Positions 1 to 64,000 of a stretch of 64,000 nt of DNA are shown here, one piece after another (position 1 is the first letter of the stretch; each line of letters starts with the position of its first letter). The translations under genes were made by a program, and so were the position numbers. The stretch comes from a virus: positions 1 to 64,000 of the IMG/VR virus record IMGVR_UViG_3300032265_001314; one strand, written 5' to 3'. The notes beneath the pieces were generated by a model. That model was not told the origin of the DNA. It saw only the letters and a program-made list of their open reading frames with translations, and did not search any database.

Positions 1-71
1 AACCCCAGTATGCCATCTCATGTTTACTCCTTTAAGTTTTAATAGTATGACATAGATGTATCTATGTCAAG

Positions 72-99
72 AAAAAGATAGGGGACCTATTCCCCTATC
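72..99 (-). terminator. Rho-independent terminator
   Basis: Hairpin GATAGGGGA-cctat-TCCCCTATC (77-99) with an A-run at 72-76 (U-tail on the minus strand), downstream of the 123..908 gene. Confidence 0.75.
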
Positions 100-122
100 C
101 ATCCTTTATTTATATTATACTA

Positions 123-908
123 TTATACTCTAGTGGCTTTTCTGTAACCGAGCACTCTGCTGGCATCATAATAGGCTACGCTAACTCCCCTAGCCTGATT
201 TCCACCAAGGACAGCTACATACTTCCTGCCATCTACTTCTACTGTTTTGACGTAAAATCCTACATGTCCTGCCCATTTATTATGGCCCCTGCGGAAAACC
301 ACGACATCGCCTTCTTCGGGTCTCTTGACAGCTTGCCCCCAATTTAAGAAACTACGTGCTGCGAGACTATCGGTCCCTTTTAGGCCGAGATCGGCTAATA
401 CCGTGTTAGCCCAAGCTGCACACCAAGGTATGCGAGCAGGATCTACTTTATAACCGAAGGTGTTAGAAAGTTTATTTTCTAACACCTTGCGATCTTTCTC
501 TGCATCCATTCCAATCATAGTAGATCCTTTTTCCAGCGTTTTTGCTGAAGAATTTATTGGAATAACGTTTTCTACTAGTTCTGCTGTTGTTATATTTTCA
601 GGTGGCGCACATTCTACATCCCAAAATAAGAAATGGCACTGTTTACCACTATTTAAAGAAATCGTGCGAACCGGATCACTGTGTATCTTATTGTGATGTA
701 CAGGACCGTGTTTCTTCTTCCTATGATGTATCACAGGATGTTGATATACATGATGTTTCTTATGCTTTGTGCTATGCTTAACTACTTTTTTAGAAACAAT
801 CGTTGTTTTCTTTACTATTTCTGTTTTAATTGTATCAGCCATAGATACTGATGGCACGGCTAATAATAAAAATGTAGCAGCACCCATCATTAACAAATGT
901 TTTTTCAA
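123..908 (-). CDS. Secreted TIGR02594-family (NlpC/P60/CHAP-like) cell-wall hydrolase
   Basis: N-terminal signal peptide; His/Lys-rich linker; motifs PWCAAWAN, SLAARSFLNWG, GDVVVFRRG, GHVGFY, VLGGNQ. Confidence 0.8.
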   Translation of the reverse strand: MKKHLLMMGAATFLLLAVPSVSMADTIKTEIVKKTTIVSKKVVKHSTKHKKHHVYQHPVIHHRKKKHGPVHHNKIHSDPVRTISLNSGKQCHFLFWDVECAPPENITTAELVENVIPINSSAKTLEKGSTMIGMDAEKDRKVLENKLSNTFGYKVDPARIPWCAAWANTVLADLGLKGTDSLAARSFLNWGQAVKRPEEGDVVVFRRGHNKWAGHVGFYVKTVEVDGRKYVAVLGGNQARGVSVAYYDASRVLGYRKATRV

Positions 909-988
909 TGTAGTCTCCTCTCTACGTTGTATTATACTTAGTTTCGGAGGAGTAAGTAAAGTAATATTATTTAATAATAATGTTAAAA

Positions 989-1300
989 GTGGGGGATTCT
1001 GTTTCCACGCTCCCCCGGGCGCATTGAAATTAAGCTGCTAGAGCCATTTCATAAGTTGCAACGTTGTCGTTAGCAATTATAAGTTTTATTGCGTTAACCG
1101 AGCTTTCGCCGGACTGTCTACTTCAACCTTTATACGCCAGTCGATCCTGTTTCGACCCCATCATAAGCACATCGTTACACTCACTGTGCGGAATAAGAAC
1201 CAATCCTCTAAAGTGAGCAAAAGTTCCCGATGTGCTTATGGTGGAGTCGCCGGGTACCGCCCCCGGGTCCTGATCGTTTTATTGCTTTGCTATCAACAAC
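989..1300 (-). ncRNA. ssrA: Two-piece (circularly permuted) tmRNA
   Basis: Minus strand: acceptor piece ends GGACCCGGGGGCGGTACCCGGCGACTCCACCA (CCA ends at 1239); intervening hairpin 1160-1238; coding piece starts GGGGTCGAAACAGGATCGAC at 1159 (G3.U wobble); tag ANDNVATYEMALAA-stop at 1074-1030. Outer ends approximate. Confidence 0.93.
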
Positions 1301-1309
1301 AGTATATTA

Positions 1310-1338
1310 TTTATAACATCTGTTTATATGCTTGTCAA
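1310..1338 (-). promoter_or_regulatory. Sigma70-type promoter for tmRNA, with overlapping TAAATA
   Basis: Minus strand TTGACAAGCATATAAACAGATGTTATAAATAAT. Confidence 0.65.
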
Positions 1339-1339
1339 C

Positions 1340-3295
1340 TTATATCCAGGTAGGACGCTGTATTCCATTTTTAAAATTAGCACCGTCGTCAAATGTGGTG
1401 CCAAACGGATATGGATATTTGTATTTTTGATTAGGTCCAGCAGCTACGTGTACATATCCAACGTCCCCTGAATGTTGGAAAACTAGATAAACAAATGAAT
1501 CTTTGATATATTTTACAGCCCATTGCGCTATCTCATAGTGTTTAGCTGCACTATTCCAACTTAAATCAACTGCTGCACCAAAACAATGATCACTTTTTCC
1601 ATAATCGCTGCCGCCCGGGCCTCTAAATCCGTTTACTACAGTAGCCCTACCAAAATTCTGTTCTAGTGGATCTACTGCATTTGTAGCGATATATTTTAAA
1701 CCGTCCACTATCTGATCAAGTGTAAGACCTAAATGACCTTTAGGTGGCAATTCATATCCGCCTTTGACTCCTTGTTTGGTTAATTGTCCTAGTGTCCTAC
1801 CGTTAGGAGAGATTACTAAACTATAATCTATCTGTCCATTTTTCATTACAGTTCCGCTAGGCGGAGTTTGTGGAGGGTGAGCACCTCCTCGAGGCAAATT
1901 GGTCCTTTGTGACGGTGCCGATTTCCTGCGACTAGTTATATCATTTGGTGGACTAGTGAATGGCCCTGCGTGTGGACTAATGCCCATCGCACTAGGATTA
2001 TATGTGCGAGGAGGTCTTCCGGACGAAAGTAAATTGGAAATATTTCCTGGCAATGCATTAGTTAGTTGGCTAGGAGAAAAAAGATTAGCTGTATCAAAAG
2101 ATGACAATTTTTGTGCTACACCGCTCACAGCTCCAACTACACTACCGCCGAGCGCCGACCTTACTCCACTCGCTCCTCCAGTTAATGACCCTATGCTTAG
2201 ATTAGTCGGAACTATAGATACTCTACTACCGACTACGCTACTCATTAGACTAGATAAGCTACTAAACGCAGAACTGTTAGTAGATCCAAATAAATCAACT
2301 GGTATAGTAGCGTGTGGGGTCGTAGATAGATTAACCATAGATCCAACATTTATATGTGGTACGCTTATTTTAACACTGTTTCCAGTGACAACATTTGTTA
2401 GAGCTGCACCCATCACGTTACTCAATACCATTTGTTTAGTTGTGCCACCAACATTTACAGATCCTAGAGATATTGAACTTACAGTATTTGTTAACGCAGA
2501 TGATGCTGCAGGTATTCCTCTCGAAACAGAGGATAACGCTTGCCCAGCTGCTGATCCTATAGCATTACCAGAAGCTATGTTTAATAGATTGTTTATAGGT
2601 ATAGGTGATTGCTTCAATAGTCCCGGAAGCGATCCAGATGGTAAAAGAGACTTGAATGATCCCGGCAAACTTTTCAGTGCTCCTGGTAATGCCTTGGCAC
2701 CTACTCCGTCCATTAGTCCTTCTAATGTCGATATCTTGCCGCTGGCTTCTCTGGGAATATTATATTGGATAGCTTTTTCAAATGATGAAGATCCTGTCTT
2801 GGAAGGTTTGCCACCGGCATCATTTTCATCTGTGTTGGAACCTTTTTTAGCCTGCTGCATAGCAGCTATAGCAGCCTTCCTAAGATTTGGTTCTGTCATT
2901 CCGGTACCAGCTACTGTTCCAGAGTTACCGCTTGCAGCATTTTTTAAATCAGTAGGTCGAGCTGGAGGTTGTGCGGTATATTTTACTCCAGCTACTTCTA
3001 CGGTCGTGGTTATTCCACGCTTTGCTGCTTCGGCTGTAGCTAACAGTCTAGCTGTAGTAGAGGGATCACTGATCTTTCCTACTTTGGATTCTAATATTTT
3101 TATGTTAGCGTTTGTATCACTAGCATCTTTTGTTGGATAACCCGGAACAGTCATCTGTTTGCCGTTTATAACAGCATTGACAACTACTTCGATATTTGTA
3201 GCATTTGCTAAATCGTTTGCTGCTTTTTGCGCATCTGCTACAGAGTTAAAGGTAGCTTGTGCGGTTGATCGTGAATTGGGGAGTAAACTAACCAT
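1340..3295 (-). CDS. Probable baseplate/tail-associated protein with C-terminal peptidase M15 (Zn) domain
   Basis: C-terminal GFR...SDHCFGAAVDL...VHVA motifs; long Ser/Gly-rich linker; next to the PAAR gene; start placed at the ATG 5 nt after TAAATA. Confidence 0.6.
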   Translation of the reverse strand: MVSLLPNSRSTAQATFNSVADAQKAANDLANATNIEVVVNAVINGKQMTVPGYPTKDASDTNANIKILESKVGKISDPSTTARLLATAEAAKRGITTTVEVAGVKYTAQPPARPTDLKNAASGNSGTVAGTGMTEPNLRKAAIAAMQQAKKGSNTDENDAGGKPSKTGSSSFEKAIQYNIPREASGKISTLEGLMDGVGAKALPGALKSLPGSFKSLLPSGSLPGLLKQSPIPINNLLNIASGNAIGSAAGQALSSVSRGIPAASSALTNTVSSISLGSVNVGGTTKQMVLSNVMGAALTNVVTGNSVKISVPHINVGSMVNLSTTPHATIPVDLFGSTNSSAFSSLSSLMSSVVGSRVSIVPTNLSIGSLTGGASGVRSALGGSVVGAVSGVAQKLSSFDTANLFSPSQLTNALPGNISNLLSSGRPPRTYNPSAMGISPHAGPFTSPPNDITSRRKSAPSQRTNLPRGGAHPPQTPPSGTVMKNGQIDYSLVISPNGRTLGQLTKQGVKGGYELPPKGHLGLTLDQIVDGLKYIATNAVDPLEQNFGRATVVNGFRGPGGSDYGKSDHCFGAAVDLSWNSAAKHYEIAQWAVKYIKDSFVYLVFQHSGDVGYVHVAAGPNQKYKYPYPFGTTFDDGANFKNGIQRPTWI

Positions 3296-3345
3296 ACTCA
3301 TATTTATTAGATGTAGTATATCATAAATACTGACGGAGGAAGATA

Positions 3346-3648
3346 ATGGGACAACTTTGGGCAGTAGTAGGGGATCCTAATTCACACGGTGGGGGAGAAT
3401 TAACATTAAGCGGCGATTCCTCTCCCGGAACAGTCTTTATCAATAATATACCTGTTATAGTAGGTACGACAGATGCAGGACCTGACGGGCTTGCTGATCC
3501 CGATGGACCACCACATGATGATCCAAAAAGCAGTTCACATAGCGCAACTGTGTTTGCTTATAATAAACCTGCACACAGGAATGGCGATACTCGTGTATGC
3601 GGTGCCACTACTGTAGTTGTAAATGAAACTACAGTTTTTGTCGGTTAA
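3346..3648 (+). CDS. PAAR-domain spike tip protein (T4 gp5.4-like)
   Basis: GDPNSHGG, VFINNIPVIVG, KPAHRNGDTRVCGA, TVFVG; TAAATA and GGAGG upstream. Confidence 0.85.
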   Translation: MGQLWAVVGDPNSHGGGELTLSGDSSPGTVFINNIPVIVGTTDAGPDGLADPDGPPHDDPKSSSHSATVFAYNKPAHRNGDTRVCGATTVVVNETTVFVG

Positions 3649-3959
3649 AATAATTTACCCATATTTGGGCTACTTGGAGTCATTATACTAGTGACACCCT
3701 GTATATACTGACTAGCTGTTTGTTTATCAGTAGATGCTATAGCCATAACTGCGTGTTTTGGAATAGTAATTTCGCCTTTGATCTCAGCAGTAAACAGGAA
3801 AGGAGTCATTGCTACTCCTTGTCCTGTCATGCTTAATACTAGAGGTCTCGATACAGTATATCCTGTATCATCGACGGCAGATAGCTTAGAGATGATTTCT
3901 TCACCTGTTAATAATTTTAATGTGTAGATTTCACCGAAATTAAACTTTTTTACTATCAT
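3645..3959 (-). CDS. Conserved T4-like phage protein, Sm-like fold
   Basis: LKLLTGEEIISKL motif followed by a beta-rich pattern. Confidence 0.5.
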   Translation of the reverse strand: MIVKKFNFGEIYTLKLLTGEEIISKLSAVDDTGYTVSRPLVLSMTGQGVAMTPFLFTAEIKGEITIPKHAVMAIASTDKQTASQYIQGVTSIMTPSSPNMGKLF

Positions 3960-4216
3960 TAGGCAGCTAGGCTTTCTCTTAACATCTCAGGATTTGATTT
4001 CTTTAATCCATCATATCCACCTTCGACTAATAGGTATTCTCCCTTATATATCTGAGGTACCGTCTTATGACCTTTTGATTTAATAAATTCAAGGGCTCTT
4101 GGATCTTCCATTACATTAATAGTCTCGTATGTAATATCGTTTTTTTCTAACCAAGCCTTGGCACGATCGCAATAGGGACAAGCGGGCTTGCTATATAATG
4201 TGACTATATTAGGCAT
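3959..4216 (-). CDS. Glutaredoxin (NrdC/NrdH-like)
   Basis: CPYC active site, TVPQI, GGY; downstream of nrdAB. Confidence 0.92.
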   Translation of the reverse strand: MPNIVTLYSKPACPYCDRAKAWLEKNDITYETINVMEDPRALEFIKSKGHKTVPQIYKGEYLLVEGGYDGLKKSNPEMLRESLAA

Positions 4217-4424
4217 CGATTGGCTCCTCCTTGTCTTCTGGCTTTGAAACAGAGTGAACTAGATCGCCCTGATGATTATATAATTCTATCTTATTAAAAT
4301 TAAACATTTCCATACTTTCAATTAGAAACACTGCTCGATCATATGATTCTACATTGATTTCATTTGTTTCTAATTCTCCATCGACTAATTGATGTGTCTT
4401 TATTACATGATGATATTCAGACAT
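4209..4424 (-). CDS. Hypothetical protein
   Basis: AAGGAG SD upstream of ATG at 4424. Confidence 0.6.
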   Translation of the reverse strand: MSEYHHVIKTHQLVDGELETNEINVESYDRAVFLIESMEMFNFNKIELYNHQGDLVHSVSKPEDKEEPIDA

Positions 4425-4437
4425 TTTTTTCTCCTTT

Positions 4438-5547
4438 TTATAAACTGAATCCGCTAAAGCTATTTTCATCCACGTCTTGTTTTACACCGCCGTTGATATA
4501 GCTAGTTATCTCTGTTTCTTGAGGCGCAACTTGTACTTCACTACCTGCTATCCATTTCTGCGTCCAAGGAAGTGGATTACTGCCGCCCTTGTATTTGCTA
4601 GGAAGCCCAATAGCAGTCATCCTCTTGTTTGCAATCCAGTCTACATATTCACATAGTAGTTGGTAGTTGAGACCGATCATTGATCCATCCTTAAACAGAT
4701 ATTCTGCCCATTTCTTTTCCTGTTCTACAGCATCATCGAATAGCTTGATAGCAGCTTCACGACATTCTTCTTCTATGGTTATATAGTCTGGATCGTCTTT
4801 GGGTAAAATCTTCAATAGGGTCTGCGTAGCAGCCAAGTGTATGTTTTCGTCTCTTGCGATAAACTTAATGATCTTAGCATTGCCTTCCATCTTCTTTACT
4901 TCGGCAAATGCCCAACTACAAGCAAAGCTAACATAAAAACGAACACCTTCAAGGATATTAACACTCATAAGCGCAAGCCATAATGCTTTCTTATGTTGAT
5001 AAGGTATTGGAATTAGATGAGAATGTGTTTTGCTAGCCGCACGATTGTTCATATCAATCAGTTCATCATAATACTTGCTAATATCGCCAGCGCAGTCTAC
5101 GATCTCTTGGATGTCCATCATCTCATCAAATATCTTGCTGGGATTACTATATACATTTCTTATGATATGTGTATAACTGCGGCTATGGATAGTCTCACTG
5201 AACGTCCAAGTTGTGATCCAAGTTTCTAGTTCCGGCAGGCTACAGATTGGTCCAAAGGCAGCTGTCGGAGCTCGCCCTTGTACACTGTCTAACAAGATCT
5301 GTCGTTTTAAATTTGATGTGAAAATATGCTGTTCGTGTGTGGTTAGATCTTTAAAATCTTTGGCATCGCGGAGGATATCAACTTCTTCCGGTCTCCAAAA
5401 AAATCCCAGTTGCTTTTCTGTCAGTTTATCAAACTGCTTATACTTCATAGTATCGTAGCGTTGGATACTGACTCCGCCGTCGGGATCTAAAAAAGCTAGG
5501 CTCTTTGTATGATCTGATTTCTTCTTAGCGTCAAATACTGTACTCAT
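4438..5547 (-). CDS. nrdB: Ribonucleotide reductase class Ia beta subunit
   Basis: FWRPEEVD, SETIHSRSYTHIIRN, ILEGVRFYVSFACSWAF, RDENIH, QVAPQETEI; ATGA overlap with nrdA. Confidence 0.98.
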   Translation of the reverse strand: MSTVFDAKKKSDHTKSLAFLDPDGGVSIQRYDTMKYKQFDKLTEKQLGFFWRPEEVDILRDAKDFKDLTTHEQHIFTSNLKRQILLDSVQGRAPTAAFGPICSLPELETWITTWTFSETIHSRSYTHIIRNVYSNPSKIFDEMMDIQEIVDCAGDISKYYDELIDMNNRAASKTHSHLIPIPYQHKKALWLALMSVNILEGVRFYVSFACSWAFAEVKKMEGNAKIIKFIARDENIHLAATQTLLKILPKDDPDYITIEEECREAAIKLFDDAVEQEKKWAEYLFKDGSMIGLNYQLLCEYVDWIANKRMTAIGLPSKYKGGSNPLPWTQKWIAGSEVQVAPQETEITSYINGGVKQDVDENSFSGFSL

Positions 5548-7841
5548 ATTACACAACTCTCACAATCTTCTTGTGGGGGCAAATCATCCAATTGCCCTTC
5601 TTCTGCTTTATTAACATCAATCTCACCCTGCCCGTCATTGCTATTAAAATAATATAACTGTTTTCCACCTAGCTTGTAGAATTGTAAAATATGTCCTAGC
5701 ATAACACTTAATGGAATCTTTTCATCTTCGTAATGTGCTGGATTATAGCTAGTATTAACACTTATACCCTGATCAATATATTTCTGTAGAACAGCACAGA
5801 TATTAAGATATCCTTCTGGACTCTTTTGATCCCATAGCAATTCATACTTATTCTTTAATCGTCGATATTCTGGTACTACCTGCTTTAGCACACCATGCTT
5901 GCTTTGCTTTACGCTAATATGGCTACGTGGCGGTTCGATGCCGTTGGTAGCATTAGCGATTTGCGCTGAAGTTTCAGCTGGCATGATTGCCATTAGCGTA
6001 GCATTACGTATACCATATTGTTTTAGGTCATTGCGGAGCTCGTCCCACGGCATACGCTCAACATATGGTACTAACGTATCTATATGCAGGCTTCTAGTAT
6101 CGATCGGTACTATGCCCTTTGCGTATTTCGTGTCTTGCGGACGGCCACAAGGACCTTGTTCTTTTGCTAGAGTAACCGAAGCTTTAATGAGATAATAACT
6201 CATAGCTTCCATATACTCATCTAACTTCACTAGGCTGCTATTGTCGCTATATTTGAAATCATTTTTAGCTAACCAATAGGCGAGATTAATGATACCGATG
6301 CCCAGTGGGCGATGGTCCAAGGTAGCTAATCTAGCAGCCATAACAGGATAGTCTTGATAACTTAACAATGCGTCTAATCCACGCACTGCTAGTTCACAAG
6401 GTTTTTCAAAATCCTTAGGATCTTTTATATTGCCCCAGTTAACAGCGGAGAGGGTGCAGAGCGCTATGCGTCCGTCTTCGTCGAAGATGTGATTAAGCGG
6501 CCTTGTCGGTAGATCAATCTCGCAACAGAGATTGCTCTGCTTGATAGGTGCTACAGTCTCATCAAAACTACTGTGGGTGTTTGCGTTGTCCACATTCTGT
6601 AGATATATCCGTCCGGTGTCTTTTCTTTCCTGCATAAAGCTGCTGAATAGGTCAATAGCTTTCATAGTCTTCTTACGTAGTTTAGTATTCTTCTCGGCAG
6701 CTACATACAGCTGCTCAAATAACGACTGATCACTGAAAAAGGCTGTATAGAGATCAGGTACGTCATTAGGACTGAACAAAGTTATATCACCTCCTTGAAT
6801 CAAACGTTGATAGAACAGTCTATTAAACTGTACCCCATAGTCCACGTGACGTACCCTATTATCTTCAACGCCCTTATTATTTTTAAGGACGAGAAGCTCT
6901 TCTACCTCTAGATGCCAGATTGGATAATAGAGTGTCGCTGCTCCATTACGCACTCCTCCCTGGCTACAGCTACGCACTGCTGCTTGGAACATCTTGTAGA
7001 AAGGAACAACACCAGTGTGACTGGCATCTCCATTCCTGATAGGTGATCCAAGAGCTCTTATTCTACCAGCACCAATGCCAATGCCTGCCTTTTGGCTGAC
7101 ATATTTTACTATGGCGCTGGTTGTAGCATTGATTGAATCTAAGCTGTCATCAGTTTCGATCAATACACAACTACTAAACTGCTTTTGGGGACTACGTAAC
7201 CCAGCCATGATCGGCGTAGGTAAACTGATCTGATGTGTGCTGATACACTCATAATAGTCCTTGATCCACTGCATACGTGTTTCTTTAGGATAGCTATTAA
7301 ACAATGTAGCTGCTATCAATATATAACATACTTGCGGAGTCTCTAATATCTGTCCAGTAACACGGTTCTGTATTAGATACTTGCCGCGTAGCTGTTCCAT
7401 AGCTACATATGTTAACTTCATATCACGTTCGTGGTCAACAAAAGAATTAATCTTTTCCCATTCTTCTTCGCTGTACCAGCTTAAAAATTCAGATGTATAA
7501 TAACCTATTGTTACATTTTTCCTTACTAAATCTATCAGCTTATATGGTGCATATCCATCATAGACTTCTTTCCTAAGAGCATAGTTGATGAGTCTTCCGG
7601 CAACATATTGATAATTAGGTGATTCTTCTGATATCAGATCAGCTGCTGCTTTAATCAGAGTTTCTTGCACATCTTTAGTTTTGATATTATTGTAAAACTG
7701 TAATTGGCTCCGTATCTCTAATTCACTTGGACTAACTCCTGCTAATCCCTCAGTCGCCCAAAACACGACCTTATGTAGTTTCTCTAAATCTAAATCTTCC
7801 TTGCGTCCATCTCTTTTAGTGACAGTGATGCGTGAGCTCAT
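5544..7841 (-). CDS. nrdA: Ribonucleotide reductase class Ia alpha subunit with ATP-cone
   Basis: VTKRDG ATP-cone, QFSSCVLI, SQGGVRNG, QSNLCCEI, MPAETSAQI, C-terminal CESCVI. Confidence 0.98.
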   Translation of the reverse strand: MSSRITVTKRDGRKEDLDLEKLHKVVFWATEGLAGVSPSELEIRSQLQFYNNIKTKDVQETLIKAAADLISEESPNYQYVAGRLINYALRKEVYDGYAPYKLIDLVRKNVTIGYYTSEFLSWYSEEEWEKINSFVDHERDMKLTYVAMEQLRGKYLIQNRVTGQILETPQVCYILIAATLFNSYPKETRMQWIKDYYECISTHQISLPTPIMAGLRSPQKQFSSCVLIETDDSLDSINATTSAIVKYVSQKAGIGIGAGRIRALGSPIRNGDASHTGVVPFYKMFQAAVRSCSQGGVRNGAATLYYPIWHLEVEELLVLKNNKGVEDNRVRHVDYGVQFNRLFYQRLIQGGDITLFSPNDVPDLYTAFFSDQSLFEQLYVAAEKNTKLRKKTMKAIDLFSSFMQERKDTGRIYLQNVDNANTHSSFDETVAPIKQSNLCCEIDLPTRPLNHIFDEDGRIALCTLSAVNWGNIKDPKDFEKPCELAVRGLDALLSYQDYPVMAARLATLDHRPLGIGIINLAYWLAKNDFKYSDNSSLVKLDEYMEAMSYYLIKASVTLAKEQGPCGRPQDTKYAKGIVPIDTRSLHIDTLVPYVERMPWDELRNDLKQYGIRNATLMAIMPAETSAQIANATNGIEPPRSHISVKQSKHGVLKQVVPEYRRLKNKYELLWDQKSPEGYLNICAVLQKYIDQGISVNTSYNPAHYEDEKIPLSVMLGHILQFYKLGGKQLYYFNSNDGQGEIDVNKAEEGQLDDLPPQEDCESCVI

Positions 7842-8017
7842 TTCTTTTCCTCTTTACTTTAAAAAATCGTCGGATATTTAGTGGTACTTTTTTTATAGAA
7901 TTCTAGTAGTATATTATGATTGCTACAGATGATAAATTGTGTCGTAAATCGCATCACTACGTTCCGTATAATCTATATAGTATATAACCTTTTTGAGACT
8001 ATGTCTATGAATATCTG

Positions 8018-8860
8018 TTAACTAAATCGGTCCATCATGTGGCGAAACCAATGCGGAGAACCCAGTTCCATATTGACAGATTCTAACTGTGGACCGTTGG
8101 GATCTCTAGCTAAAGTACCTTTAAACTCTTGTGTTAGTCTATCAAATTCGTGATGACCTTTGAGTTTCTCTAATATAGAATCCACGCTAGCCAGATCATT
8201 CATATTAGCAGCATTACCAAGCAGCATTTTTGCCATTTTATTTGGATCGTTAGTTAATACTTCTTTAGTAGTCCTGTCTACCAGTCCCTGTGTTGGACTA
8301 TACATCCAGTTGGGATTGACCGCTTTTGCTAATCCGGCTAGCAGTTGGTGTCTATGGGCACCTTTAAATTTGCTGCCTTCCTTACCGCCGCGCATAGCCC
8401 ACTGTTGGTACTTTGGGTCACCAGTAAACATAAAATCTGTCTGTACAAATCCCTTGCTAGCGTCACCTAATATAGGGGTGCGGAAATGCACACTATTGCC
8501 TGTCAGCTGTATCCAGCCGTCTTTCTTGGCTCCCATCATCTTGTTCTTGGCTTTGTTTAGGACATCATCTTTAGCTACACCATTCTTTAGGCACCAAGCC
8601 ATTAATAGATGCACTAGCTGTTCTTTAGATATTTCACGTTCGTCTACGCTTAGATCTAGATCTCCCGAAGTAGTCACACGACCCACAGTTCCTAACCATT
8701 TTACAGGATGCCCTGTATCGTCTAGATCTTTGGTAAAATCTAATCCTGTGATACCTTCTAACCATTTGATAGTTCCGGGTACTTCTGCCTTATCGATCCT
8801 TCTAGTAATATCGTGATCTTCACCGTCTTTGAAAATATTGCCGCCTTCTAAAAGTATCAT
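8018..8860 (-). CDS. Putative Pol-beta-superfamily nucleotidyltransferase-like virion protein
   Basis: LGTVGRVTTSGDLDLSVD plus a later VQTDFM; N-terminal LLE|GGN processing-like site; TAAATA upstream. Confidence 0.5.
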   Translation of the reverse strand: MILLEGGNIFKDGEDHDITRRIDKAEVPGTIKWLEGITGLDFTKDLDDTGHPVKWLGTVGRVTTSGDLDLSVDEREISKEQLVHLLMAWCLKNGVAKDDVLNKAKNKMMGAKKDGWIQLTGNSVHFRTPILGDASKGFVQTDFMFTGDPKYQQWAMRGGKEGSKFKGAHRHQLLAGLAKAVNPNWMYSPTQGLVDRTTKEVLTNDPNKMAKMLLGNAANMNDLASVDSILEKLKGHHEFDRLTQEFKGTLARDPNGPQLESVNMELGSPHWFRHMMDRFS

Positions 8861-8885
8861 TAGCTTTCCCCGTAGTGAATATTTA

Positions 8886-9311
8886 TTAGATATCGTCTCT
8901 CATCACGTAGGATTGATTGATCCATAAGTTAGGCAATTCTTTCCTAGTCACGGCAGAATCATAGCGATAGCCTACGATATTATCGTCTATGATCAACAGA
9001 TAATAGAATCTATGTTCCTTTTTATCATTTGCTATCTGTATCTCAAAGTAACTATCTTTGAATCTATCGGTTAATTTAAGTGTATAATATATGGCCAATA
9101 TCTTGCTGAAATCGCAATACTTATTCTCGTCTATCAGTTGCCAAGCTAATGGCCAACTGTTCTGATCAAAAGGATCGCAGCTCATAGCACTGATAGGTGC
9201 TTTGTTCCAAAATTCTATAGTTGTCTTTACAGGATCAGAATCTTGCTCGAGGCTATCTCTAAATTCTCGCCAAGACTCTATCCTATCCTCAAACTTTTTA
9301 AAGAACATCAT
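8886..9311 (-). CDS. Hypothetical protein
   Basis: ORF overlapping the stop of the tail gene. Confidence 0.65.
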   Translation of the reverse strand: MMFFKKFEDRIESWREFRDSLEQDSDPVKTTIEFWNKAPISAMSCDPFDQNSWPLAWQLIDENKYCDFSKILAIYYTLKLTDRFKDSYFEIQIANDKKEHRFYYLLIIDDNIVGYRYDSAVTRKELPNLWINQSYVMRDDI

Positions 9312-10981
9312 TTTGTTAACGTGCGATATGTATAATTCATAGTGGCGCTACCGTTATTAAGAGGATTAGTATAGTTTATTATCATAGTATCGACTACAGT
9401 AGTACCTGGAGAAAATCCATATAGATCTATAGCGAATTTAATATTTTCTACTGAAATATCACCTGTATAACCAAAATCGTCGTGTATATGATATATAGGA
9501 GGATTAACACCATCTGTCAAGCTAGTTCCTACATTTAAAGTAATATGTAATACACCAGTCCTAATAGCTCTTCCGCCGATTGTTCCGGGAAACTTATCAA
9601 TGACATAATCTATCTCGTATGTGGCAGAATTAATCGCTGGAAAACGCATAAGAGGAACAGGAACAGTTCCTGTTTCTATTATGTCTACTTGGTAACCAAA
9701 GTCGTCGTATAACATACCAGTAGTTTCTACGTTTGGAACAAACGGATTCAATCCATACTCTGTCTGATTCTTGAGTTTCTTATTCCTCTCAAAATAATCA
9801 TCCGTGCTTTTATTATTAGAAGTAGAAAACTTAATAATAGGATATAATGCGCTAGCATAGGAATTATTGTTATTACCGACTATATAGAATTTATTGGATT
9901 TACTAATGTTACCGTACGATGAAGTCAAACTAGTTCCGGGTTTAATCCAGATACCATATCTGTCGATTTGATCAAAATAATTGTTGTTGATAGAAGCATT
10001 GAGAGATCCAGTGACTCCTCCACCTAATGTTATACCGTCAAACAACTGTGAGAATGTGCAGTTCTCAAACTGTACATAATTTGATTCTGATTCGCTATAA
10101 GCACCATAGCCTGTAGCGTTGAATATACAGAATCTAAAAAGTATATTGTTGTTGCAGAAAACAGGACTATTGCTCCTAAAATAAACACCTGACTGTGTAT
10201 CGTTTGTTAGATATGTTACTGTTACTGTCGGATCTGTACCGTTAGAGTATATGCCAACAAATTTAACATTATCGTAAACGGTAGTATCACTATTGTCAGA
10301 TAATACTATAGAGCGCGGCGTAGTGTTTTGTAATGTCATATTAGATATGGTTATAAATCTAGGCCTCTTGAGGTAATACATATTTCCAAATGCTGTATAG
10401 TTTCCGGGAGTGCTGTTTCCGTCTACTGTCCTAAAGACAACCGCACCACTAGTATCACTGCTGATCTGTTTTATTATAGTGCAATCCATACCTTCACCTG
10501 CTAGATGTGCATAGGGAGGTATCCTTAGTTCTTTTGTAATATTATAAGTTCCAGCTTCAAAATATAAGATCACTTTGCTCTGTACATTGGTTATCGAAGC
10601 TGGGTTAATGAACAGCTGATCTATAGCATTTTGTATAGCATTAGTATCGTCTACAAATCCGTCTCCCTTAGCCCCAAAAGCCCTAACACTTACAATATCA
10701 TCTAGTCTGTCTTGTAAGGTCCTTTGTGTATCAGGAACGATAGAAGTATCATTTTTCTTGTATTGATAGATAGCAGCTAATTCTAATATGTTGTCGTGTT
10801 CTGTGATTACTTTGGTATTACCGACATAAGGAGCGCCTTCAGATACTGCTCCATTTCCTATGTATAATTCTTGTGTATCTATAGCCCAAGCAAATTCGCC
10901 ACTAGCTAACTGCGGCAGCCCTGTACCGCCGCTTGCTTGACCACGCCTTATTTGGATTCTCGAGATTTGGACTACAGCCAT
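9308..10981 (-). CDS. Tail fiber/tailspike with pectate-lyase-like beta-helix
   Basis: N-terminal IQIRRG...LASGEFAWAIDTQELYIG; VSVRAFGAKGDGFVDDTNAIQNAI; Asn-rich beta-helix repeats. Confidence 0.8.
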   Translation of the reverse strand: MAVVQISRIQIRRGQASGGTGLPQLASGEFAWAIDTQELYIGNGAVSEGAPYVGNTKVITEHDNILELAAIYQYKKNDTSIVPDTQRTLQDRLDDIVSVRAFGAKGDGFVDDTNAIQNAIDQLFINPASITNVQSKVILYFEAGTYNITKELRIPPYAHLAGEGMDCTIIKQISSDTSGAVVFRTVDGNSTPGNYTAFGNMYYLKRPRFITISNMTLQNTTPRSIVLSDNSDTTVYDNVKFVGIYSNGTDPTVTVTYLTNDTQSGVYFRSNSPVFCNNNILFRFCIFNATGYGAYSESESNYVQFENCTFSQLFDGITLGGGVTGSLNASINNNYFDQIDRYGIWIKPGTSLTSSYGNISKSNKFYIVGNNNNSYASALYPIIKFSTSNNKSTDDYFERNKKLKNQTEYGLNPFVPNVETTGMLYDDFGYQVDIIETGTVPVPLMRFPAINSATYEIDYVIDKFPGTIGGRAIRTGVLHITLNVGTSLTDGVNPPIYHIHDDFGYTGDISVENIKFAIDLYGFSPGTTVVDTMIINYTNPLNNGSATMNYTYRTLTK

Positions 10982-11032
10982 TATATTACTCCACGAAGTG
11001 TTTCATATATTTAGTTGGTTAGATAGTATTGT

Positions 11033-12280
11033 TTAAGCTTCTATCTTATTGATAATCGCTCTCATAGATTCAGCTGTTGGAACAGCTTGTGCGCCCACTG
11101 TATTGCGATTTAGATGATTACGAGCTGTTTGGGCACCTTTTACTATATTCCCACCTAATACATTTCCAGCAGCTTTATGCTTTGCTAGCGAACTCTTTAT
11201 TACTTTTGCCACTTTGCTCTCAGTTATTTTAGGCGGAGTTTTTGTAGTTATATATTCATATAACAACTGTCCGCCATAAACAATAGCAGCAGTAGCTACT
11301 ATAGGTATACCCCAATTAAAAACAAAATTTGCTATAGATTGTATAGCTTCTTCTGTGACGTGTTCACCTATCCATTTGTTAATTTGTGTAGCAGCATCTC
11401 TAACACTGGCAAATAATCCATTATTAGAACCTGCTGTTAAATTAGTGGCAGCAGCCTGTGCTTGATCAGCAATAGTGGGTTGTTGATATCCGTAGCCCGA
11501 TGGCAACTCTGCATTATTGGCTTTATCCCATAATGCTTGTCCTTGTTGCATATCATCGTAATCAGCTTGAGTTCCTCTATCTATTGGTGGAAGAGCATCA
11601 GGTGGTCTACCGCCCGGTTTAGCTTCTGGACCGTTAATTTGTTTGGCTAAATTTCCAGGAGTTAATTTTCCAAATGCTGTACTAGTTCCTTCGATCCCAC
11701 GACGAACTGAATCAATCGCGTCTTTAGCTCGGCCTGCCCCAATAGTTCCTGTTATTGCACCAGCAGCTCCACCATACCCGGCGCCAGCAAGAGTACCTGC
11801 ACCAGGGACAACTGAACCCAATGATCCGCCAGTGGCAGCTCCTAATGCTCCGCCCATTGTAGCGCCTGCTGCTACACCCTTAGGACCGGCATCACCACCT
11901 ATCATATTTGTTATACCTGCCGAAAGGAAGTTTATAGTGTTAGCAGCAGCCTCTGGATTTTTTAATCCTAAATATCCTAGAATAGATGTTATAGGATTAA
12001 ATGCACACCAAATCATAAATGATACTGCACTTTTAACAATAAACCCAGGCACTCCTACTAACATTGAAACAGTGGCAGATGCTAGTTTCTTAATCCCACC
12101 CCATATAAAATCACCGGCTTCGCCTAATATCTTTTTAAGACCATCCCATAGAGAAGAAAGTCCAAAATCCTCCATTAACATAGATTCAGTTATTGGCTGT
12201 GTATAAACAGTAGAGAGGAGCTGAGTCTTATAACTCTGGCTCCCCTCTACTAGATTGATGTAGTGTCTTATTGGATACAT
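11033..12280 (-). CDS. Putative internal virion/ejection protein with glycine zipper and TM segments
   Basis: GATMGGALGAATGGSLGSVVPGAGTLAGAGYGGAAGAITG; hydrophobic helices; LVE/ITE/LME sites; TAAATA 4 nt upstream. Confidence 0.55.
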   Translation of the reverse strand: MYPIRHYINLVEGSQSYKTQLLSTVYTQPITESMLMEDFGLSSLWDGLKKILGEAGDFIWGGIKKLASATVSMLVGVPGFIVKSAVSFMIWCAFNPITSILGYLGLKNPEAAANTINFLSAGITNMIGGDAGPKGVAAGATMGGALGAATGGSLGSVVPGAGTLAGAGYGGAAGAITGTIGAGRAKDAIDSVRRGIEGTSTAFGKLTPGNLAKQINGPEAKPGGRPPDALPPIDRGTQADYDDMQQGQALWDKANNAELPSGYGYQQPTIADQAQAAATNLTAGSNNGLFASVRDAATQINKWIGEHVTEEAIQSIANFVFNWGIPIVATAAIVYGGQLLYEYITTKTPPKITESKVAKVIKSSLAKHKAAGNVLGGNIVKGAQTARNHLNRNTVGAQAVPTAESMRAIINKIEA

Positions 12281-12287
12281 CATATAT

Positions 12288-12965
12288 TTAGTTGCTTAGA
12301 TAGTATTGTTCTACCCTCTTCCACCATTCGTTCTTCCAATGATCGTATTCGTCTGGCCATAGATCAAACTGTTGATATTGGAAATCTTGGCTACACATAA
12401 AGATATGTCCTTCACGGATATCTGTACCATGTACTTCATTGTGCGCTTCAACATAAGCTACTAGCTGTAGATAGTAATCTTCAACCCATTCCTTCTTCTT
12501 AGGCTTGTTAGTCTGCTTGTAATCCATTATGCAATGATTACCTTTATACACGCCAACTAGATCAGTAGTGCCTGCATATATCTTAGGAAAGAAAAGATTT
12601 ACTTCTTGTCCCCAAGCTTCTTCTAGATCAACTAAAGCTTTAGCTTGTATCTGTTCAGCCATTTTGCGGGCTTGTATAGAATAGGGATTCGTACCTGCGT
12701 CGGGCATAATCCCAGTTTCTATATAGACTTCAAGGAACTTGTGCATACGTGTTCCTCGCCCAGCAGCTTCGGTAGTTATCTCTTGTGCTTTTGCTTCACC
12801 AACACGCTTGCGCCATTCGATGAGATGCGTTTTGTCCTTAGTACGATCTAGGATCGTAGTAACACTGGCTACTGCATTACCGTCTGGACACTCGTATAGC
12901 CTACGTCCTTCGACTGATTTCCGTTTTATAGAAGCGTAATCAAACTTCTTTTTGATAAATGTCAT
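12288..12965 (-). CDS. PD-(D/E)XK exonuclease (Cas4/MGME1-like phage exonuclease)
   Basis: SVTTIL, GRGTRMHK, YAGTTDLV, IMDYKQT, QLVAY. Confidence 0.88.
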   Translation of the reverse strand: MTFIKKKFDYASIKRKSVEGRRLYECPDGNAVASVTTILDRTKDKTHLIEWRKRVGEAKAQEITTEAAGRGTRMHKFLEVYIETGIMPDAGTNPYSIQARKMAEQIQAKALVDLEEAWGQEVNLFFPKIYAGTTDLVGVYKGNHCIMDYKQTNKPKKKEWVEDYYLQLVAYVEAHNEVHGTDIREGHIFMCSQDFQYQQFDLWPDEYDHWKNEWWKRVEQYYLSN

Positions 12966-13216
12966 TTAGTCTTTTGGCCTAGATCGTAGGGCCTAGGCGG
13001 CGGAAGTGGGATTGATTCTATCTGTCGATTAGTAGTCTCATAAGTCGGAGACGGAAGATAATTCCTGTCCTTTGGAACTTCTAAGCGAGGACGTTCTACA
13101 TAATCACCAGATATGGTTCTTTCATCTACTACTAGGACAGGAACTGTCCTAGTAGCATTAGAGCAACCTGCTACCAACGACGATAGCAATGTGCAGGCAA
13201 GTATCGACTTTTTCAT
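12962..13216 (-). CDS. Small proline-rich lipoprotein
   Basis: MKKSILACTLLSSLVAG-C lipobox; ATGA overlap with the upstream gene. Confidence 0.65.
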   Translation of the reverse strand: MKKSILACTLLSSLVAGCSNATRTVPVLVVDERTISGDYVERPRLEVPKDRNYLPSPTYETTNRQIESIPLPPPRPYDLGQKTK

Positions 13217-13506
13217 ACTGCCCGCACCAGCTTTAGATTGACATATCGCTCTTTGAGGAGTAGATAGCGCTTCTCTTCCTTTGATTGATAAAAGGCGTAA
13301 ACGCCTACTAGTGTCAATATCCATAAGAAATTCAAAGCACAGGTATAGATAGTATTCAGCAATGTGCTCGAAAACATAAAGATACCGATTGAGCTAGTCA
13401 CGATTACCAGTAAATGGAAGCAGCTAGAAAAGAAATGCTTGTAGTAGTTATTGCCGATTCCGTTATCGGATAAATCTAGTTCCAAAAGGTCCGTATCTGT
13501 ATTCAT
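13213..13506 (-). CDS. Two-TM membrane protein
   Basis: Two hydrophobic stretches; GGAG SD; sigma70-like promoter upstream. Confidence 0.6.
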   Translation of the reverse strand: MNTDTDLLELDLSDNGIGNNYYKHFFSSCFHLLVIVTSSIGIFMFSSTLLNTIYTCALNFLWILTLVGVYAFYQSKEEKRYLLLKERYVNLKLVRAV

Positions 13507-13557
13507 ATTTTTTATGCTCCTGTTATTTTAACAGAATAACATATATTTTTACGAAAG

Positions 13558-13905
13558 TCAACCTTGACGTTTCTTAGCAGCATTCTTAGCCATTTTGGCA
13601 ATGTTAGCTTTTCTCTTGTCTGGAGTAGTAGGTGCGGCTTTCTTAGCTGCCTTAGCTTCGGTATTTAATTCTATACCTTCACCGCTATAGCTACGGACCA
13701 CGGTCTTCCACATATCGGGATCCTGATTATATATAGCATTAAAACTATTATAATCTATCTGAGGCGTACCTGAGCCCTTCATATCTGCATTTAGTTGATC
13801 CCAAGTAAACTTTGCAGGTAATCCTGCATGATTATACTTGGCTATGGTATTCCTAAACAGAAGGACGAGGTCGGTGCCTGTGCTATCGACCTCGTATATT
13901 TTCAT
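13558..13905 (-). CDS. Hypothetical (putative head-associated) protein
   Basis: N-terminus MKIYEV; basic C-terminus; coupled to the upstream gene. Confidence 0.6.
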   Translation of the reverse strand: MKIYEVDSTGTDLVLLFRNTIAKYNHAGLPAKFTWDQLNADMKGSGTPQIDYNSFNAIYNQDPDMWKTVVRSYSGEGIELNTEAKAAKKAAPTTPDKRKANIAKMAKNAAKKRQG

Positions 13906-16112
13906 CTTCCTGAAAGGATCCTTGCGATCCTGCGTGTGCGATCAACACTCTCACGCTTTGCTCTTCCGCCTGCTGGAGTCTCTTCTTCGTCTTCTGCTGC
14001 TCCACCTGGTCCGGCAGATCCTGGAGCAGGTCCATTAGCAGTTAAAGGAGGCATACCGCCTGGTGCGCCTGGCATACCGCCTGGGCCTGCAGGCATTCCT
14101 GGCATACCGCCCATTGCTGCACCACCTTCACCGGTAATTACACCAACGATGCTGTTTAGAGCTTCACGTGCTGCCTTAACTGCTTGGAAAGCACTGTCTA
14201 GTGCTGGGCCTGCGACTTGGGTAAACTGTGCAGCTACATCGCTACCTAGCTCATCACGGATGCTATCTGCCATTTCCATTGCTGTATTAGCCTGCATCTG
14301 TGCGATATCTTCTGACCAACCAGTAAACTTATCAACCATGTCCTTGACAGCCATGATCACTTCAGCCTTGCCTTCTTCACCCTCACGTAGATAAAAACGG
14401 ATTGACTCTTTAAGCATACGGTCGACTTGTTCAGTCTTGTTCTTTTCCTTAGCTGCTGTTATAATATCACCGCGTGTAATCTTATCCTTTGGTGGATACT
14501 TAGCAGCTAGTTTCTTTTGTTTAGGAGTCATTTTCTTACCTTCCGTTGTCTCTTCTTCTATTTCCTCTTCTAGATCAAATTTTGCAGTATCTAGCTTATG
14601 TGCTGCTCTTCCAGCTAGATTGCCTCCAAGCATAGAACCGCCAACTCCGCCGAGGATACCGCCCAATTCTGGAGCGCCAAAAGCGCCGCCTACAGCAGCA
14701 CCTAATGGTTGGCCTAGGCTATACCCGCCATAACCGCCTGCTAGTCCTGCACCTAATTTTCCAAGTGAGCTTATGTTATGATCACCACCGATAGTCATCT
14801 CATCAACTGCTTGCGGAACACCATTCCTATGGCCATGATGGCTAAAATATGGTTTACCTGTTCCTTCGTGCCATAGCTTACCGCCGCACTCTTCACAATT
14901 TTGCTTATGGTGTTCACAATGCTTTAGGTTGCCCATCTTATGATGCTTGCTGTATTCCATAGCGTGATGCATAGCAAGCTCACACATTGAGTTGTCGCTT
15001 TCTGTTAGGCGTGATTTACCTATATTTGAAGTTTCACCTAATGCCCCGGGCGGAGCATCTTGATATAAACTGGGAGAACCTCCTTGTGGTACAGCAGCAG
15101 CGCCTGCAGCAGCAGCACCGCCTGGTAATAGTCCCTTGCCATAGCTTAGTGCATCACCTGCCATGCCTTTTAGGCCACTAAGTGCAGATTGTCCGACGCC
15201 TTGCAATGCTCCTAATGCTGCTGGATTATTGTAAAGATAACCAGCACCTAATCCCAATCCTGCCAATCCTGCTGCAGGTAGCAGATACTTACCAATGCCT
15301 TCGTCGATGCAGTGTGGCTCGCCACCTTCTAGCATCGGGTGGCTATGCCAGCATTCACCCATGTCACCGTGCCAAACTTGTCCGCCGCATTCAGAACAGC
15401 TCTGCTTGTGATGATGTGCTGCTTCTAGATCGCCACCATGATGATGTGTGCGATACATAATAGCATGATGCAGAGCCCTGGTTCCCATATCGGTACTTTC
15501 ACCGAGATCATCTCCTACTTTGCTACCTAATAGATAACCACCAATACCGCCGGGCCAGCCACCCATCAGCGCACCAAGTCCACCACCTAGCAAGCCGCCC
15601 CAGATACCTTCTGCGACGATGCTTTCGTTCATCTTCTTTTTCTTATCTTTTAGAGCCTTCTTCATTGGCTCTTTCTTGTTTCCGTCCTTGTCAAAATCAA
15701 GGAAATCTGGCTTAGCAGATTCATCGTACTTATTATACTTGTCACGTACCTTGTCTAGGTTTTTGCCGTCCTTACCAGCTTTGGCTAGCGCCTTCATTCC
15801 GTCCTTGCCATACTTCATCATGCCTTTAGCAGCACGACTCATTTTCTTTTCTTTGGCTTCACTAAACACTTCCTGCATACGCTTATCGAGCACATCCTTC
15901 ATTAGCTTTAGCTTGAAGAATTCTTCACTCTCAAGTGCTGAGTTGAAGTTTGCCATTTTAAATTGATTTATTTTATTTTCTATTAGTTTCGAAGCTCTAA
16001 TCAATTCCTGATCATTGAAGCTCTTGATATCAATCTTGCCACCAAATTTCTTTTGAAGAGATTCATTTAAGTGGTCTGATGAAACGTTAATACGGAAGTC
16101 GCTGGTTTTCAT
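13902..16112 (-). CDS. Putative modular head-core/internal polyprotein (736 aa)
   Basis: Start MKTSDF after TAAATA; modules bounded by hydrophobic-x-E; EF-hand-like DFDKDGNKKE; 3 Gly zippers; 2 His/Cys repeats; helical C-terminal domain. Confidence 0.65.
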   Translation of the reverse strand: MKTSDFRINVSSDHLNESLQKKFGGKIDIKSFNDQELIRASKLIENKINQFKMANFNSALESEEFFKLKLMKDVLDKRMQEVFSEAKEKKMSRAAKGMMKYGKDGMKALAKAGKDGKNLDKVRDKYNKYDESAKPDFLDFDKDGNKKEPMKKALKDKKKKMNESIVAEGIWGGLLGGGLGALMGGWPGGIGGYLLGSKVGDDLGESTDMGTRALHHAIMYRTHHHGGDLEAAHHHKQSCSECGGQVWHGDMGECWHSHPMLEGGEPHCIDEGIGKYLLPAAGLAGLGLGAGYLYNNPAALGALQGVGQSALSGLKGMAGDALSYGKGLLPGGAAAAGAAAVPQGGSPSLYQDAPPGALGETSNIGKSRLTESDNSMCELAMHHAMEYSKHHKMGNLKHCEHHKQNCEECGGKLWHEGTGKPYFSHHGHRNGVPQAVDEMTIGGDHNISSLGKLGAGLAGGYGGYSLGQPLGAAVGGAFGAPELGGILGGVGGSMLGGNLAGRAAHKLDTAKFDLEEEIEEETTEGKKMTPKQKKLAAKYPPKDKITRGDIITAAKEKNKTEQVDRMLKESIRFYLREGEEGKAEVIMAVKDMVDKFTGWSEDIAQMQANTAMEMADSIRDELGSDVAAQFTQVAGPALDSAFQAVKAAREALNSIVGVITGEGGAAMGGMPGMPAGPGGMPGAPGGMPPLTANGPAPGSAGPGGAAEDEEETPAGGRAKRESVDRTRRIARILSGR

Positions 16113-16158
16113 AGTTATAATCCTATAGATGTATGTCTTAAAGTTATTTATTCCGTAT

Positions 16159-16593
16159 TTAGAATATTTTAGAATAAGACGATTGTAGTATTTCCTTAGC
16201 GTCCTGATAAAGACTATAATCTCTATCAAATCTAAAAGACATTAAGTTCTTTTTCATTGTATCGTTATTATTTATCGCTTGCTCTAGATGATAGTTATAA
16301 ATTGTCAGATTGTTATTCATAGTAAATGCCGTGCGGTCAGCACTAACGATAGGTAATATATCAGCAGACTTGGCTTTTCTCATCATAAGTCCTGCTATAG
16401 TCATAGCAGAACTCTTGCTGTAAGTAGTATAATACGTAGTTGTATTGAGCCTGACTTCAAATTTACCCTCGACGGGCACGACGGTATAGTCACCAATCTT
16501 TATACCACTCCTTGTCAGGACTGTTTTTAGTGTCTTAGTAGTGATAGTGTTTAGCTTACGGGCTAGTTCTTTTCTCTCTAGTGACGTACTCAT
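16159..16593 (-). CDS. Hypothetical protein
   Basis: ORF in a tightly packed late cluster. Confidence 0.65.
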   Translation of the reverse strand: MSTSLERKELARKLNTITTKTLKTVLTRSGIKIGDYTVVPVEGKFEVRLNTTTYYTTYSKSSAMTIAGLMMRKAKSADILPIVSADRTAFTMNNNLTIYNYHLEQAINNNDTMKKNLMSFRFDRDYSLYQDAKEILQSSYSKIF

Positions 16594-16783
16594 TTGTTGC
16601 TACCTCATGATCACTTATTTTATACAAAACATCCTTAAAGAGCAAGTTTTCTACGACCCTGCGTTCTCTTTCGTGCAAGGTCTTTAGATCTATCCTGTGT
16701 TCATTGTGGGTGTTTAAAAAATCCGTTTCTTCGTTGGTTAGCGCGATGAGGATCCTGGGTTCATATAGCTCTCTAATCCTCAT
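16556..16783 (-). CDS. Hypothetical protein
   Basis: N-terminus MRIRELYE. Confidence 0.6.
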   Translation of the reverse strand: MRIRELYEPRILIALTNEETDFLNTHNEHRIDLKTLHERERRVVENLLFKDVLYKISDHEVATNEYVTREKRTSP

Positions 16784-16784
16784 C

Positions 16785-17129
16785 TTATTGTCCCTGTTGT
16801 TGACTGAGCATTTTCATCAGCTCATCTTTATCTACTGTTACGTCTTGTCCAAATTTGGCTGCGGTATCTAATACCACTTTATTGCCTTGATCCATTTTAA
16901 TCCTCACGGGACCAAACTTTGGATGGTTGATTGTTTTTCCAGCTTTTAGTTGATTATACTGCTGCTGTTGTTCTTGTTGTGGTGAAACCGCAGCACTGCT
17001 AGATCCCTTTAGCGCACCTGCTTGTGCATTAGATCCTGGTGCTTCTGTCGCGATAGCTTGTGGAGCTGCTTTAGGTTGGCTGCTAGTAGCGGCACTTAGA
17101 GTAGGCGGGCTGAATTCAAATAATCGCAT
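16785..17129 (-). CDS. Hypothetical protein with small C-terminal beta domain
   Basis: N-terminus MRLFEF; TAAATA and GAGG upstream; INHPKFGPVRI. Confidence 0.6.
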   Translation of the reverse strand: MRLFEFSPPTLSAATSSQPKAAPQAIATEAPGSNAQAGALKGSSSAAVSPQQEQQQQYNQLKAGKTINHPKFGPVRIKMDQGNKVVLDTAAKFGQDVTVDKDELMKMLSQQQGQ

Positions 17130-17149
17130 GGGATATCCTCACGCAATAT

Positions 17150-17392
17150 TTAGTGTACTTTCATTAGTAGAACAATAATGGTGGAAAACAATCCGGCTAT
17201 AATAGTTCCTGTAGAACCTATTATTACCTTAGCGAGTGAACTCTTGCTTTCGTTCATACCATTAAAGATCTCGCCGACCTTCTTTTCAATATTCTCTAAT
17301 CTCTTCTCCATTGTTTCGTAGCGTTGTTGACATAACTCAACGTGGAGTGCGAGATTTTCGTGTTCTAATTGTGATGCAGGGCGTCTAGCCAT
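17150..17392 (-). CDS. Coiled-coil plus C-terminal TM protein (holin/XhlA-like topology)
   Basis: HVELCQQRY...RLENIEKKV coiled coil followed by one TM helix. Confidence 0.55.
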   Translation of the reverse strand: MARRPASQLEHENLALHVELCQQRYETMEKRLENIEKKVGEIFNGMNESKSSLAKVIIGSTGTIIAGLFSTIIVLLMKVH

Positions 17393-17479
17393 TCGTTATT
17401 TCTCCTAGCAACTTTATTTCTCTGGTTGCTGCCTTTTTCAAAGCCTATCGAACGCCTATTAAGTGTTTGCCTACTAGTT

Positions 17480-17881
17480 TTATTTATCAATTAACATAAA
17501 CATAGTATTAGTGGGTTTTATTGCAGTCGAGAAATAATTCTGTTTGAACTTGGCAGTTTCTGTGCAGTCGGGATTAAAAGGTACGAAATCAACATCCCTT
17601 ATCATAGCGCCCACGGGGTCGTCATTTAACAAGAAGATATCATCTTGTTCTGTGCTAAATTCCCATATCCAAGTGCGTTCTCTCTTTCCGTATCCCTGTT
17701 TCGACCAGTCTATCATATCCTGTTTTGGAGGATCATCGGTGAATATATTTGCCCGCATTTCTAGTGTCTGTAGGAGAGTTTGGTAGTTATCCTGCTGTCT
17801 CTTTTTGAGGGGATCTATATGTTCTTTTTGTATTCCCGTCTTGGTGATATCGACGAGGGTTAGTACTCGGAAGTATTGCAT
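17480..17881 (-). CDS. Hypothetical protein
   Basis: TLVDITKTG...QQDNYQTLLQTL; TAAATT 5 nt upstream of ATG. Confidence 0.65.
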   Translation of the reverse strand: MQYFRVLTLVDITKTGIQKEHIDPLKKRQQDNYQTLLQTLEMRANIFTDDPPKQDMIDWSKQGYGKRERTWIWEFSTEQDDIFLLNDDPVGAMIRDVDFVPFNPDCTETAKFKQNYFSTAIKPTNTMFMLIDK

Positions 17882-17898
17882 ACATTAATTTAGCCAAT

Positions 17899-17927
17899 AA
17901 AAAAGGGCAGTTATAAAAACTGCCCTT
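17899..17927 (-). terminator. Rho-independent terminator
   Basis: AAGGGCAGTT-ataaa-AACTGCCCTT with a flanking A-run. Confidence 0.8.
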
Positions 17928-17948
17928 AGTTTATCTATATAAAATCTA

Positions 17949-18380
17949 TTAAGCGAAGCTGCAAGTACCACCAGCCCAAGTGCCAGTAGTGATAGTTACT
18001 GCGCCTGAACTCCATGAACCTAGTGCCTGTAGGATGTTTAGTTCTGCGTCACCCCAACCACCGTTTACGTTAGTACCAGTATCGCTGTCTTGTGCAGTGT
18101 CATCGCTAACGATAGCAACAAAAGCAGTTGAGCTTGGTGCAAATACTGCATAAACTTCTGCGTAGCCCTGTAGAGTATTAACTACTAGAGCATAGTTGCT
18201 GCTGCCTGTTGATGATGCAATGCTGTCATTGTAACCAACTGTTAGATCTGGTGTTGAACCACCGCTTACAGTTACCTTGATGAAACGAAGAACGCGAGTA
18301 CCAAACTGAGTTGATGCACTGATCCTCTTGTAGTTAGAAGCTACTGTAGTAGCTGTTAAATCTGAATATGTATTAGCCAT
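17949..18380 (-). CDS. Probable abundant structural (capsid decoration-like) protein
   Basis: Ala/Thr/Ser/Gly-rich; strong SD; own terminator. Confidence 0.5.
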   Translation of the reverse strand: MANTYSDLTATTVASNYKRISASTQFGTRVLRFIKVTVSGGSTPDLTVGYNDSIASSTGSSNYALVVNTLQGYAEVYAVFAPSSTAFVAIVSDDTAQDSDTGTNVNGGWGDAELNILQALGSWSSGAVTITTGTWAGGTCSFA

Positions 18381-18425
18381 ATTTTTTTCTCCAAAATGTT
18401 CACAGTCGGAATGACTGCGTTAAAT

Positions 18426-18710
18426 TTATTTATCATCGAGAAGAGATAATCTAGTTACAGAACGCTTGTTTTCGCTTATTTTCCTTATGCCTCTGCGGAA
18501 CTTATCAGGATCGGCACCACGTATGCTGTTTAGTAAACGACGCTCGAGGTCTAGGGCTGTTTCTTCGTCGAAGTTTTCTCTAACCATTTCTAGTATGTTG
18601 ATAGCGCCAGTGATAACATTAAGTGCTCTGCTTTCTATAACTAGTTCTATATCTTTTTTAGTAGAAAAAGAATTTAGTTCCTGCAATATCGATTTGGTCT
18701 GTCGTTTCAT
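18426..18710 (-). CDS. Hypothetical protein
   Basis: TAAATA and GAGG upstream; ERRLLNSIRGADPDKFRRGI. Confidence 0.65.
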   Translation of the reverse strand: MKRQTKSILQELNSFSTKKDIELVIESRALNVITGAINILEMVRENFDEETALDLERRLLNSIRGADPDKFRRGIRKISENKRSVTRLSLLDDK

Positions 18711-18824
18711 TTTTTACCTCTAATGTATTTAATCCATATGACCAAATGAATTAAAAGATATTTTTGTTGACTAAATAAACTGCTACTGTTATAGTAGTAA
18801 AGTCACACACACACAGAAAAGGAG

Positions 18825-19106
18825 ATGATGATGACAGATATGTTTGAAATGCCCAAGGCACCAGAAGTCAAGTTTAATAAGAATGGTTATGAGATCCGTA
18901 CTGATATTTTGAAGATGGCTAAGGATCTTGTCGCTGAAGATTATCATGCCAAGTGGCATGGTTGGGAAGTTTCAGTCGATCGCAATGAGAAGACTGGACA
19001 GGTAATTACTACAGTCGGAATGCCACAATTTCCAGGGCTTGATAAGGTCCTAGAAACCGCCGAAAAAATGTATAGTTTTGTTAATGCCGGCGGAACGAAG
19101 AAGTAA
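18825..19106 (+). CDS. Conserved phage hypothetical protein
   Basis: Promoter TTGACT-17-TATAGT (18767-18795), AAGGAG SD and its own terminator. Confidence 0.75.
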   Translation: MMMTDMFEMPKAPEVKFNKNGYEIRTDILKMAKDLVAEDYHAKWHGWEVSVDRNEKTGQVITTVGMPQFPGLDKVLETAEKMYSFVNAGGTKK

Positions 19107-19152
19107 AAATAATATATTGATTAGCGCATAGCGCATTATGTTTTGTAAACAG

Positions 19153-19184
19153 AAAGCTAGAGTTAATCACTCTAGCTTTTTTTT
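19153..19184 (+). terminator. Rho-independent terminator
   Basis: AAAGCTAGAGT-taatc-ACTCTAGCTTT followed by a T-run. Confidence 0.85.
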
Positions 19185-19191
19185 ATCATAG

Positions 19192-19219
19192 TTGACGTTT
19201 TTAATAATACTGTTATAAT
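19192..19219 (+). promoter_or_regulatory. Sigma70-type promoter
   Basis: TTGACG-16-TATAAT with extended TG. Confidence 0.7.
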
Positions 19220-19246
19220 GTAAGTGTTAAATAGATGTGAGGAATA

Positions 19247-19768
19247 ATGTCAAATACCTTACTGCTCAATGCTGATGCGCAACCAATGAGTCTCGTTCCA
19301 CTTTCTGCTATTGATTGGCAGAGTGCTATACGATACGTGTGGCTTGACAAGGCGAGGGTGCTGCACGAATATGAAGATTGGGCAGTACATAGTCCTAGCC
19401 TCACCTTAAAAGTTCCTGCAGTCATTATACTAAAGGAATTTATGAAACCAAAATCTCGTGTTAGATTTGGACGCAAGTGGGTGTTCCTCAGAGACAATTA
19501 TACTTGCCAATACTGTGCCAAAGAACTCACGCCAAAACAGTGTACTATTGACCACGTCATGCCGGTATCTAAAGGTGGTAAGACTACCTGGCATAACGTA
19601 GTTACGGCTTGCACAGATTGTAATAACAACAAGGGCAACAATCACAAGATACGTCCAAAGATTGAACCCGAACAACCTAACTACTGGCTGTTAGCCAGCA
19701 ATCGAAGGAAGAAGGAATGGCAGGTTCCCCACGAATCTTGGCTAAATTATATTGATGGACACAGATAA
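19247..19768 (+). CDS. HNH endonuclease (McrA-like)
   Basis: RDNYTCQYC, TIDHVMPVSKGG, NVVTACTDCNNNKG. Confidence 0.92.
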   Translation: MSNTLLLNADAQPMSLVPLSAIDWQSAIRYVWLDKARVLHEYEDWAVHSPSLTLKVPAVIILKEFMKPKSRVRFGRKWVFLRDNYTCQYCAKELTPKQCTIDHVMPVSKGGKTTWHNVVTACTDCNNNKGNNHKIRPKIEPEQPNYWLLASNRRKKEWQVPHESWLNYIDGHR

Positions 19769-20714
19769 CTTTTTTCCAGATCGACCTAAAACTCGTGTGC
19801 AATGGCTATTGGGCAATAATTGCAACTATAGCTGTAGCTATTGCCACGAGATGTTTCGTAAAGGAGACAGGCCGTTTCCTAACGAAGAACTGATAGTAGA
19901 AATATGTATGGATCTGATAACTCATTACGATGAGTTAGGGAGAGATGTTGTATTTGAATTCATAGGTGGAGAACCTACCCAAGCAGGTAAGCTATACAAT
20001 GTCGGTGCTAGGCTGCATAATCATCCAGTAAATTTTGTATTAAAAACTAACGGTAGCGCGGATCTAGATTGGTGGATTAATTCTAGGAAATATGTAAGTG
20101 ATGTGGTTATAAGCGTACATAGAGAATTCTGTGATCTCGACCATATTGAACAAGTTATTCAAATATTGAGGGACGAGAAACTGGGTAATCCTGTTAGCGT
20201 GCAAGTGTTGATACCCGCTACTAATGCCAAAGAAAGTTTTGATTGGGCAATAGCAACTAGGAAAAGATTACGCCAAAAATACGACTTAGGAGACTATCAG
20301 ATGCTGTTTAGCAATTTTGCTAGAGGCAGCGATATGTATATGCCCTATACTAATGAGCAGTGGGCAGAGTATTATAAATCCATCGGAAGAGAACCACCTG
20401 AGCCCAAAACTATAGATCAAAATCCTCTAGTAATGAGGAATACAGTTTCGCATCAGGAATCGATAGGCACAATTATACCTATAAAAAGAAATCCTCTAGA
20501 TTTCAGAGGTTATAGCTGTTATGCAGGTATTGAAACCCTAGTGATAGATAATGCTGGTTCTGTTTGGAGAGGATGGTGTAACCAAGGTGGCGTAGTTGGA
20601 TCTATATACGAGATGCCTGTAGTTTGGCCAAAAGACCCGTTAGTTTGTTCCAAAGAACTCTGTACTAACGGGTTCGATCAGATAGCTAAAAAAGAAATTA
20701 TTCCCCAGCCTTAG
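19755..20714 (+). CDS. Radical SAM protein with C-terminal twitch/SPASM-like Cys cluster
   Basis: CNYSCSYC, GGEPT, TNGS, CYAG...GWC...CSKELC; ends in TAG. Confidence 0.88.
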   Translation: MDTDNFFPDRPKTRVQWLLGNNCNYSCSYCHEMFRKGDRPFPNEELIVEICMDLITHYDELGRDVVFEFIGGEPTQAGKLYNVGARLHNHPVNFVLKTNGSADLDWWINSRKYVSDVVISVHREFCDLDHIEQVIQILRDEKLGNPVSVQVLIPATNAKESFDWAIATRKRLRQKYDLGDYQMLFSNFARGSDMYMPYTNEQWAEYYKSIGREPPEPKTIDQNPLVMRNTVSHQESIGTIIPIKRNPLDFRGYSCYAGIETLVIDNAGSVWRGWCNQGGVVGSIYEMPVVWPKDPLVCSKELCTNGFDQIAKKEIIPQP

Positions 20715-22716
20715 TAGATCTAGGACCGCCGTATTTTTCACCCTTCATCTTGATACCATCGAGCTTAACACGACGGTCGGCTACTTTTACACTCTTACCA
20801 CTCTTATGTGGTAGATATCCTTGGCTTATACAGCTAGAGAGTTGGCTTGCTCCCATGTTTCCACGCTTACGTGCATTAGCTTTACAGAATGCCCTAGAAG
20901 CCTTACCTGCTTCCATTAGCCAATAGTCGTCATCTTCCATATCTAAGAAACTGTTTTCATACATATGTTTGCCACCATTAGTATCCCATTGTGGACCACT
21001 TGGTGGAGCCATCTGTCCTTCGAGGTTAGTAGCGGCTTGCTTATCAGCGGCAGTAGGTGCCGGTGCTTTAGCAGGCTGCGATCCTGCCATAGCAGCTAAA
21101 CTATTAGTACGGGCTTGATTACCATCACCAGTCGCATTGATCGGTGGTAGATTTTTTACCATAGGGTCTGCACCATCTTCACCTACACTCGCTGTTTGGC
21201 TATGTGCTTGTGCTTGTTCTATGAATTTCTTTAGATTTTCTATCCCTTGGTTGATTGGAGCTATTAACTGTGTAACTGTTTGACCACCGAGGAAGTCTGT
21301 GAGATGCCATTCGATGTCACGCTCTAAACTCATCTGCATAGATTCTAATACTTGTTCTACGTGATTTAGCATATCACCGGCGCTAGCGTGACCCATAGGA
21401 CTAGTACCGGCATCTTCATCAAATGTATGTCCTAATATCTTACCAGTGTGATGTCCTAGATAACCGCCACCTAATGCTCCTGCTACTGGCAAAACTCCTA
21501 ACAGATTATCTGCGCCGCCGCCACCCATATAATATCCTAACCCGGCACCGCCTAGGGTTCCAAGTGTATCTAATATTCCTTCGTCGGTTTTCTTGTTCTT
21601 TTTCTTCTTAGCGATAGCTATAGCTGCTTGTTGTGCTGGATTGACAGCTTCTTTCTTCATAGCATTGCTTAACTGCTTAGTACCCTTGTCGGCTTTGTTA
21701 AACTCTTTAGCTACACTCGTCTTGATTCCTACCTTCTTAGCAAACTTAGGATTGTGTGCTGCTGCTGCCATCGTGCGAGCCTGCTTTTCACTAGTGCTTC
21801 TTTCAAACATACTTTCGTATTCTTTGGATCCATAAGAATCATCTTTGTATCCTGCCATATACTGTTCTATCTCTTTTGGATCAGTTAGCTTAACACGTAT
21901 AGCAGTACCGCCTGGGGTTTGTGCATACTTGTGTGGAGTAGCAGGACGACCGTAATAACCATCTGCTACTCCTCTATCATAAGGTGAACCTTTTTCTTTG
22001 CTCATATCATCTGAATCTTCAGCTGTAGTTACACGGTTCTGTATCTTGATTTCTGCGTATGGATAAGTCTTCTCAGCCTGCGCACGGAACTGCATAAAAA
22101 GTTCATTTGGCATAACGAATGTTCCGCCCGGACCGCGATACTTCATTAGATTTGGAAGGTCGCGCTGTGCTTGCTTATAGAATCTTGGTCCTACAGTAAA
22201 TGTTACAGTCTTCTGCGGTGCAGCTTGTCCTATGTCACGTATCTTTTTACCAAACATTGGATTTGGTTTCTTCTTGCGCTTTACAGTCACCTTCTCATCT
22301 GGCTTTTCTGGAGGAGCCGATGTTGGATCGTCCTTTTGATATAATGATATACGATCTCCGCCTTCTCTCCTCACCCAGTCAAAAAACTTACCGAGGAACC
22401 CTGCATCATCTGGAATCTTTTTAGGGGGGACTATGATGAGTGTCTTAGCAGATATGAATACTTTACCAAACTGTGTGTCGCCTAGCACTTCTTTTACTGC
22501 CTTTACGACGTCTTCTGCGCTGGTCAGTTTGTTGAACTTAACCCTAGCATTACCGTAATGCACTTGATCTGGACTGTTACCAAATCCTGCCCAACCAACT
22601 AGATACTGCTTTGGATTACCGTACTCGTCTTTTTGACCAGTATCCTTCGCACCAAAGCGCAGGAAGATATGTCCAGTAGGTGTAGATATCTCACTTAAAA
22701 CGTCGTTAAAATTCAT
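20698..22716 (-). CDS. Putative modular internal virion polyprotein (672 aa)
   Basis: TAAATA upstream; MNFNDVLSE leader; short modules bounded by Glu sites, including a Gly zipper. Confidence 0.6.
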   Translation of the reverse strand: MNFNDVLSEISTPTGHIFLRFGAKDTGQKDEYGNPKQYLVGWAGFGNSPDQVHYGNARVKFNKLTSAEDVVKAVKEVLGDTQFGKVFISAKTLIIVPPKKIPDDAGFLGKFFDWVRREGGDRISLYQKDDPTSAPPEKPDEKVTVKRKKKPNPMFGKKIRDIGQAAPQKTVTFTVGPRFYKQAQRDLPNLMKYRGPGGTFVMPNELFMQFRAQAEKTYPYAEIKIQNRVTTAEDSDDMSKEKGSPYDRGVADGYYGRPATPHKYAQTPGGTAIRVKLTDPKEIEQYMAGYKDDSYGSKEYESMFERSTSEKQARTMAAAAHNPKFAKKVGIKTSVAKEFNKADKGTKQLSNAMKKEAVNPAQQAAIAIAKKKKNKKTDEGILDTLGTLGGAGLGYYMGGGGADNLLGVLPVAGALGGGYLGHHTGKILGHTFDEDAGTSPMGHASAGDMLNHVEQVLESMQMSLERDIEWHLTDFLGGQTVTQLIAPINQGIENLKKFIEQAQAHSQTASVGEDGADPMVKNLPPINATGDGNQARTNSLAAMAGSQPAKAPAPTAADKQAATNLEGQMAPPSGPQWDTNGGKHMYENSFLDMEDDDYWLMEAGKASRAFCKANARKRGNMGASQLSSCISQGYLPHKSGKSVKVADRRVKLDGIKMKGEKYGGPRSTKAGE

Positions 22717-22740
22717 AATAGACCCCTCGATTGTATTTAT

Positions 22741-23316
22741 TTATTCATCCTCGTCCTCTTCAATGAAATCATCCTCGTCGAAATCTGGGACAGTACTAGG
22801 ATCATCGTAGTATTTGTATAAGGGTTCGTTGGGCATGATCTCACGATACTTGCCTGGCAACATCAATCCTAATACAGTCATGTCTTTGGGACTGAGTATA
22901 TCTGTGACATAGAAAGTGCTACTACATCTACCCGGTATCCTCTTGACTGGACCGTGTCTAACCTTGCCCTTGACGATGTTTGCGAAAGCATTACCAACTT
23001 CCCAGTTGAGCTGGATACGTGTAATACCTTTCTCCTTGTTGCGGAGCCGTGTGATATCGTGTTCTGTCAATACACAGATATTCGCACAGTTATCCTCATC
23101 AATCGTCACGAGACAATCTTTGAATTTAAGTGCGCCTTTGGTCCTTACATTATCGGGAGTTTCTTTTGTCGTCCAAGGTATGTTAGCATCAACATGCTCA
23201 ACATAATAGGTTTCACCCTTGGCCATCACTATCCACATTGGGACGGTGGAATCTTCTAAATGCTTTTTATTAAAGTGGAATACTGCTTCTTTACATACTA
23301 ATTCAATCTAGGCCAT
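22741..23316 (-). CDS. Hypothetical protein with in-frame amber codon at codon 3 (MA*IELVCKEAVFHFNKKHLED...)
   Basis: AAGGAGA SD, then ATG(23316) GCC TAG(23310-23308), then an open frame continuous with ORF 22741..23238 (576 nt = 192 codons). Confidence 0.75.
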
Positions 23317-23320
23317 AATA

Positions 23321-23345
23321 ATTTCTCCTTTGTTAGATGTTTATG
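23321..23345 (-). repeat. 25-bp promoter/RBS direct repeat, copy A
   Basis: CATAAACATCTAACAAAGGAGAAAT; 24/25 identical to 24053-24077. Confidence 0.85.
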
Positions 23346-23356
23346 GTTTAAAAATT

Positions 23357-24049
23357 CTATTTCTTTTCGCCTAATAGTTGTAGAAGATTAATAAAGATAT
23401 TAATAAAGTCTAGGTAAAGATTGAGGGCACCAACTACTCCGGCTTTTTCGCGCTCTTCACCATACGAATTATAATAAGTCTCTTTAATAGTCTGCATATC
23501 ATATGCAGTTAGTAGCGTAAATATTAACACACCAATAGCACTAATAGCAAGTGTCATGATACTGCTCTGTAGGAAAATGTTTACTATACCAGCAATCATC
23601 AACCCAATCAACCCCATCATTAAGAATGACCCCATACTACTTAGATCACGCTTAGTAGTATATCCCCATAATGCCATGCTACCAAAAGTAGCAGCACTGA
23701 TAAAGAACACCTGGAAGATACTGCCTAACTTAAAGATTAGAAAGATACTGCTTAGGCTTAATCCCATAGCTGCGGCAAATACCCAGAGGAACATCTTAGC
23801 TGCTGACGAATCGATCTTATCGATAACAAAAGCAAAGATTAGAGATAATCCCAACGGAGCAAAAACTGCTATCCACTTGAGAGGGCTTCCCCAAATATAC
23901 TGGGCTAACTCAGGCGATAACCCAATCCAAGCACTAACAATACCGCTAATAACCAAAGCGATAGACATATTGCTAAACACACCTAATAGATAGTTCCTAA
24001 GGCCCATATCATATTGTTGTTCGTGTGTATTATAAGCATATGTTTCCAT
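23357..24049 (-). CDS. Bax inhibitor-1/YccA family membrane protein
   Basis: About 7 TM helices; GYTTKRDLS, LTAYDMQTIK, GALNLYLDFINIF; ends in TAG. Confidence 0.93.
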   Translation of the reverse strand: METYAYNTHEQQYDMGLRNYLLGVFSNMSIALVISGIVSAWIGLSPELAQYIWGSPLKWIAVFAPLGLSLIFAFVIDKIDSSAAKMFLWVFAAAMGLSLSSIFLIFKLGSIFQVFFISAATFGSMALWGYTTKRDLSSMGSFLMMGLIGLMIAGIVNIFLQSSIMTLAISAIGVLIFTLLTAYDMQTIKETYYNSYGEEREKAGVVGALNLYLDFINIFINLLQLLGEKK

Positions 24050-24052
24050 TAG

Positions 24053-24077
24053 ATTTCTCCTTTGTTAGATATTTATG
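24053..24077 (-). repeat. 25-bp promoter/RBS direct repeat, copy B
   Basis: CATAAATATCTAACAAAGGAGAAAT (TAAATA plus SD). Confidence 0.85.
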
Positions 24078-24178
24078 AAGGTTCCCCAGTCCAGGTACAG
24101 GTTTACCTACAACCCCTCTAACATCTTAAGCAAAGGGCTCCGTTTATTAGACTGCCGAGTAGTTCCCCTTGCCAATAG

Positions 24179-24250
24179 TGGCGCTCTGTATGGGAGTTGA
24201 ACCCATCCTTGCAGTTTTAGAATCTGCTAGCTCTCCGCGAGCAACAAAGC
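24179..24250 (-). tRNA. Atypical tRNA with CUA anticodon (amber suppressor-like)
   Basis: GCTTTGT T GCTC-GCGGA-GAGC T AGCAGA-TTCTAAA-ACTGCA AGG ATGGG-TTCAACT-CCCAT ACAGAGC G CCA; 72 nt with encoded CCA. Confidence 0.8.
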
Positions 24251-24308
24251 AATTAGTAACCCCCCTGTTGCGCTGCTCTATGAGCAAGCGTGGGAGGTAT
24301 TGTTATTC

Positions 24309-24863
24309 TTATAGTGTAGCACCACCTAGAGGGCGATTGCAACCACAAAGTTCACCAGTACCTAGAGCATCTAATACACGTAGAGTCTCTTCTGGACTGC
24401 GGCCTACGTTTAGATCATTTACTGTGACGTGCTGGATAACATTATCTGGATCTACGATAAAAGTAGCTCGCAGACAAGCACCGCTATCTTGATGGAAGAT
24501 ACCAAGCTGTCCCACTAGCCCGCGTTCATCACGTAGTGTATCTGCAAACATCCAGCTGTTGGTCTTTTTTAGATCTTCGTGATTATTGCGCCAAGCTAAC
24601 TTTACATATTCATTATCTGTATTACCGATCAGCAACTTAGCATTGCGATCTTCAAACTGTTCTACCAACGCATCGTATGCTACAATCTCAGTAGGACATA
24701 CGAATGTAAAATCCTTGGGATAAAAAACGATAACCTTCCACCAACCTGCGAAACTGTTCTCGTCAATCATTTCAAACGCACCTGGCGGCTCATCATCATT
24801 TAGCACACCTGGACGTACTCCGGTAACCATAAATGGGGTAATCTTATCGCCTACTGTCTTCAC
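24309..24863 (-). CDS. ahpC: Peroxiredoxin (AhpC family)
   Basis: FYPKDFTFVCPTE, RATFIVDP, VGRSPEETLRVLDAL, GELCGCN. Confidence 0.95.
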   Translation of the reverse strand: MKTVGDKITPFMVTGVRPGVLNDDEPPGAFEMIDENSFAGWWKVIVFYPKDFTFVCPTEIVAYDALVEQFEDRNAKLLIGNTDNEYVKLAWRNNHEDLKKTNSWMFADTLRDERGLVGQLGIFHQDSGACLRATFIVDPDNVIQHVTVNDLNVGRSPEETLRVLDALGTGELCGCNRPLGGATL

Positions 24864-25057
24864 TGCTTGTTCTCCGTCATTTTTAACAGTTGATCTAGTT
24901 TATCTTCAATCCTAGTAAGTTGTTCCTTGATAGCATTATCAGTCGTATCAGGGCGAGGTACTGGTACAAACTTTCCGTCTCTACCACGGCTTAGGAAAAA
25001 CCCATTTCCCTTACCGTAACTTGTAAACTCGTGTATCCTTTTAGTATGCACATCCAT
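24860..25057 (-). CDS. Hypothetical protein
   Basis: AAGGA SD; coupled to ahpC. Confidence 0.55.
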   Translation of the reverse strand: MDVHTKRIHEFTSYGKGNGFFLSRGRDGKFVPVPRPDTTDNAIKEQLTRIEDKLDQLLKMTENKQ

Positions 25058-25078
25058 TGTACTTTCCTTTATAAAAAA

Positions 25079-25156
25079 TGGTCGGGGTACTCAGATTCGA
25101 ACTGAGGGTCTCCTGGTCCCAAACCAGGCGCGATGGCCAGACTTCGCTATACCCCG
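25079..25156 (-). tRNA. tRNA-Pro(TGG)
   Basis: CGGGGTATAGCG...CCTGG-TTTGGGA-CCAGG...GTTCGAATC...TACCCCGACCA. Confidence 0.95.
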
Positions 25157-25158
25157 AC

Positions 25159-25234
25159 TGGTGGAGACGGACGGGATCGAACCGACGACCTGAAGCTTGC
25201 AAAGCTACCGCTCTCCCAACTGAGCTACGTCCCC
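25159..25234 (-). tRNA. tRNA-Ala(TGC)
   Basis: GGGGACGTAGCTCAGTTGGGAGAGC...AGC-TTTGCAA-GCT...GTTCGATCC...CGTCTCCACCA; G3.U pair. Confidence 0.96.
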
Positions 25235-25284
25235 TTATTATTTTTATACTATATACTATTTTTTACGCTACGTCAACTAATATT

Positions 25285-25653
25285 TTAGTCATAATCACGG
25301 CAAACACGTATGTCGCGATATGCACCTATTCGATTGTCCCACTGTCGTACAAAATCACAGCGTTCCGGTCGACGATGGCGTTCGATGTAAACGGGTCGCT
25401 CTTCCACGATGATGCGCTCACGTGGCGGATTAGGCTGTTGCTGATCCATATTCTTACCAACTTCACTACCGATGAGAGCACCTGCGACAGCACCTAGGGC
25501 AGATCCTGCGGCGCCGCCTCCTAGTGACTTACCTACAGCATATCCGCCTACTGCACCTACGCCAGTACCAATAGCTTGGTTAGGACCGGTGCTTTGACAT
25601 CCTGCTGTTGCTAAAGCAATAATAGTAATTGAAATTGCTGTAGTGATTTTCAA
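25285..25653 (-). CDS. Glycine-zipper 2TM lipoprotein (17-kDa surface antigen-like)
   Basis: TAG-C lipobox; GTGVGAVGGYAVG...GAVAGALIGSEVGKNMD. Confidence 0.8.
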   Translation of the reverse strand: MKITTAISITIIALATAGCQSTGPNQAIGTGVGAVGGYAVGKSLGGGAAGSALGAVAGALIGSEVGKNMDQQQPNPPRERIIVEERPVYIERHRRPERCDFVRQWDNRIGAYRDIRVCRDYD

Positions 25654-25964
25654 TGTGCTTCTCCTTGTTTATTTAGTCTCTTGTTATTCCTATCTTGTAC
25701 TTTATCAGCTAAAAGATCTAATATCTCTATAGTAAAAGATTCTGCATCTAGTCCTGACATAGAAGATTGATGCATAAGTATATCTCTCTCTTCTCTTATC
25801 ATACTAACGATCGCTCTTCGTTCTTTTTCGATTTGATCTTGATCGATGCGACTCACGATCCTAGAAATCATTTTGATCAATCGCCTACCATAATAGCCTA
25901 TGAGTCCCAGAAGGATGATATTTACTATTAGTAACCACATGTCCATCACAGTAACAAACTTCAT
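25650..25964 (-). CDS. Hypothetical membrane-anchored protein
   Basis: N-terminal TM helix followed by a helical region. Confidence 0.6.
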   Translation of the reverse strand: MKFVTVMDMWLLIVNIILLGLIGYYGRRLIKMISRIVSRIDQDQIEKERRAIVSMIREERDILMHQSSMSGLDAESFTIEILDLLADKVQDRNNKRLNKQGEAH

Positions 25965-25977
25965 TTGGATCTCCTGA

Positions 25978-26211
25978 TCATTTAACTTTAGTTATACCAT
26001 ATTTGTCTATGTAGGTTTGAAAACGGCGATCGATATAATCGTCGAGATGCTTCTTAAAATCTGCTTTGGCAGGTATTAGTCGCTCTTCTCTTATTTGATT
26101 TAGCTCTTTATGATTGTGATATTTTTCTTCTTGCCACATATCATCTTGTGCATCAATCATATCCTCTAGAGATTTGAGTAGATCTTCAAGTATCTCACTG
26201 CTTGTTCTCAT
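25978..26211 (-). CDS. Hypothetical protein
   Basis: Operon packing. Confidence 0.6.
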   Translation of the reverse strand: MRTSSEILEDLLKSLEDMIDAQDDMWQEEKYHNHKELNQIREERLIPAKADFKKHLDDYIDRRFQTYIDKYGITKVK

Positions 26212-26213
26212 AG

Positions 26214-26450
26214 TTACACTTTCCTACATATCTGCTTGCCTGTAGCATCCATACGAGGAGTTATAGATCCACGAGATAGATATTGGCATCCTGTGAGATG
26301 ATCTGTAAGAACATTCATACCACTTGAATGATCTGGAAAGTCGCTATCGTCTTTAGGCTCAAAAGGTGCAGTCAGTTGCAGAGCAATGAGTATCCAAAAT
26401 ACGATCATAAACCCCGTAAATACCCTGTTGGTGGTGAAGAACTGTTTCAT
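26214..26450 (-). CDS. Small membrane-anchored protein
   Basis: TM helix plus VLTDHLTGCQYL; ATGA overlap. Confidence 0.6.
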   Translation of the reverse strand: MKQFFTTNRVFTGFMIVFWILIALQLTAPFEPKDDSDFPDHSSGMNVLTDHLTGCQYLSRGSITPRMDATGKQICRKV

Positions 26451-26743
26451 GCTATCTCCCACTTATATTCATCGATGGTCATTACGGTTTCTAAACCGTC
26501 GTATTCATCGATGCGATACTTAGTACCTGTTTCTAATTCACGGATGGAAAGTTCACCAGCCCAGTCGCTAGCCTCTGCGCCTAGTTCTTCGACAACTTGT
26601 ACAAGCAGCGGATCGTCACGACGTAATTCGCTCTCCCACCATCCCTCTGGTTCTGGTTGACCTTTGAGTTCCCAGTACCGATTAATCGCTGCTTTTGACA
26701 ATCCAAAACCACCAAAGCAGTTGTTGTATACGATCTTAGTCAT
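26447..26743 (-). CDS. Conserved phage hypothetical protein
   Basis: IVYNNCFGGFGLS...RDDPLLVQVVEELG...IDEYDGLE. Confidence 0.7.
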   Translation of the reverse strand: MTKIVYNNCFGGFGLSKAAINRYWELKGQPEPEGWWESELRRDDPLLVQVVEELGAEASDWAGELSIRELETGTKYRIDEYDGLETVMTIDEYKWEIA

Positions 26744-26746
26744 TTC

Positions 26747-27631
26747 TCACCCATTCAGTTTGAATTTAACATAATCTATTATAGCACCTGCGATATCTAT
26801 ATTGCAATATTTTTCAAATCCCTCGAAACCAGGTGCGCTATTAGCTTCACACACTTTAAAACCTTCTTGATCAAAAAGCAAGTCTATTCCTGCGATATCT
26901 AATCCTAGGCATTTTGCAGTCTCTCTGCAGAGTAAATCTAACTCATTAGTAATTTCAAATGATTCACCCGTACCGCCTCCTGTTATGTTAGCACGGAAGT
27001 CGCCCGGAGGACCAGTACGTTTCATAACACCTATAGTCTTGCCACCAACTACCCATACACGTAGATCAGTTCCAACTGCGGTATTGATAAACTCCTGCAC
27101 AATCATAGTTTTCTTGACGCCGAGATTATCTATGAGTTCCATAAGGTCCTCAAACAATTCTTTAGTTTGGCAGAGATGTACGCCTTTACCGTAACTGCCC
27201 TGTAATACTTTGACTACACATGGAAATCCTATTTCTTTTGCTACTAGGTCGCTAGAAACAGGAAACTTAACCAACATAGTTTTTGGCGTAGGTATATTGT
27301 TTTGTGCTAATATCTGGTGTGCTAAGAGCTTATCACCTACATTAGTGATAGCTTCGCTATTATTGATAGTAGGTACTGAAAACTTTTCTAGCTGTCGCAT
27401 AACAGCAGATCGAAAATAATTAGTACCAGACCCTACTCTAGTTAGCACCAACTTAGGCATGCTGATACTATCGCCTTTGTATCTAATGCTTTTAGTCCTG
27501 CTGCGGTTGACTATGATATCAAACTCATCAGGATGCATCAATCTTGCATCGATAGAATTGTTAGAGAATGTCTCTAACAACCTACGATTCTCATAGCTAT
27601 CGTTATGCTGGCTTAGTATCCAAACACTCAT
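26747..27631 (-). CDS. rimK: RimK-family ATP-grasp ligase
   Basis: GFPCVVK, GSYGKGV, QEFI, DLRVWVVGG, FRANITGGG, AGIDLL, EANSAPGF. Confidence 0.9.
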   Translation of the reverse strand: MSVWILSQHNDSYENRRLLETFSNNSIDARLMHPDEFDIIVNRSRTKSIRYKGDSISMPKLVLTRVGSGTNYFRSAVMRQLEKFSVPTINNSEAITNVGDKLLAHQILAQNNIPTPKTMLVKFPVSSDLVAKEIGFPCVVKVLQGSYGKGVHLCQTKELFEDLMELIDNLGVKKTMIVQEFINTAVGTDLRVWVVGGKTIGVMKRTGPPGDFRANITGGGTGESFEITNELDLLCRETAKCLGLDIAGIDLLFDQEGFKVCEANSAPGFEGFEKYCNIDIAGAIIDYVKFKLNG

Positions 27632-27632
27632 A

Positions 27633-27833
27633 TCACCAACTCTGGTAATCTGTTAGGTCTACCCAGACACCGCGGCCTTCTTGGGTTTCAATAGAAGCTT
27701 CGACAGCTAAACCGATGCCTGAGCTGTGAGAAGTAGTGATCTCAACTTCAAAGTCCTTGTCCTCTAAAGTTGAGATCCACTCCATCAGTCTCTTTAGGTC
27801 AGTAACCCTAAGTTTGACGGAGTTATTGCTCAT
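27633..27833 (-). CDS. Hypothetical protein (paralog of 27833..28096)
   Basis: L..L..W....SSGIGLAVEA pattern. Confidence 0.6.
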   Translation of the reverse strand: MSNNSVKLRVTDLKRLMEWISTLEDKDFEVEITTSHSSGIGLAVEASIETQEGRGVWVDLTDYQSW

Positions 27834-28096
27834 TAGTCTGCCTTTGAAACTGCTGAAGTTAGTGCAGTCTCGAGAGCCTTGAGATTCACAGTAGCGGTAG
27901 GTGGAGCAGTGAGAAGCTTAAAATAACCTTCGTCATCGTGCAACTCTACATAAGCTGTGATCGCCTGGCCAATGCCTGGCTCTGAGCTCGTACGGAACTC
28001 GATGCAGTCTGCATCATAGTTTAAACGTGTGAGCCAATCATTTAGATTAGCTAATTCTGTCTTGGTAATAACAAATCGACTGTCTACGCTCGCCAT
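27833..28096 (-). CDS. Hypothetical protein (paralog of 27633..27833)
   Basis: L..L..W....EPGIGQAITA pattern. Confidence 0.6.
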   Translation of the reverse strand: MASVDSRFVITKTELANLNDWLTRLNYDADCIEFRTSSEPGIGQAITAYVELHDDEGYFKLLTAPPTATVNLKALETALTSAVSKAD

Positions 28097-28097
28097 C

Positions 28098-28331
28098 TTA
28101 TTTCTCCTTTTCTGCTAAGATTTTGACTACTTGGTACTGCTCCCAGGCATTCTTAACTGCTTGGGAATTTTCTCTCAAATGCTTTTCTTGTTCTTGCTCC
28201 TGCTTGAACTTTACTAACCAATCGAGTGATTCTCTATACATAGGAGACATACTTACGGTGAGATCTATCCCGCCATACGTTTCCATCTTTGATGCTATTA
28301 TGGCACTGTCACCATAAAAGTTTTTAATCAT
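28098..28331 (-). CDS. Hypothetical protein
   Basis: GAGG SD and promoter; AVKNAWEQY motif shared with 43734..44093. Confidence 0.6.
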   Translation of the reverse strand: MIKNFYGDSAIIASKMETYGGIDLTVSMSPMYRESLDWLVKFKQEQEQEKHLRENSQAVKNAWEQYQVVKILAEKEK

Positions 28332-28381
28332 AACTACCTCTTATTTTTTAACTATACTATCTTTATTGACGTCTGTCAACA

Positions 28382-28942
28382 TTAATCCATCTTTGTAACG
28401 TTCAATGCTTTAAGTGCTTCCTGTAGCTTTACAGTCTGTAACCAGCAGTCATCGAGTGCATTATGATTGTTAGGCTTAGGGTCTCTTCCGGGAACCATGC
28501 GGAACACTGTACGGCAATCTCGTGCTTGCCAGAAATTCCAAGGCCATTTCTTACCTAGTCTACGAGCAGCAGTTTCAAGGATGATAATATCGAAGGCAGG
28601 GCCGTTTGCCCAAACCCTGTCGCATGGTCTGCAAAAATCAAAGAGGCTATCAAGAGCATCGCGAATATCCAGACGGGCAACTCCCTCACCAAATGCTTCG
28701 TGCTGTGCTTCAGGGCTTTGTTTAGCCCACCAGGCCATTGTGTCATCGTTTATCTCCGCTTCGGGATAGTCAAAGCTACCCGGGTCAATACGACAGTAAA
28801 AGTGTTCCATGTCGCGGGCGTCACGTCCACGATCGTTAGCATATGGATCAAAGCGCAGTGCGCCAATGGTGATGATTACACTATCTGGGCTAGTAGCCAG
28901 CGTTTCCAGATCGATCATTATATCACGTTCTTTTAATATCAT
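28382..28942 (-). CDS. DnaQ-like (DEDDh) 3'-5' exonuclease
   Basis: IMIDLETL, WANGPAFD, RDCRT, HNALDDC. Confidence 0.88.
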   Translation of the reverse strand: MILKERDIMIDLETLATSPDSVIITIGALRFDPYANDRGRDARDMEHFYCRIDPGSFDYPEAEINDDTMAWWAKQSPEAQHEAFGEGVARLDIRDALDSLFDFCRPCDRVWANGPAFDIIILETAARRLGKKWPWNFWQARDCRTVFRMVPGRDPKPNNHNALDDCWLQTVKLQEALKALNVTKMD

Positions 28943-28976
28943 ACACACATAATAACATCGTGTAGATATTTGTCAA

Positions 28977-29081
28977 CTAGATACTGTGATTAAGTAGTCC
29001 ATAAAGCATACAAGCCGATAGTGTTACATATACGGTTATAAAGAAATATATGCTGTATGTTATAAACTTGTCCCAACTCAT
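28977..29081 (-). CDS. 34-aa single-TM peptide (not in ORF track)
   Basis: MSWDKFITYSIYFFITVYVTLSACMLYGLLNHSI-TAG; TAATG overlap with the upstream gene. Confidence 0.45.
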   Translation of the reverse strand: MSWDKFITYSIYFFITVYVTLSACMLYGLLNHSI

Positions 29082-29653
29082 TAAAACCATAAGAATAACC
29101 CCTGTCCCATTAGAGCCAAAGCTCCTACCATAGCTCCTAATCCTGCCCAAAACATCAGCATTCCACTACTTAAAATACTAGCAGTGATTAATACTATGGC
29201 TATCTGCATTATAGATCCTGCTAGACCAATCCAAGGACTCTGACGTTTAAGATGATCTATTTCTGCATCAATAGCACTAGCTTGTGCTAGTAATTCACGT
29301 TTTCCCTCGTTGGTTTTTGGATCACTTTCGTAACGAGCGATTGCAGCTTCTAGCTCTTCTGCCTTCTTTGTATCCTTGTCTCTGATGGCGGTATCTCTAG
29401 CATATTCGGCTATATTCTGTTTAATACTCTTAGCTTGATAAAAATTGTAAACATCGTTAACATGTATAGTTTGATTCAATATTGTACTAGATATCCTTGA
29501 TCCAATGAAAGCATCTATGCTGTAGATAGCTGCGAATATACTAATTACTAGTGCAGCTCTGCTCTTTAGTTTGCTGGTAAAAGTTTGAGCTTCGGATGTG
29601 ATTTTGTCTGCATCTTTTGAAACCTGTTTAAGTAATGAGTCACCCAAAGCCAT
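29081..29653 (-). CDS. DUF4337-like membrane protein
   Basis: YNFYQAKSIKQ; MQIAIVLITASIL; TM segments. Confidence 0.7.
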   Translation of the reverse strand: MALGDSLLKQVSKDADKITSEAQTFTSKLKSRAALVISIFAAIYSIDAFIGSRISSTILNQTIHVNDVYNFYQAKSIKQNIAEYARDTAIRDKDTKKAEELEAAIARYESDPKTNEGKRELLAQASAIDAEIDHLKRQSPWIGLAGSIMQIAIVLITASILSSGMLMFWAGLGAMVGALALMGQGLFLWF

Positions 29654-29721
29654 GCTTTTCTCCTTTGTTTAGTGTATTTAAGTGCGTATATTTTAATATA
29701 AAACTAGCAGTTAAATACCTA

Positions 29722-30003
29722 GTGGAAAGCTTTTTTAAACTAGTAGCAGATGTTGGATTTCCTATCGCCGCAGCCTGTGCGATGGGTTACTTCATCTTCT
29801 TAACAATCAAATTCATCTTAGCAGGAGTTATGGGGTCGGTTAAAGGATTAAGCGGTATCATAACCGCCCTAGATAATAGGGTCAAGACTATGAATCACGA
29901 TGTTATACGTATTGATACTCTAATGAGTAATGCTTTAGGTGTTAAGCCAGATGTAGATCGTATAGCTAGAGCAGATGGTAAAAACGATGCAAGGAGAGAC
30001 TAA
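29722..30003 (+). CDS. Small membrane protein (YvrJ/BhlA-like N-terminus)
   Basis: DVGFPIAAA; GTG start 4 nt after TAAATA; related to 31279..31692. Confidence 0.6.
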   Translation: MESFFKLVADVGFPIAAACAMGYFIFLTIKFILAGVMGSVKGLSGIITALDNRVKTMNHDVIRIDTLMSNALGVKPDVDRIARADGKNDARRD

Positions 30004-30113
30004 TGGATATGGATTTTGAAACAATCGGAAGAATTTTTGGTGCTTGTATGGTTTTGTTCGTAATCTATCTTTTAATAGAAGAACAGGTTAGAGTTCGTCG
30101 GACTAAAAATTAA
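30003..30113 (+). CDS. 36-aa single-TM peptide (not in ORF track)
   Basis: MDMDFETIGRIFGACMVLFVIYLLIEEQVRVRRTKN; AAGGAG upstream; TAATG overlap. Confidence 0.5.
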   Translation: MDMDFETIGRIFGACMVLFVIYLLIEEQVRVRRTKN

Positions 30114-30306
30114 CCCTGTCTTGAATTATTTCTTGGCAAACAAAATCTAAGGCAATAAAGTAAAAAATGTGGAAAAGTATAGAATCACAGAACGTTTTTT
30201 AAACAAAGGTGATCGATATTATACCATCTATCTCGGCTTAAAATTAGTCATTATAACACGCAATAAAAAAATTGTAGATGAATATAAAGAAATAAACGAG
30301 AAATTA

Positions 30307-30681
30307 TCAGTAAAGACAGATCCTAGTTCCGTTTGAGAAATCCCAACTATTAGTAGATATTTTTCTGTCTCTGCATGGACTAGCTGATTGTTTAGCGGTA
30401 CCTTGCCATAGTATTCGGTCTTCATTAGTATCTCGGAACCAATTGTTTCCATTCCAAACAAACCCGGGTTCTATCTGTCTTACTACGACCCCTATTACTT
30501 GCCAGATCTCATTTCCTTTACCGGACCAGATCTCTGTCAATGGTCCTGATTTATTAGTTGTACAATAACTACTATGGGCATAGCTTCTACCAGTCCAATC
30601 AGGAGCAGCCCAATCACAACTTTGTCCGGCCGATAAAGGCAAGCTAACTATCAAAAATAATAAAGTTAAAACATATCTCAC
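30307..30681 (-). CDS. Secreted hypothetical protein
   Basis: Signal peptide; 4 Cys; GTG 4 nt after TAAATA. Confidence 0.55.
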   Translation of the reverse strand: MRYVLTLLFLIVSLPLSAGQSCDWAAPDWTGRSYAHSSYCTTNKSGPLTEIWSGKGNEIWQVIGVVVRQIEPGFVWNGNNWFRDTNEDRILWQGTAKQSASPCRDRKISTNSWDFSNGTRICLY

Positions 30682-30775
30682 CGTCTATTTAGGCGCAATT
30701 TGGTAATTATAATCTACTGCTTTAACTGTTCTTTTCTTATATCTAAATAATACTAGCATAAAAAGGAGAGACATC

Positions 30776-31279
30776 GTGATCCCAATGGACCCAAAAAAAG
30801 CGCAGAAGCTAGGAGAGGCATGGGGCGGAGTCATCACCGACAGTGTTTTTGGTATAGTTGATGTTGTTAAGAATGCGCCGGCACAACGGGCTGCAAATAA
30901 TCAAAAAATACAAAATAAAAATAAAATTACAGAGATTAATAATCAAATAACACGACAGAATAATCTGTTGCGCGAACAAGCAATGCGTGAAATAGCTAAA
31001 GAAGCCGAAATGGATGCGATAGCTAGAATGAGCCCTAAGCAAAGAGAAGAATATAAACAAGCAAAGTTGGCTTCTGAAAAAGCTAGAGCCAGAGCAGAAA
31101 GAGAAGCACAAGAACGTAAAGAAGAAATGGGGCAATATTTTTTAGCCTTTATATTGATATTTGTAGTAATACCGTTTATGATTTGGATAGGTTTGATTAT
31201 CTATGCTTTAGTAGATCCTATGGCATATTACTCTATGAAGAGCTGGGTGCCTTTACTTAAAACGATAGTGGGAAGATAA
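30776..31279 (+). CDS. Coiled-coil membrane protein
   Basis: TAAATA and AAGGAG upstream; C-terminal TM helix. Confidence 0.65.
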   Translation: MIPMDPKKAQKLGEAWGGVITDSVFGIVDVVKNAPAQRAANNQKIQNKNKITEINNQITRQNNLLREQAMREIAKEAEMDAIARMSPKQREEYKQAKLASEKARARAEREAQERKEEMGQYFLAFILIFVVIPFMIWIGLIIYALVDPMAYYSMKSWVPLLKTIVGR

Positions 31280-31692
31280 TGGAATCTAATGTAGCCGACT
31301 TAATCTCAAAATATGGTTTTCCAATCGTCGCAGCAGGCGGTATGGGATATATGATATATTATATATGGATATGGGCAACTACTGAAGTTAAACCAGTACT
31401 AAGCGAAGCTAATACTGTTCTTATCGCATTGATTGATCGTATACGTATGTTAGATAACGATCTTATTCGCCTAAATCAGAAACTAAACATCGTGCTGCAA
31501 CTACGTGGTAAAGAGATTGAAAGTGAACGCCACTTAGAAGATGTTAAGACTGCTGCTGCTGCTCAGAAACGCGAAATGGAAGCTGCCGAACAACAGCGCA
31601 AGGCTGCCGAACAATTGGCGCACCAAGCTCCGGATCCAGGCAACGCTAAGATATACATACAACCAACAGCACCTGTAAAGAATGATCAGTAA
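31279..31692 (+). CDS. Small membrane protein (YvrJ/BhlA-like N-terminus)
   Basis: SKYGFPIVAAGGMGY; DRIRMLDNDLIRL aligns with DNRVKTMNHDVIRI of 29722..30003. Confidence 0.65.
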   Translation: MESNVADLISKYGFPIVAAGGMGYMIYYIWIWATTEVKPVLSEANTVLIALIDRIRMLDNDLIRLNQKLNIVLQLRGKEIESERHLEDVKTAAAAQKREMEAAEQQRKAAEQLAHQAPDPGNAKIYIQPTAPVKNDQ

Positions 31693-31816
31693 TTTTGAAA
31701 ATATATACGATATATGGATGTTTGGATATAGGTTACCTATAGACGCTGCTATTTTTCTCGGAACTATGTTTGCTTTGCTCTGCGTAGCAGCTGTCTGCCA
31801 ATCATTTAAGTTATAA
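31682..31816 (+). CDS. 44-aa single-TM peptide (not in ORF track)
   Basis: MISNFENIYDIWMFGYRLPIDAAIFLGTMFALLCVAAVCQSFKL. Confidence 0.4.
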   Translation: MISNFENIYDIWMFGYRLPIDAAIFLGTMFALLCVAAVCQSFKL

Positions 31817-32374
31817 TTTTAAGAAGTTTTTTACTGCTGCTACTGTGGCATCGCTTTGCAGTATCTCATAATGGTTAGCAGCTATCTCCGCAACATTACC
31901 GCAAGTCCATCCTGTCTGTACTTTAATAGGCAATACTCCGTCGTTGCTTTCATATATAAAAGGATTAAATCCTTTATTAGCTATTAAATGTAGAACAGGT
32001 AAGTGATCATAACGCATTTCGTGTATCTCTTGGACTTGCCTGCTGCTATTCGCTATCTTGCCTATGAGACTTGCTCTGCTCATATAGAGCTGTATAAGAT
32101 TTAGATCCAGACCAGCTAATGGGCTAGCGAGAGTTATAATACCTTTACATAATGTGTCTTGGCTCATATGTAAAGCGATCATACCACCCAGGCTATGTCC
32201 AATAGCAACATATGGTTCACGCATCACACCTATGCTCATAGCTAGGATATCTTCGTAAGCATTAACACGATGATCGTAATCAACGCAATGCCAATCTTTG
32301 ATTTTGGTCTTGTGCTTTAGATAGTTAAAACTGATGCTACTGCTCCAAGCACCGTGGATACCGAGTATCTTCAT
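31811..32374 (-). CDS. Alpha/beta hydrolase (lipase/esterase-like)
   Basis: IHGAW, GHSLGG nucleophile elbow, NDGVL, NHYEIL. Confidence 0.88.
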   Translation of the reverse strand: MKILGIHGAWSSSISFNYLKHKTKIKDWHCVDYDHRVNAYEDILAMSIGVMREPYVAIGHSLGGMIALHMSQDTLCKGIITLASPLAGLDLNLIQLYMSRASLIGKIANSSRQVQEIHEMRYDHLPVLHLIANKGFNPFIYESNDGVLPIKVQTGWTCGNVAEIAANHYEILQSDATVAAVKNFLKL

Positions 32375-32377
32375 AAC

Positions 32378-33376
32378 CTATTTAATCTCCGTTAAGTTGT
32401 CTAGGAATGTCTTAGTACATATAGCCCAATCATATTTTTTACTGCTTGCTTCAACAATGGCACGATCACATTCCAGAGCATATGCTATAGCTACTTCTAA
32501 ATCATCATCCATATAACCATTGATTCCGTTCTCTACTACATCGACAGGTCCAGTGACTGGATAAGCTGCTATAGGAGTACCACAAGCTATAGATTCTAAC
32601 ATAACCACACCAAATGTATCGCTCTTGCTTGGAAAAACAAACACATCAGAATTAGCATAATATTCTGCTAGTTCTTTACCTTTCTTATATCCTGCATAGT
32701 TTACATAAGGGTACTTTTGCTTCAATTCATCTAGGTAAGGACCATCCCCGACCAGTATCTTAGTTCCCTCTATCTTTACGCTACAGAACTCGTCTAATCC
32801 TTTTTCTTTGCTAGCACGACTAACACAAAGTATTATAGGTCTTTTTACTTCTAACTTTTCTCTTAACTTACTAGTAAATAGATCTCCGTCAACTCCTCTA
32901 TTCCAAACTTCTAACCTTTGGAAGTCTCGATTGCTAAGTTCTGTTTTCATAGTGTTTGTAGTTACTAATACTTTTGTTGAAAACTTATGGAACCATCGGA
33001 CTAACCAGTAGCCCCAATCAACTGGCAACTTAAAATAGGTGTTTAGATATTCCGGAAACTTAGTATGATAGCTGGTGTTGTGTGGTATGCTACGTTTGTC
33101 TACTTTACAATACCAACGTGCAGCTAATCCTAATGTACCTTCGGTGGCTATATGTATAGCATCAGGTTTAAAGTTTTCTATCATAGGACCAACACGCCAT
33201 ATGTCTAAACTAAGCCTAACTTCAGGATAGCCTGGAGCACCTATGGTTTTAAATTGACTAGGTTCGATCACCTGTACAATGTGTCCCCAAGACTCTAACT
33301 GTTTAACTGTGGCTCTTAGTGTAGTGACCACACCATTTATATTAGCCCAAGTATCAGTTACTAGCGTTATCCTCAT
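32378..33376 (-). CDS. GT4 glycosyltransferase (Agt/MgtA-like glycolipid synthase)
   Basis: VTDTW..INGVVTTL, IHIATEGTLG, YHTKFPEY, FPSKSDTFGVVMLESIACGTP; ends in TAG. Confidence 0.88.
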   Translation of the reverse strand: MRITLVTDTWANINGVVTTLRATVKQLESWGHIVQVIEPSQFKTIGAPGYPEVRLSLDIWRVGPMIENFKPDAIHIATEGTLGLAARWYCKVDKRSIPHNTSYHTKFPEYLNTYFKLPVDWGYWLVRWFHKFSTKVLVTTNTMKTELSNRDFQRLEVWNRGVDGDLFTSKLREKLEVKRPIILCVSRASKEKGLDEFCSVKIEGTKILVGDGPYLDELKQKYPYVNYAGYKKGKELAEYYANSDVFVFPSKSDTFGVVMLESIACGTPIAAYPVTGPVDVVENGINGYMDDDLEVAIAYALECDRAIVEASSKKYDWAICTKTFLDNLTEIK

Positions 33377-34094
33377 TTCGGATTATCTCCCAAGTACCAT
33401 CATAGTTTTCTACTAGTGCCGTACAACTCTCGCACCAGTCACCACAGTTCATATATTCAATATCATTTATCTTACGTATGTTAGCGTGATGTATGTGCCC
33501 ACATACTATACCTACGCACTCTTCTGCCTTAGCATATCCACTCAGTTTATCTTCGTAGCTTCCCATAAAATTGACAGCAGATTTAACTTTGTATTTGGCC
33601 CATTGGCTCAATGACCAGTAAGGCAGTTTGAATAAACGTCTGATCTTATTAACAATAACATTAAGCCTCATACTAAAATCATAGGCTATAGTTCCAAAAT
33701 GGGCAAGCCAAGCTGCATTTTTCATTACCACATCAAATTGATCTCCGTGTATGATTAATATAGGTCTATTCTTTGTATCAATATAAATGGTCTTTTCACG
33801 TATCTCTACATTACCAAAGAACTGATCGTCAAAGTTGCGTAATACTTCGTCGTGATTACCGCTTATATAAACAACATCAGTTCCTTTACGTGCCTTACGT
33901 AATATCTTTTGTACCACATCGTTGTGTGCTTGAGGCCAATATATACTTTTACTCATAGCCCAGCAGTCTATAATATCACCTACTAGGAATAGCTTTTCAC
34001 TTTCTGTGTCTCTCAAAAAATTTAATAGCTTGTCTGCTTGGCACATCTTTGTCCCGAGATGCACATCTGATATGAAAATGCTTTTATATTTCAC
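33354..34094 (-). CDS. LpxH/PlcP-like metallophosphoesterase
   Basis: ISDVHLG, GDIID, GNHDE, HGDQFD, CGHIH, NCGDWCES. Confidence 0.88.
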   Translation of the reverse strand: MKYKSIFISDVHLGTKMCQADKLLNFLRDTESEKLFLVGDIIDCWAMSKSIYWPQAHNDVVQKILRKARKGTDVVYISGNHDEVLRNFDDQFFGNVEIREKTIYIDTKNRPILIIHGDQFDVVMKNAAWLAHFGTIAYDFSMRLNVIVNKIRRLFKLPYWSLSQWAKYKVKSAVNFMGSYEDKLSGYAKAEECVGIVCGHIHHANIRKINDIEYMNCGDWCESCTALVENYDGTWEIIRNEDNASN

Positions 34095-34100
34095 TTTACC

Positions 34101-36152
34101 TCACTTCGTATTTGTACGGTATACTCCATCCCACCCTTCGCCTGGTGGATTCTTAGCATATTCATCACAGCGGTCTGCCCACATATCGTAATAGCCGTCC
34201 ATCTTACCATCAAACTTTCCTTTGAGACTTAGTGCTATGCTTTTAGCAATAATAAATCTCTGAGCATTATATGCGTTCATCATAGTATTGTGTTCATTCT
34301 TAGCATTTTTATATCCAATAGGAACTTTTGAAAGCTCACCTAATACTGTGAATATATTCACACCTTCTTTTTTACCCTTGACTGCTAGACAATCTAGAGG
34401 TAGAGTAAAGTATGCATCTTTCACGTATTCGTTTGTCTTAGGACCTATTACCATTGCGACGTGATATGGCTTGCTCTGTCCTTCAAGTCTGCTCGCCAAG
34501 TTGACGCCGTCCCCGAGACAAGTATAATCGAAACGTTGGCTACTACCCATGTTACCCACAACAACAGTATCAGTGTTAATGCCCAATCCCATACCAAATG
34601 GTGGAACACCTTCAAGCGCAACTTCTCTGTTAAATTCATCTAGGCTTCCTAACATTTCCAATGCTGTCTTTACAGCATCCTTTGCGTGTTTTTCATTGCT
34701 AAGTGGAGCGTTCCAAAAAGCCATCTGTGCATCGCCGATGTACTTGTCCAGTGTTCCGTGATTCTCCAGTATCTTCTTAGTCATCGCTGTCATGTAGCGA
34801 TTCATTATCTTGGTTAATCCCTGAACATCGCTTCCGTAATGCTCACTAATAGTAGTAAACCCACGAACATCAGTAAACATGATTGATAGCTCAACTGAGT
34901 CTCCTCCCAATGCGAGCAGTTCGGGATTCTTCTGTAACCTAGCTACTAAGTCTGGGCTTAGGTAAGTTCCAAACTGTTTCTTTATCTGTTGCTTCTGAAG
35001 GAACTCGGATACGAATTTAACTCCGTAGGCATGCAGAGCGACCAAGATGATTCCAGATACAAAAATGGTTGCGTCGCATAACCATAGAGAGCTAGTAAAG
35101 AGATACTGACTAAGTAGCACACTCCCGCCGACCAATACAATAACTGAGGCAAGTCCAACATACATCCACCTTGTTAAAACTAGAAGTAAGATACCAGCAA
35201 CAACCAATGCGATAGTTTCTGCGCCTTCTGCCCATCCGGGTCTCTGGATATTTACCCCATTTATCATAGTTCCTAGCACCGCTGCCTGTAGATCTTGTGG
35301 CCATATAGCACCCTTTGCTGTTGGTACAGGATTAGCTATACCAGCTGCGGTAGTGCCTACTATAACAACAGCACCTCCTAGATCATCTGGTAAGTTTATA
35401 GCACTGTAGCTCTTGTTAGTCTGGCTCCAGTCTATCCATATGCGTCCTAGATTGTCTGTAGTTATTGCACCAAACTTAGGTATGCGCATCTTATCAACAC
35501 CGTCTTCGTTCAGTTTAATCTGCACGGTGCTATCACCTGCCATAACACGGAGAGTTTCTAGAGATAGGTTAGGATATAGCTTACCACCGCTAGTGATCAA
35601 TAAGGGTATCCTGCGATTAACACCATCTATCTCAGGTAGTGTATTGATAGTTCCTACACCGACTGCTGCTGATTCTAGCTCAGGGATGTTAGCTATGATA
35701 CCCGGATAGGGTATGATAGTATCCATATATTTTGCGTTAATGACCGCGGCACCCGGATTCTTGGGAGTGTTTTTTCCCTTGATGCTAGGCACGTTGCTGA
35801 GCAAGATGGGGTAGTTTTTCATAGTATTAGCCAATATACTATCACCGCCCATACGATCGGCTTCAGGCATCATTATGTTCCAAACGACCAAACCTGCTTT
35901 ATGTTTATAGAGATCTTCTATTATACCAGCATATACATCGCGTTTAAACGGCCACTGTCCGTACTTGTCTAGTGTAGCTTCATCTATGTTAACAGTTATT
36001 ATGTTGTTAGCTGTAGGAGCTTTATTAGTGATGAGAGTATCAAAATAGCGTAGCTTTACGCTTTCTACAAAGGTAGGGTTAGATAGTTTTATAGCCACTA
36101 CTAATAATAAAGTTATTAGAGCGGTCCAGGGGCTCAATAATATTCTTTTCAT
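34101..36152 (-). CDS. CHASE2-domain class III adenylate cyclase
   Basis: IDEATLDKYGQWPFKR (CHASE2); TM helices; FTDVRGFT, DKYIGDA, FDYTCLGDGVNLASRLE (K/D adenine-specificity residues). Confidence 0.93.
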   Translation of the reverse strand: MKRILLSPWTALITLLLVVAIKLSNPTFVESVKLRYFDTLITNKAPTANNIITVNIDEATLDKYGQWPFKRDVYAGIIEDLYKHKAGLVVWNIMMPEADRMGGDSILANTMKNYPILLSNVPSIKGKNTPKNPGAAVINAKYMDTIIPYPGIIANIPELESAAVGVGTINTLPEIDGVNRRIPLLITSGGKLYPNLSLETLRVMAGDSTVQIKLNEDGVDKMRIPKFGAITTDNLGRIWIDWSQTNKSYSAINLPDDLGGAVVIVGTTAAGIANPVPTAKGAIWPQDLQAAVLGTMINGVNIQRPGWAEGAETIALVVAGILLLVLTRWMYVGLASVIVLVGGSVLLSQYLFTSSLWLCDATIFVSGIILVALHAYGVKFVSEFLQKQQIKKQFGTYLSPDLVARLQKNPELLALGGDSVELSIMFTDVRGFTTISEHYGSDVQGLTKIMNRYMTAMTKKILENHGTLDKYIGDAQMAFWNAPLSNEKHAKDAVKTALEMLGSLDEFNREVALEGVPPFGMGLGINTDTVVVGNMGSSQRFDYTCLGDGVNLASRLEGQSKPYHVAMVIGPKTNEYVKDAYFTLPLDCLAVKGKKEGVNIFTVLGELSKVPIGYKNAKNEHNTMMNAYNAQRFIIAKSIALSLKGKFDGKMDGYYDMWADRCDEYAKNPPGEGWDGVYRTNTK

Positions 36153-36160
36153 ACCACTAT

Positions 36161-36697
36161 TTAGTGTTTGGTATAACTGTAACCACTACAAGGTGGTGTT
36201 AGGCATTGGATGCTTAATGATGCTGCATCAGGCACGGTAGCACTATCCTGTATTACATTTGCAGTTATGTTATTGCCACTTAGGCTGAGATGGAAAGATT
36301 TGTTAGCAGCTCCAGTCTGTGTGATATTAGCAGTGTTATTACTAGTAGGTATATTGGGATCTAAGTTTATTGCTGCATTATAACTGCCAGTACCTGTTTG
36401 TGTTATGTTTAGTGTATTATTGCTGTTGCTATTTGTAACAGGATATGTAAGCGGAGCATTTGGTCCGGTAGGTAAATTGGGTGGGACACCAATAAATGCT
36501 GTATTATTTCCGGTACCCTCTTGTGTTATAGTGACAGCATTATTATCGCCTTTGTTAAGCACGATAGCAGAACTATTAGTAGTATTGATTTGATCTATAG
36601 CGATGCTATTATTGTTACCGATCTGATCGATATAGACAGTATTTTGTGCATACGCATTTGATATCATTGTCAGTAGTATCACTATTGTATATCTCAT
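36161..36697 (-). CDS. Curlin-repeat-like secreted protein
   Basis: Signal peptide; IDQIGNNN, ITQEGTGNN, ITQTGTG, ITQTGAAN repeats. Confidence 0.75.
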   Translation of the reverse strand: MRYTIVILLTMISNAYAQNTVYIDQIGNNNSIAIDQINTTNSSAIVLNKGDNNAVTITQEGTGNNTAFIGVPPNLPTGPNAPLTYPVTNSNSNNTLNITQTGTGSYNAAINLDPNIPTSNNTANITQTGAANKSFHLSLSGNNITANVIQDSATVPDAASLSIQCLTPPCSGYSYTKH

Positions 36698-36700
36698 TTT

Positions 36701-37819
36701 TTACTTACTTTGATTTATGGTTATCTTGGTTCCATTTTGGTTATTAACATTCTGCACTATCGTCACTCCATCTTGTACGAGAGTGAGGGTGCTGGGAGAA
36801 TCCTTATCTAGATTCACAGAAGCAACGTGTCCAGGAGCGATCCTATATAGAGTCAGATTAGTATCTACGAGCATATACTTTAATCCTGCTGCTTTATTAG
36901 GCGGGTACTTAGGCAACATCGTATTGAATGAACTAAGTTGATCGTCTAATAACTGGCTGTTTAATAAATCTAGCATATTTATTAAGAAGCTAGAGTTGTC
37001 CAAATAAGCCATATCTAGCATACTCTGTTGTGTAACGAATGCATCGTCTAGCATACCTGCTGTGTCTAAGAATTTTTGATCTAGGAAATTGATATCCAGT
37101 GCATTTTTATTATTATCTGCTCCTTTTGCTACTTGCTTTACCTGTTTAGGAGGAGTAACAATTAATAGGTTATTGATCTGATCGGGATTGAGATCTAATA
37201 TAACAGGTTTACTGGGTTTGCTTTCTCTGCTAGCCACTGTAGTAGATTGAAAAGCTTTGTTGAGTATTATCGTGCCCATACCCGTGTTTACACTAATCTC
37301 TCCGACCTTACAGTCTTTTTCTATATCTTTAAACCCAGTAGGGCAGCTTGGAAGAAGTATGGCTAAGGTCCTGCCTAGCTCATCTACCGTGAGAGTAAAG
37401 TCTGTCCCACGAACACCGATAGTCGCGCTAGGTGTATCTATCTTTATGCTTTCAGGAGTATGTTTGGCTATCTGACCGCTAGCAAAACGGGCAGTTCCCA
37501 TCGCTACTTTCATACCAAGCTTACCAGCATCGCTTGTGGTATCATCGTAGACAAAACTATCTATTAAGAGTCTGCTCTGTTCGGTTATCTCTACTAGGCT
37601 ATCATCTTTAAAAGTTATCCTAGTTTTGCTTTTAGCTGTAACGATAGTATCGTCCATTTCAACTTCTGTATTGATATTAGTCGGGGTGCTCTTCTTGTCT
37701 CTCTGTAGTTCAGTGAGACCTGTTTGCTCTGTGATTTTACCTACAGATGTTGCTAAAGACTCAGTTTCCGCTATGAACAGAAATAGTATTGTTAGAGCCG
37801 TTGCTCTTAATTTGTACAT
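36701..37819 (-). CDS. FecR-domain periplasmic protein
   Basis: ITFKDDSLVEITEQSRLLID, TPSATIGVRGTDF. Confidence 0.85.
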   Translation of the reverse strand: MYKLRATALTILFLFIAETESLATSVGKITEQTGLTELQRDKKSTPTNINTEVEMDDTIVTAKSKTRITFKDDSLVEITEQSRLLIDSFVYDDTTSDAGKLGMKVAMGTARFASGQIAKHTPESIKIDTPSATIGVRGTDFTLTVDELGRTLAILLPSCPTGFKDIEKDCKVGEISVNTGMGTIILNKAFQSTTVASRESKPSKPVILDLNPDQINNLLIVTPPKQVKQVAKGADNNKNALDINFLDQKFLDTAGMLDDAFVTQQSMLDMAYLDNSSFLINMLDLLNSQLLDDQLSSFNTMLPKYPPNKAAGLKYMLVDTNLTLYRIAPGHVASVNLDKDSPSTLTLVQDGVTIVQNVNNQNGTKITINQSK

Positions 37820-38447
37820 TGCTGTCTACCGATCCCGATTGGACTACACCTATCGTGTTAGTACTACCTGTAACACTTACACTTGCTACAAATCCGTTGG
37901 CACCAGCTGGACCATCTTGGCTTATATTAACGGCGTTGTACCCACCCACTATGCTGATATTGCTAACCGCACCTAAGAGATTATTGCTAGTATTATTGAT
38001 AAGGGTGCTGTTGTGATCACCCTGTATAGTTGTGCTGCTTTTGCTTTTTGCACCAGTAGTAGTATTAATAGAGTTGTTTCCACCTTCTGCATTGGCGACT
38101 ATGATAGCATCAGTACAGGAAGATCCAGCACCGCCGCCTGCACCTGTTCCGCAGTTTACAGTTACAGTATTAACACTACCGTTTACGTTTGAAGTTAGGC
38201 TAGCGCCATCGCCTTGTATAGTAAAGTCACCTACGTTTCCACTGCCTATCTGTGAGATATTAATGATTTGGTTGTTACCGTGGAACACATTGTTTTTGAG
38301 TTCTGTACCAGCAGCATTGTTTGAGCCCGATTGCGTAATCGTGATCGTGCTGTTGCTTCCATTTTGATCCATATAGACGCTGTTCACGGTTTGAGCGAAA
38401 GCGTTTGTAGATAAGAAAATTAATGCTGCTGCTACTAGGTATTTCAT
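37761..38447 (-). CDS. Curlin-repeat-like secreted protein (CsgA/CsgB-like)
   Basis: Signal peptide; repeated x-Q-x-G-x-x-N (MDQNGSNS, ITQSGSNN, ISQIGSGN, IQGDHN). Confidence 0.78.
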   Translation of the reverse strand: MKYLVAAALIFLSTNAFAQTVNSVYMDQNGSNSTITITQSGSNNAAGTELKNNVFHGNNQIINISQIGSGNVGDFTIQGDGASLTSNVNGSVNTVTVNCGTGAGGGAGSSCTDAIIVANAEGGNNSINTTTGAKSKSSTTIQGDHNSTLINNTSNNLLGAVSNISIVGGYNAVNISQDGPAGANGFVASVSVTGSTNTIGVVQSGSVDSNVQIKSNGSNNTISVHSGN

Positions 38448-39304
38448 TTTTTAGCTCCGTCGGGCTTAGTACTCTTAGGGACGGCAAATGCCCATAATTT
38501 TTTCGCCGCGCCCTGTTTTATCAGATCTGCTACAGCTTCTTCAGTAGCAAGACGAACAGCATAGGTACTCTGTTCGTTCATGTTGTAACCAGACTCAAGC
38601 TGTATGCTCATTGTGTTCTGATCAATAAACTTCATCACGTTTCCGCTCACGCCTGCACTAAGTATGGTTTTAGTAGCACCTGAAGTAACTAATACTTCAC
38701 CAGTGGATACGCTTATTAATCGCATAACAACAGTAACCACGTCTGTCCTATACTGTGCAGAAGCACCGATACCAAGCATAGCAGCTCCAGCGCCACCGGA
38801 AGCTATATTACTATCGTATCCAATTATGCCACCTTCGATCATAACACCCGCGACTAGTAGGGGGCTAAGTGGTTTAGCTTCTTTACCTTCGTAAGTTTCA
38901 CGTTGGCTACGTATAAGCTGTCTTTCTTTAACTAGGTTGTCTAATCCTACCCTTTCAATAACTTGGAACCATTTTCCCTTGCCAGCGTCCTGTAGTGCTT
39001 TGATAAGGAATACTTCAGCACCTTGTGTTACTGCGCTGCTCAATACGGCTACAGTGTCGTTTGGTTTCCTCTGCCCTGTCTTGTCACTAAAATTATAAAC
39101 TGCGATAGTTATAGGATCTCCTGCTAATGCAGGAATATCTGCTAGCGGACTTCGTCGAAGCTTTGTTATAGGTTGGGCAGTTGGTGAAGGGACTCCACTA
39201 TCGTTATCATTTATAGTATCAGCGATCCTGTCTAAGGTCTTGTTGCTGACACACCCTGCTAATAGCATCGCTACCAACGGTATCAAGAGGAAAGATTTTT
39301 TCAT
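38444..39304 (-). CDS. csgG: Curli secretion channel lipoprotein CsgG/HfaB
   Basis: LLAG-C lipobox; AVYNFSDKTGQRKP, SSAVTQGA, WFQVIERVGLDNLVKERQLIR. Confidence 0.93.
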   Translation of the reverse strand: MKKSFLLIPLVAMLLAGCVSNKTLDRIADTINDNDSGVPSPTAQPITKLRRSPLADIPALAGDPITIAVYNFSDKTGQRKPNDTVAVLSSAVTQGAEVFLIKALQDAGKGKWFQVIERVGLDNLVKERQLIRSQRETYEGKEAKPLSPLLVAGVMIEGGIIGYDSNIASGGAGAAMLGIGASAQYRTDVVTVVMRLISVSTGEVLVTSGATKTILSAGVSGNVMKFIDQNTMSIQLESGYNMNEQSTYAVRLATEEAVADLIKQGAAKKLWAFAVPKSTKPDGAKK

Positions 39305-39759
39305 TAGAATTTAAATCCTCCCATCGGAACTGATAGATTTGTTTGATTACCGCTTTGATCTGTTATGGTAAGATTAATAGTATTAGTAGACAGATCCTGC
39401 ACCCAACTAATAGTGCTACCTTGGAAATCCATAGATCCTGATGTACTAGTTCCGCTAAACATAGCATTGCTTAACTGCAAACTCAGCTGTGCATATATGC
39501 GAGATTCTAAGTTGTTGAGAAACTTCTGTAGGTTGGTATTTTGCAATGCGGCTTTAACAGCGTCTGCATCGGCTTTGCGCTGCGCATCACGGGCCTGCTG
39601 TCGAGTATACTCTTCGTTCTCAATCGTGAGCACTTGTGATCCCCAACCTATGCCAGAAAATGTTGGATTCTTAAACTGGAATACCATTTCACTAGAAAAC
39701 GCAGGTGCAGGAGAAATAAACACAAGGCAGGCTATTATATATGAATAGTATTTGACCAT
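39304..39759 (-). CDS. csgF: Curli assembly protein CsgF
   Basis: Signal peptide then SEMVFQFKNPTFSG; FLNNLESRIYAQLS; adjacent to csgG. Confidence 0.85.
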   Translation of the reverse strand: MVKYYSYIIACLVFISPAPAFSSEMVFQFKNPTFSGIGWGSQVLTIENEEYTRQQARDAQRKADADAVKAALQNTNLQKFLNNLESRIYAQLSLQLSNAMFSGTSTSGSMDFQGSTISWVQDLSTNTINLTITDQSGNQTNLSVPMGGFKF

Positions 39760-39815
39760 AACAACTCCTCTGTTATTTAAACATTATACACGTATTTAAT
39801 CAGATAATATAATGA

Positions 39816-41117
39816 TTAGGATGCTTTACAGACGAATTCCTCAAACTTTCCGTTGGGAGGGAGTGGCCATTCCTTTTCATAACGTGTAACCGTATAGGTA
39901 AATGCATCACCTAGTGCCTTACGAGCGATAGCTATTAGAGCTTCTCTCTGTGTCTCCGTTATAGGATCGTCTGTTACTATCTTATATTCGATCATTTCTC
40001 TGCTGTGCTGTATGACCTGATACTTGCGTATGATAAAGTCTAGCTCGTCAAAGTTATACATACCAACCATGGGCCAATAGCGCCTACCATCCGGCTGTAT
40101 GATTAGATTGCGTTCTCTACCTACTACACGCTTTAGTGTTAGCAATCCTCTACCACAACTGCATTCCGGTCCACGTTCAGCATAGTCGCCTATAGAATAG
40201 CGTATCATTGGACTAGCATAATTGTGTAGATCAGTAACTACTACCCTGCCAATAGACCCCGCTGTGACTGGAGCACCTCGATCGTCTACAACTTCTACTA
40301 CGAGATTTTGATCCATAGTATGATAGAGATCGCTGTCTGGGCATTTAGCTGCGATAGAACCCATCTCTTGGCTGCTATATGAATCTTCGATATCTAATCC
40401 AAATAGCTGCTTAGTCCTAACTCTGAGGCTATCGCTAACAGTCTCGCCTATAGTTTTGATATGTTTAAGTTTGAACTGGGGAATATCCTTCTCCCATATA
40501 TCTAGCAGGGCCTTTAGATTGTTGGGATATACGATGAGGATGTTAGGATTAAAGCCGCGCAATAGCCTATCTTGTTCTTTGATATCAGTCCATATATTGA
40601 TAGACAGCATAGGTCCAGTTTCGTGCATTAGCGCATAAGGAGCACCCCAGTTAGATATTTCTTTATTTTCATGGTGTCCTGCTCGTATAGAAGCTAACCT
40701 TGACTTAAAGTCTCTCTTGTGCCAAAGTATCTCTTGATAGTTGAATGCGTAGAAGAACTGTGCTACTGTATCTGTAGCTTTGATTACTACAGGTTCGCCT
40801 GTTGACCCTGAGGTCTTGACTACGCCCGGCTTGCCGTGATCCTTTGGTACTTCTCTAGCAAAGAAACTTTCACCTGCCGATTGTATATCTCTACGAGAAA
40901 GCAAAGGTAGGGCAGTGATATTATCTACCGATATACCTTTAGGCTGTAATCCGGACACTCTTATGCGTTCTAGGAACCATTCACTGTTCTTCACGTGATG
41001 ATTTACTAATGACTTGAGCTTTACGGTCTGTATATCCCTAAGAGCCTTGGGAGTATACCACTGAAGCTGTGATAGAGTAGCCGTTAATGTCTTGAGTGCT
41101 TCTATCTTACTTGCCAT
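39816..41117 (-). CDS. Phenylacetate-CoA ligase-like (ANL) adenylating enzyme
   Basis: KTSGSTGEP, YSSQEMG, VVTDLHNYASPMIRYSIGD, CSCGRG, GRE. Confidence 0.88.
   Translation of the reverse strand: MASKIEALKTLTATLSQLQWYTPKALRDIQTVKLKSLVNHHVKNSEWFLERIRVSGLQPKGISVDNITALPLLSRRDIQSAGESFFAREVPKDHGKPGVVKTSGSTGEPVVIKATDTVAQFFYAFNYQEILWHKRDFKSRLASIRAGHHENKEISNWGAPYALMHETGPMLSINIWTDIKEQDRLLRGFNPNILIVYPNNLKALLDIWEKDIPQFKLKHIKTIGETVSDSLRVRTKQLFGLDIEDSYSSQEMGSIAAKCPDSDLYHTMDQNLVVEVVDDRGAPVTAGSIGRVVVTDLHNYASPMIRYSIGDYAERGPECSCGRGLLTLKRVVGRERNLIIQPDGRRYWPMVGMYNFDELDFIIRKYQVIQHSREMIEYKIVTDDPITETQREALIAIARKALGDAFTYTVTRYEKEWPLPPNGKFEEFVCKAS
40254..40265. repeat. 12-mer AGACCCCGCTGT, copy 1 (inside CDS)
   Basis: Exact copies at 44889, 60724 and 62949. 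Confidence 0.85.
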
Positions 41118-41877
41118 CTTTTTTCCAAACTATGATAGGGCAAGTGTCTGCTAGATCATATCCTGTAGTTTCTACAAAATCTGCAATATCAAATACACAC
41201 ACCCACTGCTGCCTGTCTGGCACAAAAGTCACTGTGTCTATGTTTTCATATAGATCTATCGTATTGATATCATCTATATTCCATCCCGTGCTCATGGCAA
41301 CATATTTTCGATCCAGTGCTATCTCATTAAATAGATCTCTAACTTTTGCTAGCTCAACTGGTCCGTTATTTTTTGCTGCTATATAATAGACCATCTTCCA
41401 TTTGAATCCGTTCCATCCTAACCCAGTGCGGGCTTGTAGGTCGTATTTTAATTCTTCTATCGTAACTGGTATCCTTGGGCGTTCAAACACACGCTGTATC
41501 AATCGACCATTTGGTTTTAACCAAAGCTTACACTTGTTTGCAAAGTTAACCATATTGTCTAATTTACCTAACAGTCCCAAAGCACCGTCACTTATGATAT
41601 TTCCAAACTGTCCTGGAGACCAAGTCATTGTTTTCCAATCAGCTAGAATGGCTTTTTTGGATTCGGTATCTCCGGGCCAAACAGTATCTATCATGTGTTG
41701 ATTAACATCTACTGCTAGCAGGTTATCAAATAGCGGATGGAATTCCGGTGTTACACCTAGCAATAGAGTCTCACCCGTAACACAGAGATCTCGCATCTGC
41801 TGTGCTACTTGAGTAGTAGGACGCAATGGTGGTGCTAGTCTATTCCAGCTAGCACTATGCTTGGGTAATGGATTCAT
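41107..41877 (-). CDS. SAM-dependent methyltransferase-like protein
   Basis: LLLGVTPE, LAVD, ILADW, IISDG, LKPNGRL. Confidence 0.6.
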   Translation of the reverse strand: MNPLPKHSASWNRLAPPLRPTTQVAQQMRDLCVTGETLLLGVTPEFHPLFDNLLAVDVNQHMIDTVWPGDTESKKAILADWKTMTWSPGQFGNIISDGALGLLGKLDNMVNFANKCKLWLKPNGRLIQRVFERPRIPVTIEELKYDLQARTGLGWNGFKWKMVYYIAAKNNGPVELAKVRDLFNEIALDRKYVAMSTGWNIDDINTIDLYENIDTVTFVPDRQQWVCVFDIADFVETTGYDLADTCPIIVWKKDGK

Positions 41878-42466
41878 TTTGTTTCCCTAATAGATAGTTA
41901 AGAACCATTCCATATAGTGGAACGATGATCGCCGATGCAAATATCAGCTTGCCAAGCACACCGTTAGTGGCTACTTCAAACCAATGCTCTGCCATAAATG
42001 CGTTTGCACTTCCAATAAATGCTGCTGCGAAGAACAAGTATGTTGATAGCGCCATCATAACATTGCCACTAATTAATGGAGCGATCCACCACTGTGTATA
42101 CTTTTCGCGTAGAAACTGGAATACATATACATCTAGTAACTGTGCTACAATGTAGCTAAATCCACTAGCAAGGGCTACTCGTACAGCGACCGATTCCGGA
42201 GCACCACTAGCCATTATAACTAGTATGCTAGCGAGGATACCTGGGATAAAACTTACTGCCACTACTAGCCTAGCCGTGTTCTTGCCTATCAATCTTACCG
42301 TTAGATCAGTTAGCAAGAATACCAATGGGTAGACTAACGTACTGTAGGCAATCGGACTATCAAACACCGTAAATTTGAAGTTAACTAAAAAGTTGCTAAA
42401 TGCAATCACTGCTGTATGTAATAGCATTAATCGTAATAAAATATTCTTATCTATGTTGTTAAACAT
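41855..42466 (-). CDS. yhhQ: Queuosine precursor transporter (YhhQ/VUT family)
   Basis: SNFLVN, YPLVFLLTDLTVRLIG, RVALASGFSYIVAQLLDVYVF. Confidence 0.85.
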   Translation of the reverse strand: MFNNIDKNILLRLMLLHTAVIAFSNFLVNFKFTVFDSPIAYSTLVYPLVFLLTDLTVRLIGKNTARLVVAVSFIPGILASILVIMASGAPESVAVRVALASGFSYIVAQLLDVYVFQFLREKYTQWWIAPLISGNVMMALSTYLFFAAAFIGSANAFMAEHWFEVATNGVLGKLIFASAIIVPLYGMVLNYLLGKQNESITQA

Positions 42467-43338
42467 TAAATGGTTCCTTTCGCATTATCGTCTCGCCATT
42501 CCATTATTTCTTTGTGCTCGCTATCTATTAGCTCGCTATAGCTCATTGGTTTAGCTTTGCTATCACGCACGAATGCTAATAGAAATCTCTTGCCGAAACC
42601 GTAATGTTCTGGATATTCTTTCTTAAGCGTATTGTATCCTCGTATATCTTCCTTGTAACCCAAACGATTCATTATAATCTTGAGTGCGCCCATGCTGGGT
42701 AAGATCCCTAGTATGTTGCTGACTGCTTCGTGATTGTCATGATGCATCATCTTACCATTATCATTGTAGCTAACAAATGGGTAACCGTATTCAACACCGA
42801 GCATTAGCTTATGTAAGCTCTCATATGATTCTTCTCCCTTTAGTTTTCCTATCTCATTAATCAAAGGTAATAAAAAAGGGATAGGTGGATGTATGCTTTC
42901 GATCACTATAGTATTAGCACAAGTTGCCATAGCAGTTAGGACAGGAAGGAAATTGGTGATAGCGTGTAGCACTCCACCAATGATTATATAATCGTATTCT
43001 TCCAAATTGTTCTCAAGGAAGGTTTCACAGCTATCTGTTACGATATCCCAGTTATCTAAGTACCCATAATATTTGGTGAGATTTTGATCAGCGATAGCTG
43101 CCAATGGTTTGCTTATTTCCACACCTACATATTTCTTAGCTCCGTTGCTTAAAGCATATGCTCCAAATGCTCCTAGACAGCAACCTAAATCCAGCACTGA
43201 TTTATCTTTTAAAAACTGTGGGGGTATCCAAGCTTCATATCTTGCTAGCTGCGTTTCTGCAGTGAATTCCCGTTCGATAGCTTGATCAGTGCGTGGATCT
43301 CTAGTGATAAAGTCTGTCTGTGTTTCAAATATGTTCAA
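42466..43338 (-). CDS. Class I SAM-dependent methyltransferase
   Basis: VLDLGCCLG, VGVEIS, YDYIIIGGVLH. Confidence 0.85.
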   Translation of the reverse strand: MNIFETQTDFITRDPRTDQAIEREFTAETQLARYEAWIPPQFLKDKSVLDLGCCLGAFGAYALSNGAKKYVGVEISKPLAAIADQNLTKYYGYLDNWDIVTDSCETFLENNLEEYDYIIIGGVLHAITNFLPVLTAMATCANTIVIESIHPPIPFLLPLINEIGKLKGEESYESLHKLMLGVEYGYPFVSYNDNGKMMHHDNHEAVSNILGILPSMGALKIIMNRLGYKEDIRGYNTLKKEYPEHYGFGKRFLLAFVRDSKAKPMSYSELIDSEHKEIMEWRDDNAKGTI

Positions 43339-43741
43339 TGTTTATCTCTTCTTTCAAATAGCGTATGAGTTCCTTATCTGTGGGCTGTACTGAATAGTTT
43401 TGTTTAAAGAAGATCTCATAGCTATCGCTGCCATACTTACCGATACCGTAGAGGTCAGCAGCATTATTTCTATCCCAAGTTAAGAAATCTTGTGTCATCC
43501 TACGCAAACGTTTTTCGCGCACATTAACCATACCCAATGGTCTGATTACATCCTTAACAACATCTGGATCTGCGAGAAAATAGAAATGCATCTCCGTGGG
43601 CCAACGGGAAAGGAATTCCGGTAGCACAGTTTTTACAGGCTTCCGGCCCGTTTGGTTGAGCATAATTACACCAACCATATGCTGCCAAGCCCCATTGATC
43701 TGTTGCTGTACCATAAGATCATCGCGTAAAGGTTTAATCAA
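43325..43741 (-). CDS. HhH-GPD DNA glycosylase (MBD4-like)
   Basis: IMLNQT, IRPLGM, LYGIGKYGSDSY, PTDKEL. Confidence 0.85.
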   Translation of the reverse strand: MIKPLRDDLMVQQQINGAWQHMVGVIMLNQTGRKPVKTVLPEFLSRWPTEMHFYFLADPDVVKDVIRPLGMVNVREKRLRRMTQDFLTWDRNNAADLYGIGKYGSDSYEIFFKQNYSVQPTDKELIRYLKEEINIEHI

Positions 43742-44093
43742 GTGTGCGGCCCTCTGCTGCTAGACGTAGTAACATCTTATAGTTTTCCCAAGCTTTCTTT
43801 ACTGCTGGAACATTCTTACGAGTCCAATCTTCGTGCTCTCGCATCTCACGATAATCTCCTGGATCTCGACAATACTCTCGGAAGTGTTTCATATCTGTAT
43901 TCAACCTATCGAGATTGCTTTCAGTTATTTCGATAGTATACAGCCTTTCACTGTGATACTTTTCCATTTGCATTGCTTCCACAGCAGTCATGTCTATCCG
44001 ATATGATAACGGCAAACGCATCACAGGAGCTCGGCGGTGGCTATCTACGATCCTCAGTTGATAGTGATTATATAAGTCGTCCATATCATTCAT
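43734..44093 (-). CDS. Hypothetical protein
   Basis: PAVKKAWENY motif. Confidence 0.6.
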   Translation of the reverse strand: MNDMDDLYNHYQLRIVDSHRRAPVMRLPLSYRIDMTAVEAMQMEKYHSERLYTIEITESNLDRLNTDMKHFREYCRDPGDYREMREHEDWTRKNVPAVKKAWENYKMLLRLAAEGRTLD

Positions 44094-44311
44094 TTAGGCA
44101 CTCTATATCCAGTTTGAACGTTTTCGTCGTCGTATACTCTGGGACAGACATCTCCCCAGCGCAATAAAAATTCAGTAAGCAACGGACCTTTAGGCATCCA
44201 AAACCTAGTCCTGTTGATGTGTGATTCTCGATTGATATTGTTTTCTCTCAACCAAGTAAGTACTTCTACGAAATGTTCATCTCTAGAATATACAGCAAAC
44301 TGTCTGAACAT
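44090..44311 (-). CDS. FLLRW-family small protein
   Basis: V..WL...EFLLRWG. Confidence 0.65.
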   Translation of the reverse strand: MFRQFAVYSRDEHFVEVLTWLRENNINRESHINRTRFWMPKGPLLTEFLLRWGDVCPRVYDDENVQTGYRVPK

Positions 44312-44312
44312 T

Positions 44313-44540
44313 TCATTCTTTATCCTTCCGCCATTCTGGATCTATCTTGCGTATCACATCGTGTATCTTCTTAGGACTAACACTAGCATATCTGTTGCCG
44401 TTAGTGCAAGCAATGACATCATATTTTTCTGTCAAAGATTTTACTTCTTTAACAAACTCGCGCAGCTGTTCGATCTCTGTGTTAGCATTATCTAACTTAG
44501 CCTGTGTGCTACACGCTTCGTTAAGCCAGTAATTGTCCAT
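44313..44540 (-). CDS. Hypothetical protein
   Basis: GGAG SD in the upstream gene end. Confidence 0.55.
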   Translation of the reverse strand: MDNYWLNEACSTQAKLDNANTEIEQLREFVKEVKSLTEKYDVIACTNGNRYASVSPKKIHDVIRKIDPEWRKDKE

Positions 44541-44541
44541 T

Positions 44542-45363
44542 TTATATCTCCACAATAAGGTTAGGATTAAATCCATTCGTCTCTCCTGGATATCCTCTAG
44601 GGTTACAAACGATACGGGTGTCGCCGATCATATAGTCCCAACAGTCGTGTACGTGTCCGTGGACCCATAATTTGATCTGAGGATGATCAACAATATACTC
44701 ATCAAGTCTATTAACAAATGCGTGATTCATTACATCTTGATTCTTGTACTTTGGATGTATGCTGCTATGTGATGGAGCGTGATGCCCAAGCACTACCACT
44801 TTGCCGTCCCAGCCGCGCACACCTTCCTTAATAAATTCTACTGCATATCTATTAGCTTTAACTGTATCGATAGGCCGCAGCTTATGATAGACCCCGCTGT
44901 TCTCGATAGTGATAGCACGGTAGTCAGTCATCATAAATCTAACACCCTCCATCGTCAATGGATCGGCATTGTTAATATCAGTCCATAGGCTAGTGCCAAT
45001 GATACGGGTATCACCTATATTGAGCCAAGTGTTATCCATCATAGTGATGTTTGGCCAAGGCTCAAGCGCATCCCTTAATCTTTCGGCTGTGTTATTCCAT
45101 CTACCGTGATAGTATTCGTGATTACCCATGATATAATAGACAGTATCAAACTCTAAGCTGATATGATTGAAAAACTCGCGATAACGTTCGGCATCTTTAG
45201 CATAGAATCCATTGTTAGGTAACCCATATGTTGCTGGATTTTTATAAAGATGATCTACCACGCAGATATCGCCAGCGAGCACAAGTGCATCTGCTCCAGC
45301 ATTAACGATTGTAGGCGGATCGCGGAATTCTAGATGTAAATCACTAATTATCTGCAGTTTCAT
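44542..45363 (-). CDS. Calcineurin-like metallophosphoesterase
   Basis: SDLHLE, LAGDI, GNHEYY, HHAPS, HGHVH, NPRGY. Confidence 0.92.
   Translation of the reverse strand: MKLQIISDLHLEFRDPPTIVNAGADALVLAGDICVVDHLYKNPATYGLPNNGFYAKDAERYREFFNHISLEFDTVYYIMGNHEYYHGRWNNTAERLRDALEPWPNITMMDNTWLNIGDTRIIGTSLWTDINNADPLTMEGVRFMMTDYRAITIENSGVYHKLRPIDTVKANRYAVEFIKEGVRGWDGKVVVLGHHAPSHSSIHPKYKNQDVMNHAFVNRLDEYIVDHPQIKLWVHGHVHDCWDYMIGDTRIVCNPRGYPGETNGFNPNLIVEI
44889..44900. repeat. 12-mer AGACCCCGCTGT, copy 2 (inside CDS)
   Basis: Exact match, read in a different codon frame from copy 1. Confidence 0.85.
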
Positions 45364-45647
45364 TTCTTTTTCCTCGGATTCCGATAGTATCCATAGTAGA
45401 TTTTTTTTAGTTTTTCAAGCTCAGGATGATCATGTATCCACTGCCCTGTATGAGGCGCAAACTTTTCTCGGAAGAAATCATCTAACAGCTCGTTATCGGT
45501 ACTTATCTGTACGTTGATAGCTTCAGCTAGAGAATCGAAATCACCATCACTTATAATGCTATCGTTTTCAAATTCATACGCATACGCCGCAACAGAAAGA
45601 CGGATCCTGTTGCGGCGCTCTACTTCAATAGGAGATCCCCACATCAA
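45360..45647 (-). CDS. Small protein resembling the NAD-dependent DNA ligase N-terminal (Ia) subdomain
   Basis: AYAYEFENDSIISDGDFD. Confidence 0.55.
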   Translation of the reverse strand: MMWGSPIEVERRNRIRLSVAAYAYEFENDSIISDGDFDSLAEAINVQISTDNELLDDFFREKFAPHTGQWIHDHPELEKLKKIYYGYYRNPRKKK

Positions 45648-46093
45648 AAATCTCCAGGTGCAACCTGCAGAACACGAACACCTGCCTCACGAACGGCATC
45701 CACAACCTGCTTGCGATCATCTACCCACAGCCAAGGCCAACCCCAATCACATTGGATATCGTGCAGCAGCTCAACCTTAACGATTGAGTCTTTGCGGTTG
45801 TCCTTCTCCGCTCTCATGTACAGATCATCGTAGTAGACATTGTTATCCTTCAGCCACTTCTCAGTGACTGCACGGGTCTCGCTACCACGTCCACTGCACA
45901 GAATGATACGGGTCGTGCCCTCAGCTTCAAACTGATTCAGCATCCATAAGATATCCTCATAGACAGTATCCAGATGCATTGCAGCATTCCAAGCAGCCCA
46001 GTTTTTAGGTTTGCTTGCGACCCAGTGGCGACGATGGTCTACGTTAGCTAACGTGCCATCGATATCAAATACGATTACCTTACCTACAAACAT
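45644..46093 (-). CDS. HAD phosphatase (T4 PseT/PNK 3'-phosphatase-like)
   Basis: FDIDGTLA, CSGR, LYMR..DNRKDSIVK, VDDRKQVV, VLQVAPGDF. Confidence 0.9.
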   Translation of the reverse strand: MFVGKVIVFDIDGTLANVDHRRHWVASKPKNWAAWNAAMHLDTVYEDILWMLNQFEAEGTTRIILCSGRGSETRAVTEKWLKDNNVYYDDLYMRAEKDNRKDSIVKVELLHDIQCDWGWPWLWVDDRKQVVDAVREAGVRVLQVAPGDF

Positions 46094-46331
46094 TGGTGGT
46101 TTCATTGAGGAGTTGCTGCGCTGCATCATAGGTGAGATAGTATTCCATTAGTGTTTCTATAGCAGCAACCCAGCGGCGATCAGCAGTTAAATCTTCAGAT
46201 TCAAAAGGTTTAATATCATCCCCTTTGGCTTCTAAAGCTGCTATCTCGCTTTTCAACCCTCGCCAATCCTGGATAAGGATATCACGGAATAGTGCTTCGG
46301 CTGTTTCGTTTTCAATCGTTATATTAAACAT
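46080..46331 (-). CDS. Hypothetical protein
   Basis: Operon packing, SD. Confidence 0.55.
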   Translation of the reverse strand: MFNITIENETAEALFRDILIQDWRGLKSEIAALEAKGDDIKPFESEDLTADRRWVAAIETLMEYYLTYDAAQQLLNETTNVCR

Positions 46332-46342
46332 TCCATCCTCTA

Positions 46343-46675
46343 TTAGTTTATAACCCCGTACAGATCTACTGCTATGTTAGTAGTCCAAAATTCTATCTTT
46401 AAAGCCTGACCCTCGTGATGATAGCCACTTAGGCTCAACATCATAGTGATCTCTTTCCAAACCTTATCACGCTGTTCACGATCATCAAATTCCATATGGA
46501 AATGTATCTTGCGTAATGTACCACCATACTCATAAGACTTAAAGTTTGGTGGTGTGTTCCAAGAACCCCAACGCGGCAGCTGCCTTGTTTTAGCTTTGGC
46601 TTTGTCTAAACCGTGTTTGATGAGGATAGAATTAACTATCTTCCTCAGCTTTTTGGTGCTCAGAGGTTGGGACAC
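46343..46675 (-). CDS. Hypothetical protein
   Basis: Operon packing. Confidence 0.55.
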   Translation of the reverse strand: MSQPLSTKKLRKIVNSILIKHGLDKAKAKTRQLPRWGSWNTPPNFKSYEYGGTLRKIHFHMEFDDREQRDKVWKEITMMLSLSGYHHEGQALKIEFWTTNIAVDLYGVIN

Positions 46676-46890
46676 TTGATGCCTATGTTTTCTAGCATGG
46701 TTTTAGCTAACGCACAACCACTGTTTTTTACATCTTTTTCTTTAAGATCCTGATGATCCATCACAGTTTTAGTGGTCAAATCTGTTAGCAATCGAACGAG
46801 AGCATCATCATTCCAATCTTCTACCCAATTGCGCTTTGTCCAACTGTAAGTGTACTTGTAGCTGTAGTTCCAAGGTTGTTCGTTATCCAT
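46660..46890 (-). CDS. Hypothetical protein
   Basis: AAGGAG SD before MDNEQPW; promoter upstream. Confidence 0.55.
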   Translation of the reverse strand: MDNEQPWNYSYKYTYSWTKRNWVEDWNDDALVRLLTDLTTKTVMDHQDLKEKDVKNSGCALAKTMLENIGIKCPNL

Positions 46891-46915
46891 GATTGCTCTC
46901 CTTACTTTATAATAT

Positions 46916-46943
46916 ATTATAACATAAAACAGAGGATTGTCAA
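46916..46943 (-). promoter_or_regulatory. Sigma70-type early promoter
   Basis: TTGACA-ATCCTCTGTTTTATGT-TATAAT; similar elements near 50380-50409, 51498-51526, 52002-52029, 52559-52586. Confidence 0.7.
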
Positions 46944-47164
46944 GCGATAATGCCACTCCATCTAAGCAAGAACAATAATTTTATATTTTCATTAGGGAAT
47001 TGGAAGAAGTATTCTTGTCCTCTGCGCAACACATTCCAATCTTTATAATATTTCAATCCTTGATCTTCCATCCAGGAATGTATATAGGGAATAGGATGCA
47101 GCTGTTCAAATCCGGTTTCATAGTAGAGCCACTTTTGATCTGCTTTTAGTTCTACCCAATCCAT
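46940..47164 (-). CDS. FLLRW-family small protein
   Basis: FQFPNENIKLLFLLRWS. Confidence 0.7.
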   Translation of the reverse strand: MDWVELKADQKWLYYETGFEQLHPIPYIHSWMEDQGLKYYKDWNVLRRGQEYFFQFPNENIKLLFLLRWSGIIA

Positions 47165-47451
47165 TGCAACAATACCTTTATAAATCCCACGCTATCCATG
47201 CTGGCTATCATTAAAAACGTAGCCAACATACCAAAACTATCTCTGCTATAAGCACACCAAGCATAGGCCAATGTACCACCGATCCAAAGCGGATAAAGAA
47301 GCAAGAAAGGTAAGTTAGGTACTGTGCTGTTAACTATAATTGCACAAACTAAACTATCTACCCAACAGAGCGTTTCCACTACGAATCTAACAGGATGGCT
47401 GCGCCAGTCCTGTTTAATCCATTCCCATATTTCTCTGATAGGTTCTATCAT
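47152..47451 (-). CDS. Small 3-TM membrane protein
   Basis: Start MIEPIRE via ATGA overlap with GAGGT SD; ends in TAG. Confidence 0.6.
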   Translation of the reverse strand: MIEPIREIWEWIKQDWRSHPVRFVVETLCWVDSLVCAIIVNSTVPNLPFLLLYPLWIGGTLAYAWCAYSRDSFGMLATFLMIASMDSVGFIKVLLQWIG

Positions 47452-47663
47452 TTGTACCTCAATAAAAACATGGTCTTGTATTTTTCTTCCCAAAAATCGA
47501 GATAGTAACCACTGCCCCATGTTGGGCTTTTAGATCGAACAACGAATCCAAGTTTAGTTCGTTGCACCCTAGGAATCATGATAGTGATTCCGTATTGTTC
47601 GATTAGTTTATGCCTTAAATCGTTCCATTGATCGTCATTTAATTCGATAGGTGGTAGACTCAT
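47448..47663 (-). CDS. FLLRW-family small protein
   Basis: LDFWEEKYKTMFLLRYK. Confidence 0.7.
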   Translation of the reverse strand: MSLPPIELNDDQWNDLRHKLIEQYGITIMIPRVQRTKLGFVVRSKSPTWGSGYYLDFWEEKYKTMFLLRYK

Positions 47664-47869
47664 AACCATTTCAGCGCAAATATAACAGCTGCCTTCTTAT
47701 CATAAATCCGTATCCAAACATCGTCATCTAGAGAATATAGATCCCATAGCTGTGGTTCGTCCGTTGGAGGGTTAGGTAGTTCCTTCTCTAGCCAATCGGC
47801 TGCTTCTCGGGCTTTGATTATTCCTTCCATCCCCTCACCCATCTTATAATCAACATAAGTTTCAGTCAC
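47660..47869 (-). CDS. FLLRW-family small protein
   Basis: IYDKKAAVIFALKWL. Confidence 0.7.
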   Translation of the reverse strand: MTETYVDYKMGEGMEGIIKAREAADWLEKELPNPPTDEPQLWDLYSLDDDVWIRIYDKKAAVIFALKWL

Positions 47870-48111
47870 GACCACCTCAGGAGGAATAGGCTCGCAGTCT
47901 TTTCATCAGGAAGCTCAACCCAAGTCTCGTGAACATTACAGTCGTGCTGCCAGCACCATTCAACAAAATCGTCGTCGTCTTCTAGCTTGCGATTGACTAG
48001 GTGATCAGATGTAGTACGCTCCCAGAAGAACGTGCGGATGGCTGGACTGTATTCCCATTTGCGTTTCATCAAATGTTTCCTCTTGACCCATTTCTCGTAT
48101 ATTAATTTCAC
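47866..48111 (-). CDS. FLLRW-family small protein
   Basis: PDEKTASLFLLRWS. Confidence 0.7.
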   Translation of the reverse strand: MKLIYEKWVKRKHLMKRKWEYSPAIRTFFWERTTSDHLVNRKLEDDDDFVEWCWQHDCNVHETWVELPDEKTASLFLLRWS

Positions 48112-48353
48112 GACCACCTCAGCAGAAATAGAGACATCTCTTTTTCATTCTTAAAACGGAACTCACTAAAACTCATGCGCTTACCACAGCTATTAGCTTT
48201 ACACCATTCCTGTACAGTTTTCATCTGTAGTTCAGTCGGAGTATGGAATATGTTTTCATTATATTCAGTATCTTTGGCTTTTAGCCAATAGCGGTCGCCT
48301 ACACGTTCCCACAATACCTTCTTGGTAGGCATGGGCTGTACATAGTTAATCAT
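48108..48353 (-). CDS. FLLRW-family small protein
   Basis: FKNEKEMSLFLLRWS. Confidence 0.7.
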   Translation of the reverse strand: MINYVQPMPTKKVLWERVGDRYWLKAKDTEYNENIFHTPTELQMKTVQEWCKANSCGKRMSFSEFRFKNEKEMSLFLLRWS

Positions 48354-49120
48354 TATGCATCATCCTTGTGTCTACGGAAGGTCCATTTGTCAAACCCGTG
48401 TTTGGCTATCTTAACAACATCGTTGGTGATCTCTACCATTGGATTAGGATTGCAGGGAATCACACCTCCAACAAACATACTGATCTCTTGGAACAGAGTG
48501 TAGGGATCGATCGCTTTAGGGAAGCCGTAATCCTTGAGAGACTTGCCGTTTTCTGCAGAGTTGCATTGCCACATTATAGGATTTCTCCTATAGTAGCCTC
48601 GATCTCTGCGCTCGCACCAAACTGCTGTAACTACCCTGTTATCAATCAACCATTCTAGCTGTTGTGCTGTAGCTGCTATAGGGATAAAGAAGGTTTTAAG
48701 ATCGGGAAATATATCTTTCTCCGTCTCTAACTTCTCCCACTTGTATCTTTTAGAAGAAGGCTTAGCTACTTCTCTATCAAACCCTGCTAGCCAGGCAACA
48801 AAGTCATCATAGCGCCAGAATACGTTAAGTATCTCACTACCAAACTCTTTTACTACACGTATTCCGCCATAGTGTTTTCCTGCTACATAGATGCTGATAG
48901 GCAACAGCACCAAAACAGTCATACCTAATGCAGGATCTTTATACTTAAGAGTGTTGTTGTCACTCCAAGATTTGCCTTTAATGATGCTATGGGGATAGCC
49001 CGCATAAAGCGGACAATCTCTGTCAGAGATCTCTTTGTGCTCACGCACAAAGACAACTTCGCTATCTTGCCCATATGCTAGGGCAGAATCATAATAATCG
49101 TGCCCACCTATGATACGCAT
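48353..49120 (-). CDS. Conserved phage hypothetical protein
   Basis: MRIIGGHDYYD...FQEISMF...KHGFDKWTFR. Confidence 0.7.
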   Translation of the reverse strand: MRIIGGHDYYDSALAYGQDSEVVFVREHKEISDRDCPLYAGYPHSIIKGKSWSDNNTLKYKDPALGMTVLVLLPISIYVAGKHYGGIRVVKEFGSEILNVFWRYDDFVAWLAGFDREVAKPSSKRYKWEKLETEKDIFPDLKTFFIPIAATAQQLEWLIDNRVVTAVWCERRDRGYYRRNPIMWQCNSAENGKSLKDYGFPKAIDPYTLFQEISMFVGGVIPCNPNPMVEITNDVVKIAKHGFDKWTFRRHKDDA

Positions 49121-50361
49121 TAGCTATCTCCATCAAACTGATAATTCCAATGTGCTCCTTCCCAAAGGCCGCGCACACTATCTATCCTAGTCTGTGTTCC
49201 GCAGTTCTTCTTGATAGCATCGATGATCATATTGCGGGTATTCTTACCATCAAACTTACCAAAGATAAACTGCGGAGCGAAAGGATCCTGGTCCTTGATA
49301 GTAGGCATCCACTGTAGGGCATAGGTCTTGCGATCCAATCCGGCATTCTGTACCATCAACCAATACTTATCGTACTTGTCAACACTGCTAGCGATACCTC
49401 CCCAGAACTCAGATTCAAAAGCTTCTAGACGCTTGCGATCGTCATCTAGCATAAAGCTCTTGATATCATCGATACCTGCAGAAGTTATCATTTCAACCAC
49501 ATTCTTCTCTTGGCTCAGATGATCCTTAGTCTTATGGATGCGAAGGTACCATTCGCCTTTGACCTTGAGCATATGCCCATCGTCAAAGCGCACGATCCAT
49601 CCTTCGATTCCTTGTGAGGAACGAGTTTCATCCATTAGTAAAGCCAAGTCCTCCGAATCACCATCGTATGCCTTGACTACGTCGATGCCAAACTGATCTC
49701 CCAAAGCACACATTTCACCGTAGCTCTTATATTCTCCAGTGACAGTGTGACGCAGAGCGATGAGAACCAGACGATCCTCAGGATAATCAATCACGATACG
49801 CTGCTTGCGGCTGCACCATTCAAATACAGGAGTTATACCTAGTGTCATGACAAACATAGCAAATCGAGCATAATCGGGATTGCGAGCCACAAATTCCTCT
49901 GCACCCATACCTACATCAGTAAGACCCATCTTGGTGCCCCAACGCACATATCCACCCGATATGATACCATCAGGTCCTGTGGTAGTACCTACAATCACAG
50001 GAGTGATCATAGATCCATCAAGCTTCTCAAGCACGACGTGAGGTTGTGAAAAATCGATCTTGCTGAACTGCGTCTCATCACGCTCGTTCACATTGAAAAA
50101 CTTGTGCAGGCGGCGGCTCATTATAGTGCCATCCTTGTTAAACAATAGACCACGACACTCACGACGGATGGCGTTACGCTCTGCGATCAGATCGTGCTCA
50201 AGTTCGGGAGATTCATCTACAGGCGGAAAGGTATCAGCCATTGCGACCATGTAGTTAACCACATAGCCCCATTCACGCTCTGCGATGATGAACTCATCAC
50301 ACCCCTCGATAGCAGGACGCACATCATCTAGATGCTGTATAGACGGAAACTGATAACGCAT
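49120..50361 (-). CDS. rnlA: T4 Rnl1-like RNA ligase
   Basis: RECRGLLF, HKFFNVNE, EKLDGSMI (motif I), FEW, EGWIV, KVKGEWY. Confidence 0.9.
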   Translation of the reverse strand: MRYQFPSIQHLDDVRPAIEGCDEFIIAEREWGYVVNYMVAMADTFPPVDESPELEHDLIAERNAIRRECRGLLFNKDGTIMSRRLHKFFNVNERDETQFSKIDFSQPHVVLEKLDGSMITPVIVGTTTGPDGIISGGYVRWGTKMGLTDVGMGAEEFVARNPDYARFAMFVMTLGITPVFEWCSRKQRIVIDYPEDRLVLIALRHTVTGEYKSYGEMCALGDQFGIDVVKAYDGDSEDLALLMDETRSSQGIEGWIVRFDDGHMLKVKGEWYLRIHKTKDHLSQEKNVVEMITSAGIDDIKSFMLDDDRKRLEAFESEFWGGIASSVDKYDKYWLMVQNAGLDRKTYALQWMPTIKDQDPFAPQFIFGKFDGKNTRNMIIDAIKKNCGTQTRIDSVRGLWEGAHWNYQFDGDS

Positions 50362-50414
50362 TTTGCTCTCCTATTTTTATTATTATAGCAGATTTTGTGC
50401 GCAAGTCAAGCTGA

Positions 50415-51464
50415 TCAAAACGCATTAAAATAATTAAACTCTGGAACCCTTTCGCGGGTTAGCTTGATAAATCCGTTTTCAAAACTAAACATAAACACTC
50501 CGCTATTGCTGTCAATGTTCTTGAGATCATTCGGACTAACACGGATAGTCTGCCAGTTTTCGTCGCCGGCTTCGTCAGTTCCATCTACGTAGTCAAACAT
50601 TAAATTGCCTGTCAGCGGATTTCCGTGCCAATTCTCTTCAACCTTAACAGGAAGATTATCCTTGATCATTTCCACCTTGTAGTTGATCTTGTTACTGTGC
50701 TCTGGCTTAGCATTAAGCATACGCATAGATTCTTGAGGAGTTTCGTTGTAGCGGTTCATTTCTTCAACTAGAGCCTTGAGCATATCAAAATTGAAAGCAT
50801 CGTATAGTGTAGAGATCTTGCAGATACTATCAATATGTGTCTTGTTATTGAGATTATCTTCACAATACTCACGGATAAACTCAACAGCTAGTCCTTTAAA
50901 GTCTAGCATATAGAAGATGCGTCCTGGACGATTGCGCATATGGCTGTCAATGCGCCACTTGTCGTTACAAGTAAGCACGAACAGCTTCTTGCTAGGAAAC
51001 ACACCATCCAACAGCGTTAGGATGCTTTCCTGTTCGCTGGAATCGTATACCTTCTCAAACTCATCAAACAGCACGATGCAGGGCTGCTCGATGCTCTGGA
51101 TCAGCTTGTTAAAGGCATCGCCCTTCCATGCTGAGTTAATGAGGATCGTTGGATAGCCCTTTTCGGCTCCGCGCATACTAAGTGTCTTGGCCAGTAGCGT
51201 CTTGCCGCTGCCTTTCTCTCCGTTTAGCAACACACCTGTGCTAGCAGTGCGAGAATCAAAGGTATTCAAGATTCGATCTGCATTGCGTCCGGTATCTCCG
51301 TAGAGCTTGCCTTTGTATTCAAAATCACCAGTCTGTTCCAAGAATAGGTTGCCAAACATATCCTGCTTGATAATGTAATTGCCCGGAGGCAGCAGCTTGT
51401 GTAGGTCAAGGGCTGCTTCATCGGACACGCGGAATGTATTACCATTACGTAGGAAGTAAGTCAC
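50415..51464 (-). CDS. AAA-family ATPase
   Basis: GEKGSGKT, VLFDEFEK, LLDG, NRPGRIFY. Confidence 0.88.
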   Translation of the reverse strand: MTYFLRNGNTFRVSDEAALDLHKLLPPGNYIIKQDMFGNLFLEQTGDFEYKGKLYGDTGRNADRILNTFDSRTASTGVLLNGEKGSGKTLLAKTLSMRGAEKGYPTILINSAWKGDAFNKLIQSIEQPCIVLFDEFEKVYDSSEQESILTLLDGVFPSKKLFVLTCNDKWRIDSHMRNRPGRIFYMLDFKGLAVEFIREYCEDNLNNKTHIDSICKISTLYDAFNFDMLKALVEEMNRYNETPQESMRMLNAKPEHSNKINYKVEMIKDNLPVKVEENWHGNPLTGNLMFDYVDGTDEAGDENWQTIRVSPNDLKNIDSNSGVFMFSFENGFIKLTRERVPEFNYFNAF

Positions 51465-51522
51465 TGTATGATCCTTCTGTTTTTTCAGTGTTATGATAAT
51501 ATAGCAGAGTTGTTTTATTGTG

Positions 51523-51981
51523 TCAAGCGGTAATTATCTCGTCAAAGCCCTCATCGTATGAAGGCTCTTCCAAACTGCGGATCATGCCGTTGAGCACGTT
51601 CCACGGGATGCTCTTGCCTGGACGGCTATCTAAACGCCGCTGATGCTCATCCCACTCTGGAGTAGGAAAGAACACTGCAATCTTCTCGTAGTCCTTTGGA
51701 ACTGACTGTAGCTTGCCAGCACGACTCTTCTTAGAGATATTAGTCTGATCTAGTATCACATCCTGTCCTGCCGCAAAAGCGATTTTCATTTCTTGCTGCA
51801 CGGCTGCGGTAGCAATCTTAATCATATCAGCAAACTCAGCGTTATATGAGGTTCCGTTCTCTTCTGCTCGCTTTTCAATATGATAATCGCTGCTTACGAT
51901 TAGTTCACCATTTTGGTAATGCTTGAGCCAAGTGCTCTTACCTGCGCCCGGCACACCTATTAACATATAAAACTTAGGCAT
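51523..51981 (-). CDS. P-loop kinase (AAA_33, polynucleotide-kinase-like)
   Basis: GVPGAGKST, SSD, ILDQTN...R, EEPSYDEGF. Confidence 0.85.
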   Translation of the reverse strand: MPKFYMLIGVPGAGKSTWLKHYQNGELIVSSDYHIEKRAEENGTSYNAEFADMIKIATAAVQQEMKIAFAAGQDVILDQTNISKKSRAGKLQSVPKDYEKIAVFFPTPEWDEHQRRLDSRPGKSIPWNVLNGMIRSLEEPSYDEGFDEIITA

Positions 51982-52033
51982 TTTTAATCTCCTGTTATTC
52001 TATTATACATAATACAAGAGATTTGTCAAGTAA

Positions 52034-52345
52034 TTAAACCAATGCTTCAGGAAATTTCAATTTATAAAAAGTCAGATCTTTACCTTCTAATGTAGCTGTA
52101 ATCCGTATGCGTGTCTGCATTGTATGTGGTTCTCGGATGCAAAAGAACTCAGGTTGATCTAGTGCGTGTTCCATTATAAATTTACCTGCTTCGGTCTGCT
52201 GCCATTTATATATTGGTTCGGCAGCCGTAACATAAGGATCATCGCTATATTCATCCATACAAAAAGAAGATACAACGATAGTATATGTTTCGCATACTTT
52301 ATCATCTTTCATAAAATATCGTTTGCCTAATTTAGGGTAGTCCAT
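52034..52345 (-). CDS. Divergent FLLRW-family-like protein
   Basis: Ends KDLTFYKLKF; ATG supplied by the AGA TGG (RW) codons of the upstream gene. Confidence 0.55.
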   Translation of the reverse strand: MDYPKLGKRYFMKDDKVCETYTIVVSSFCMDEYSDDPYVTAAEPIYKWQQTEAGKFIMEHALDQPEFFCIREPHTMQTRIRITATLEGKDLTFYKLKFPEALV

Positions 52346-52551
52346 CTTAGCAAGATGAGCGATTGCCATTTCTTATCTCCGCCGCGAATCTCCCAGTAGG
52401 GATCGCCATTGTTAAACCTAAGGATATACATACAGTCAGGACAGTGCTTATCCATCCATTCTCTAAATGCTTTGTCTTCTTCTTGAGTTTTAGTACGACC
52501 TATCATATACCATCGGCCTTCGCCGGGATGCAATTGGTTCCTAAACTTCAT
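52327..52551 (-). CDS. FLLRW-family small protein
   Basis: FREWMDKHCP...SLILLRWT; ends in TAG. Confidence 0.65.
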   Translation of the reverse strand: MKFRNQLHPGEGRWYMIGRTKTQEEDKAFREWMDKHCPDCMYILRFNNGDPYWEIRGGDKKWQSLILLRWTTLN

Positions 52552-52582
52552 ACTCTTATTATAGAGATTAGCCTGTCAGATG

Positions 52583-54190
52583 TCAATCAGTAAATCCACC
52601 GTGATAAGGATTGTAAACATAATTGTTAGCCTGTGTCATTAATGCACGACTATTCAACCAATCGTTATCAGTTGTAGTAGTGTTGACTACACCCTTCTTG
52701 CTATTAGCAGTCACCCAAGTTAACATCTGTGCAGGAGTAGTTTCCGGATGGCGTGCTAGATGCAAAGCGCATATTCCAGTAACCTGTGGAGTAGCCATAC
52801 TGGTTCCGCTTATCTTGCAGGCTTTGAATGTGTTCTGTGCTTGTGTACCGAAATCATATGCGAATGGACTGAAAGTACTTAGAGCGCTAGTTGAGCTAGT
52901 TATATAGGTTCCTGGACTTATGATATCAACACCCGGTCCACGCTCGCTATAGGTAGCTAGCTGCTCTTTGAGCACGTTCTGTACAGTGATGGTAGCATAG
53001 TCGCCGGCTGCTACATCTATAGTTCCCCTTGGACTAGAACCCCGATGATAATATGTAGCGACTCCCGGAGGATTGACTCCATAGACGTTGCTCTTATAGA
53101 AATTACCGTAATCTGGGCCTGTAGATAAATCTACCTTATGGCTATAGTTTCCTGCTGCCGCGATATATATGATGCCTGCTGCCATGCCCTGTTGTATCTG
53201 TGTATCTATACTTGGTACACGGAATCCATGCTCTGGACCGACTTGTCCGTAAGCTGATTGATAGCTAACCTTAGTAGAATAGTTATGTGCTGAACCTCTA
53301 TAGGTAATGTTAGTGATTACCTTAGCATTTAGGTTTGCTGGATTGCCGCTATAATACCAAGCAAATCCCCAGCTCATATTAACGATAGTTGGACGCTTGC
53401 GTCCAGTAGCGGGATCGTTTGGTTTAGCCAGATGCCAGTAGCGTATGAGATCAAATGCTGTGCCTATACCGTTAGTAAAGCTCTTAGTACCATTGGCAGT
53501 ATTATCGAATATCCTCATACTGTAGATCTTAGCACCCTTGGCGTAACCATAAGTCTTACCTGCTGCTATGCCTGTTACGTGGGTACCGTGTTCACCTTCG
53601 CCTTGTATGCTGAGATCATAAAACCCCACAGGCATTGGAGTAGTTGGAGTAGGGCTAGTAGTATACCAATTGATCTGTTGCACCCTGCTATTGCCCTGGC
53701 TATCTAGGAATTCGGGATGGTTGGGTTGTATACCATCATCCATTATCACTATGTCAACACCGCTGCCGTCTTCGTCATAAGCATACGTAGCACCTGGACT
53801 AGCTTCAGGTGCTGCTAATCCCGTGCGCCTCAGGCCCCAATTGACATTATAAACATCTGGATTAGTTGATGTGCGAGTAAAGGTTCCGTGCGTGTTATTG
53901 TAAGCTGTAGGAGTTTCTGTAGCATTGAGCATTTTTCCGTAAGTAGTAAAATGCTTAGCCATCTCTCTGAGAGGATTGAGATGTACGTGCTGGACTCTTG
54001 GATCGTTTGCTAATGCTGCTGCTTCGTGATCTTCGAGATAGTAATGTGTCATTACTTCGTTTAGTTCTCGAGGATCAGCAACTTCGACTATCCTATTAGG
54101 AACATTAGGCTTGTTTGTTGCTGTTGTTAAATCAGCGTGTAGGCTATCAATACTAGCTTCATCTGGTGCTACTACTACGAACTCTCTCAT
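52583..54190 (-). CDS. Subtilisin-like S8 serine protease
   Basis: IVIMDDGI (Asp), HGTHVTG (His), AAAGN, SGTSMATPQVTG (Ser); TAAATA and SD upstream. Confidence 0.93.
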   Translation of the reverse strand: MREFVVVAPDEASIDSLHADLTTATNKPNVPNRIVEVADPRELNEVMTHYYLEDHEAAALANDPRVQHVHLNPLREMAKHFTTYGKMLNATETPTAYNNTHGTFTRTSTNPDVYNVNWGLRRTGLAAPEASPGATYAYDEDGSGVDIVIMDDGIQPNHPEFLDSQGNSRVQQINWYTTSPTPTTPMPVGFYDLSIQGEGEHGTHVTGIAAGKTYGYAKGAKIYSMRIFDNTANGTKSFTNGIGTAFDLIRYWHLAKPNDPATGRKRPTIVNMSWGFAWYYSGNPANLNAKVITNITYRGSAHNYSTKVSYQSAYGQVGPEHGFRVPSIDTQIQQGMAAGIIYIAAAGNYSHKVDLSTGPDYGNFYKSNVYGVNPPGVATYYHRGSSPRGTIDVAAGDYATITVQNVLKEQLATYSERGPGVDIISPGTYITSSTSALSTFSPFAYDFGTQAQNTFKACKISGTSMATPQVTGICALHLARHPETTPAQMLTWVTANSKKGVVNTTTTDNDWLNSRALMTQANNYVYNPYHGGFTD

Positions 54191-54214
54191 GGTTTAAATC
54201 TCCTGCTGGAGTAT

Positions 54215-54532
54215 TTATGCCCACTTCAGCTGAAACCACGCTAGCTCTACATCGCTTTTTAGATAGATACGCATCTGATGATTGTCTGTATCCCAAGCCC
54301 ACTTATCATTTATACAGGAATTAGTATCAAAATACATTCCTAACTCAACTGTAGGTCCATATGTCTCCCAACACCATTGCCTAACCTTGCTAAAAGCTTC
54401 TGCTTTTTCTTGCCAAGTAGGTTTAGGGATAGATATTCCATATTTAAGGACATATTTCTCAGGTTCCACGATGTAATTAAACCAAGTATATCCATTATAT
54501 CGCCTATCCAATTTCTTTGCTTTGAACTTCAT
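54215..54532 (-). CDS. FLLRW-family protein
   Basis: VRQWCWETYGP...IYLKSDVELAWFQLKWA. Confidence 0.65.
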   Translation of the reverse strand: MKFKAKKLDRRYNGYTWFNYIVEPEKYVLKYGISIPKPTWQEKAEAFSKVRQWCWETYGPTVELGMYFDTNSCINDKWAWDTDNHQMRIYLKSDVELAWFQLKWA

Positions 54533-55029
54533 CTAGGTACTAGTTCCTCTATAGCCTTTGGTGTATAGTCTTGCACTTCAACAGAGCAGTTGATATAACG
54601 CTCTCCTGGACTAGGGTTCTGATGGATATGCCCGTGTAGGTTGTACTGTACCTTGAACATCCCACTCTCGTGGATAGGAACGTGTGTTAGAACACAATTA
54701 AACTCCGGAAACATACGCCACATCAAGACCTTCTGGAAGTTGACCTGTATGTAAGATGCTTTACCATTGTCGTGATTGCCTAAGATCAAACGCTTGCGCC
54801 CCTTGAGTCTGGGCAAGACCTTATGCCCGTGCTCAAAGTAAACGTCACCGAGGTGATAGACGATATCGCTATCACCTACTACACTGTTCCAACGTTCTAC
54901 CATATGCTCATCCATCTCTTCAACAGATGCGAACTGTGGCCGGATAAGCTCGCCACTAGTACTGTCAGTGAACTTTAGTATGTTACTATGACCAAAGTGT
55001 GTATCGCTCACTATGAATATATTACTCAT
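54529..55029 (-). CDS. Calcineurin-like phosphoesterase
   Basis: SDTHFGH, HLGDV, GNHD, THVP, HGHIH. Confidence 0.9.
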   Translation of the reverse strand: MSNIFIVSDTHFGHSNILKFTDSTSGELIRPQFASVEEMDEHMVERWNSVVGDSDIVYHLGDVYFEHGHKVLPRLKGRKRLILGNHDNGKASYIQVNFQKVLMWRMFPEFNCVLTHVPIHESGMFKVQYNLHGHIHQNPSPGERYINCSVEVQDYTPKAIEELVPR

Positions 55030-55258
55030 CTTCGTCCTCTATAGTTAGAGTGGCATTCCTTAAACGATAACCACGATCTATCCAGCGATTAACTTTTAAG
55101 CTATCCCATTCTGTAGTTTGCATATGTCGTAACCATGCCTCGGTGGGAGTTTGACTAAAGGATCTGTATGACATAGCCGGGATAACTAGTTCCTTTTTGT
55201 CCCAAGGAGAGGCCGGAGGTACCACGACATACCCGTTGATAGAATATGTTGTCACCAC
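55022..55258 (-). CDS. Hypothetical protein
   Basis: Operon packing. Confidence 0.5.
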   Translation of the reverse strand: MVTTYSINGYVVVPPASPWDKKELVIPAMSYRSFSQTPTEAWLRHMQTTEWDSLKVNRWIDRGYRLRNATLTIEDEDE

Positions 55259-55542
55259 TCTGGTCCAGTTGTTTTATCTGTGCGTTGATAGATGTAACTG
55301 AAGTCTACGCCATAAGCAGGCACTACCATCAAACGCTCTGGCATACCGTTAGCATCAGTCTCACCTAGTCCACTGTGGATGAAATATGTGCCTGGAAACT
55401 TCTCAGCATCCAACCGACGCAGCATCATCGTCTGTAGATCACACTTCTTCTGGAGTCGTTCGATCTCTTCGATAGCTTTGCCGATGGCCGGATCCATTAA
55501 GAATGAATAAGCATCTTTTAGGTAGGTTAGTGTGTCTGTCAT
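55252..55542 (-). CDS. Hypothetical protein
   Basis: ATGA overlap start MTDTL. Confidence 0.55.
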   Translation of the reverse strand: MTDTLTYLKDAYSFLMDPAIGKAIEEIERLQKKCDLQTMMLRRLDAEKFPGTYFIHSGLGETDANGMPERLMVVPAYGVDFSYIYQRTDKTTGPEW

Positions 55543-55871
55543 CGATTCATAGTTCCTAGTTTGCAAGACAAATTACCTTCCGAGTGTCGGCCATTATCAA
55601 AGTCAGTGACATAATAACCACGACCATTATTGAGATTAACAACCATTGTTAGGTTACCGTGTGATCCAATGTGTGTAATGATTCCTAAGTCATTTTCTTT
55701 CTTAGAAAACATAGCTTCGGGTGTGCTGTTATCATAAGAAATAAAACCATTGCCGTCGTGCAAGATATATTCGATACGATCACCGTATTGGCTAGTGCAT
55801 TTGCCAGTAGCCCACACTTCTGCGGCTGCTGGTGTTGATATCAATGATACCAATATCAATAGTTTCTTCAT
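55539..55871 (-). CDS. Secreted hypothetical protein
   Basis: Signal peptide MKKLLILVSLISTPAAA; two Cys. Confidence 0.6.
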   Translation of the reverse strand: MKKLLILVSLISTPAAAEVWATGKCTSQYGDRIEYILHDGNGFISYDNSTPEAMFSKKENDLGIITHIGSHGNLTMVVNLNNGRGYYVTDFDNGRHSEGNLSCKLGTMNR

Positions 55872-56479
55872 AGTTCTTCTCCTTGGGTCAGCATAGACTT
55901 CTTAACTACCTTGTGTAGACCAGGATTGACCTTCAACATATTAGGTACTAAGAACAAACGGATGAAAGTGCGAGTAAACTTGGTGTTGGGATCGCTGTTG
56001 CTTGGATCTTCTAACCAAGGTACATCGTGCTGTGTAGCCCATTTAACTAGCTCTTCCTTTCGATTCAATCTAAAAGGACGGATTACATTGCTATGTCTAT
56101 AGGGTATTGGTCTAGGATGTTCTCCATTGCAAGCTGTAAATGCCCATTGCTCAACACAATCATCTAGATGATGTGACATCACGATCTGCTGTTCTTGCGA
56201 CTTAAAAAACGCATAGCGTTCGTCACGCCAATACTCTTCCCAGCTCTTGTTTTTGGGCTTTTGGGATTGTAGGAAATGTATATCATAAGGGAGCTGGTGT
56301 TTATGACAATAGTCAACAACTAGAGACATGGCTTCGTTGCCGTATGCTGTGCCGTGGTTGACATGATATACACGAACCTTGTGCCTACGCCGTAGAAAAT
56401 CGAGAGCTGCCATGCTATCAACCCCTCCACTTACTGCTACGCCTACTTCTTGCGGGATAGTGCCTTGTACTTTGATCAT
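55868..56479 (-). CDS. tilS: tRNA(Ile)-lysidine synthase, catalytic domain only
   Basis: AVSGGVDSM PP-loop, HVNHG, RDERYAF, HHLDD, IRP, EDPSN. Confidence 0.85.
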   Translation of the reverse strand: MIKVQGTIPQEVGVAVSGGVDSMAALDFLRRRHKVRVYHVNHGTAYGNEAMSLVVDYCHKHQLPYDIHFLQSQKPKNKSWEEYWRDERYAFFKSQEQQIVMSHHLDDCVEQWAFTACNGEHPRPIPYRHSNVIRPFRLNRKEELVKWATQHDVPWLEDPSNSDPNTKFTRTFIRLFLVPNMLKVNPGLHKVVKKSMLTQGEEL

Positions 56480-56547
56480 TATCTCACCTTATTATATTAT
56501 ATATTAACATAAAAAATTTAATGCGTCAAGTGGTATATAAATATCAA

Positions 56548-57609
56548 ATGCAAAACAAGTTCTGTAGAGTGTTATCTAACGCATTAAGTTTCAGGGTACC
56601 GGGAGATACAGGAAAATTATCCTTTAATCCCTGTTGTCTATATGATGATTACATCGAATTCAATTATGAAAATTTTAAGGATGAAAGACTCAAATATACA
56701 ACTGCTACTGATTTCCTCCCAGGTTGTAGTAAATGTAAATTGAAAGAAATTACGCACGGAAGCAGTATGAGAACAGATGCTTTTGAACGTATACCCGGAG
56801 ATATCGGTAATGACATCTATAAATTAGAAGTAGTATTAGATACTACCTGCAATGCTGCTTGTATACAATGTGGACCTATACAAAGTTCTCTATGGAGGAA
56901 AGAATTAAAACTACTTGATTTTCCGGAATCTAATGTCAAAAAAGAATTAGATAGATTGAAAGTATTAATCGATATAGATAAAGTAAAAGATTTTCATTTT
57001 TGGGGAGGAGAACCATTAGCAACCAATACACACTTAGATATGATAAGAGAAATAAAAGATCCTAGCACAGTGACACTGAGATATGCTACTAATGGCAGTA
57101 TCTTTCCAGATGAAGAGCTATGGAATCTTTACTCTAAGTTCCATAAGGTAACTTTTAATATCAGCATAGACGGTATAGGTGATCAGTTCCACTATATGAG
57201 ATGGCCATTAGAATGGAAAAAAGTATCTAAGAATCTTCTTAGGTTTAAGAATGAATGCTCTGACAACACCCGATTGTTTATAAATTACTGTGTGGTTCCG
57301 CTGAACAGCTTTTACGTTTTAGAAATGGAAGAATGGTTAGATGCGAATGCTAAGATATCGCATAATAATAAACCTATAGAATTAAGCTACATACGAGGAG
57401 AAGGTACTCTAAATATTTCAAACACACCGATGGCTCTTAGAGAAAAGGTTTGGTCAACCCTAGGAGAAAATCATACAGTAAGTAATATATTAAGAGAAGT
57501 TCCAGTCAATGATCATAGACATATGGTTAACTATCTAGATCATTGGGATAAGGTCAGGAAGTTAGAATGGCGATCGATATTTCCAGAAGTTGGAAAATTT
57601 TATGATTGA
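56548..57609 (+). CDS. Radical SAM protein
   Basis: CNAACIQC, GGEP, TNGS, SIDG; start MQNKFC 4 nt after TATAAATA; paralog of 61079..62167. Confidence 0.85.
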   Translation: MQNKFCRVLSNALSFRVPGDTGKLSFNPCCLYDDYIEFNYENFKDERLKYTTATDFLPGCSKCKLKEITHGSSMRTDAFERIPGDIGNDIYKLEVVLDTTCNAACIQCGPIQSSLWRKELKLLDFPESNVKKELDRLKVLIDIDKVKDFHFWGGEPLATNTHLDMIREIKDPSTVTLRYATNGSIFPDEELWNLYSKFHKVTFNISIDGIGDQFHYMRWPLEWKKVSKNLLRFKNECSDNTRLFINYCVVPLNSFYVLEMEEWLDANAKISHNNKPIELSYIRGEGTLNISNTPMALREKVWSTLGENHTVSNILREVPVNDHRHMVNYLDHWDKVRKLEWRSIFPEVGKFYD

Positions 57610-57611
57610 AC

Positions 57612-58736
57612 TTACAGTTTATAAAATCTCGTTGTGCTTATGCTTTTGAAACCTTTGGCTATGTTGCCACCTATTAAAGATCTCTCATTAATGTTTTTTC
57701 CTAGATAGTCTATCATTTCTATATATTTTCCTTTGTTCCTCTCATCTATATTTTCCCAAAACCAAGATTCTTTTTCTCTTATCAGCTTAACACCTCCCTT
57801 TTTAGTTTGGAATATAGGGTGTGTATGTGAGGGGTATATGATAGGATGAAGCACATCTCTAAAATTCTCTATATGAGAACTTCTTATCTTTGATAACATA
57901 GTCCTAGTATAAACATCTAATTGTGCTACTCGCTTTACTTCTTGGGCTTGTTTGACAACGATCTCTGGCAGATCGGGAGTCCAATAAAAGAATTCAGTAT
58001 CATACGATCCCTGCATATTCTTCCTAGTAAACTCAGGCATGGGTTGATGATAGGCATTACTATCAGTAAAGAAACTGTAATAATCAGTTCCGTCAAAATG
58101 AACTAACGGCTTGTCTACTCCTAGTATATGAGCTACCTTTTTACCTTTATCTACTAGTTCCTGAGTGTCGCGATCATTGTAATATGCCGACTTGCATACC
58201 ATCCTGACATTTGGCTCTAGACCTAGAGATATATCTTCTGGAGTTTGTGCCTTATTGACGATATCAAATGTAGGTGTTGAGATATCAACAAACCTTATCT
58301 TGGTATTTGGATGTAATAGATTTTTATATTTCTGTAGATGCGGCACTGCTTCGAAATCAATTTCTCCATATTGATTCCTGGGATCTCTGTCAGTACCGTT
58401 TAGATTCTTTCTGTCTAATCCAGGCACACTCATAGATATCTCGTCTAGGAATATATCATTATCAATAAAACTATGCAATACGTTTGTGCTATCAGCACCG
58501 CCGCTAAATTGTAAGAGGAGATAATCATATTTCTCTCTCAGCTGTTTAGCCCGCAACCTGTATAATTCCTTTAAGGGAACCTCGATAGGTACGGTCCAAT
58601 CTATAGCACCATATAATTTATCATTAAATATCCATTCTAGACTGTATCCAGTACGTTTCTCTTCTAGCATAGCTTCGATAGTATTATGGAATCTACGGAA
58701 ACCAGTTTGATAATATCCTATTTTTTCGTTAATCAT
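57612..58736 (-). CDS. PP-loop (adenine nucleotide alpha-hydrolase) enzyme
   Basis: LQFSGGADSTNVL. Confidence 0.65.
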   Translation of the reverse strand: MINEKIGYYQTGFRRFHNTIEAMLEEKRTGYSLEWIFNDKLYGAIDWTVPIEVPLKELYRLRAKQLREKYDYLLLQFSGGADSTNVLHSFIDNDIFLDEISMSVPGLDRKNLNGTDRDPRNQYGEIDFEAVPHLQKYKNLLHPNTKIRFVDISTPTFDIVNKAQTPEDISLGLEPNVRMVCKSAYYNDRDTQELVDKGKKVAHILGVDKPLVHFDGTDYYSFFTDSNAYHQPMPEFTRKNMQGSYDTEFFYWTPDLPEIVVKQAQEVKRVAQLDVYTRTMLSKIRSSHIENFRDVLHPIIYPSHTHPIFQTKKGGVKLIREKESWFWENIDERNKGKYIEMIDYLGKNINERSLIGGNIAKGFKSISTTRFYKL

Positions 58737-59959
58737 TTGTCCTCAATCTTTTGAAGTGTTTCTGCAAATCTAGTTTCTGCTCTAGATATATAAAAATCAT
58801 ACAGATTTTTCTTAGCAAAAGCTAAATTATAATCAAACCTGTGCCTGCTATTAATCCATAATTGTTTTGTTCTTTCAACGTCTGTTAACAATAAAAGATT
58901 ATCAGTTATCGCTTTATACATACGATCTATGGGGTTTTTTATTAAATCATAGCTGTGATCTATTATATCATCAAATACGTCTATACCTATGTCTCTTAGG
59001 AATTTAACAGATCCATTGCTAGAAATCATTATTGGAAAGTTGTATGCGTAGATGCTGTTCAGCGTTTTTTCAGTTATGTTAAAAGCAGGTTCGGTATACG
59101 AAGTCTCGCCTATCAATTCAACAAATGATTGCTTATAATATGCAGACAAGCTGTTCTTAAAATTACTCACATTATCATTGTGTGATAATCCGTATATATC
59201 TTTACTATCATTTATAAAAAGTTTACTGCGTTTGAATCTCTTAAATCCATTCTCAAATAAATCTCTTATTTCTGTTTGATCCTCAGTAAATTGCCAATTT
59301 GTTGTTTTAAGTAGATTTTTAATCTCTTTTTGGAACATACAAGATATCATTCCATTTTTCTCTAATCTTAATCCATATAGTAGAGAAACCAACATAGCCC
59401 TCGGATGTCTTAATCCTCTGTTCAAACAGACAAAGCTGTATGGGCTATTCATATCTTTTTCTGTTATGGGATCTAATGCTTTATATTCTAGCATCTGATT
59501 TGTTATATCGCCACCCCACGGAATTATATGTAGATTGGGATAGTCATCGTAGTATTGTTCGATATTTTCTAGACTCGTAAAGAAAATAAATTGTTTATCA
59601 TCAAACATTTTAAAAAGATATCCTAAATTTTTTGCCATATCAGGAATCTTATCAACCCAAGGATTAAACTGTGACGAAGTTAAATGATCTTTGATTCCAA
59701 CCATCACTAAATCATTTTTAATTTCATTTAAAATTTGATTTCGAAATTCCATTTCAGGATGCTCAATAATATGTTGATTGTATCTTTCTTGACCATATTC
59801 GTCTATATCATACCAATTATTGGGTTCGTAATGAATAAAATTAGGATTAAGTATTGCACTCCAAATATATAATTTATCGTGTGGAATCTTTATTTGACTA
59901 GCAAATTTAAGAAATAACCTCATGGTAAAATTGTCATTTGGTGGTCGATGTACAAACAT
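58733..59959 (-). CDS. Glycosyltransferase-like protein
   Basis: FVCLNR...R; ELIGET...ITEKT...P...LRDIG.DVFDDIIDHSYD resembles a GT-B C-terminal signature. Confidence 0.45.
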   Translation of the reverse strand: MFVHRPPNDNFTMRLFLKFASQIKIPHDKLYIWSAILNPNFIHYEPNNWYDIDEYGQERYNQHIIEHPEMEFRNQILNEIKNDLVMVGIKDHLTSSQFNPWVDKIPDMAKNLGYLFKMFDDKQFIFFTSLENIEQYYDDYPNLHIIPWGGDITNQMLEYKALDPITEKDMNSPYSFVCLNRGLRHPRAMLVSLLYGLRLEKNGMISCMFQKEIKNLLKTTNWQFTEDQTEIRDLFENGFKRFKRSKLFINDSKDIYGLSHNDNVSNFKNSLSAYYKQSFVELIGETSYTEPAFNITEKTLNSIYAYNFPIMISSNGSVKFLRDIGIDVFDDIIDHSYDLIKNPIDRMYKAITDNLLLLTDVERTKQLWINSRHRFDYNLAFAKKNLYDFYISRAETRFAETLQKIEDK

Positions 59960-59969
59960 TAATAGTGCT

Positions 59970-60224
59970 TCACCCAGGATTTTGATTTATATAATCATTT
60001 ACCTCTTCGTCTAATCGATCAAAACAAGAAGTGGCAAAATGTCCAATAATAATTGCCGATGGAATGAGTATTGATTTATCTTCTAATCCTAAAGACCATA
60101 GTATATAATATACAGAAAAGATGAATGGAATTTTGTGAAAGATAAAAATACCTATAAGCCATAATAAGAAATTTGGTTTAGTATCAGCATCCGCTCTCTT
60201 CTGTATCTTTTTTTCTTTTTCCAT
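59970..60224 (-). CDS. Small membrane protein
   Basis: Hydrophobic segments. Confidence 0.5.
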   Translation of the reverse strand: MEKEKKIQKRADADTKPNFLLWLIGIFIFHKIPFIFSVYYILWSLGLEDKSILIPSAIIIGHFATSCFDRLDEEVNDYINQNPG

Positions 60225-60537
60225 ATTTGATAAGCTCCGTTAATTTCTTATTGCGATAGTCTTGCTCTGCTCTAGCGATTTTTTTATCATCCACTAAACG
60301 AAGCATTGAAAAGTACTCTTTGGCTTTGGACCAACCCAAAAGGAAACTTCTTAGCTCTTCTGCTGTACCGCGGGCTAATTCTATATTGCGTGTGTATACA
60401 GGTAAGGAATCATCTTTTGCTATCAATGCTAATGAGGGTGTACCAAATACTTCACTAGACTGTAGCTCAAAACCTTGATGGAGACAGAATGTTTCGAGCT
60501 CTTTTAAAACCCGGTAGTGGACGGCTGTAGTAGTCAT
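60184..60537 (-). CDS. Hypothetical protein
   Basis: GAGGAG SD and sigma70-like promoter upstream. Confidence 0.65.
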   Translation of the reverse strand: MTTTAVHYRVLKELETFCLHQGFELQSSEVFGTPSLALIAKDDSLPVYTRNIELARGTAEELRSFLLGWSKAKEYFSMLRLVDDKKIARAEQDYRNKKLTELIKYGKRKKDTEESGC

Positions 60538-60584
60538 ACTAGTGCTCCTCTGTATTATTTAATATAACACATTACTAAATAGTG

Positions 60585-60683
60585 TCAATACAAATAAGGG
60601 ATAAGGCATAGCATAATACCCACTGTAACTGCCATCCAGTTGATGGCCAATAGCACGAATAGAGTCTTTATAAAATTTATCAT
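60585..60683 (-). CDS. 32-aa single-TM peptide (not in ORF track)
   Basis: MINFIKTLFVLLAINWMAVTVGIMLCLIPYLY; promoter immediately upstream. Confidence 0.45.
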   Translation of the reverse strand: MINFIKTLFVLLAINWMAVTVGIMLCLIPYLY

Positions 60684-60723
60684 ATTTTAGTTATAACACT
60701 AATCAGATCAGCAGTCAAGCAAA

Positions 60724-60735
60724 AGACCCCGCTGT
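60724..60735. repeat. 12-mer AGACCCCGCTGT, copy 3 (intergenic)
   Basis: Exact match. Confidence 0.85.
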
Positions 60736-60739
60736 AGTA

Positions 60740-61060
60740 TTATCTAGATCCCGACACTTTAGAATTGGCAGCAACGGCACCTTGATAAATCCTTTGCGCT
60801 TTTGACATCAGCTTGTCGGTTAGTGTTGGTGGTTTATATTCTGGATCAGTTAGCTGTTGGACGAACGCATTTCCGAATGTAGCAAGAGGATTTGGAGTCT
60901 TGGGGTCGTCTACATCATCAGGACTATTTGGATTCTTCAGAGGTTTTTTATTTTGGTAGCGAGAGTTATATTTGTCCACGGCACGTTGCAGATAAGCGGC
61001 TTTATGCAGCTTATCTGGATCAATATCGTAATACTCTTCTGTAAACTCTTTAGCTCTCAT
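60740..61060 (-). CDS. Putative internal virion protein
   Basis: N-terminus MRAKEFTEE; TAAATA 5 nt upstream. Confidence 0.55.
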   Translation of the reverse strand: MRAKEFTEEYYDIDPDKLHKAAYLQRAVDKYNSRYQNKKPLKNPNSPDDVDDPKTPNPLATFGNAFVQQLTDPEYKPPTLTDKLMSKAQRIYQGAVAANSKVSGSR

Positions 61061-61078
61061 AGCTGTATTTATCCTGCT

Positions 61079-62167
61079 TTAAATTTTAAAGTGTTCTACT
61101 ATCTCTGGGAATATCTTCTTCCAGTCCAGCTTACGGGCTGCATCGTGATATTCTATATACTGCATAAATTTAGCATATTCCGTTGGATCAAATTTATCCA
61201 TTAATCTCGATTCATAAGATTCAATTCCATATTTTTCTATTATCGCTTGCTGTAGTGTAGGAGGAATGCATCTTAGATTCATTATTCCAGTCGCCGCATG
61301 ACCTTTCTTAAACCAAAATTTAGGTTTTACAGAAGGTATATCTTTTAGGAAATCGCAAACCCATTCGTTATATTCTTTTATATAGAATATATTAAATGGA
61401 TTCACTGTGAAACTGATACTGAAATTTTTGTTATCAGTTTTTAAATTTGTAAATTTCCATAAATTTTCCTTTACTTGATTCCATTGGAGAGGCCATCTTA
61501 TATAATTAAAATGATCACCTGTACCATCTATACTAAAATTTATTTTGATGCCTTTGAAAGAAAGCAAAAGATCCAGGGTAGGTTGATCAGGAAATATACT
61601 ACCATTAGTGATATAATTTATTATTATATCTTGTGGGTTCTTGATGTTCTTAAGTATCTCTGTATGTGTATTAGTCTTGAAAGGTTCTCCACCAAAGAAA
61701 TTTATAATTTTAACTTTATCAAAATCAATGAGATCATTGATAGCAGCAATAGCATTGGTCAAATTAACACGAGGCGGGGCCGCTGTTAAACCACCCAAGG
61801 TCTTTTGATTATACTCTCGCCAAGTAGTACTTGTCCAAGGGCCACACATTATACAAGCTGCATTACAAGTATCATCTATCTGTATTTCTATTTTAGTAGG
61901 ATCTCCAGATTGGATATCAGGATCATTAAATTCAACAAGATCAAATCCTTTTTGCCTTGGAGATATAATACCTTTCTTTTCGACATTATAACAGTAAGAA
62001 CACTCAGGTATCCAATCAGTTACTTCAGCTAGCCGAGCCTTTTGCTCTTGTACAGCCTGTTTATCAAACACGCTAATATCTGTGTTTTTAATCCAACAGC
62101 ATGATTTGACCTTATCAAAGTTGAAGTTGTATTGATTGGATAAAAAGACGCAAAAAGTATTTTTCAT
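61079..62167 (-). CDS. Radical SAM protein
   Basis: CNAACIMC, GGEP, TNGSIFPD, SIDGTGDHFNYIRWPL. Confidence 0.85.
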   Translation of the reverse strand: MKNTFCVFLSNQYNFNFDKVKSCCWIKNTDISVFDKQAVQEQKARLAEVTDWIPECSYCYNVEKKGIISPRQKGFDLVEFNDPDIQSGDPTKIEIQIDDTCNAACIMCGPWTSTTWREYNQKTLGGLTAAPPRVNLTNAIAAINDLIDFDKVKIINFFGGEPFKTNTHTEILKNIKNPQDIIINYITNGSIFPDQPTLDLLLSFKGIKINFSIDGTGDHFNYIRWPLQWNQVKENLWKFTNLKTDNKNFSISFTVNPFNIFYIKEYNEWVCDFLKDIPSVKPKFWFKKGHAATGIMNLRCIPPTLQQAIIEKYGIESYESRLMDKFDPTEYAKFMQYIEYHDAARKLDWKKIFPEIVEHFKI

Positions 62168-62188
62168 ACGGATATTTATTGATAAAAA

Positions 62189-62265
62189 TGGCGACCTCGG
62201 AGCGATTCGAACGCCCGACCCAGGGAGTAGAAATCCCTTGCTCTATCCTGCTGAGCTACGAGGCC
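62189..62265 (-). tRNA. tRNA-Arg(TCT)
   Basis: GGCCTCGTAGCTCAGCAGGATAGAGC-AGGGA-TTTCTAC-TCCCT...GTTCGAATC...CGAGGTCGCCA. Confidence 0.95.
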
Positions 62266-62297
62266 ATAATATAATAATAACTAATAAATTAAAAATG

Positions 62298-62873
62298 TCA
62301 ATGGAAATTGAAAAGATAATTTACTCTACTTTTTGCCATATTTTTAAGTTTTTTCATTCCACCAGCAGAGATTCTAAATTGCCAAGAATCATCTCTATCA
62401 ATTATTCGTTCTAGATTTCCAAAAATAGATCCCTTGATATAAGTTGATCTATTTCCTGCTTTGTACTGCTGCCTTATTTTTTCGTAAGCATCTTCGAATT
62501 TTTGTTGGATAAAAGGGTCAGAAAAATCATATATCTCAGTATTTGTAACTACAGCAAAATCATCATTATAATCAATATGATATTGTGTTTGTAATTTTTG
62601 ATACAAATGCGTATCTCTGTAAGCTAAACTAATTAATTCCTCTCCATGGATAACACCTACCGTATGGGGACTTGTTGATCCGTTCTTTCTAGATTTGATT
62701 TCGACTTTGAGTGCCGGTATATCAACCCCTTTTCCGTTTGATATTCCAAAACCTTTATTCCTCATTTCTTTTTCAAAATAGCGACCATTATTACCATTAG
62801 ATTGAGAATAGGGGACTTGGTCGCCTACATTTATTGCATTCCTAAGTTTTTTTAGTTTGATTTTTGTGCTCAT
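62298..62873 (-). CDS. Putative PD-(D/E)XK restriction-endonuclease-like protein
   Basis: GRYFEKEM...GVDIPALKVEIKSR. Confidence 0.5.
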   Translation of the reverse strand: MSTKIKLKKLRNAINVGDQVPYSQSNGNNGRYFEKEMRNKGFGISNGKGVDIPALKVEIKSRKNGSTSPHTVGVIHGEELISLAYRDTHLYQKLQTQYHIDYNDDFAVVTNTEIYDFSDPFIQQKFEDAYEKIRQQYKAGNRSTYIKGSIFGNLERIIDRDDSWQFRISAGGMKKLKNMAKSRVNYLFNFH

Positions 62874-62948
62874 TTATAATACTCCGTAGGTATTTTTTAA
62901 TAATAGCATATTATTTATATTGCTCAAATCTTTTTATTATCGCGGAGT

Positions 62949-62960
62949 AGACCCCGCTGT
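62949..62960. repeat. 12-mer AGACCCCGCTGT, copy 4 (intergenic)
   Basis: Exact match; 14-nt identity with copy 1. Confidence 0.85.
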
Positions 62961-62996
62961 GGCTTATTCTATAAGATAGCATCTATCGTGCTAATG

Positions 62997-63845
62997 TCAA
63001 GCTTTTTTCATTTTAACAGCAGGACTCTTAGCAACAGGTGCTGTTACTGGAGCCGGAGGTGCTAGGACTATCTTATATCCGCGTGGGAAGTCAATACCCC
63101 AGCTTCTCATTTCTCTTATCTCAGCCTTCACACCTTCTATATCCTTCGCCGAGATCTCCCACTCAACATTACCTCTATCCATTATATAGAAAATCTGTTC
63201 ACCTGGTTTAGGTTTCTCTGTAGGTAACGGTAAACTTGGTTTGGTATATTTCTCTTTTGTTGCTACGCCTGCAGGTGGAGTTAGTGCTACAGGTTTCGCG
63301 CGACCTACTATCCTCACATTCTCAGGACGGAAACTAATATAACTTAGCTGGCCTTTGTTTTCAACTGCATTCTTATAAACAAATCCATCTATCCCCATCT
63401 TTTCTAATAGATTGATAAATTCACCTATGAATTCTTCTGGACGCATCCATTCTCGCCAATAACCCCTGATGGCATTATTAGCAAACCAATCTAGTGTCCT
63501 CTCATTTTTTTGATATCGATAAGCTGTTGCCCTAGGATCTTTCTTTATGTCCTTTATCCAACTAGCTATCTTTATCATATTTCCTGTGCTGGGATCCTGT
63601 TGATCCACATAGTCTTTAACTGTCACTGGATTGTTTATACCTAGATCTAGTTTATATAGGTAGCCTGTAGTGATACCTTTAAAGCGTGGATCTTCTGCTG
63701 TTAGATAATCTAATCGCTCTTTTGCTGCTTGCTCAGATCCAAAATGGCTGAAAGGTTTAAACTTGCCAATACGTGGGCGGAAACTGCCGTGGAAAGCTGC
63801 TACTTCATCTAATACTGATTCGGATATGATCTCATGGAATTTCAT
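62997..63845 (-). CDS. ADP-ribosyltransferase-like (ART-PolyVal-type) putative virion protein
   Basis: AFHGS, SHFGS..AA, LYKLDLGINNP, GIDGFVYKN, YISFRPENVR; N-terminus MKFHEIISE; TAAATA 4 nt upstream. Confidence 0.6.
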   Translation of the reverse strand: MKFHEIISESVLDEVAAFHGSFRPRIGKFKPFSHFGSEQAAKERLDYLTAEDPRFKGITTGYLYKLDLGINNPVTVKDYVDQQDPSTGNMIKIASWIKDIKKDPRATAYRYQKNERTLDWFANNAIRGYWREWMRPEEFIGEFINLLEKMGIDGFVYKNAVENKGQLSYISFRPENVRIVGRAKPVALTPPAGVATKEKYTKPSLPLPTEKPKPGEQIFYIMDRGNVEWEISAKDIEGVKAEIREMRSWGIDFPRGYKIVLAPPAPVTAPVAKSPAVKMKKA

Positions 63846-64000
63846 ACAGTATTTATAGTTGGTGTTTTAATTAGCGATATAGTTTATTATAGACCTCGAC
63901 TATAGATCTCCGTATATCTTCGATATTGTTAGGCATAGTAGTTTTTACATAATCTCTAGGTGGTATGAGTCCCAGAGATTCATAGGAAACTACTAAATCA

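Follow-up and report, generated by a model that had tools for sequence, protein, structure and literature searches.

A strand-polar 12-bp word confined to one domain of a large uncultured phage genome, possibly marking programmed nick sites

Motifs at which one strand of the DNA is nicked have been known in coliphage T5 since the 1960s and were later described for tf-like and phiKMV-like phages; to our knowledge, their function is still unexplained in all three groups. Consensus sequences are R/GCGCRGG for T5, 5'-TACT/RTGMC-3' for tf/LUZ24-like phages, WACTRTGAC for phage Rembedalsseter and CGACxxxxxCCTA/CTCCGG for phiKMV-like phages. Even with any single substitution permitted, the tf motif occurs at only 17 sites, and nick sites occupy similar positions across related phages (PMC3517423). 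For phage Rembedalsseter, the motif was found to be concentrated in one part of the genome in 61 relatives, and 88% of the tf-type motifs are located in coding sequence, with no intergenic enrichment (PMC11780129).

The window analyzed here (64,000 nt) represents the first 64 kb of a 91,271-bp viral contig, for which CheckV estimates a genome of roughly 340 kb. Within this window, the first-pass annotation had reported four equally oriented exact copies of the 12-mer AGACCCCGCTGT (copies A to D in Table 1), had seen neither a reverse copy nor any copy in the first 40 kb, and had considered such a number very unlikely by chance in AT-rich DNA. Positions, strand and the absence of the word from contig positions 1–40 kb were confirmed, and none of 100 dinucleotide-preserving shuffles gave a match. 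The DNA is AT-rich in relative terms only, with 42% GC for the contig and 33–37% near copies C and D. Over-representation extends beyond the window, since the full contig holds 10 exact copies of the 12-mer, all on one strand, and 2 copies of AGACCCCGCTGC, together spanning 40.2 to 87.7 kb. The domain carrying the word thus comprises ~45–47 kb of the roughly 340-kb genome (CheckV estimate). Counted as the 11-mer AGACCCCGCTG, 12 copies are present in the 91,271-bp contig, grouped in 10 loci, two of which are doublets with a spacing of 26 bp in both cases.

Apart from the 12th base in two copies, all 12 positions are fixed in every contig copy, and no one-mismatch variant of the word was found in the 91-kb contig. 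Each of its 8-mer sub-words was counted only within copies of the word. A search of the window allowing up to two mismatches returned a single extra site (11426), which corresponds to chance level; two-mismatch sites are as frequent as expected by chance and are not conserved. The word is non-palindromic, and among its copies nothing is conserved in the flanks apart from a preceding A or T. No hairpin or terminator is common to the copies, folding energies being those of the background on both strands (-12.8 ± 5.2 kcal/mol). The analysis covered assembled contigs, the ends of which do not coincide with the word. The concern that it might be an assembly artefact was settled by its recurrence in independent assemblies, four in number, which together with the shuffles rules out an origin by chance or artefact. 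Restriction-site-like avoidance was also rejected, 5–7 nt sub-words not being depleted elsewhere.

Table 1. Word copies and neighbouring features (contig numbering, identical to that of the window up to position 64,000)
Feature	Position	Strand	Context
Copy A	40254..40265	+	Inside - strand gene 39816-41117; - strand reading ACA GCG GGG TCT
Copy B	44889..44900	+	Inside - strand metallophosphoesterase gene 44542-45363; read (A)AC AGC GGG GTC (T)
Copy C	60724..60735	+	Intergenic; 5 nt from end of ORF 60740-61060(-)
Copy D	62949..62960	+	Intergenic, upstream of 191-aa ORF 62298-62873(-)
Copy E	contig 64507	+	Just past window end
Block between copies C and D	60736..62948	-	ORF 60740-61060, radical SAM gene 61079-62167, tRNA-Arg(TCT) 62189-62265, ORF 62298-62873
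Start of block between copies D and E	62961..64000	-	ORFs 62997-63845 and 63871-64482
696-bp indel	62280..62975	-	Carries 191-aa ORF and copy D; absent from relative L048

Although ~93% of the contig is coding, seven of the 10 loci fall in non-coding DNA, and these intergenic loci lie 0–14 nt from stop codons, promoters or ribosome-binding sites. The word adjoins sigma-70-like promoters at 60724, 62949 and 72505; at the first of these, copy C directly precedes the leftward promoter-like site TTGACT-N17-TATAAC. Three copies are located deep within genes. For copies A (in a gene with a weak AMP-binding-like match) and B, the codon frames reported earlier were reproduced, and the constraint at nucleic-acid level deduced from them stands, given the different frames, the use of rare codons (GCG represents 8% of Ala codons and GGG 6% of Gly codons) and the invariance of the word despite diverged flanks in relatives. 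Furthermore, a DNA methylase gene on the + strand contains one copy in sense orientation, encoding QDPAV, and other copies are found between + strand genes.

Genes of the contig run leftward to about 68 kb and rightward beyond, and the strand of the word is unchanged throughout, unlike the promoter word TGCTATTAT, which tracks gene direction. Transcripts of the two blocks would therefore carry complementary sequences. The constant strand across opposite gene directions, together with the sense copy in the methylase gene, indicates that the signal is read on DNA and rules out an RNA-level signal. Accordingly, of the candidate roles proposed at first, the RNA processing site was discarded, while the oriented signal was retained, every copy in the contig and its relatives being on one strand. 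GC skew merely mirrors gene direction in the contig and yields no direction of replication.

In a syntenic relative of ~80% identity (G001), orthologous places are occupied by 8 exact copies and 1 variant, all on one strand. Seven aligned orthologous copies and the second half of the 87.7-kb doublet show zero substitutions between contig and G001, the alignable flanks being ~83% identical; since the word is invariant where its flanks have diverged, it is under purifying selection. The ortholog of copy A (G001 position 25008) is identical, with flanks matching at 51/60 and 48/60 positions, and that of copy B is located at 29667. Homologues of the copy B gene with ~60% identity encode ENNGTY or ERNGVY in other codons and lack the word. 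No copies occur in G001 at 1–25 kb and 69–116 kb. Near-cognate sites in this genome lean to the + strand and are not conserved, the lean probably reflecting base composition. In a second relative (L048, 98% identical to the contig), copy C was found at 2412; it is missing from G001, where the stretch is replaced. Four genomes share all 12 bases at the methylase site, whereas their 13th base is T, G, C or A. The word is absent from ~70 relatives whose methylase is at most 77% identical, and no analogous polar words were found in the loci of ~20 more distant relatives. Among IMG/VR contigs, the 26-bp doublet pattern was found only in G001. The word is thus strictly one-stranded, independent of gene direction, under purifying selection, confined to one domain and private to one lineage. 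It is a DNA-level signal under selection in one narrow phage lineage and probably represents the recognition site of a phage-encoded, sequence- and strand-specific DNA enzyme.

Among known systems, the word appears by analogy to come closest to the sites of programmed single-strand nicking in phages T5 and tf. Like nick motifs, it is short, strict, one-stranded whatever the gene direction and almost free of near-cognates; it occurs in coding and non-coding DNA, keeps its positions, is concentrated in one part of the genome and is private to a phage group (PMC3517423, PMC11780129). Forward and reverse counts were 12/0 in the contig, 9/0 in G001 and 4/0 in L048, the consensus lacks one-mismatch variants in 91 kb, and orthologous copies are shared by G001, L048 and a third relative, L118, and not by more distant ones. 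In contrast to nick motifs, the word is 12 bp long, GC-rich and confined to about 45 kb of a roughly 340-kb genome (CheckV). In the nick reports consulted, neither 26-bp-spaced doublets nor 12-bp words were found, the motifs there being of 7–9 bp or, in phiKMV-like phages, split over 19 bp. Moreover, the present phage is large and myovirus-like, a distant relative of Melnitz and HTVC008M, and neither a podovirus nor T5-like.

Based on this analogy, strand-specific nick sites of the T5/tf kind are tentatively preferred to the other readings considered here, although with a low probability. Every copy would be the target of a nickase that acts late in infection on one fixed strand, and packaged DNA would thus carry one-strand nicks across the 45-kb domain, with coliphage T5, Pseudomonas phage tf and its LUZ24-like relatives and the phiKMV-like phages as precedents; we infer the nick itself, its enzyme and its timing. 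Such nicks would make the sites prone to recombination, which would fit the gain and loss of cassettes beside some copies. Speaking against nick sites are the location of 70% of the loci in intergenic DNA, compared with about 12% for tf-type motifs, the doublets and the 12-bp length, which had no counterpart in the nick reports consulted, and the lack of a cognate nickase among the proteins searched. To find a clear sequence-level counterpart of nick motifs in a large freshwater phage that is uncultured and unrelated to the known groups would show strand marking of genomes to be widespread. The word also adds functional constraints, being restricted to one domain, placed mostly between genes and sited where close relatives differ by gene cassettes.

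Proteins encoded on the 91-kb contig fragment were screened for a phage nickase or other identifiable reader, and no clear candidate was obtained. The ORF at 68502-69704 (400 aa), always located just upstream of the methylase gene, gave a folded model (pLDDT 88) with weak matches to a nucleotidyltransferase-like N-terminus and a restriction-enzyme-like C-terminus (VIA Z 4.6-5.6, Atlas 0.89). Regarding the 2.2-kb block flanked by copies C and D, the radical SAM gene (Pfam score of 29.8 bits, cut-off 29.5) and the tRNA-Arg described previously were recovered, whereas the label 'nuclease-like' for the 191-aa ORF found no family match, its AF2 model (pLDDT 42) being unusable. This ORF has one database homologue (58% identical) and none in the fetched relatives. 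Reading by eye, a D-x6-E-x-K stretch was noticed in it. A weak HNH match was obtained at 73917-74417. Both mobile nuclease candidates, the 191-aa ORF and the HNH ORF, are each missing from a relative that retains the word, which also counts against nicking. Should a reader with strand-specific recognition of 12 bp be identified, it would be of practical interest as a rare-cutting nickase or as a binding protein.

The earlier observation that two copies bracket a block proved useful, as this stretch is a variable cassette zone. In G001, ~0.68 kb of unrelated DNA takes the place of positions 60570-64505; it holds an ORF and, as judged by eye, a tRNA-like sequence. Copies C, D and E bound blocks missing from this genome, and both ORFs between D and E are present in L048 and absent from G001. 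Furthermore, a 225-bp cassette with a 72-aa ORF (64519-64743), arranged at 64519-64745 as motif, 9 nt, ATG to stop codon, 8 nt and motif, is missing in L048, the deletion having its limits precisely in the aaAGACCCCGCTGT repeat shared by copies 64507 and 64746. Breaks in the homology between contig and G001 were located 2 and 16 nt to the left of copies 64507 and 72505, respectively. These findings and the intergenic position of most loci are consistent with recombination sites at cassette junctions, either targets of a site-specific recombinase or merely shared microhomology, with direct orientation kept because inverted copies would invert gene blocks. This explanation is nevertheless doubtful. 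The association with the ends of contig/G001 homology blocks is not significant (2/7 intergenic loci within 20 nt, 0.095 expected per locus, P about 0.14), the limits of divergence patches between contig and L048 do not coincide with the word, and the 696-bp indel carrying copy D has its ends in promoter -10 boxes (TGCTATTAT-like), not at the word. Three copies are maintained by selection within conserved genes, scanned ORFs include no integrase, the surroundings of the copies yielded no recombinase, and a dedicated enzyme is not required for deletion between 14-bp direct repeats.

Two described cassette systems share features with this zone. Integron attC arrays likewise comprise promoterless small ORFs tightly bounded by direct copies of one site; attC sites, however, measure 60–140 bp, whereas the word has 12 bp, forms no imperfect inverted repeat or attC-type hairpin, has no adjacent integrase and also occurs within essential-looking genes. 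In T4-type phages, the mobile regulatory PeSL cassettes consist of an early promoter and a stem-loop flanking variable ORFs. As in these, short conserved intergenic sequences surround small variable ORFs in a hyperplastic early/middle region, with cassettes coming and going between close relatives. The word differs in being neither promoter nor stem-loop, in lying also inside conserved genes and in ignoring gene direction; a PeSL-like role in this phage falls to the promoter -10 boxes at the 62280-62975 indel.

Strict polarity across 47 kb of divergently transcribed blocks, and confinement to a single domain that includes the promoter-dense early block, would also suit an oriented loading or recognition site for a one-way DNA machine, such as a terminase or packaging motor, a control of ejection or first-step transfer, a Chi-like helicase-nuclease or a polar fork barrier. 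Like Chi (RecBCD/AddAB), KOPS (FtsK) and SRS (SpoIIIE), the word is non-palindromic, strand-polar and spaced by kilobases, and the Chi clusters of some lambdoid phages offer a partial precedent (PMC12315714). Such a role is nonetheless unlikely. Chi, KOPS and SRS have 5–8 nt, are host-owned and abound in host chromosomes; the word is private to one phage lineage, and its 12 fixed positions exceed known Chi or KOPS words by far. A host-borne word, such as an uptake sequence or Chi, was sought with a 14-mer in 185,579 species genomes, where the matches listed were scattered and single and showed no enrichment in any prokaryote; those listed for viral contigs were likewise scattered and single. 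Both the contig and G001 are genome fragments, and GC skew is uninformative on replication. The first-pass suggestion of a Chi- or KOPS-like site gained no support from the matches listed. As regards a parS-like site, centromere sites of this kind are palindromic and of 14–16 bp, or consist of tandem iterons beside a par operon, whereas the word is non-palindromic, its copies lie kilobases apart save for the two doublets, and no ParB/ParA match was obtained among the scanned contig proteins.

Proximity of the intergenic loci to stop codons, promoters or ribosome-binding sites, the identical spacing of the doublets and the adjoining sigma-70-like promoters could be explained by an operator of a monomeric sequence-specific DNA-binding protein, a regulator or gene-boundary insulator, with shared orientation inherited or incidental. 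This, too, is rather improbable, as promoter geometry is inconsistent (at 62949, a -10-like site lies upstream of the word, and at 60724 and 72505, a -35-like hexamer lies downstream of it), the copy at 64746 occupies the ribosome-binding position, three copies are situated well within genes, and, if orientation were irrelevant, the probability of all 10 loci sharing it would be about 0.002.

A further and quite improbable proposal is that the word is a private address label, marking the 45-kb domain (early block and neighbour) for domain-specific handling of one strand by an unrecognized phage protein specific for 12 bp; such handling might consist in staged entry of the DNA, selective early replication, or targeted recombination that starts from nicks and fuels cassette turnover. 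If true, such a mechanism would go beyond the still-unexplained nicks of T5 and tf. Single-subunit polymerase promoters typically feature a GC-rich fixed word. In the left block, the - strand word (ACAGCGGGGTCT) lies 9–25 nt ahead of a start codon at copies 64746 and 64507 and also precedes other leftward genes. A promoter or start site of a phage-specific RNA polymerase, from which the left block would be transcribed leftward and the early block in antisense, is nevertheless very improbable, given that 4/10 loci oppose the local genes and would fire antisense into rightward ones (one from inside the methylase gene), that conservation covers only 12 bp with unshared flanks, and that the 91 kb examined yielded no gene for a phage RNA polymerase.

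Regarding the host, the alpha-type tmRNA hints at an alphaproteobacterium.

Four exact copies of the 12-mer word AGACCCCGCTGT, all on the + strand, had been reported by the first-pass annotation, and these were recovered (copies A to D in the table). The window makes up bases 1–64000 of an IMG/VR viral contig of 91,271 bp. In the whole contig, which has a GC content of 42% and a CheckV completeness of 27%, implying a genome of roughly 340 kb, ten exact copies were present, together with two copies of the 11-mer AGACCCCGCTG with a final C. Counted over the whole contig, the 11-mer occurred 12 times forward and 0 times reverse, so that the single orientation noted previously holds, as does the absence of the word from the first 40 kb. 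None of 100 dinucleotide-preserving shuffles yielded a match to AGACCCCGCTGT. Variants with one mismatch were absent from the contig, tolerance of 2 mismatches added one site, at chance level, and every 8-mer sub-word was found solely within the word copies. The preceding base is A or T in all copies, and no other flank conservation was observed among the contig copies.

It is highly probable that the word represents a real, selected, strand-polar DNA signal that is private to one phage lineage. The relative G001 (IMGVR_UViG_3300002307_000027; 116 kb) aligns collinearly with the contig, with ~80% nucleotide identity, and carries, exclusively in forward orientation and at orthologous sites, eight exact 11-mers plus one variant (TGACCCCGCTG); its regions 1–25 kb and 69–116 kb are without the word. 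In seven aligned pairs and the second copy of the doublet (two word copies 26 bp apart), 0 substitutions were found in the word, as compared to ~83% identity in the alignable 60-nt flanks; by our own calculation, P is ~1e-7 for 84 bases all being unchanged at that divergence. At the site within the N6/N4 DNA methylase gene (PF01555, E 3e-41), 12/12 bases are invariant in the contig, G001 and the relatives L048 (Ga0208618_1000067) and L118 (~75% identical at this site), and the 13th position is T, G, C or A. Furthermore, the coding copies contain rare codons (GCG, 8% of Ala codons; GGG, 6% of Gly codons), and metallophosphoesterase homologues with ~60% identity feature ENNGTY or ERNGVY, encoded by other codons. 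The invariance of the word amid diverged flanks and its rare codons substantiate the constraint at nucleic-acid level that had been proposed. In ~70 metagenome loci with methylases of at most 77% identity, neither a copy nor the 8-mer core was detected, and ~20 of these loci with a length of at least 12 kb contained no analogous GC-rich polar word.

The word-bearing domain comprises ~45 kb around the point of transcription divergence and takes in the proximal portion of the leftward block, with RNA-repair-like and radical SAM genes, and the greater part of the rightward early block, which is promoter-dense and GC-richer. Based on a simple longest-ORF map covering 93% of the contig, genes are directed leftward up to ~68 kb, and those between 68.5 kb and the contig end are mostly rightward; GC skew and AT skew both reverse at this switch, and the strand of the word is unchanged across both blocks. 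Three of the ten loci are genic and seven lie in non-coding DNA, which constitutes only ~7% of the contig (own binomial estimate of the excess, ~1e-5). Copies A and B lie in different reading frames, as noted earlier, and are antisense-as-written within leftward genes. The copy in the rightward methylase gene is in sense orientation and encodes QDPAV. Both doublets are intergenic among rightward genes: one begins 6 nt past a stop codon, with its second copy ending 2 nt short of the following ATG, and the other shares bases with a TAA stop codon and lies upstream of a GAGGAG ribosome-binding site.

Positions of word copies and neighbouring features (contig coordinates unless stated; window and contig numbering coincide)
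Feature	Position	Strand	Remark
Exact 12-mer (n=10)	40254 (A), 44889 (B), 60724 (C), 62949 (D), 64507 (E), 64746, 69736, 72505, 86059, 87708	+	whole contig
11-mer with final C (n=2)	86085, 87734	+	each 26 bp right of a full copy
Copies in G001 (own coordinates)	25008, 29667, 45689, 45928, 50220, 52604, 67370, 68906/68932	forward	
tmRNA	988–1352	-	
tRNA, CUA anticodon	24179–24250	-	
Metallophosphoesterases	44542–45363; 54529–55029		latter outside RNA-repair span 45644–51981
PNKP-type phosphatase	45644–46129	-	RNA-repair-like set
T4 Rnl1-type RNA ligase	49120–50361	-	RNA-repair-like set
Kinase-like P-loop protein (ATPase)	51523–51981	-	RNA-repair-like set
PP-loop ATPase	55868–56479		
Radical SAM ORF, 362 aa	56521–57609	+	at Pfam threshold
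Radical SAM ORF, 362 aa	61079–62167	-	at Pfam threshold
Indel with 191-aa ORF and copy D	62280–62975		696 bp
400-aa ORF	68502–69704	+	
400-aa ORF and methylase	68502–70618	+	L045:4502–6618 (sub-sequence)
Early block	71.3–91.3 kb	+	45–52% GC
166-aa ORF	73917–74417	+	L045:9917–10417
Gene-free region	86690–87030		L046:6690–7030 (sub-sequence)

Among the mechanisms considered, sites of the nick (sci) type rank first, albeit tentatively. Judged by sequence, the word matches the signature set of published nick-associated motifs. One such motif has only 17 sites even with any single substitution permitted, and related phages possess sites at similar positions (PMC3517423); across 61 Rembedalsseter relatives, the motif is conserved and clustered in one part of the genome, with 88% of the copies being coding (PMC11780129). 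For Rembedalsseter, a drop of read depth to about zero on the nicked strand has been shown. However, the present word differs from nick motifs in its length of 12 bp, its confinement to a domain of a very large genome, its strong intergenic bias and its doublets. Among ~60 ORFs scanned, no recombinase, ParB or clear nickase was found.

A recombination or cassette site is a less likely explanation. Copies sometimes do serve as recombination junctions. The relative L048 (98% identical) is without a 225-bp cassette located between the copies at 64507 and 64746, which encodes a 72-aa ORF in the layout motif, 9 nt, ATG to stop, 8 nt, motif, and the deletion junction lies exactly inside the repeated aaAGACCCCGCTGT. 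Deletion between such 14-bp direct repeats requires no special enzyme. In G001, the stretch equivalent to contig positions 60570–64505 is unrelated in sequence and measures ~0.68 kb, with an ORF and a tRNA-like sequence, and homology restarts 2 nt left of copy E. Copies C and D bracket a block, as described initially, consisting of an ORF, a radical SAM gene, tRNA-Arg and the 191-aa ORF; copy D is followed by a block of 282-aa and 203-aa ORFs and then by copy E. Two of seven intergenic loci are at most 20 nt from an end of a G001 homology block (expected, 0.095 per locus), but over the whole G001 comparison the association with block ends is not significant (P ~0.14). The patches where L048 and the contig diverge stop at positions other than the word, and a second segment absent from L048 (62280–62975, with the 191-aa ORF and copy D) has both ends in promoter -10 boxes, away from the word. 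The data do not show recombination to be the purpose of the copies.

A translocase, packaging, entry or Chi-like signal appears rather improbable. Membership in the Chi, KOPS or parS classes, suggested at first, is not supported on grounds of length, palindromy or host enrichment; for the latter, a 14-mer scan revealed none among the matches listed. Equally improbable is an operator or insulator. Each intergenic copy has a stop codon, a -35-like hexamer or a ribosome-binding site at a distance of 0–14 nt, but in a variable geometry, and 72-nt windows on both strands showed no common secondary structure, their folding energies being at background level. Since the strand is fixed across opposed gene blocks, transcripts of the two blocks would hold complementary versions of the 12-mer, which rules out the RNA processing site considered previously and also argues against a promoter role. 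A leftward phage-polymerase promoter is thus very improbable, the strand of the word ignoring gene direction, unlike the abundant sigma-70-like promoter word TTGAC...TGCTATTAT, which tracks it (20 of 22 + copies in the rightward block, 3/3 - copies in the leftward block).

Regarding candidate readers, the 400-aa ORF is located directly upstream of the methylase gene in all relatives and overlaps its start. In the same loci, its identity is 25–46% vs. 64–77% for the methylase, i.e., it evolves far faster. Its structure model is confident (pLDDT 88), with a weakly nucleotidyltransferase-like N-terminus (Z ~6), matches of the remainder to I-Ssp6803I (Z 5.6) and R.HhaI (Z 4.6), and an Atlas lead to R.HinP1I (0.89). 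All of these matches are below the tool noise level, and a methylase-paired, restriction-enzyme-like nuclease is therefore a lead only; both genes may form a phage-borne restriction-modification-like pair. The 191-aa ORF has one homologue, an unusable structure model and, by eye, a conserved GVDxPxxxVEIKxRK stretch (D-x6-E-x-K). Its mobile-gene appearance follows from the 696-bp insertion between the promoter and tRNA-Arg with ends in -10 boxes. The 166-aa ORF showed weak HNH matches (E 0.006–0.01, below cut-offs), is lacking from G001 by an indel, is highly divergent in L048 and is probably a free-standing homing-endonuclease-like gene. The 191-aa and 166-aa ORFs both resemble free-standing genes for mobile nucleases, and neither is present in every word-keeping genome.

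Further features of the contig were also observed. The radical SAM pair and the PP-loop ATPase (55868–62167) may constitute a nucleoside or tRNA modification module. In the early block, ~20 strong sigma-70-like promoters (TTGACA, 13–20-nt spacer, TGCTATTATA with extended -10) precede small ORFs; its G001 counterpart is a 26-kb rightward island flanked by two leftward blocks. The gene-free region (~340 bp) between the two doublets contains TTGGGACAGGA three times, repeated TAGCCTG words and an AT-rich palindrome (AATAATGATATAAACATATCTTTATATCATT) that is, with its surroundings, nearly identical in G001; no Rfam match was obtained there at gathering threshold, and the region may act as an origin or encode a small RNA.

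The nearest cultured relatives, based on one protein with 37% identity, are Methylophilales phage Melnitz and Pelagibacter phage HTVC008M. The tmRNA belongs to the two-piece (permuted) class typical of alphaproteobacteria (Rfam RF01849, 140 bits; RF04321, 122 bits; ARAGORN tag ANDNVATYEMALAA), a sequence feature that hints at an alphaproteobacterial host. Genes between 38 and 64 kb are read well with table 11, and the tRNA with the CUA anticodon, labelled tRNA-Pyl by ARAGORN, may be an amber suppressor.
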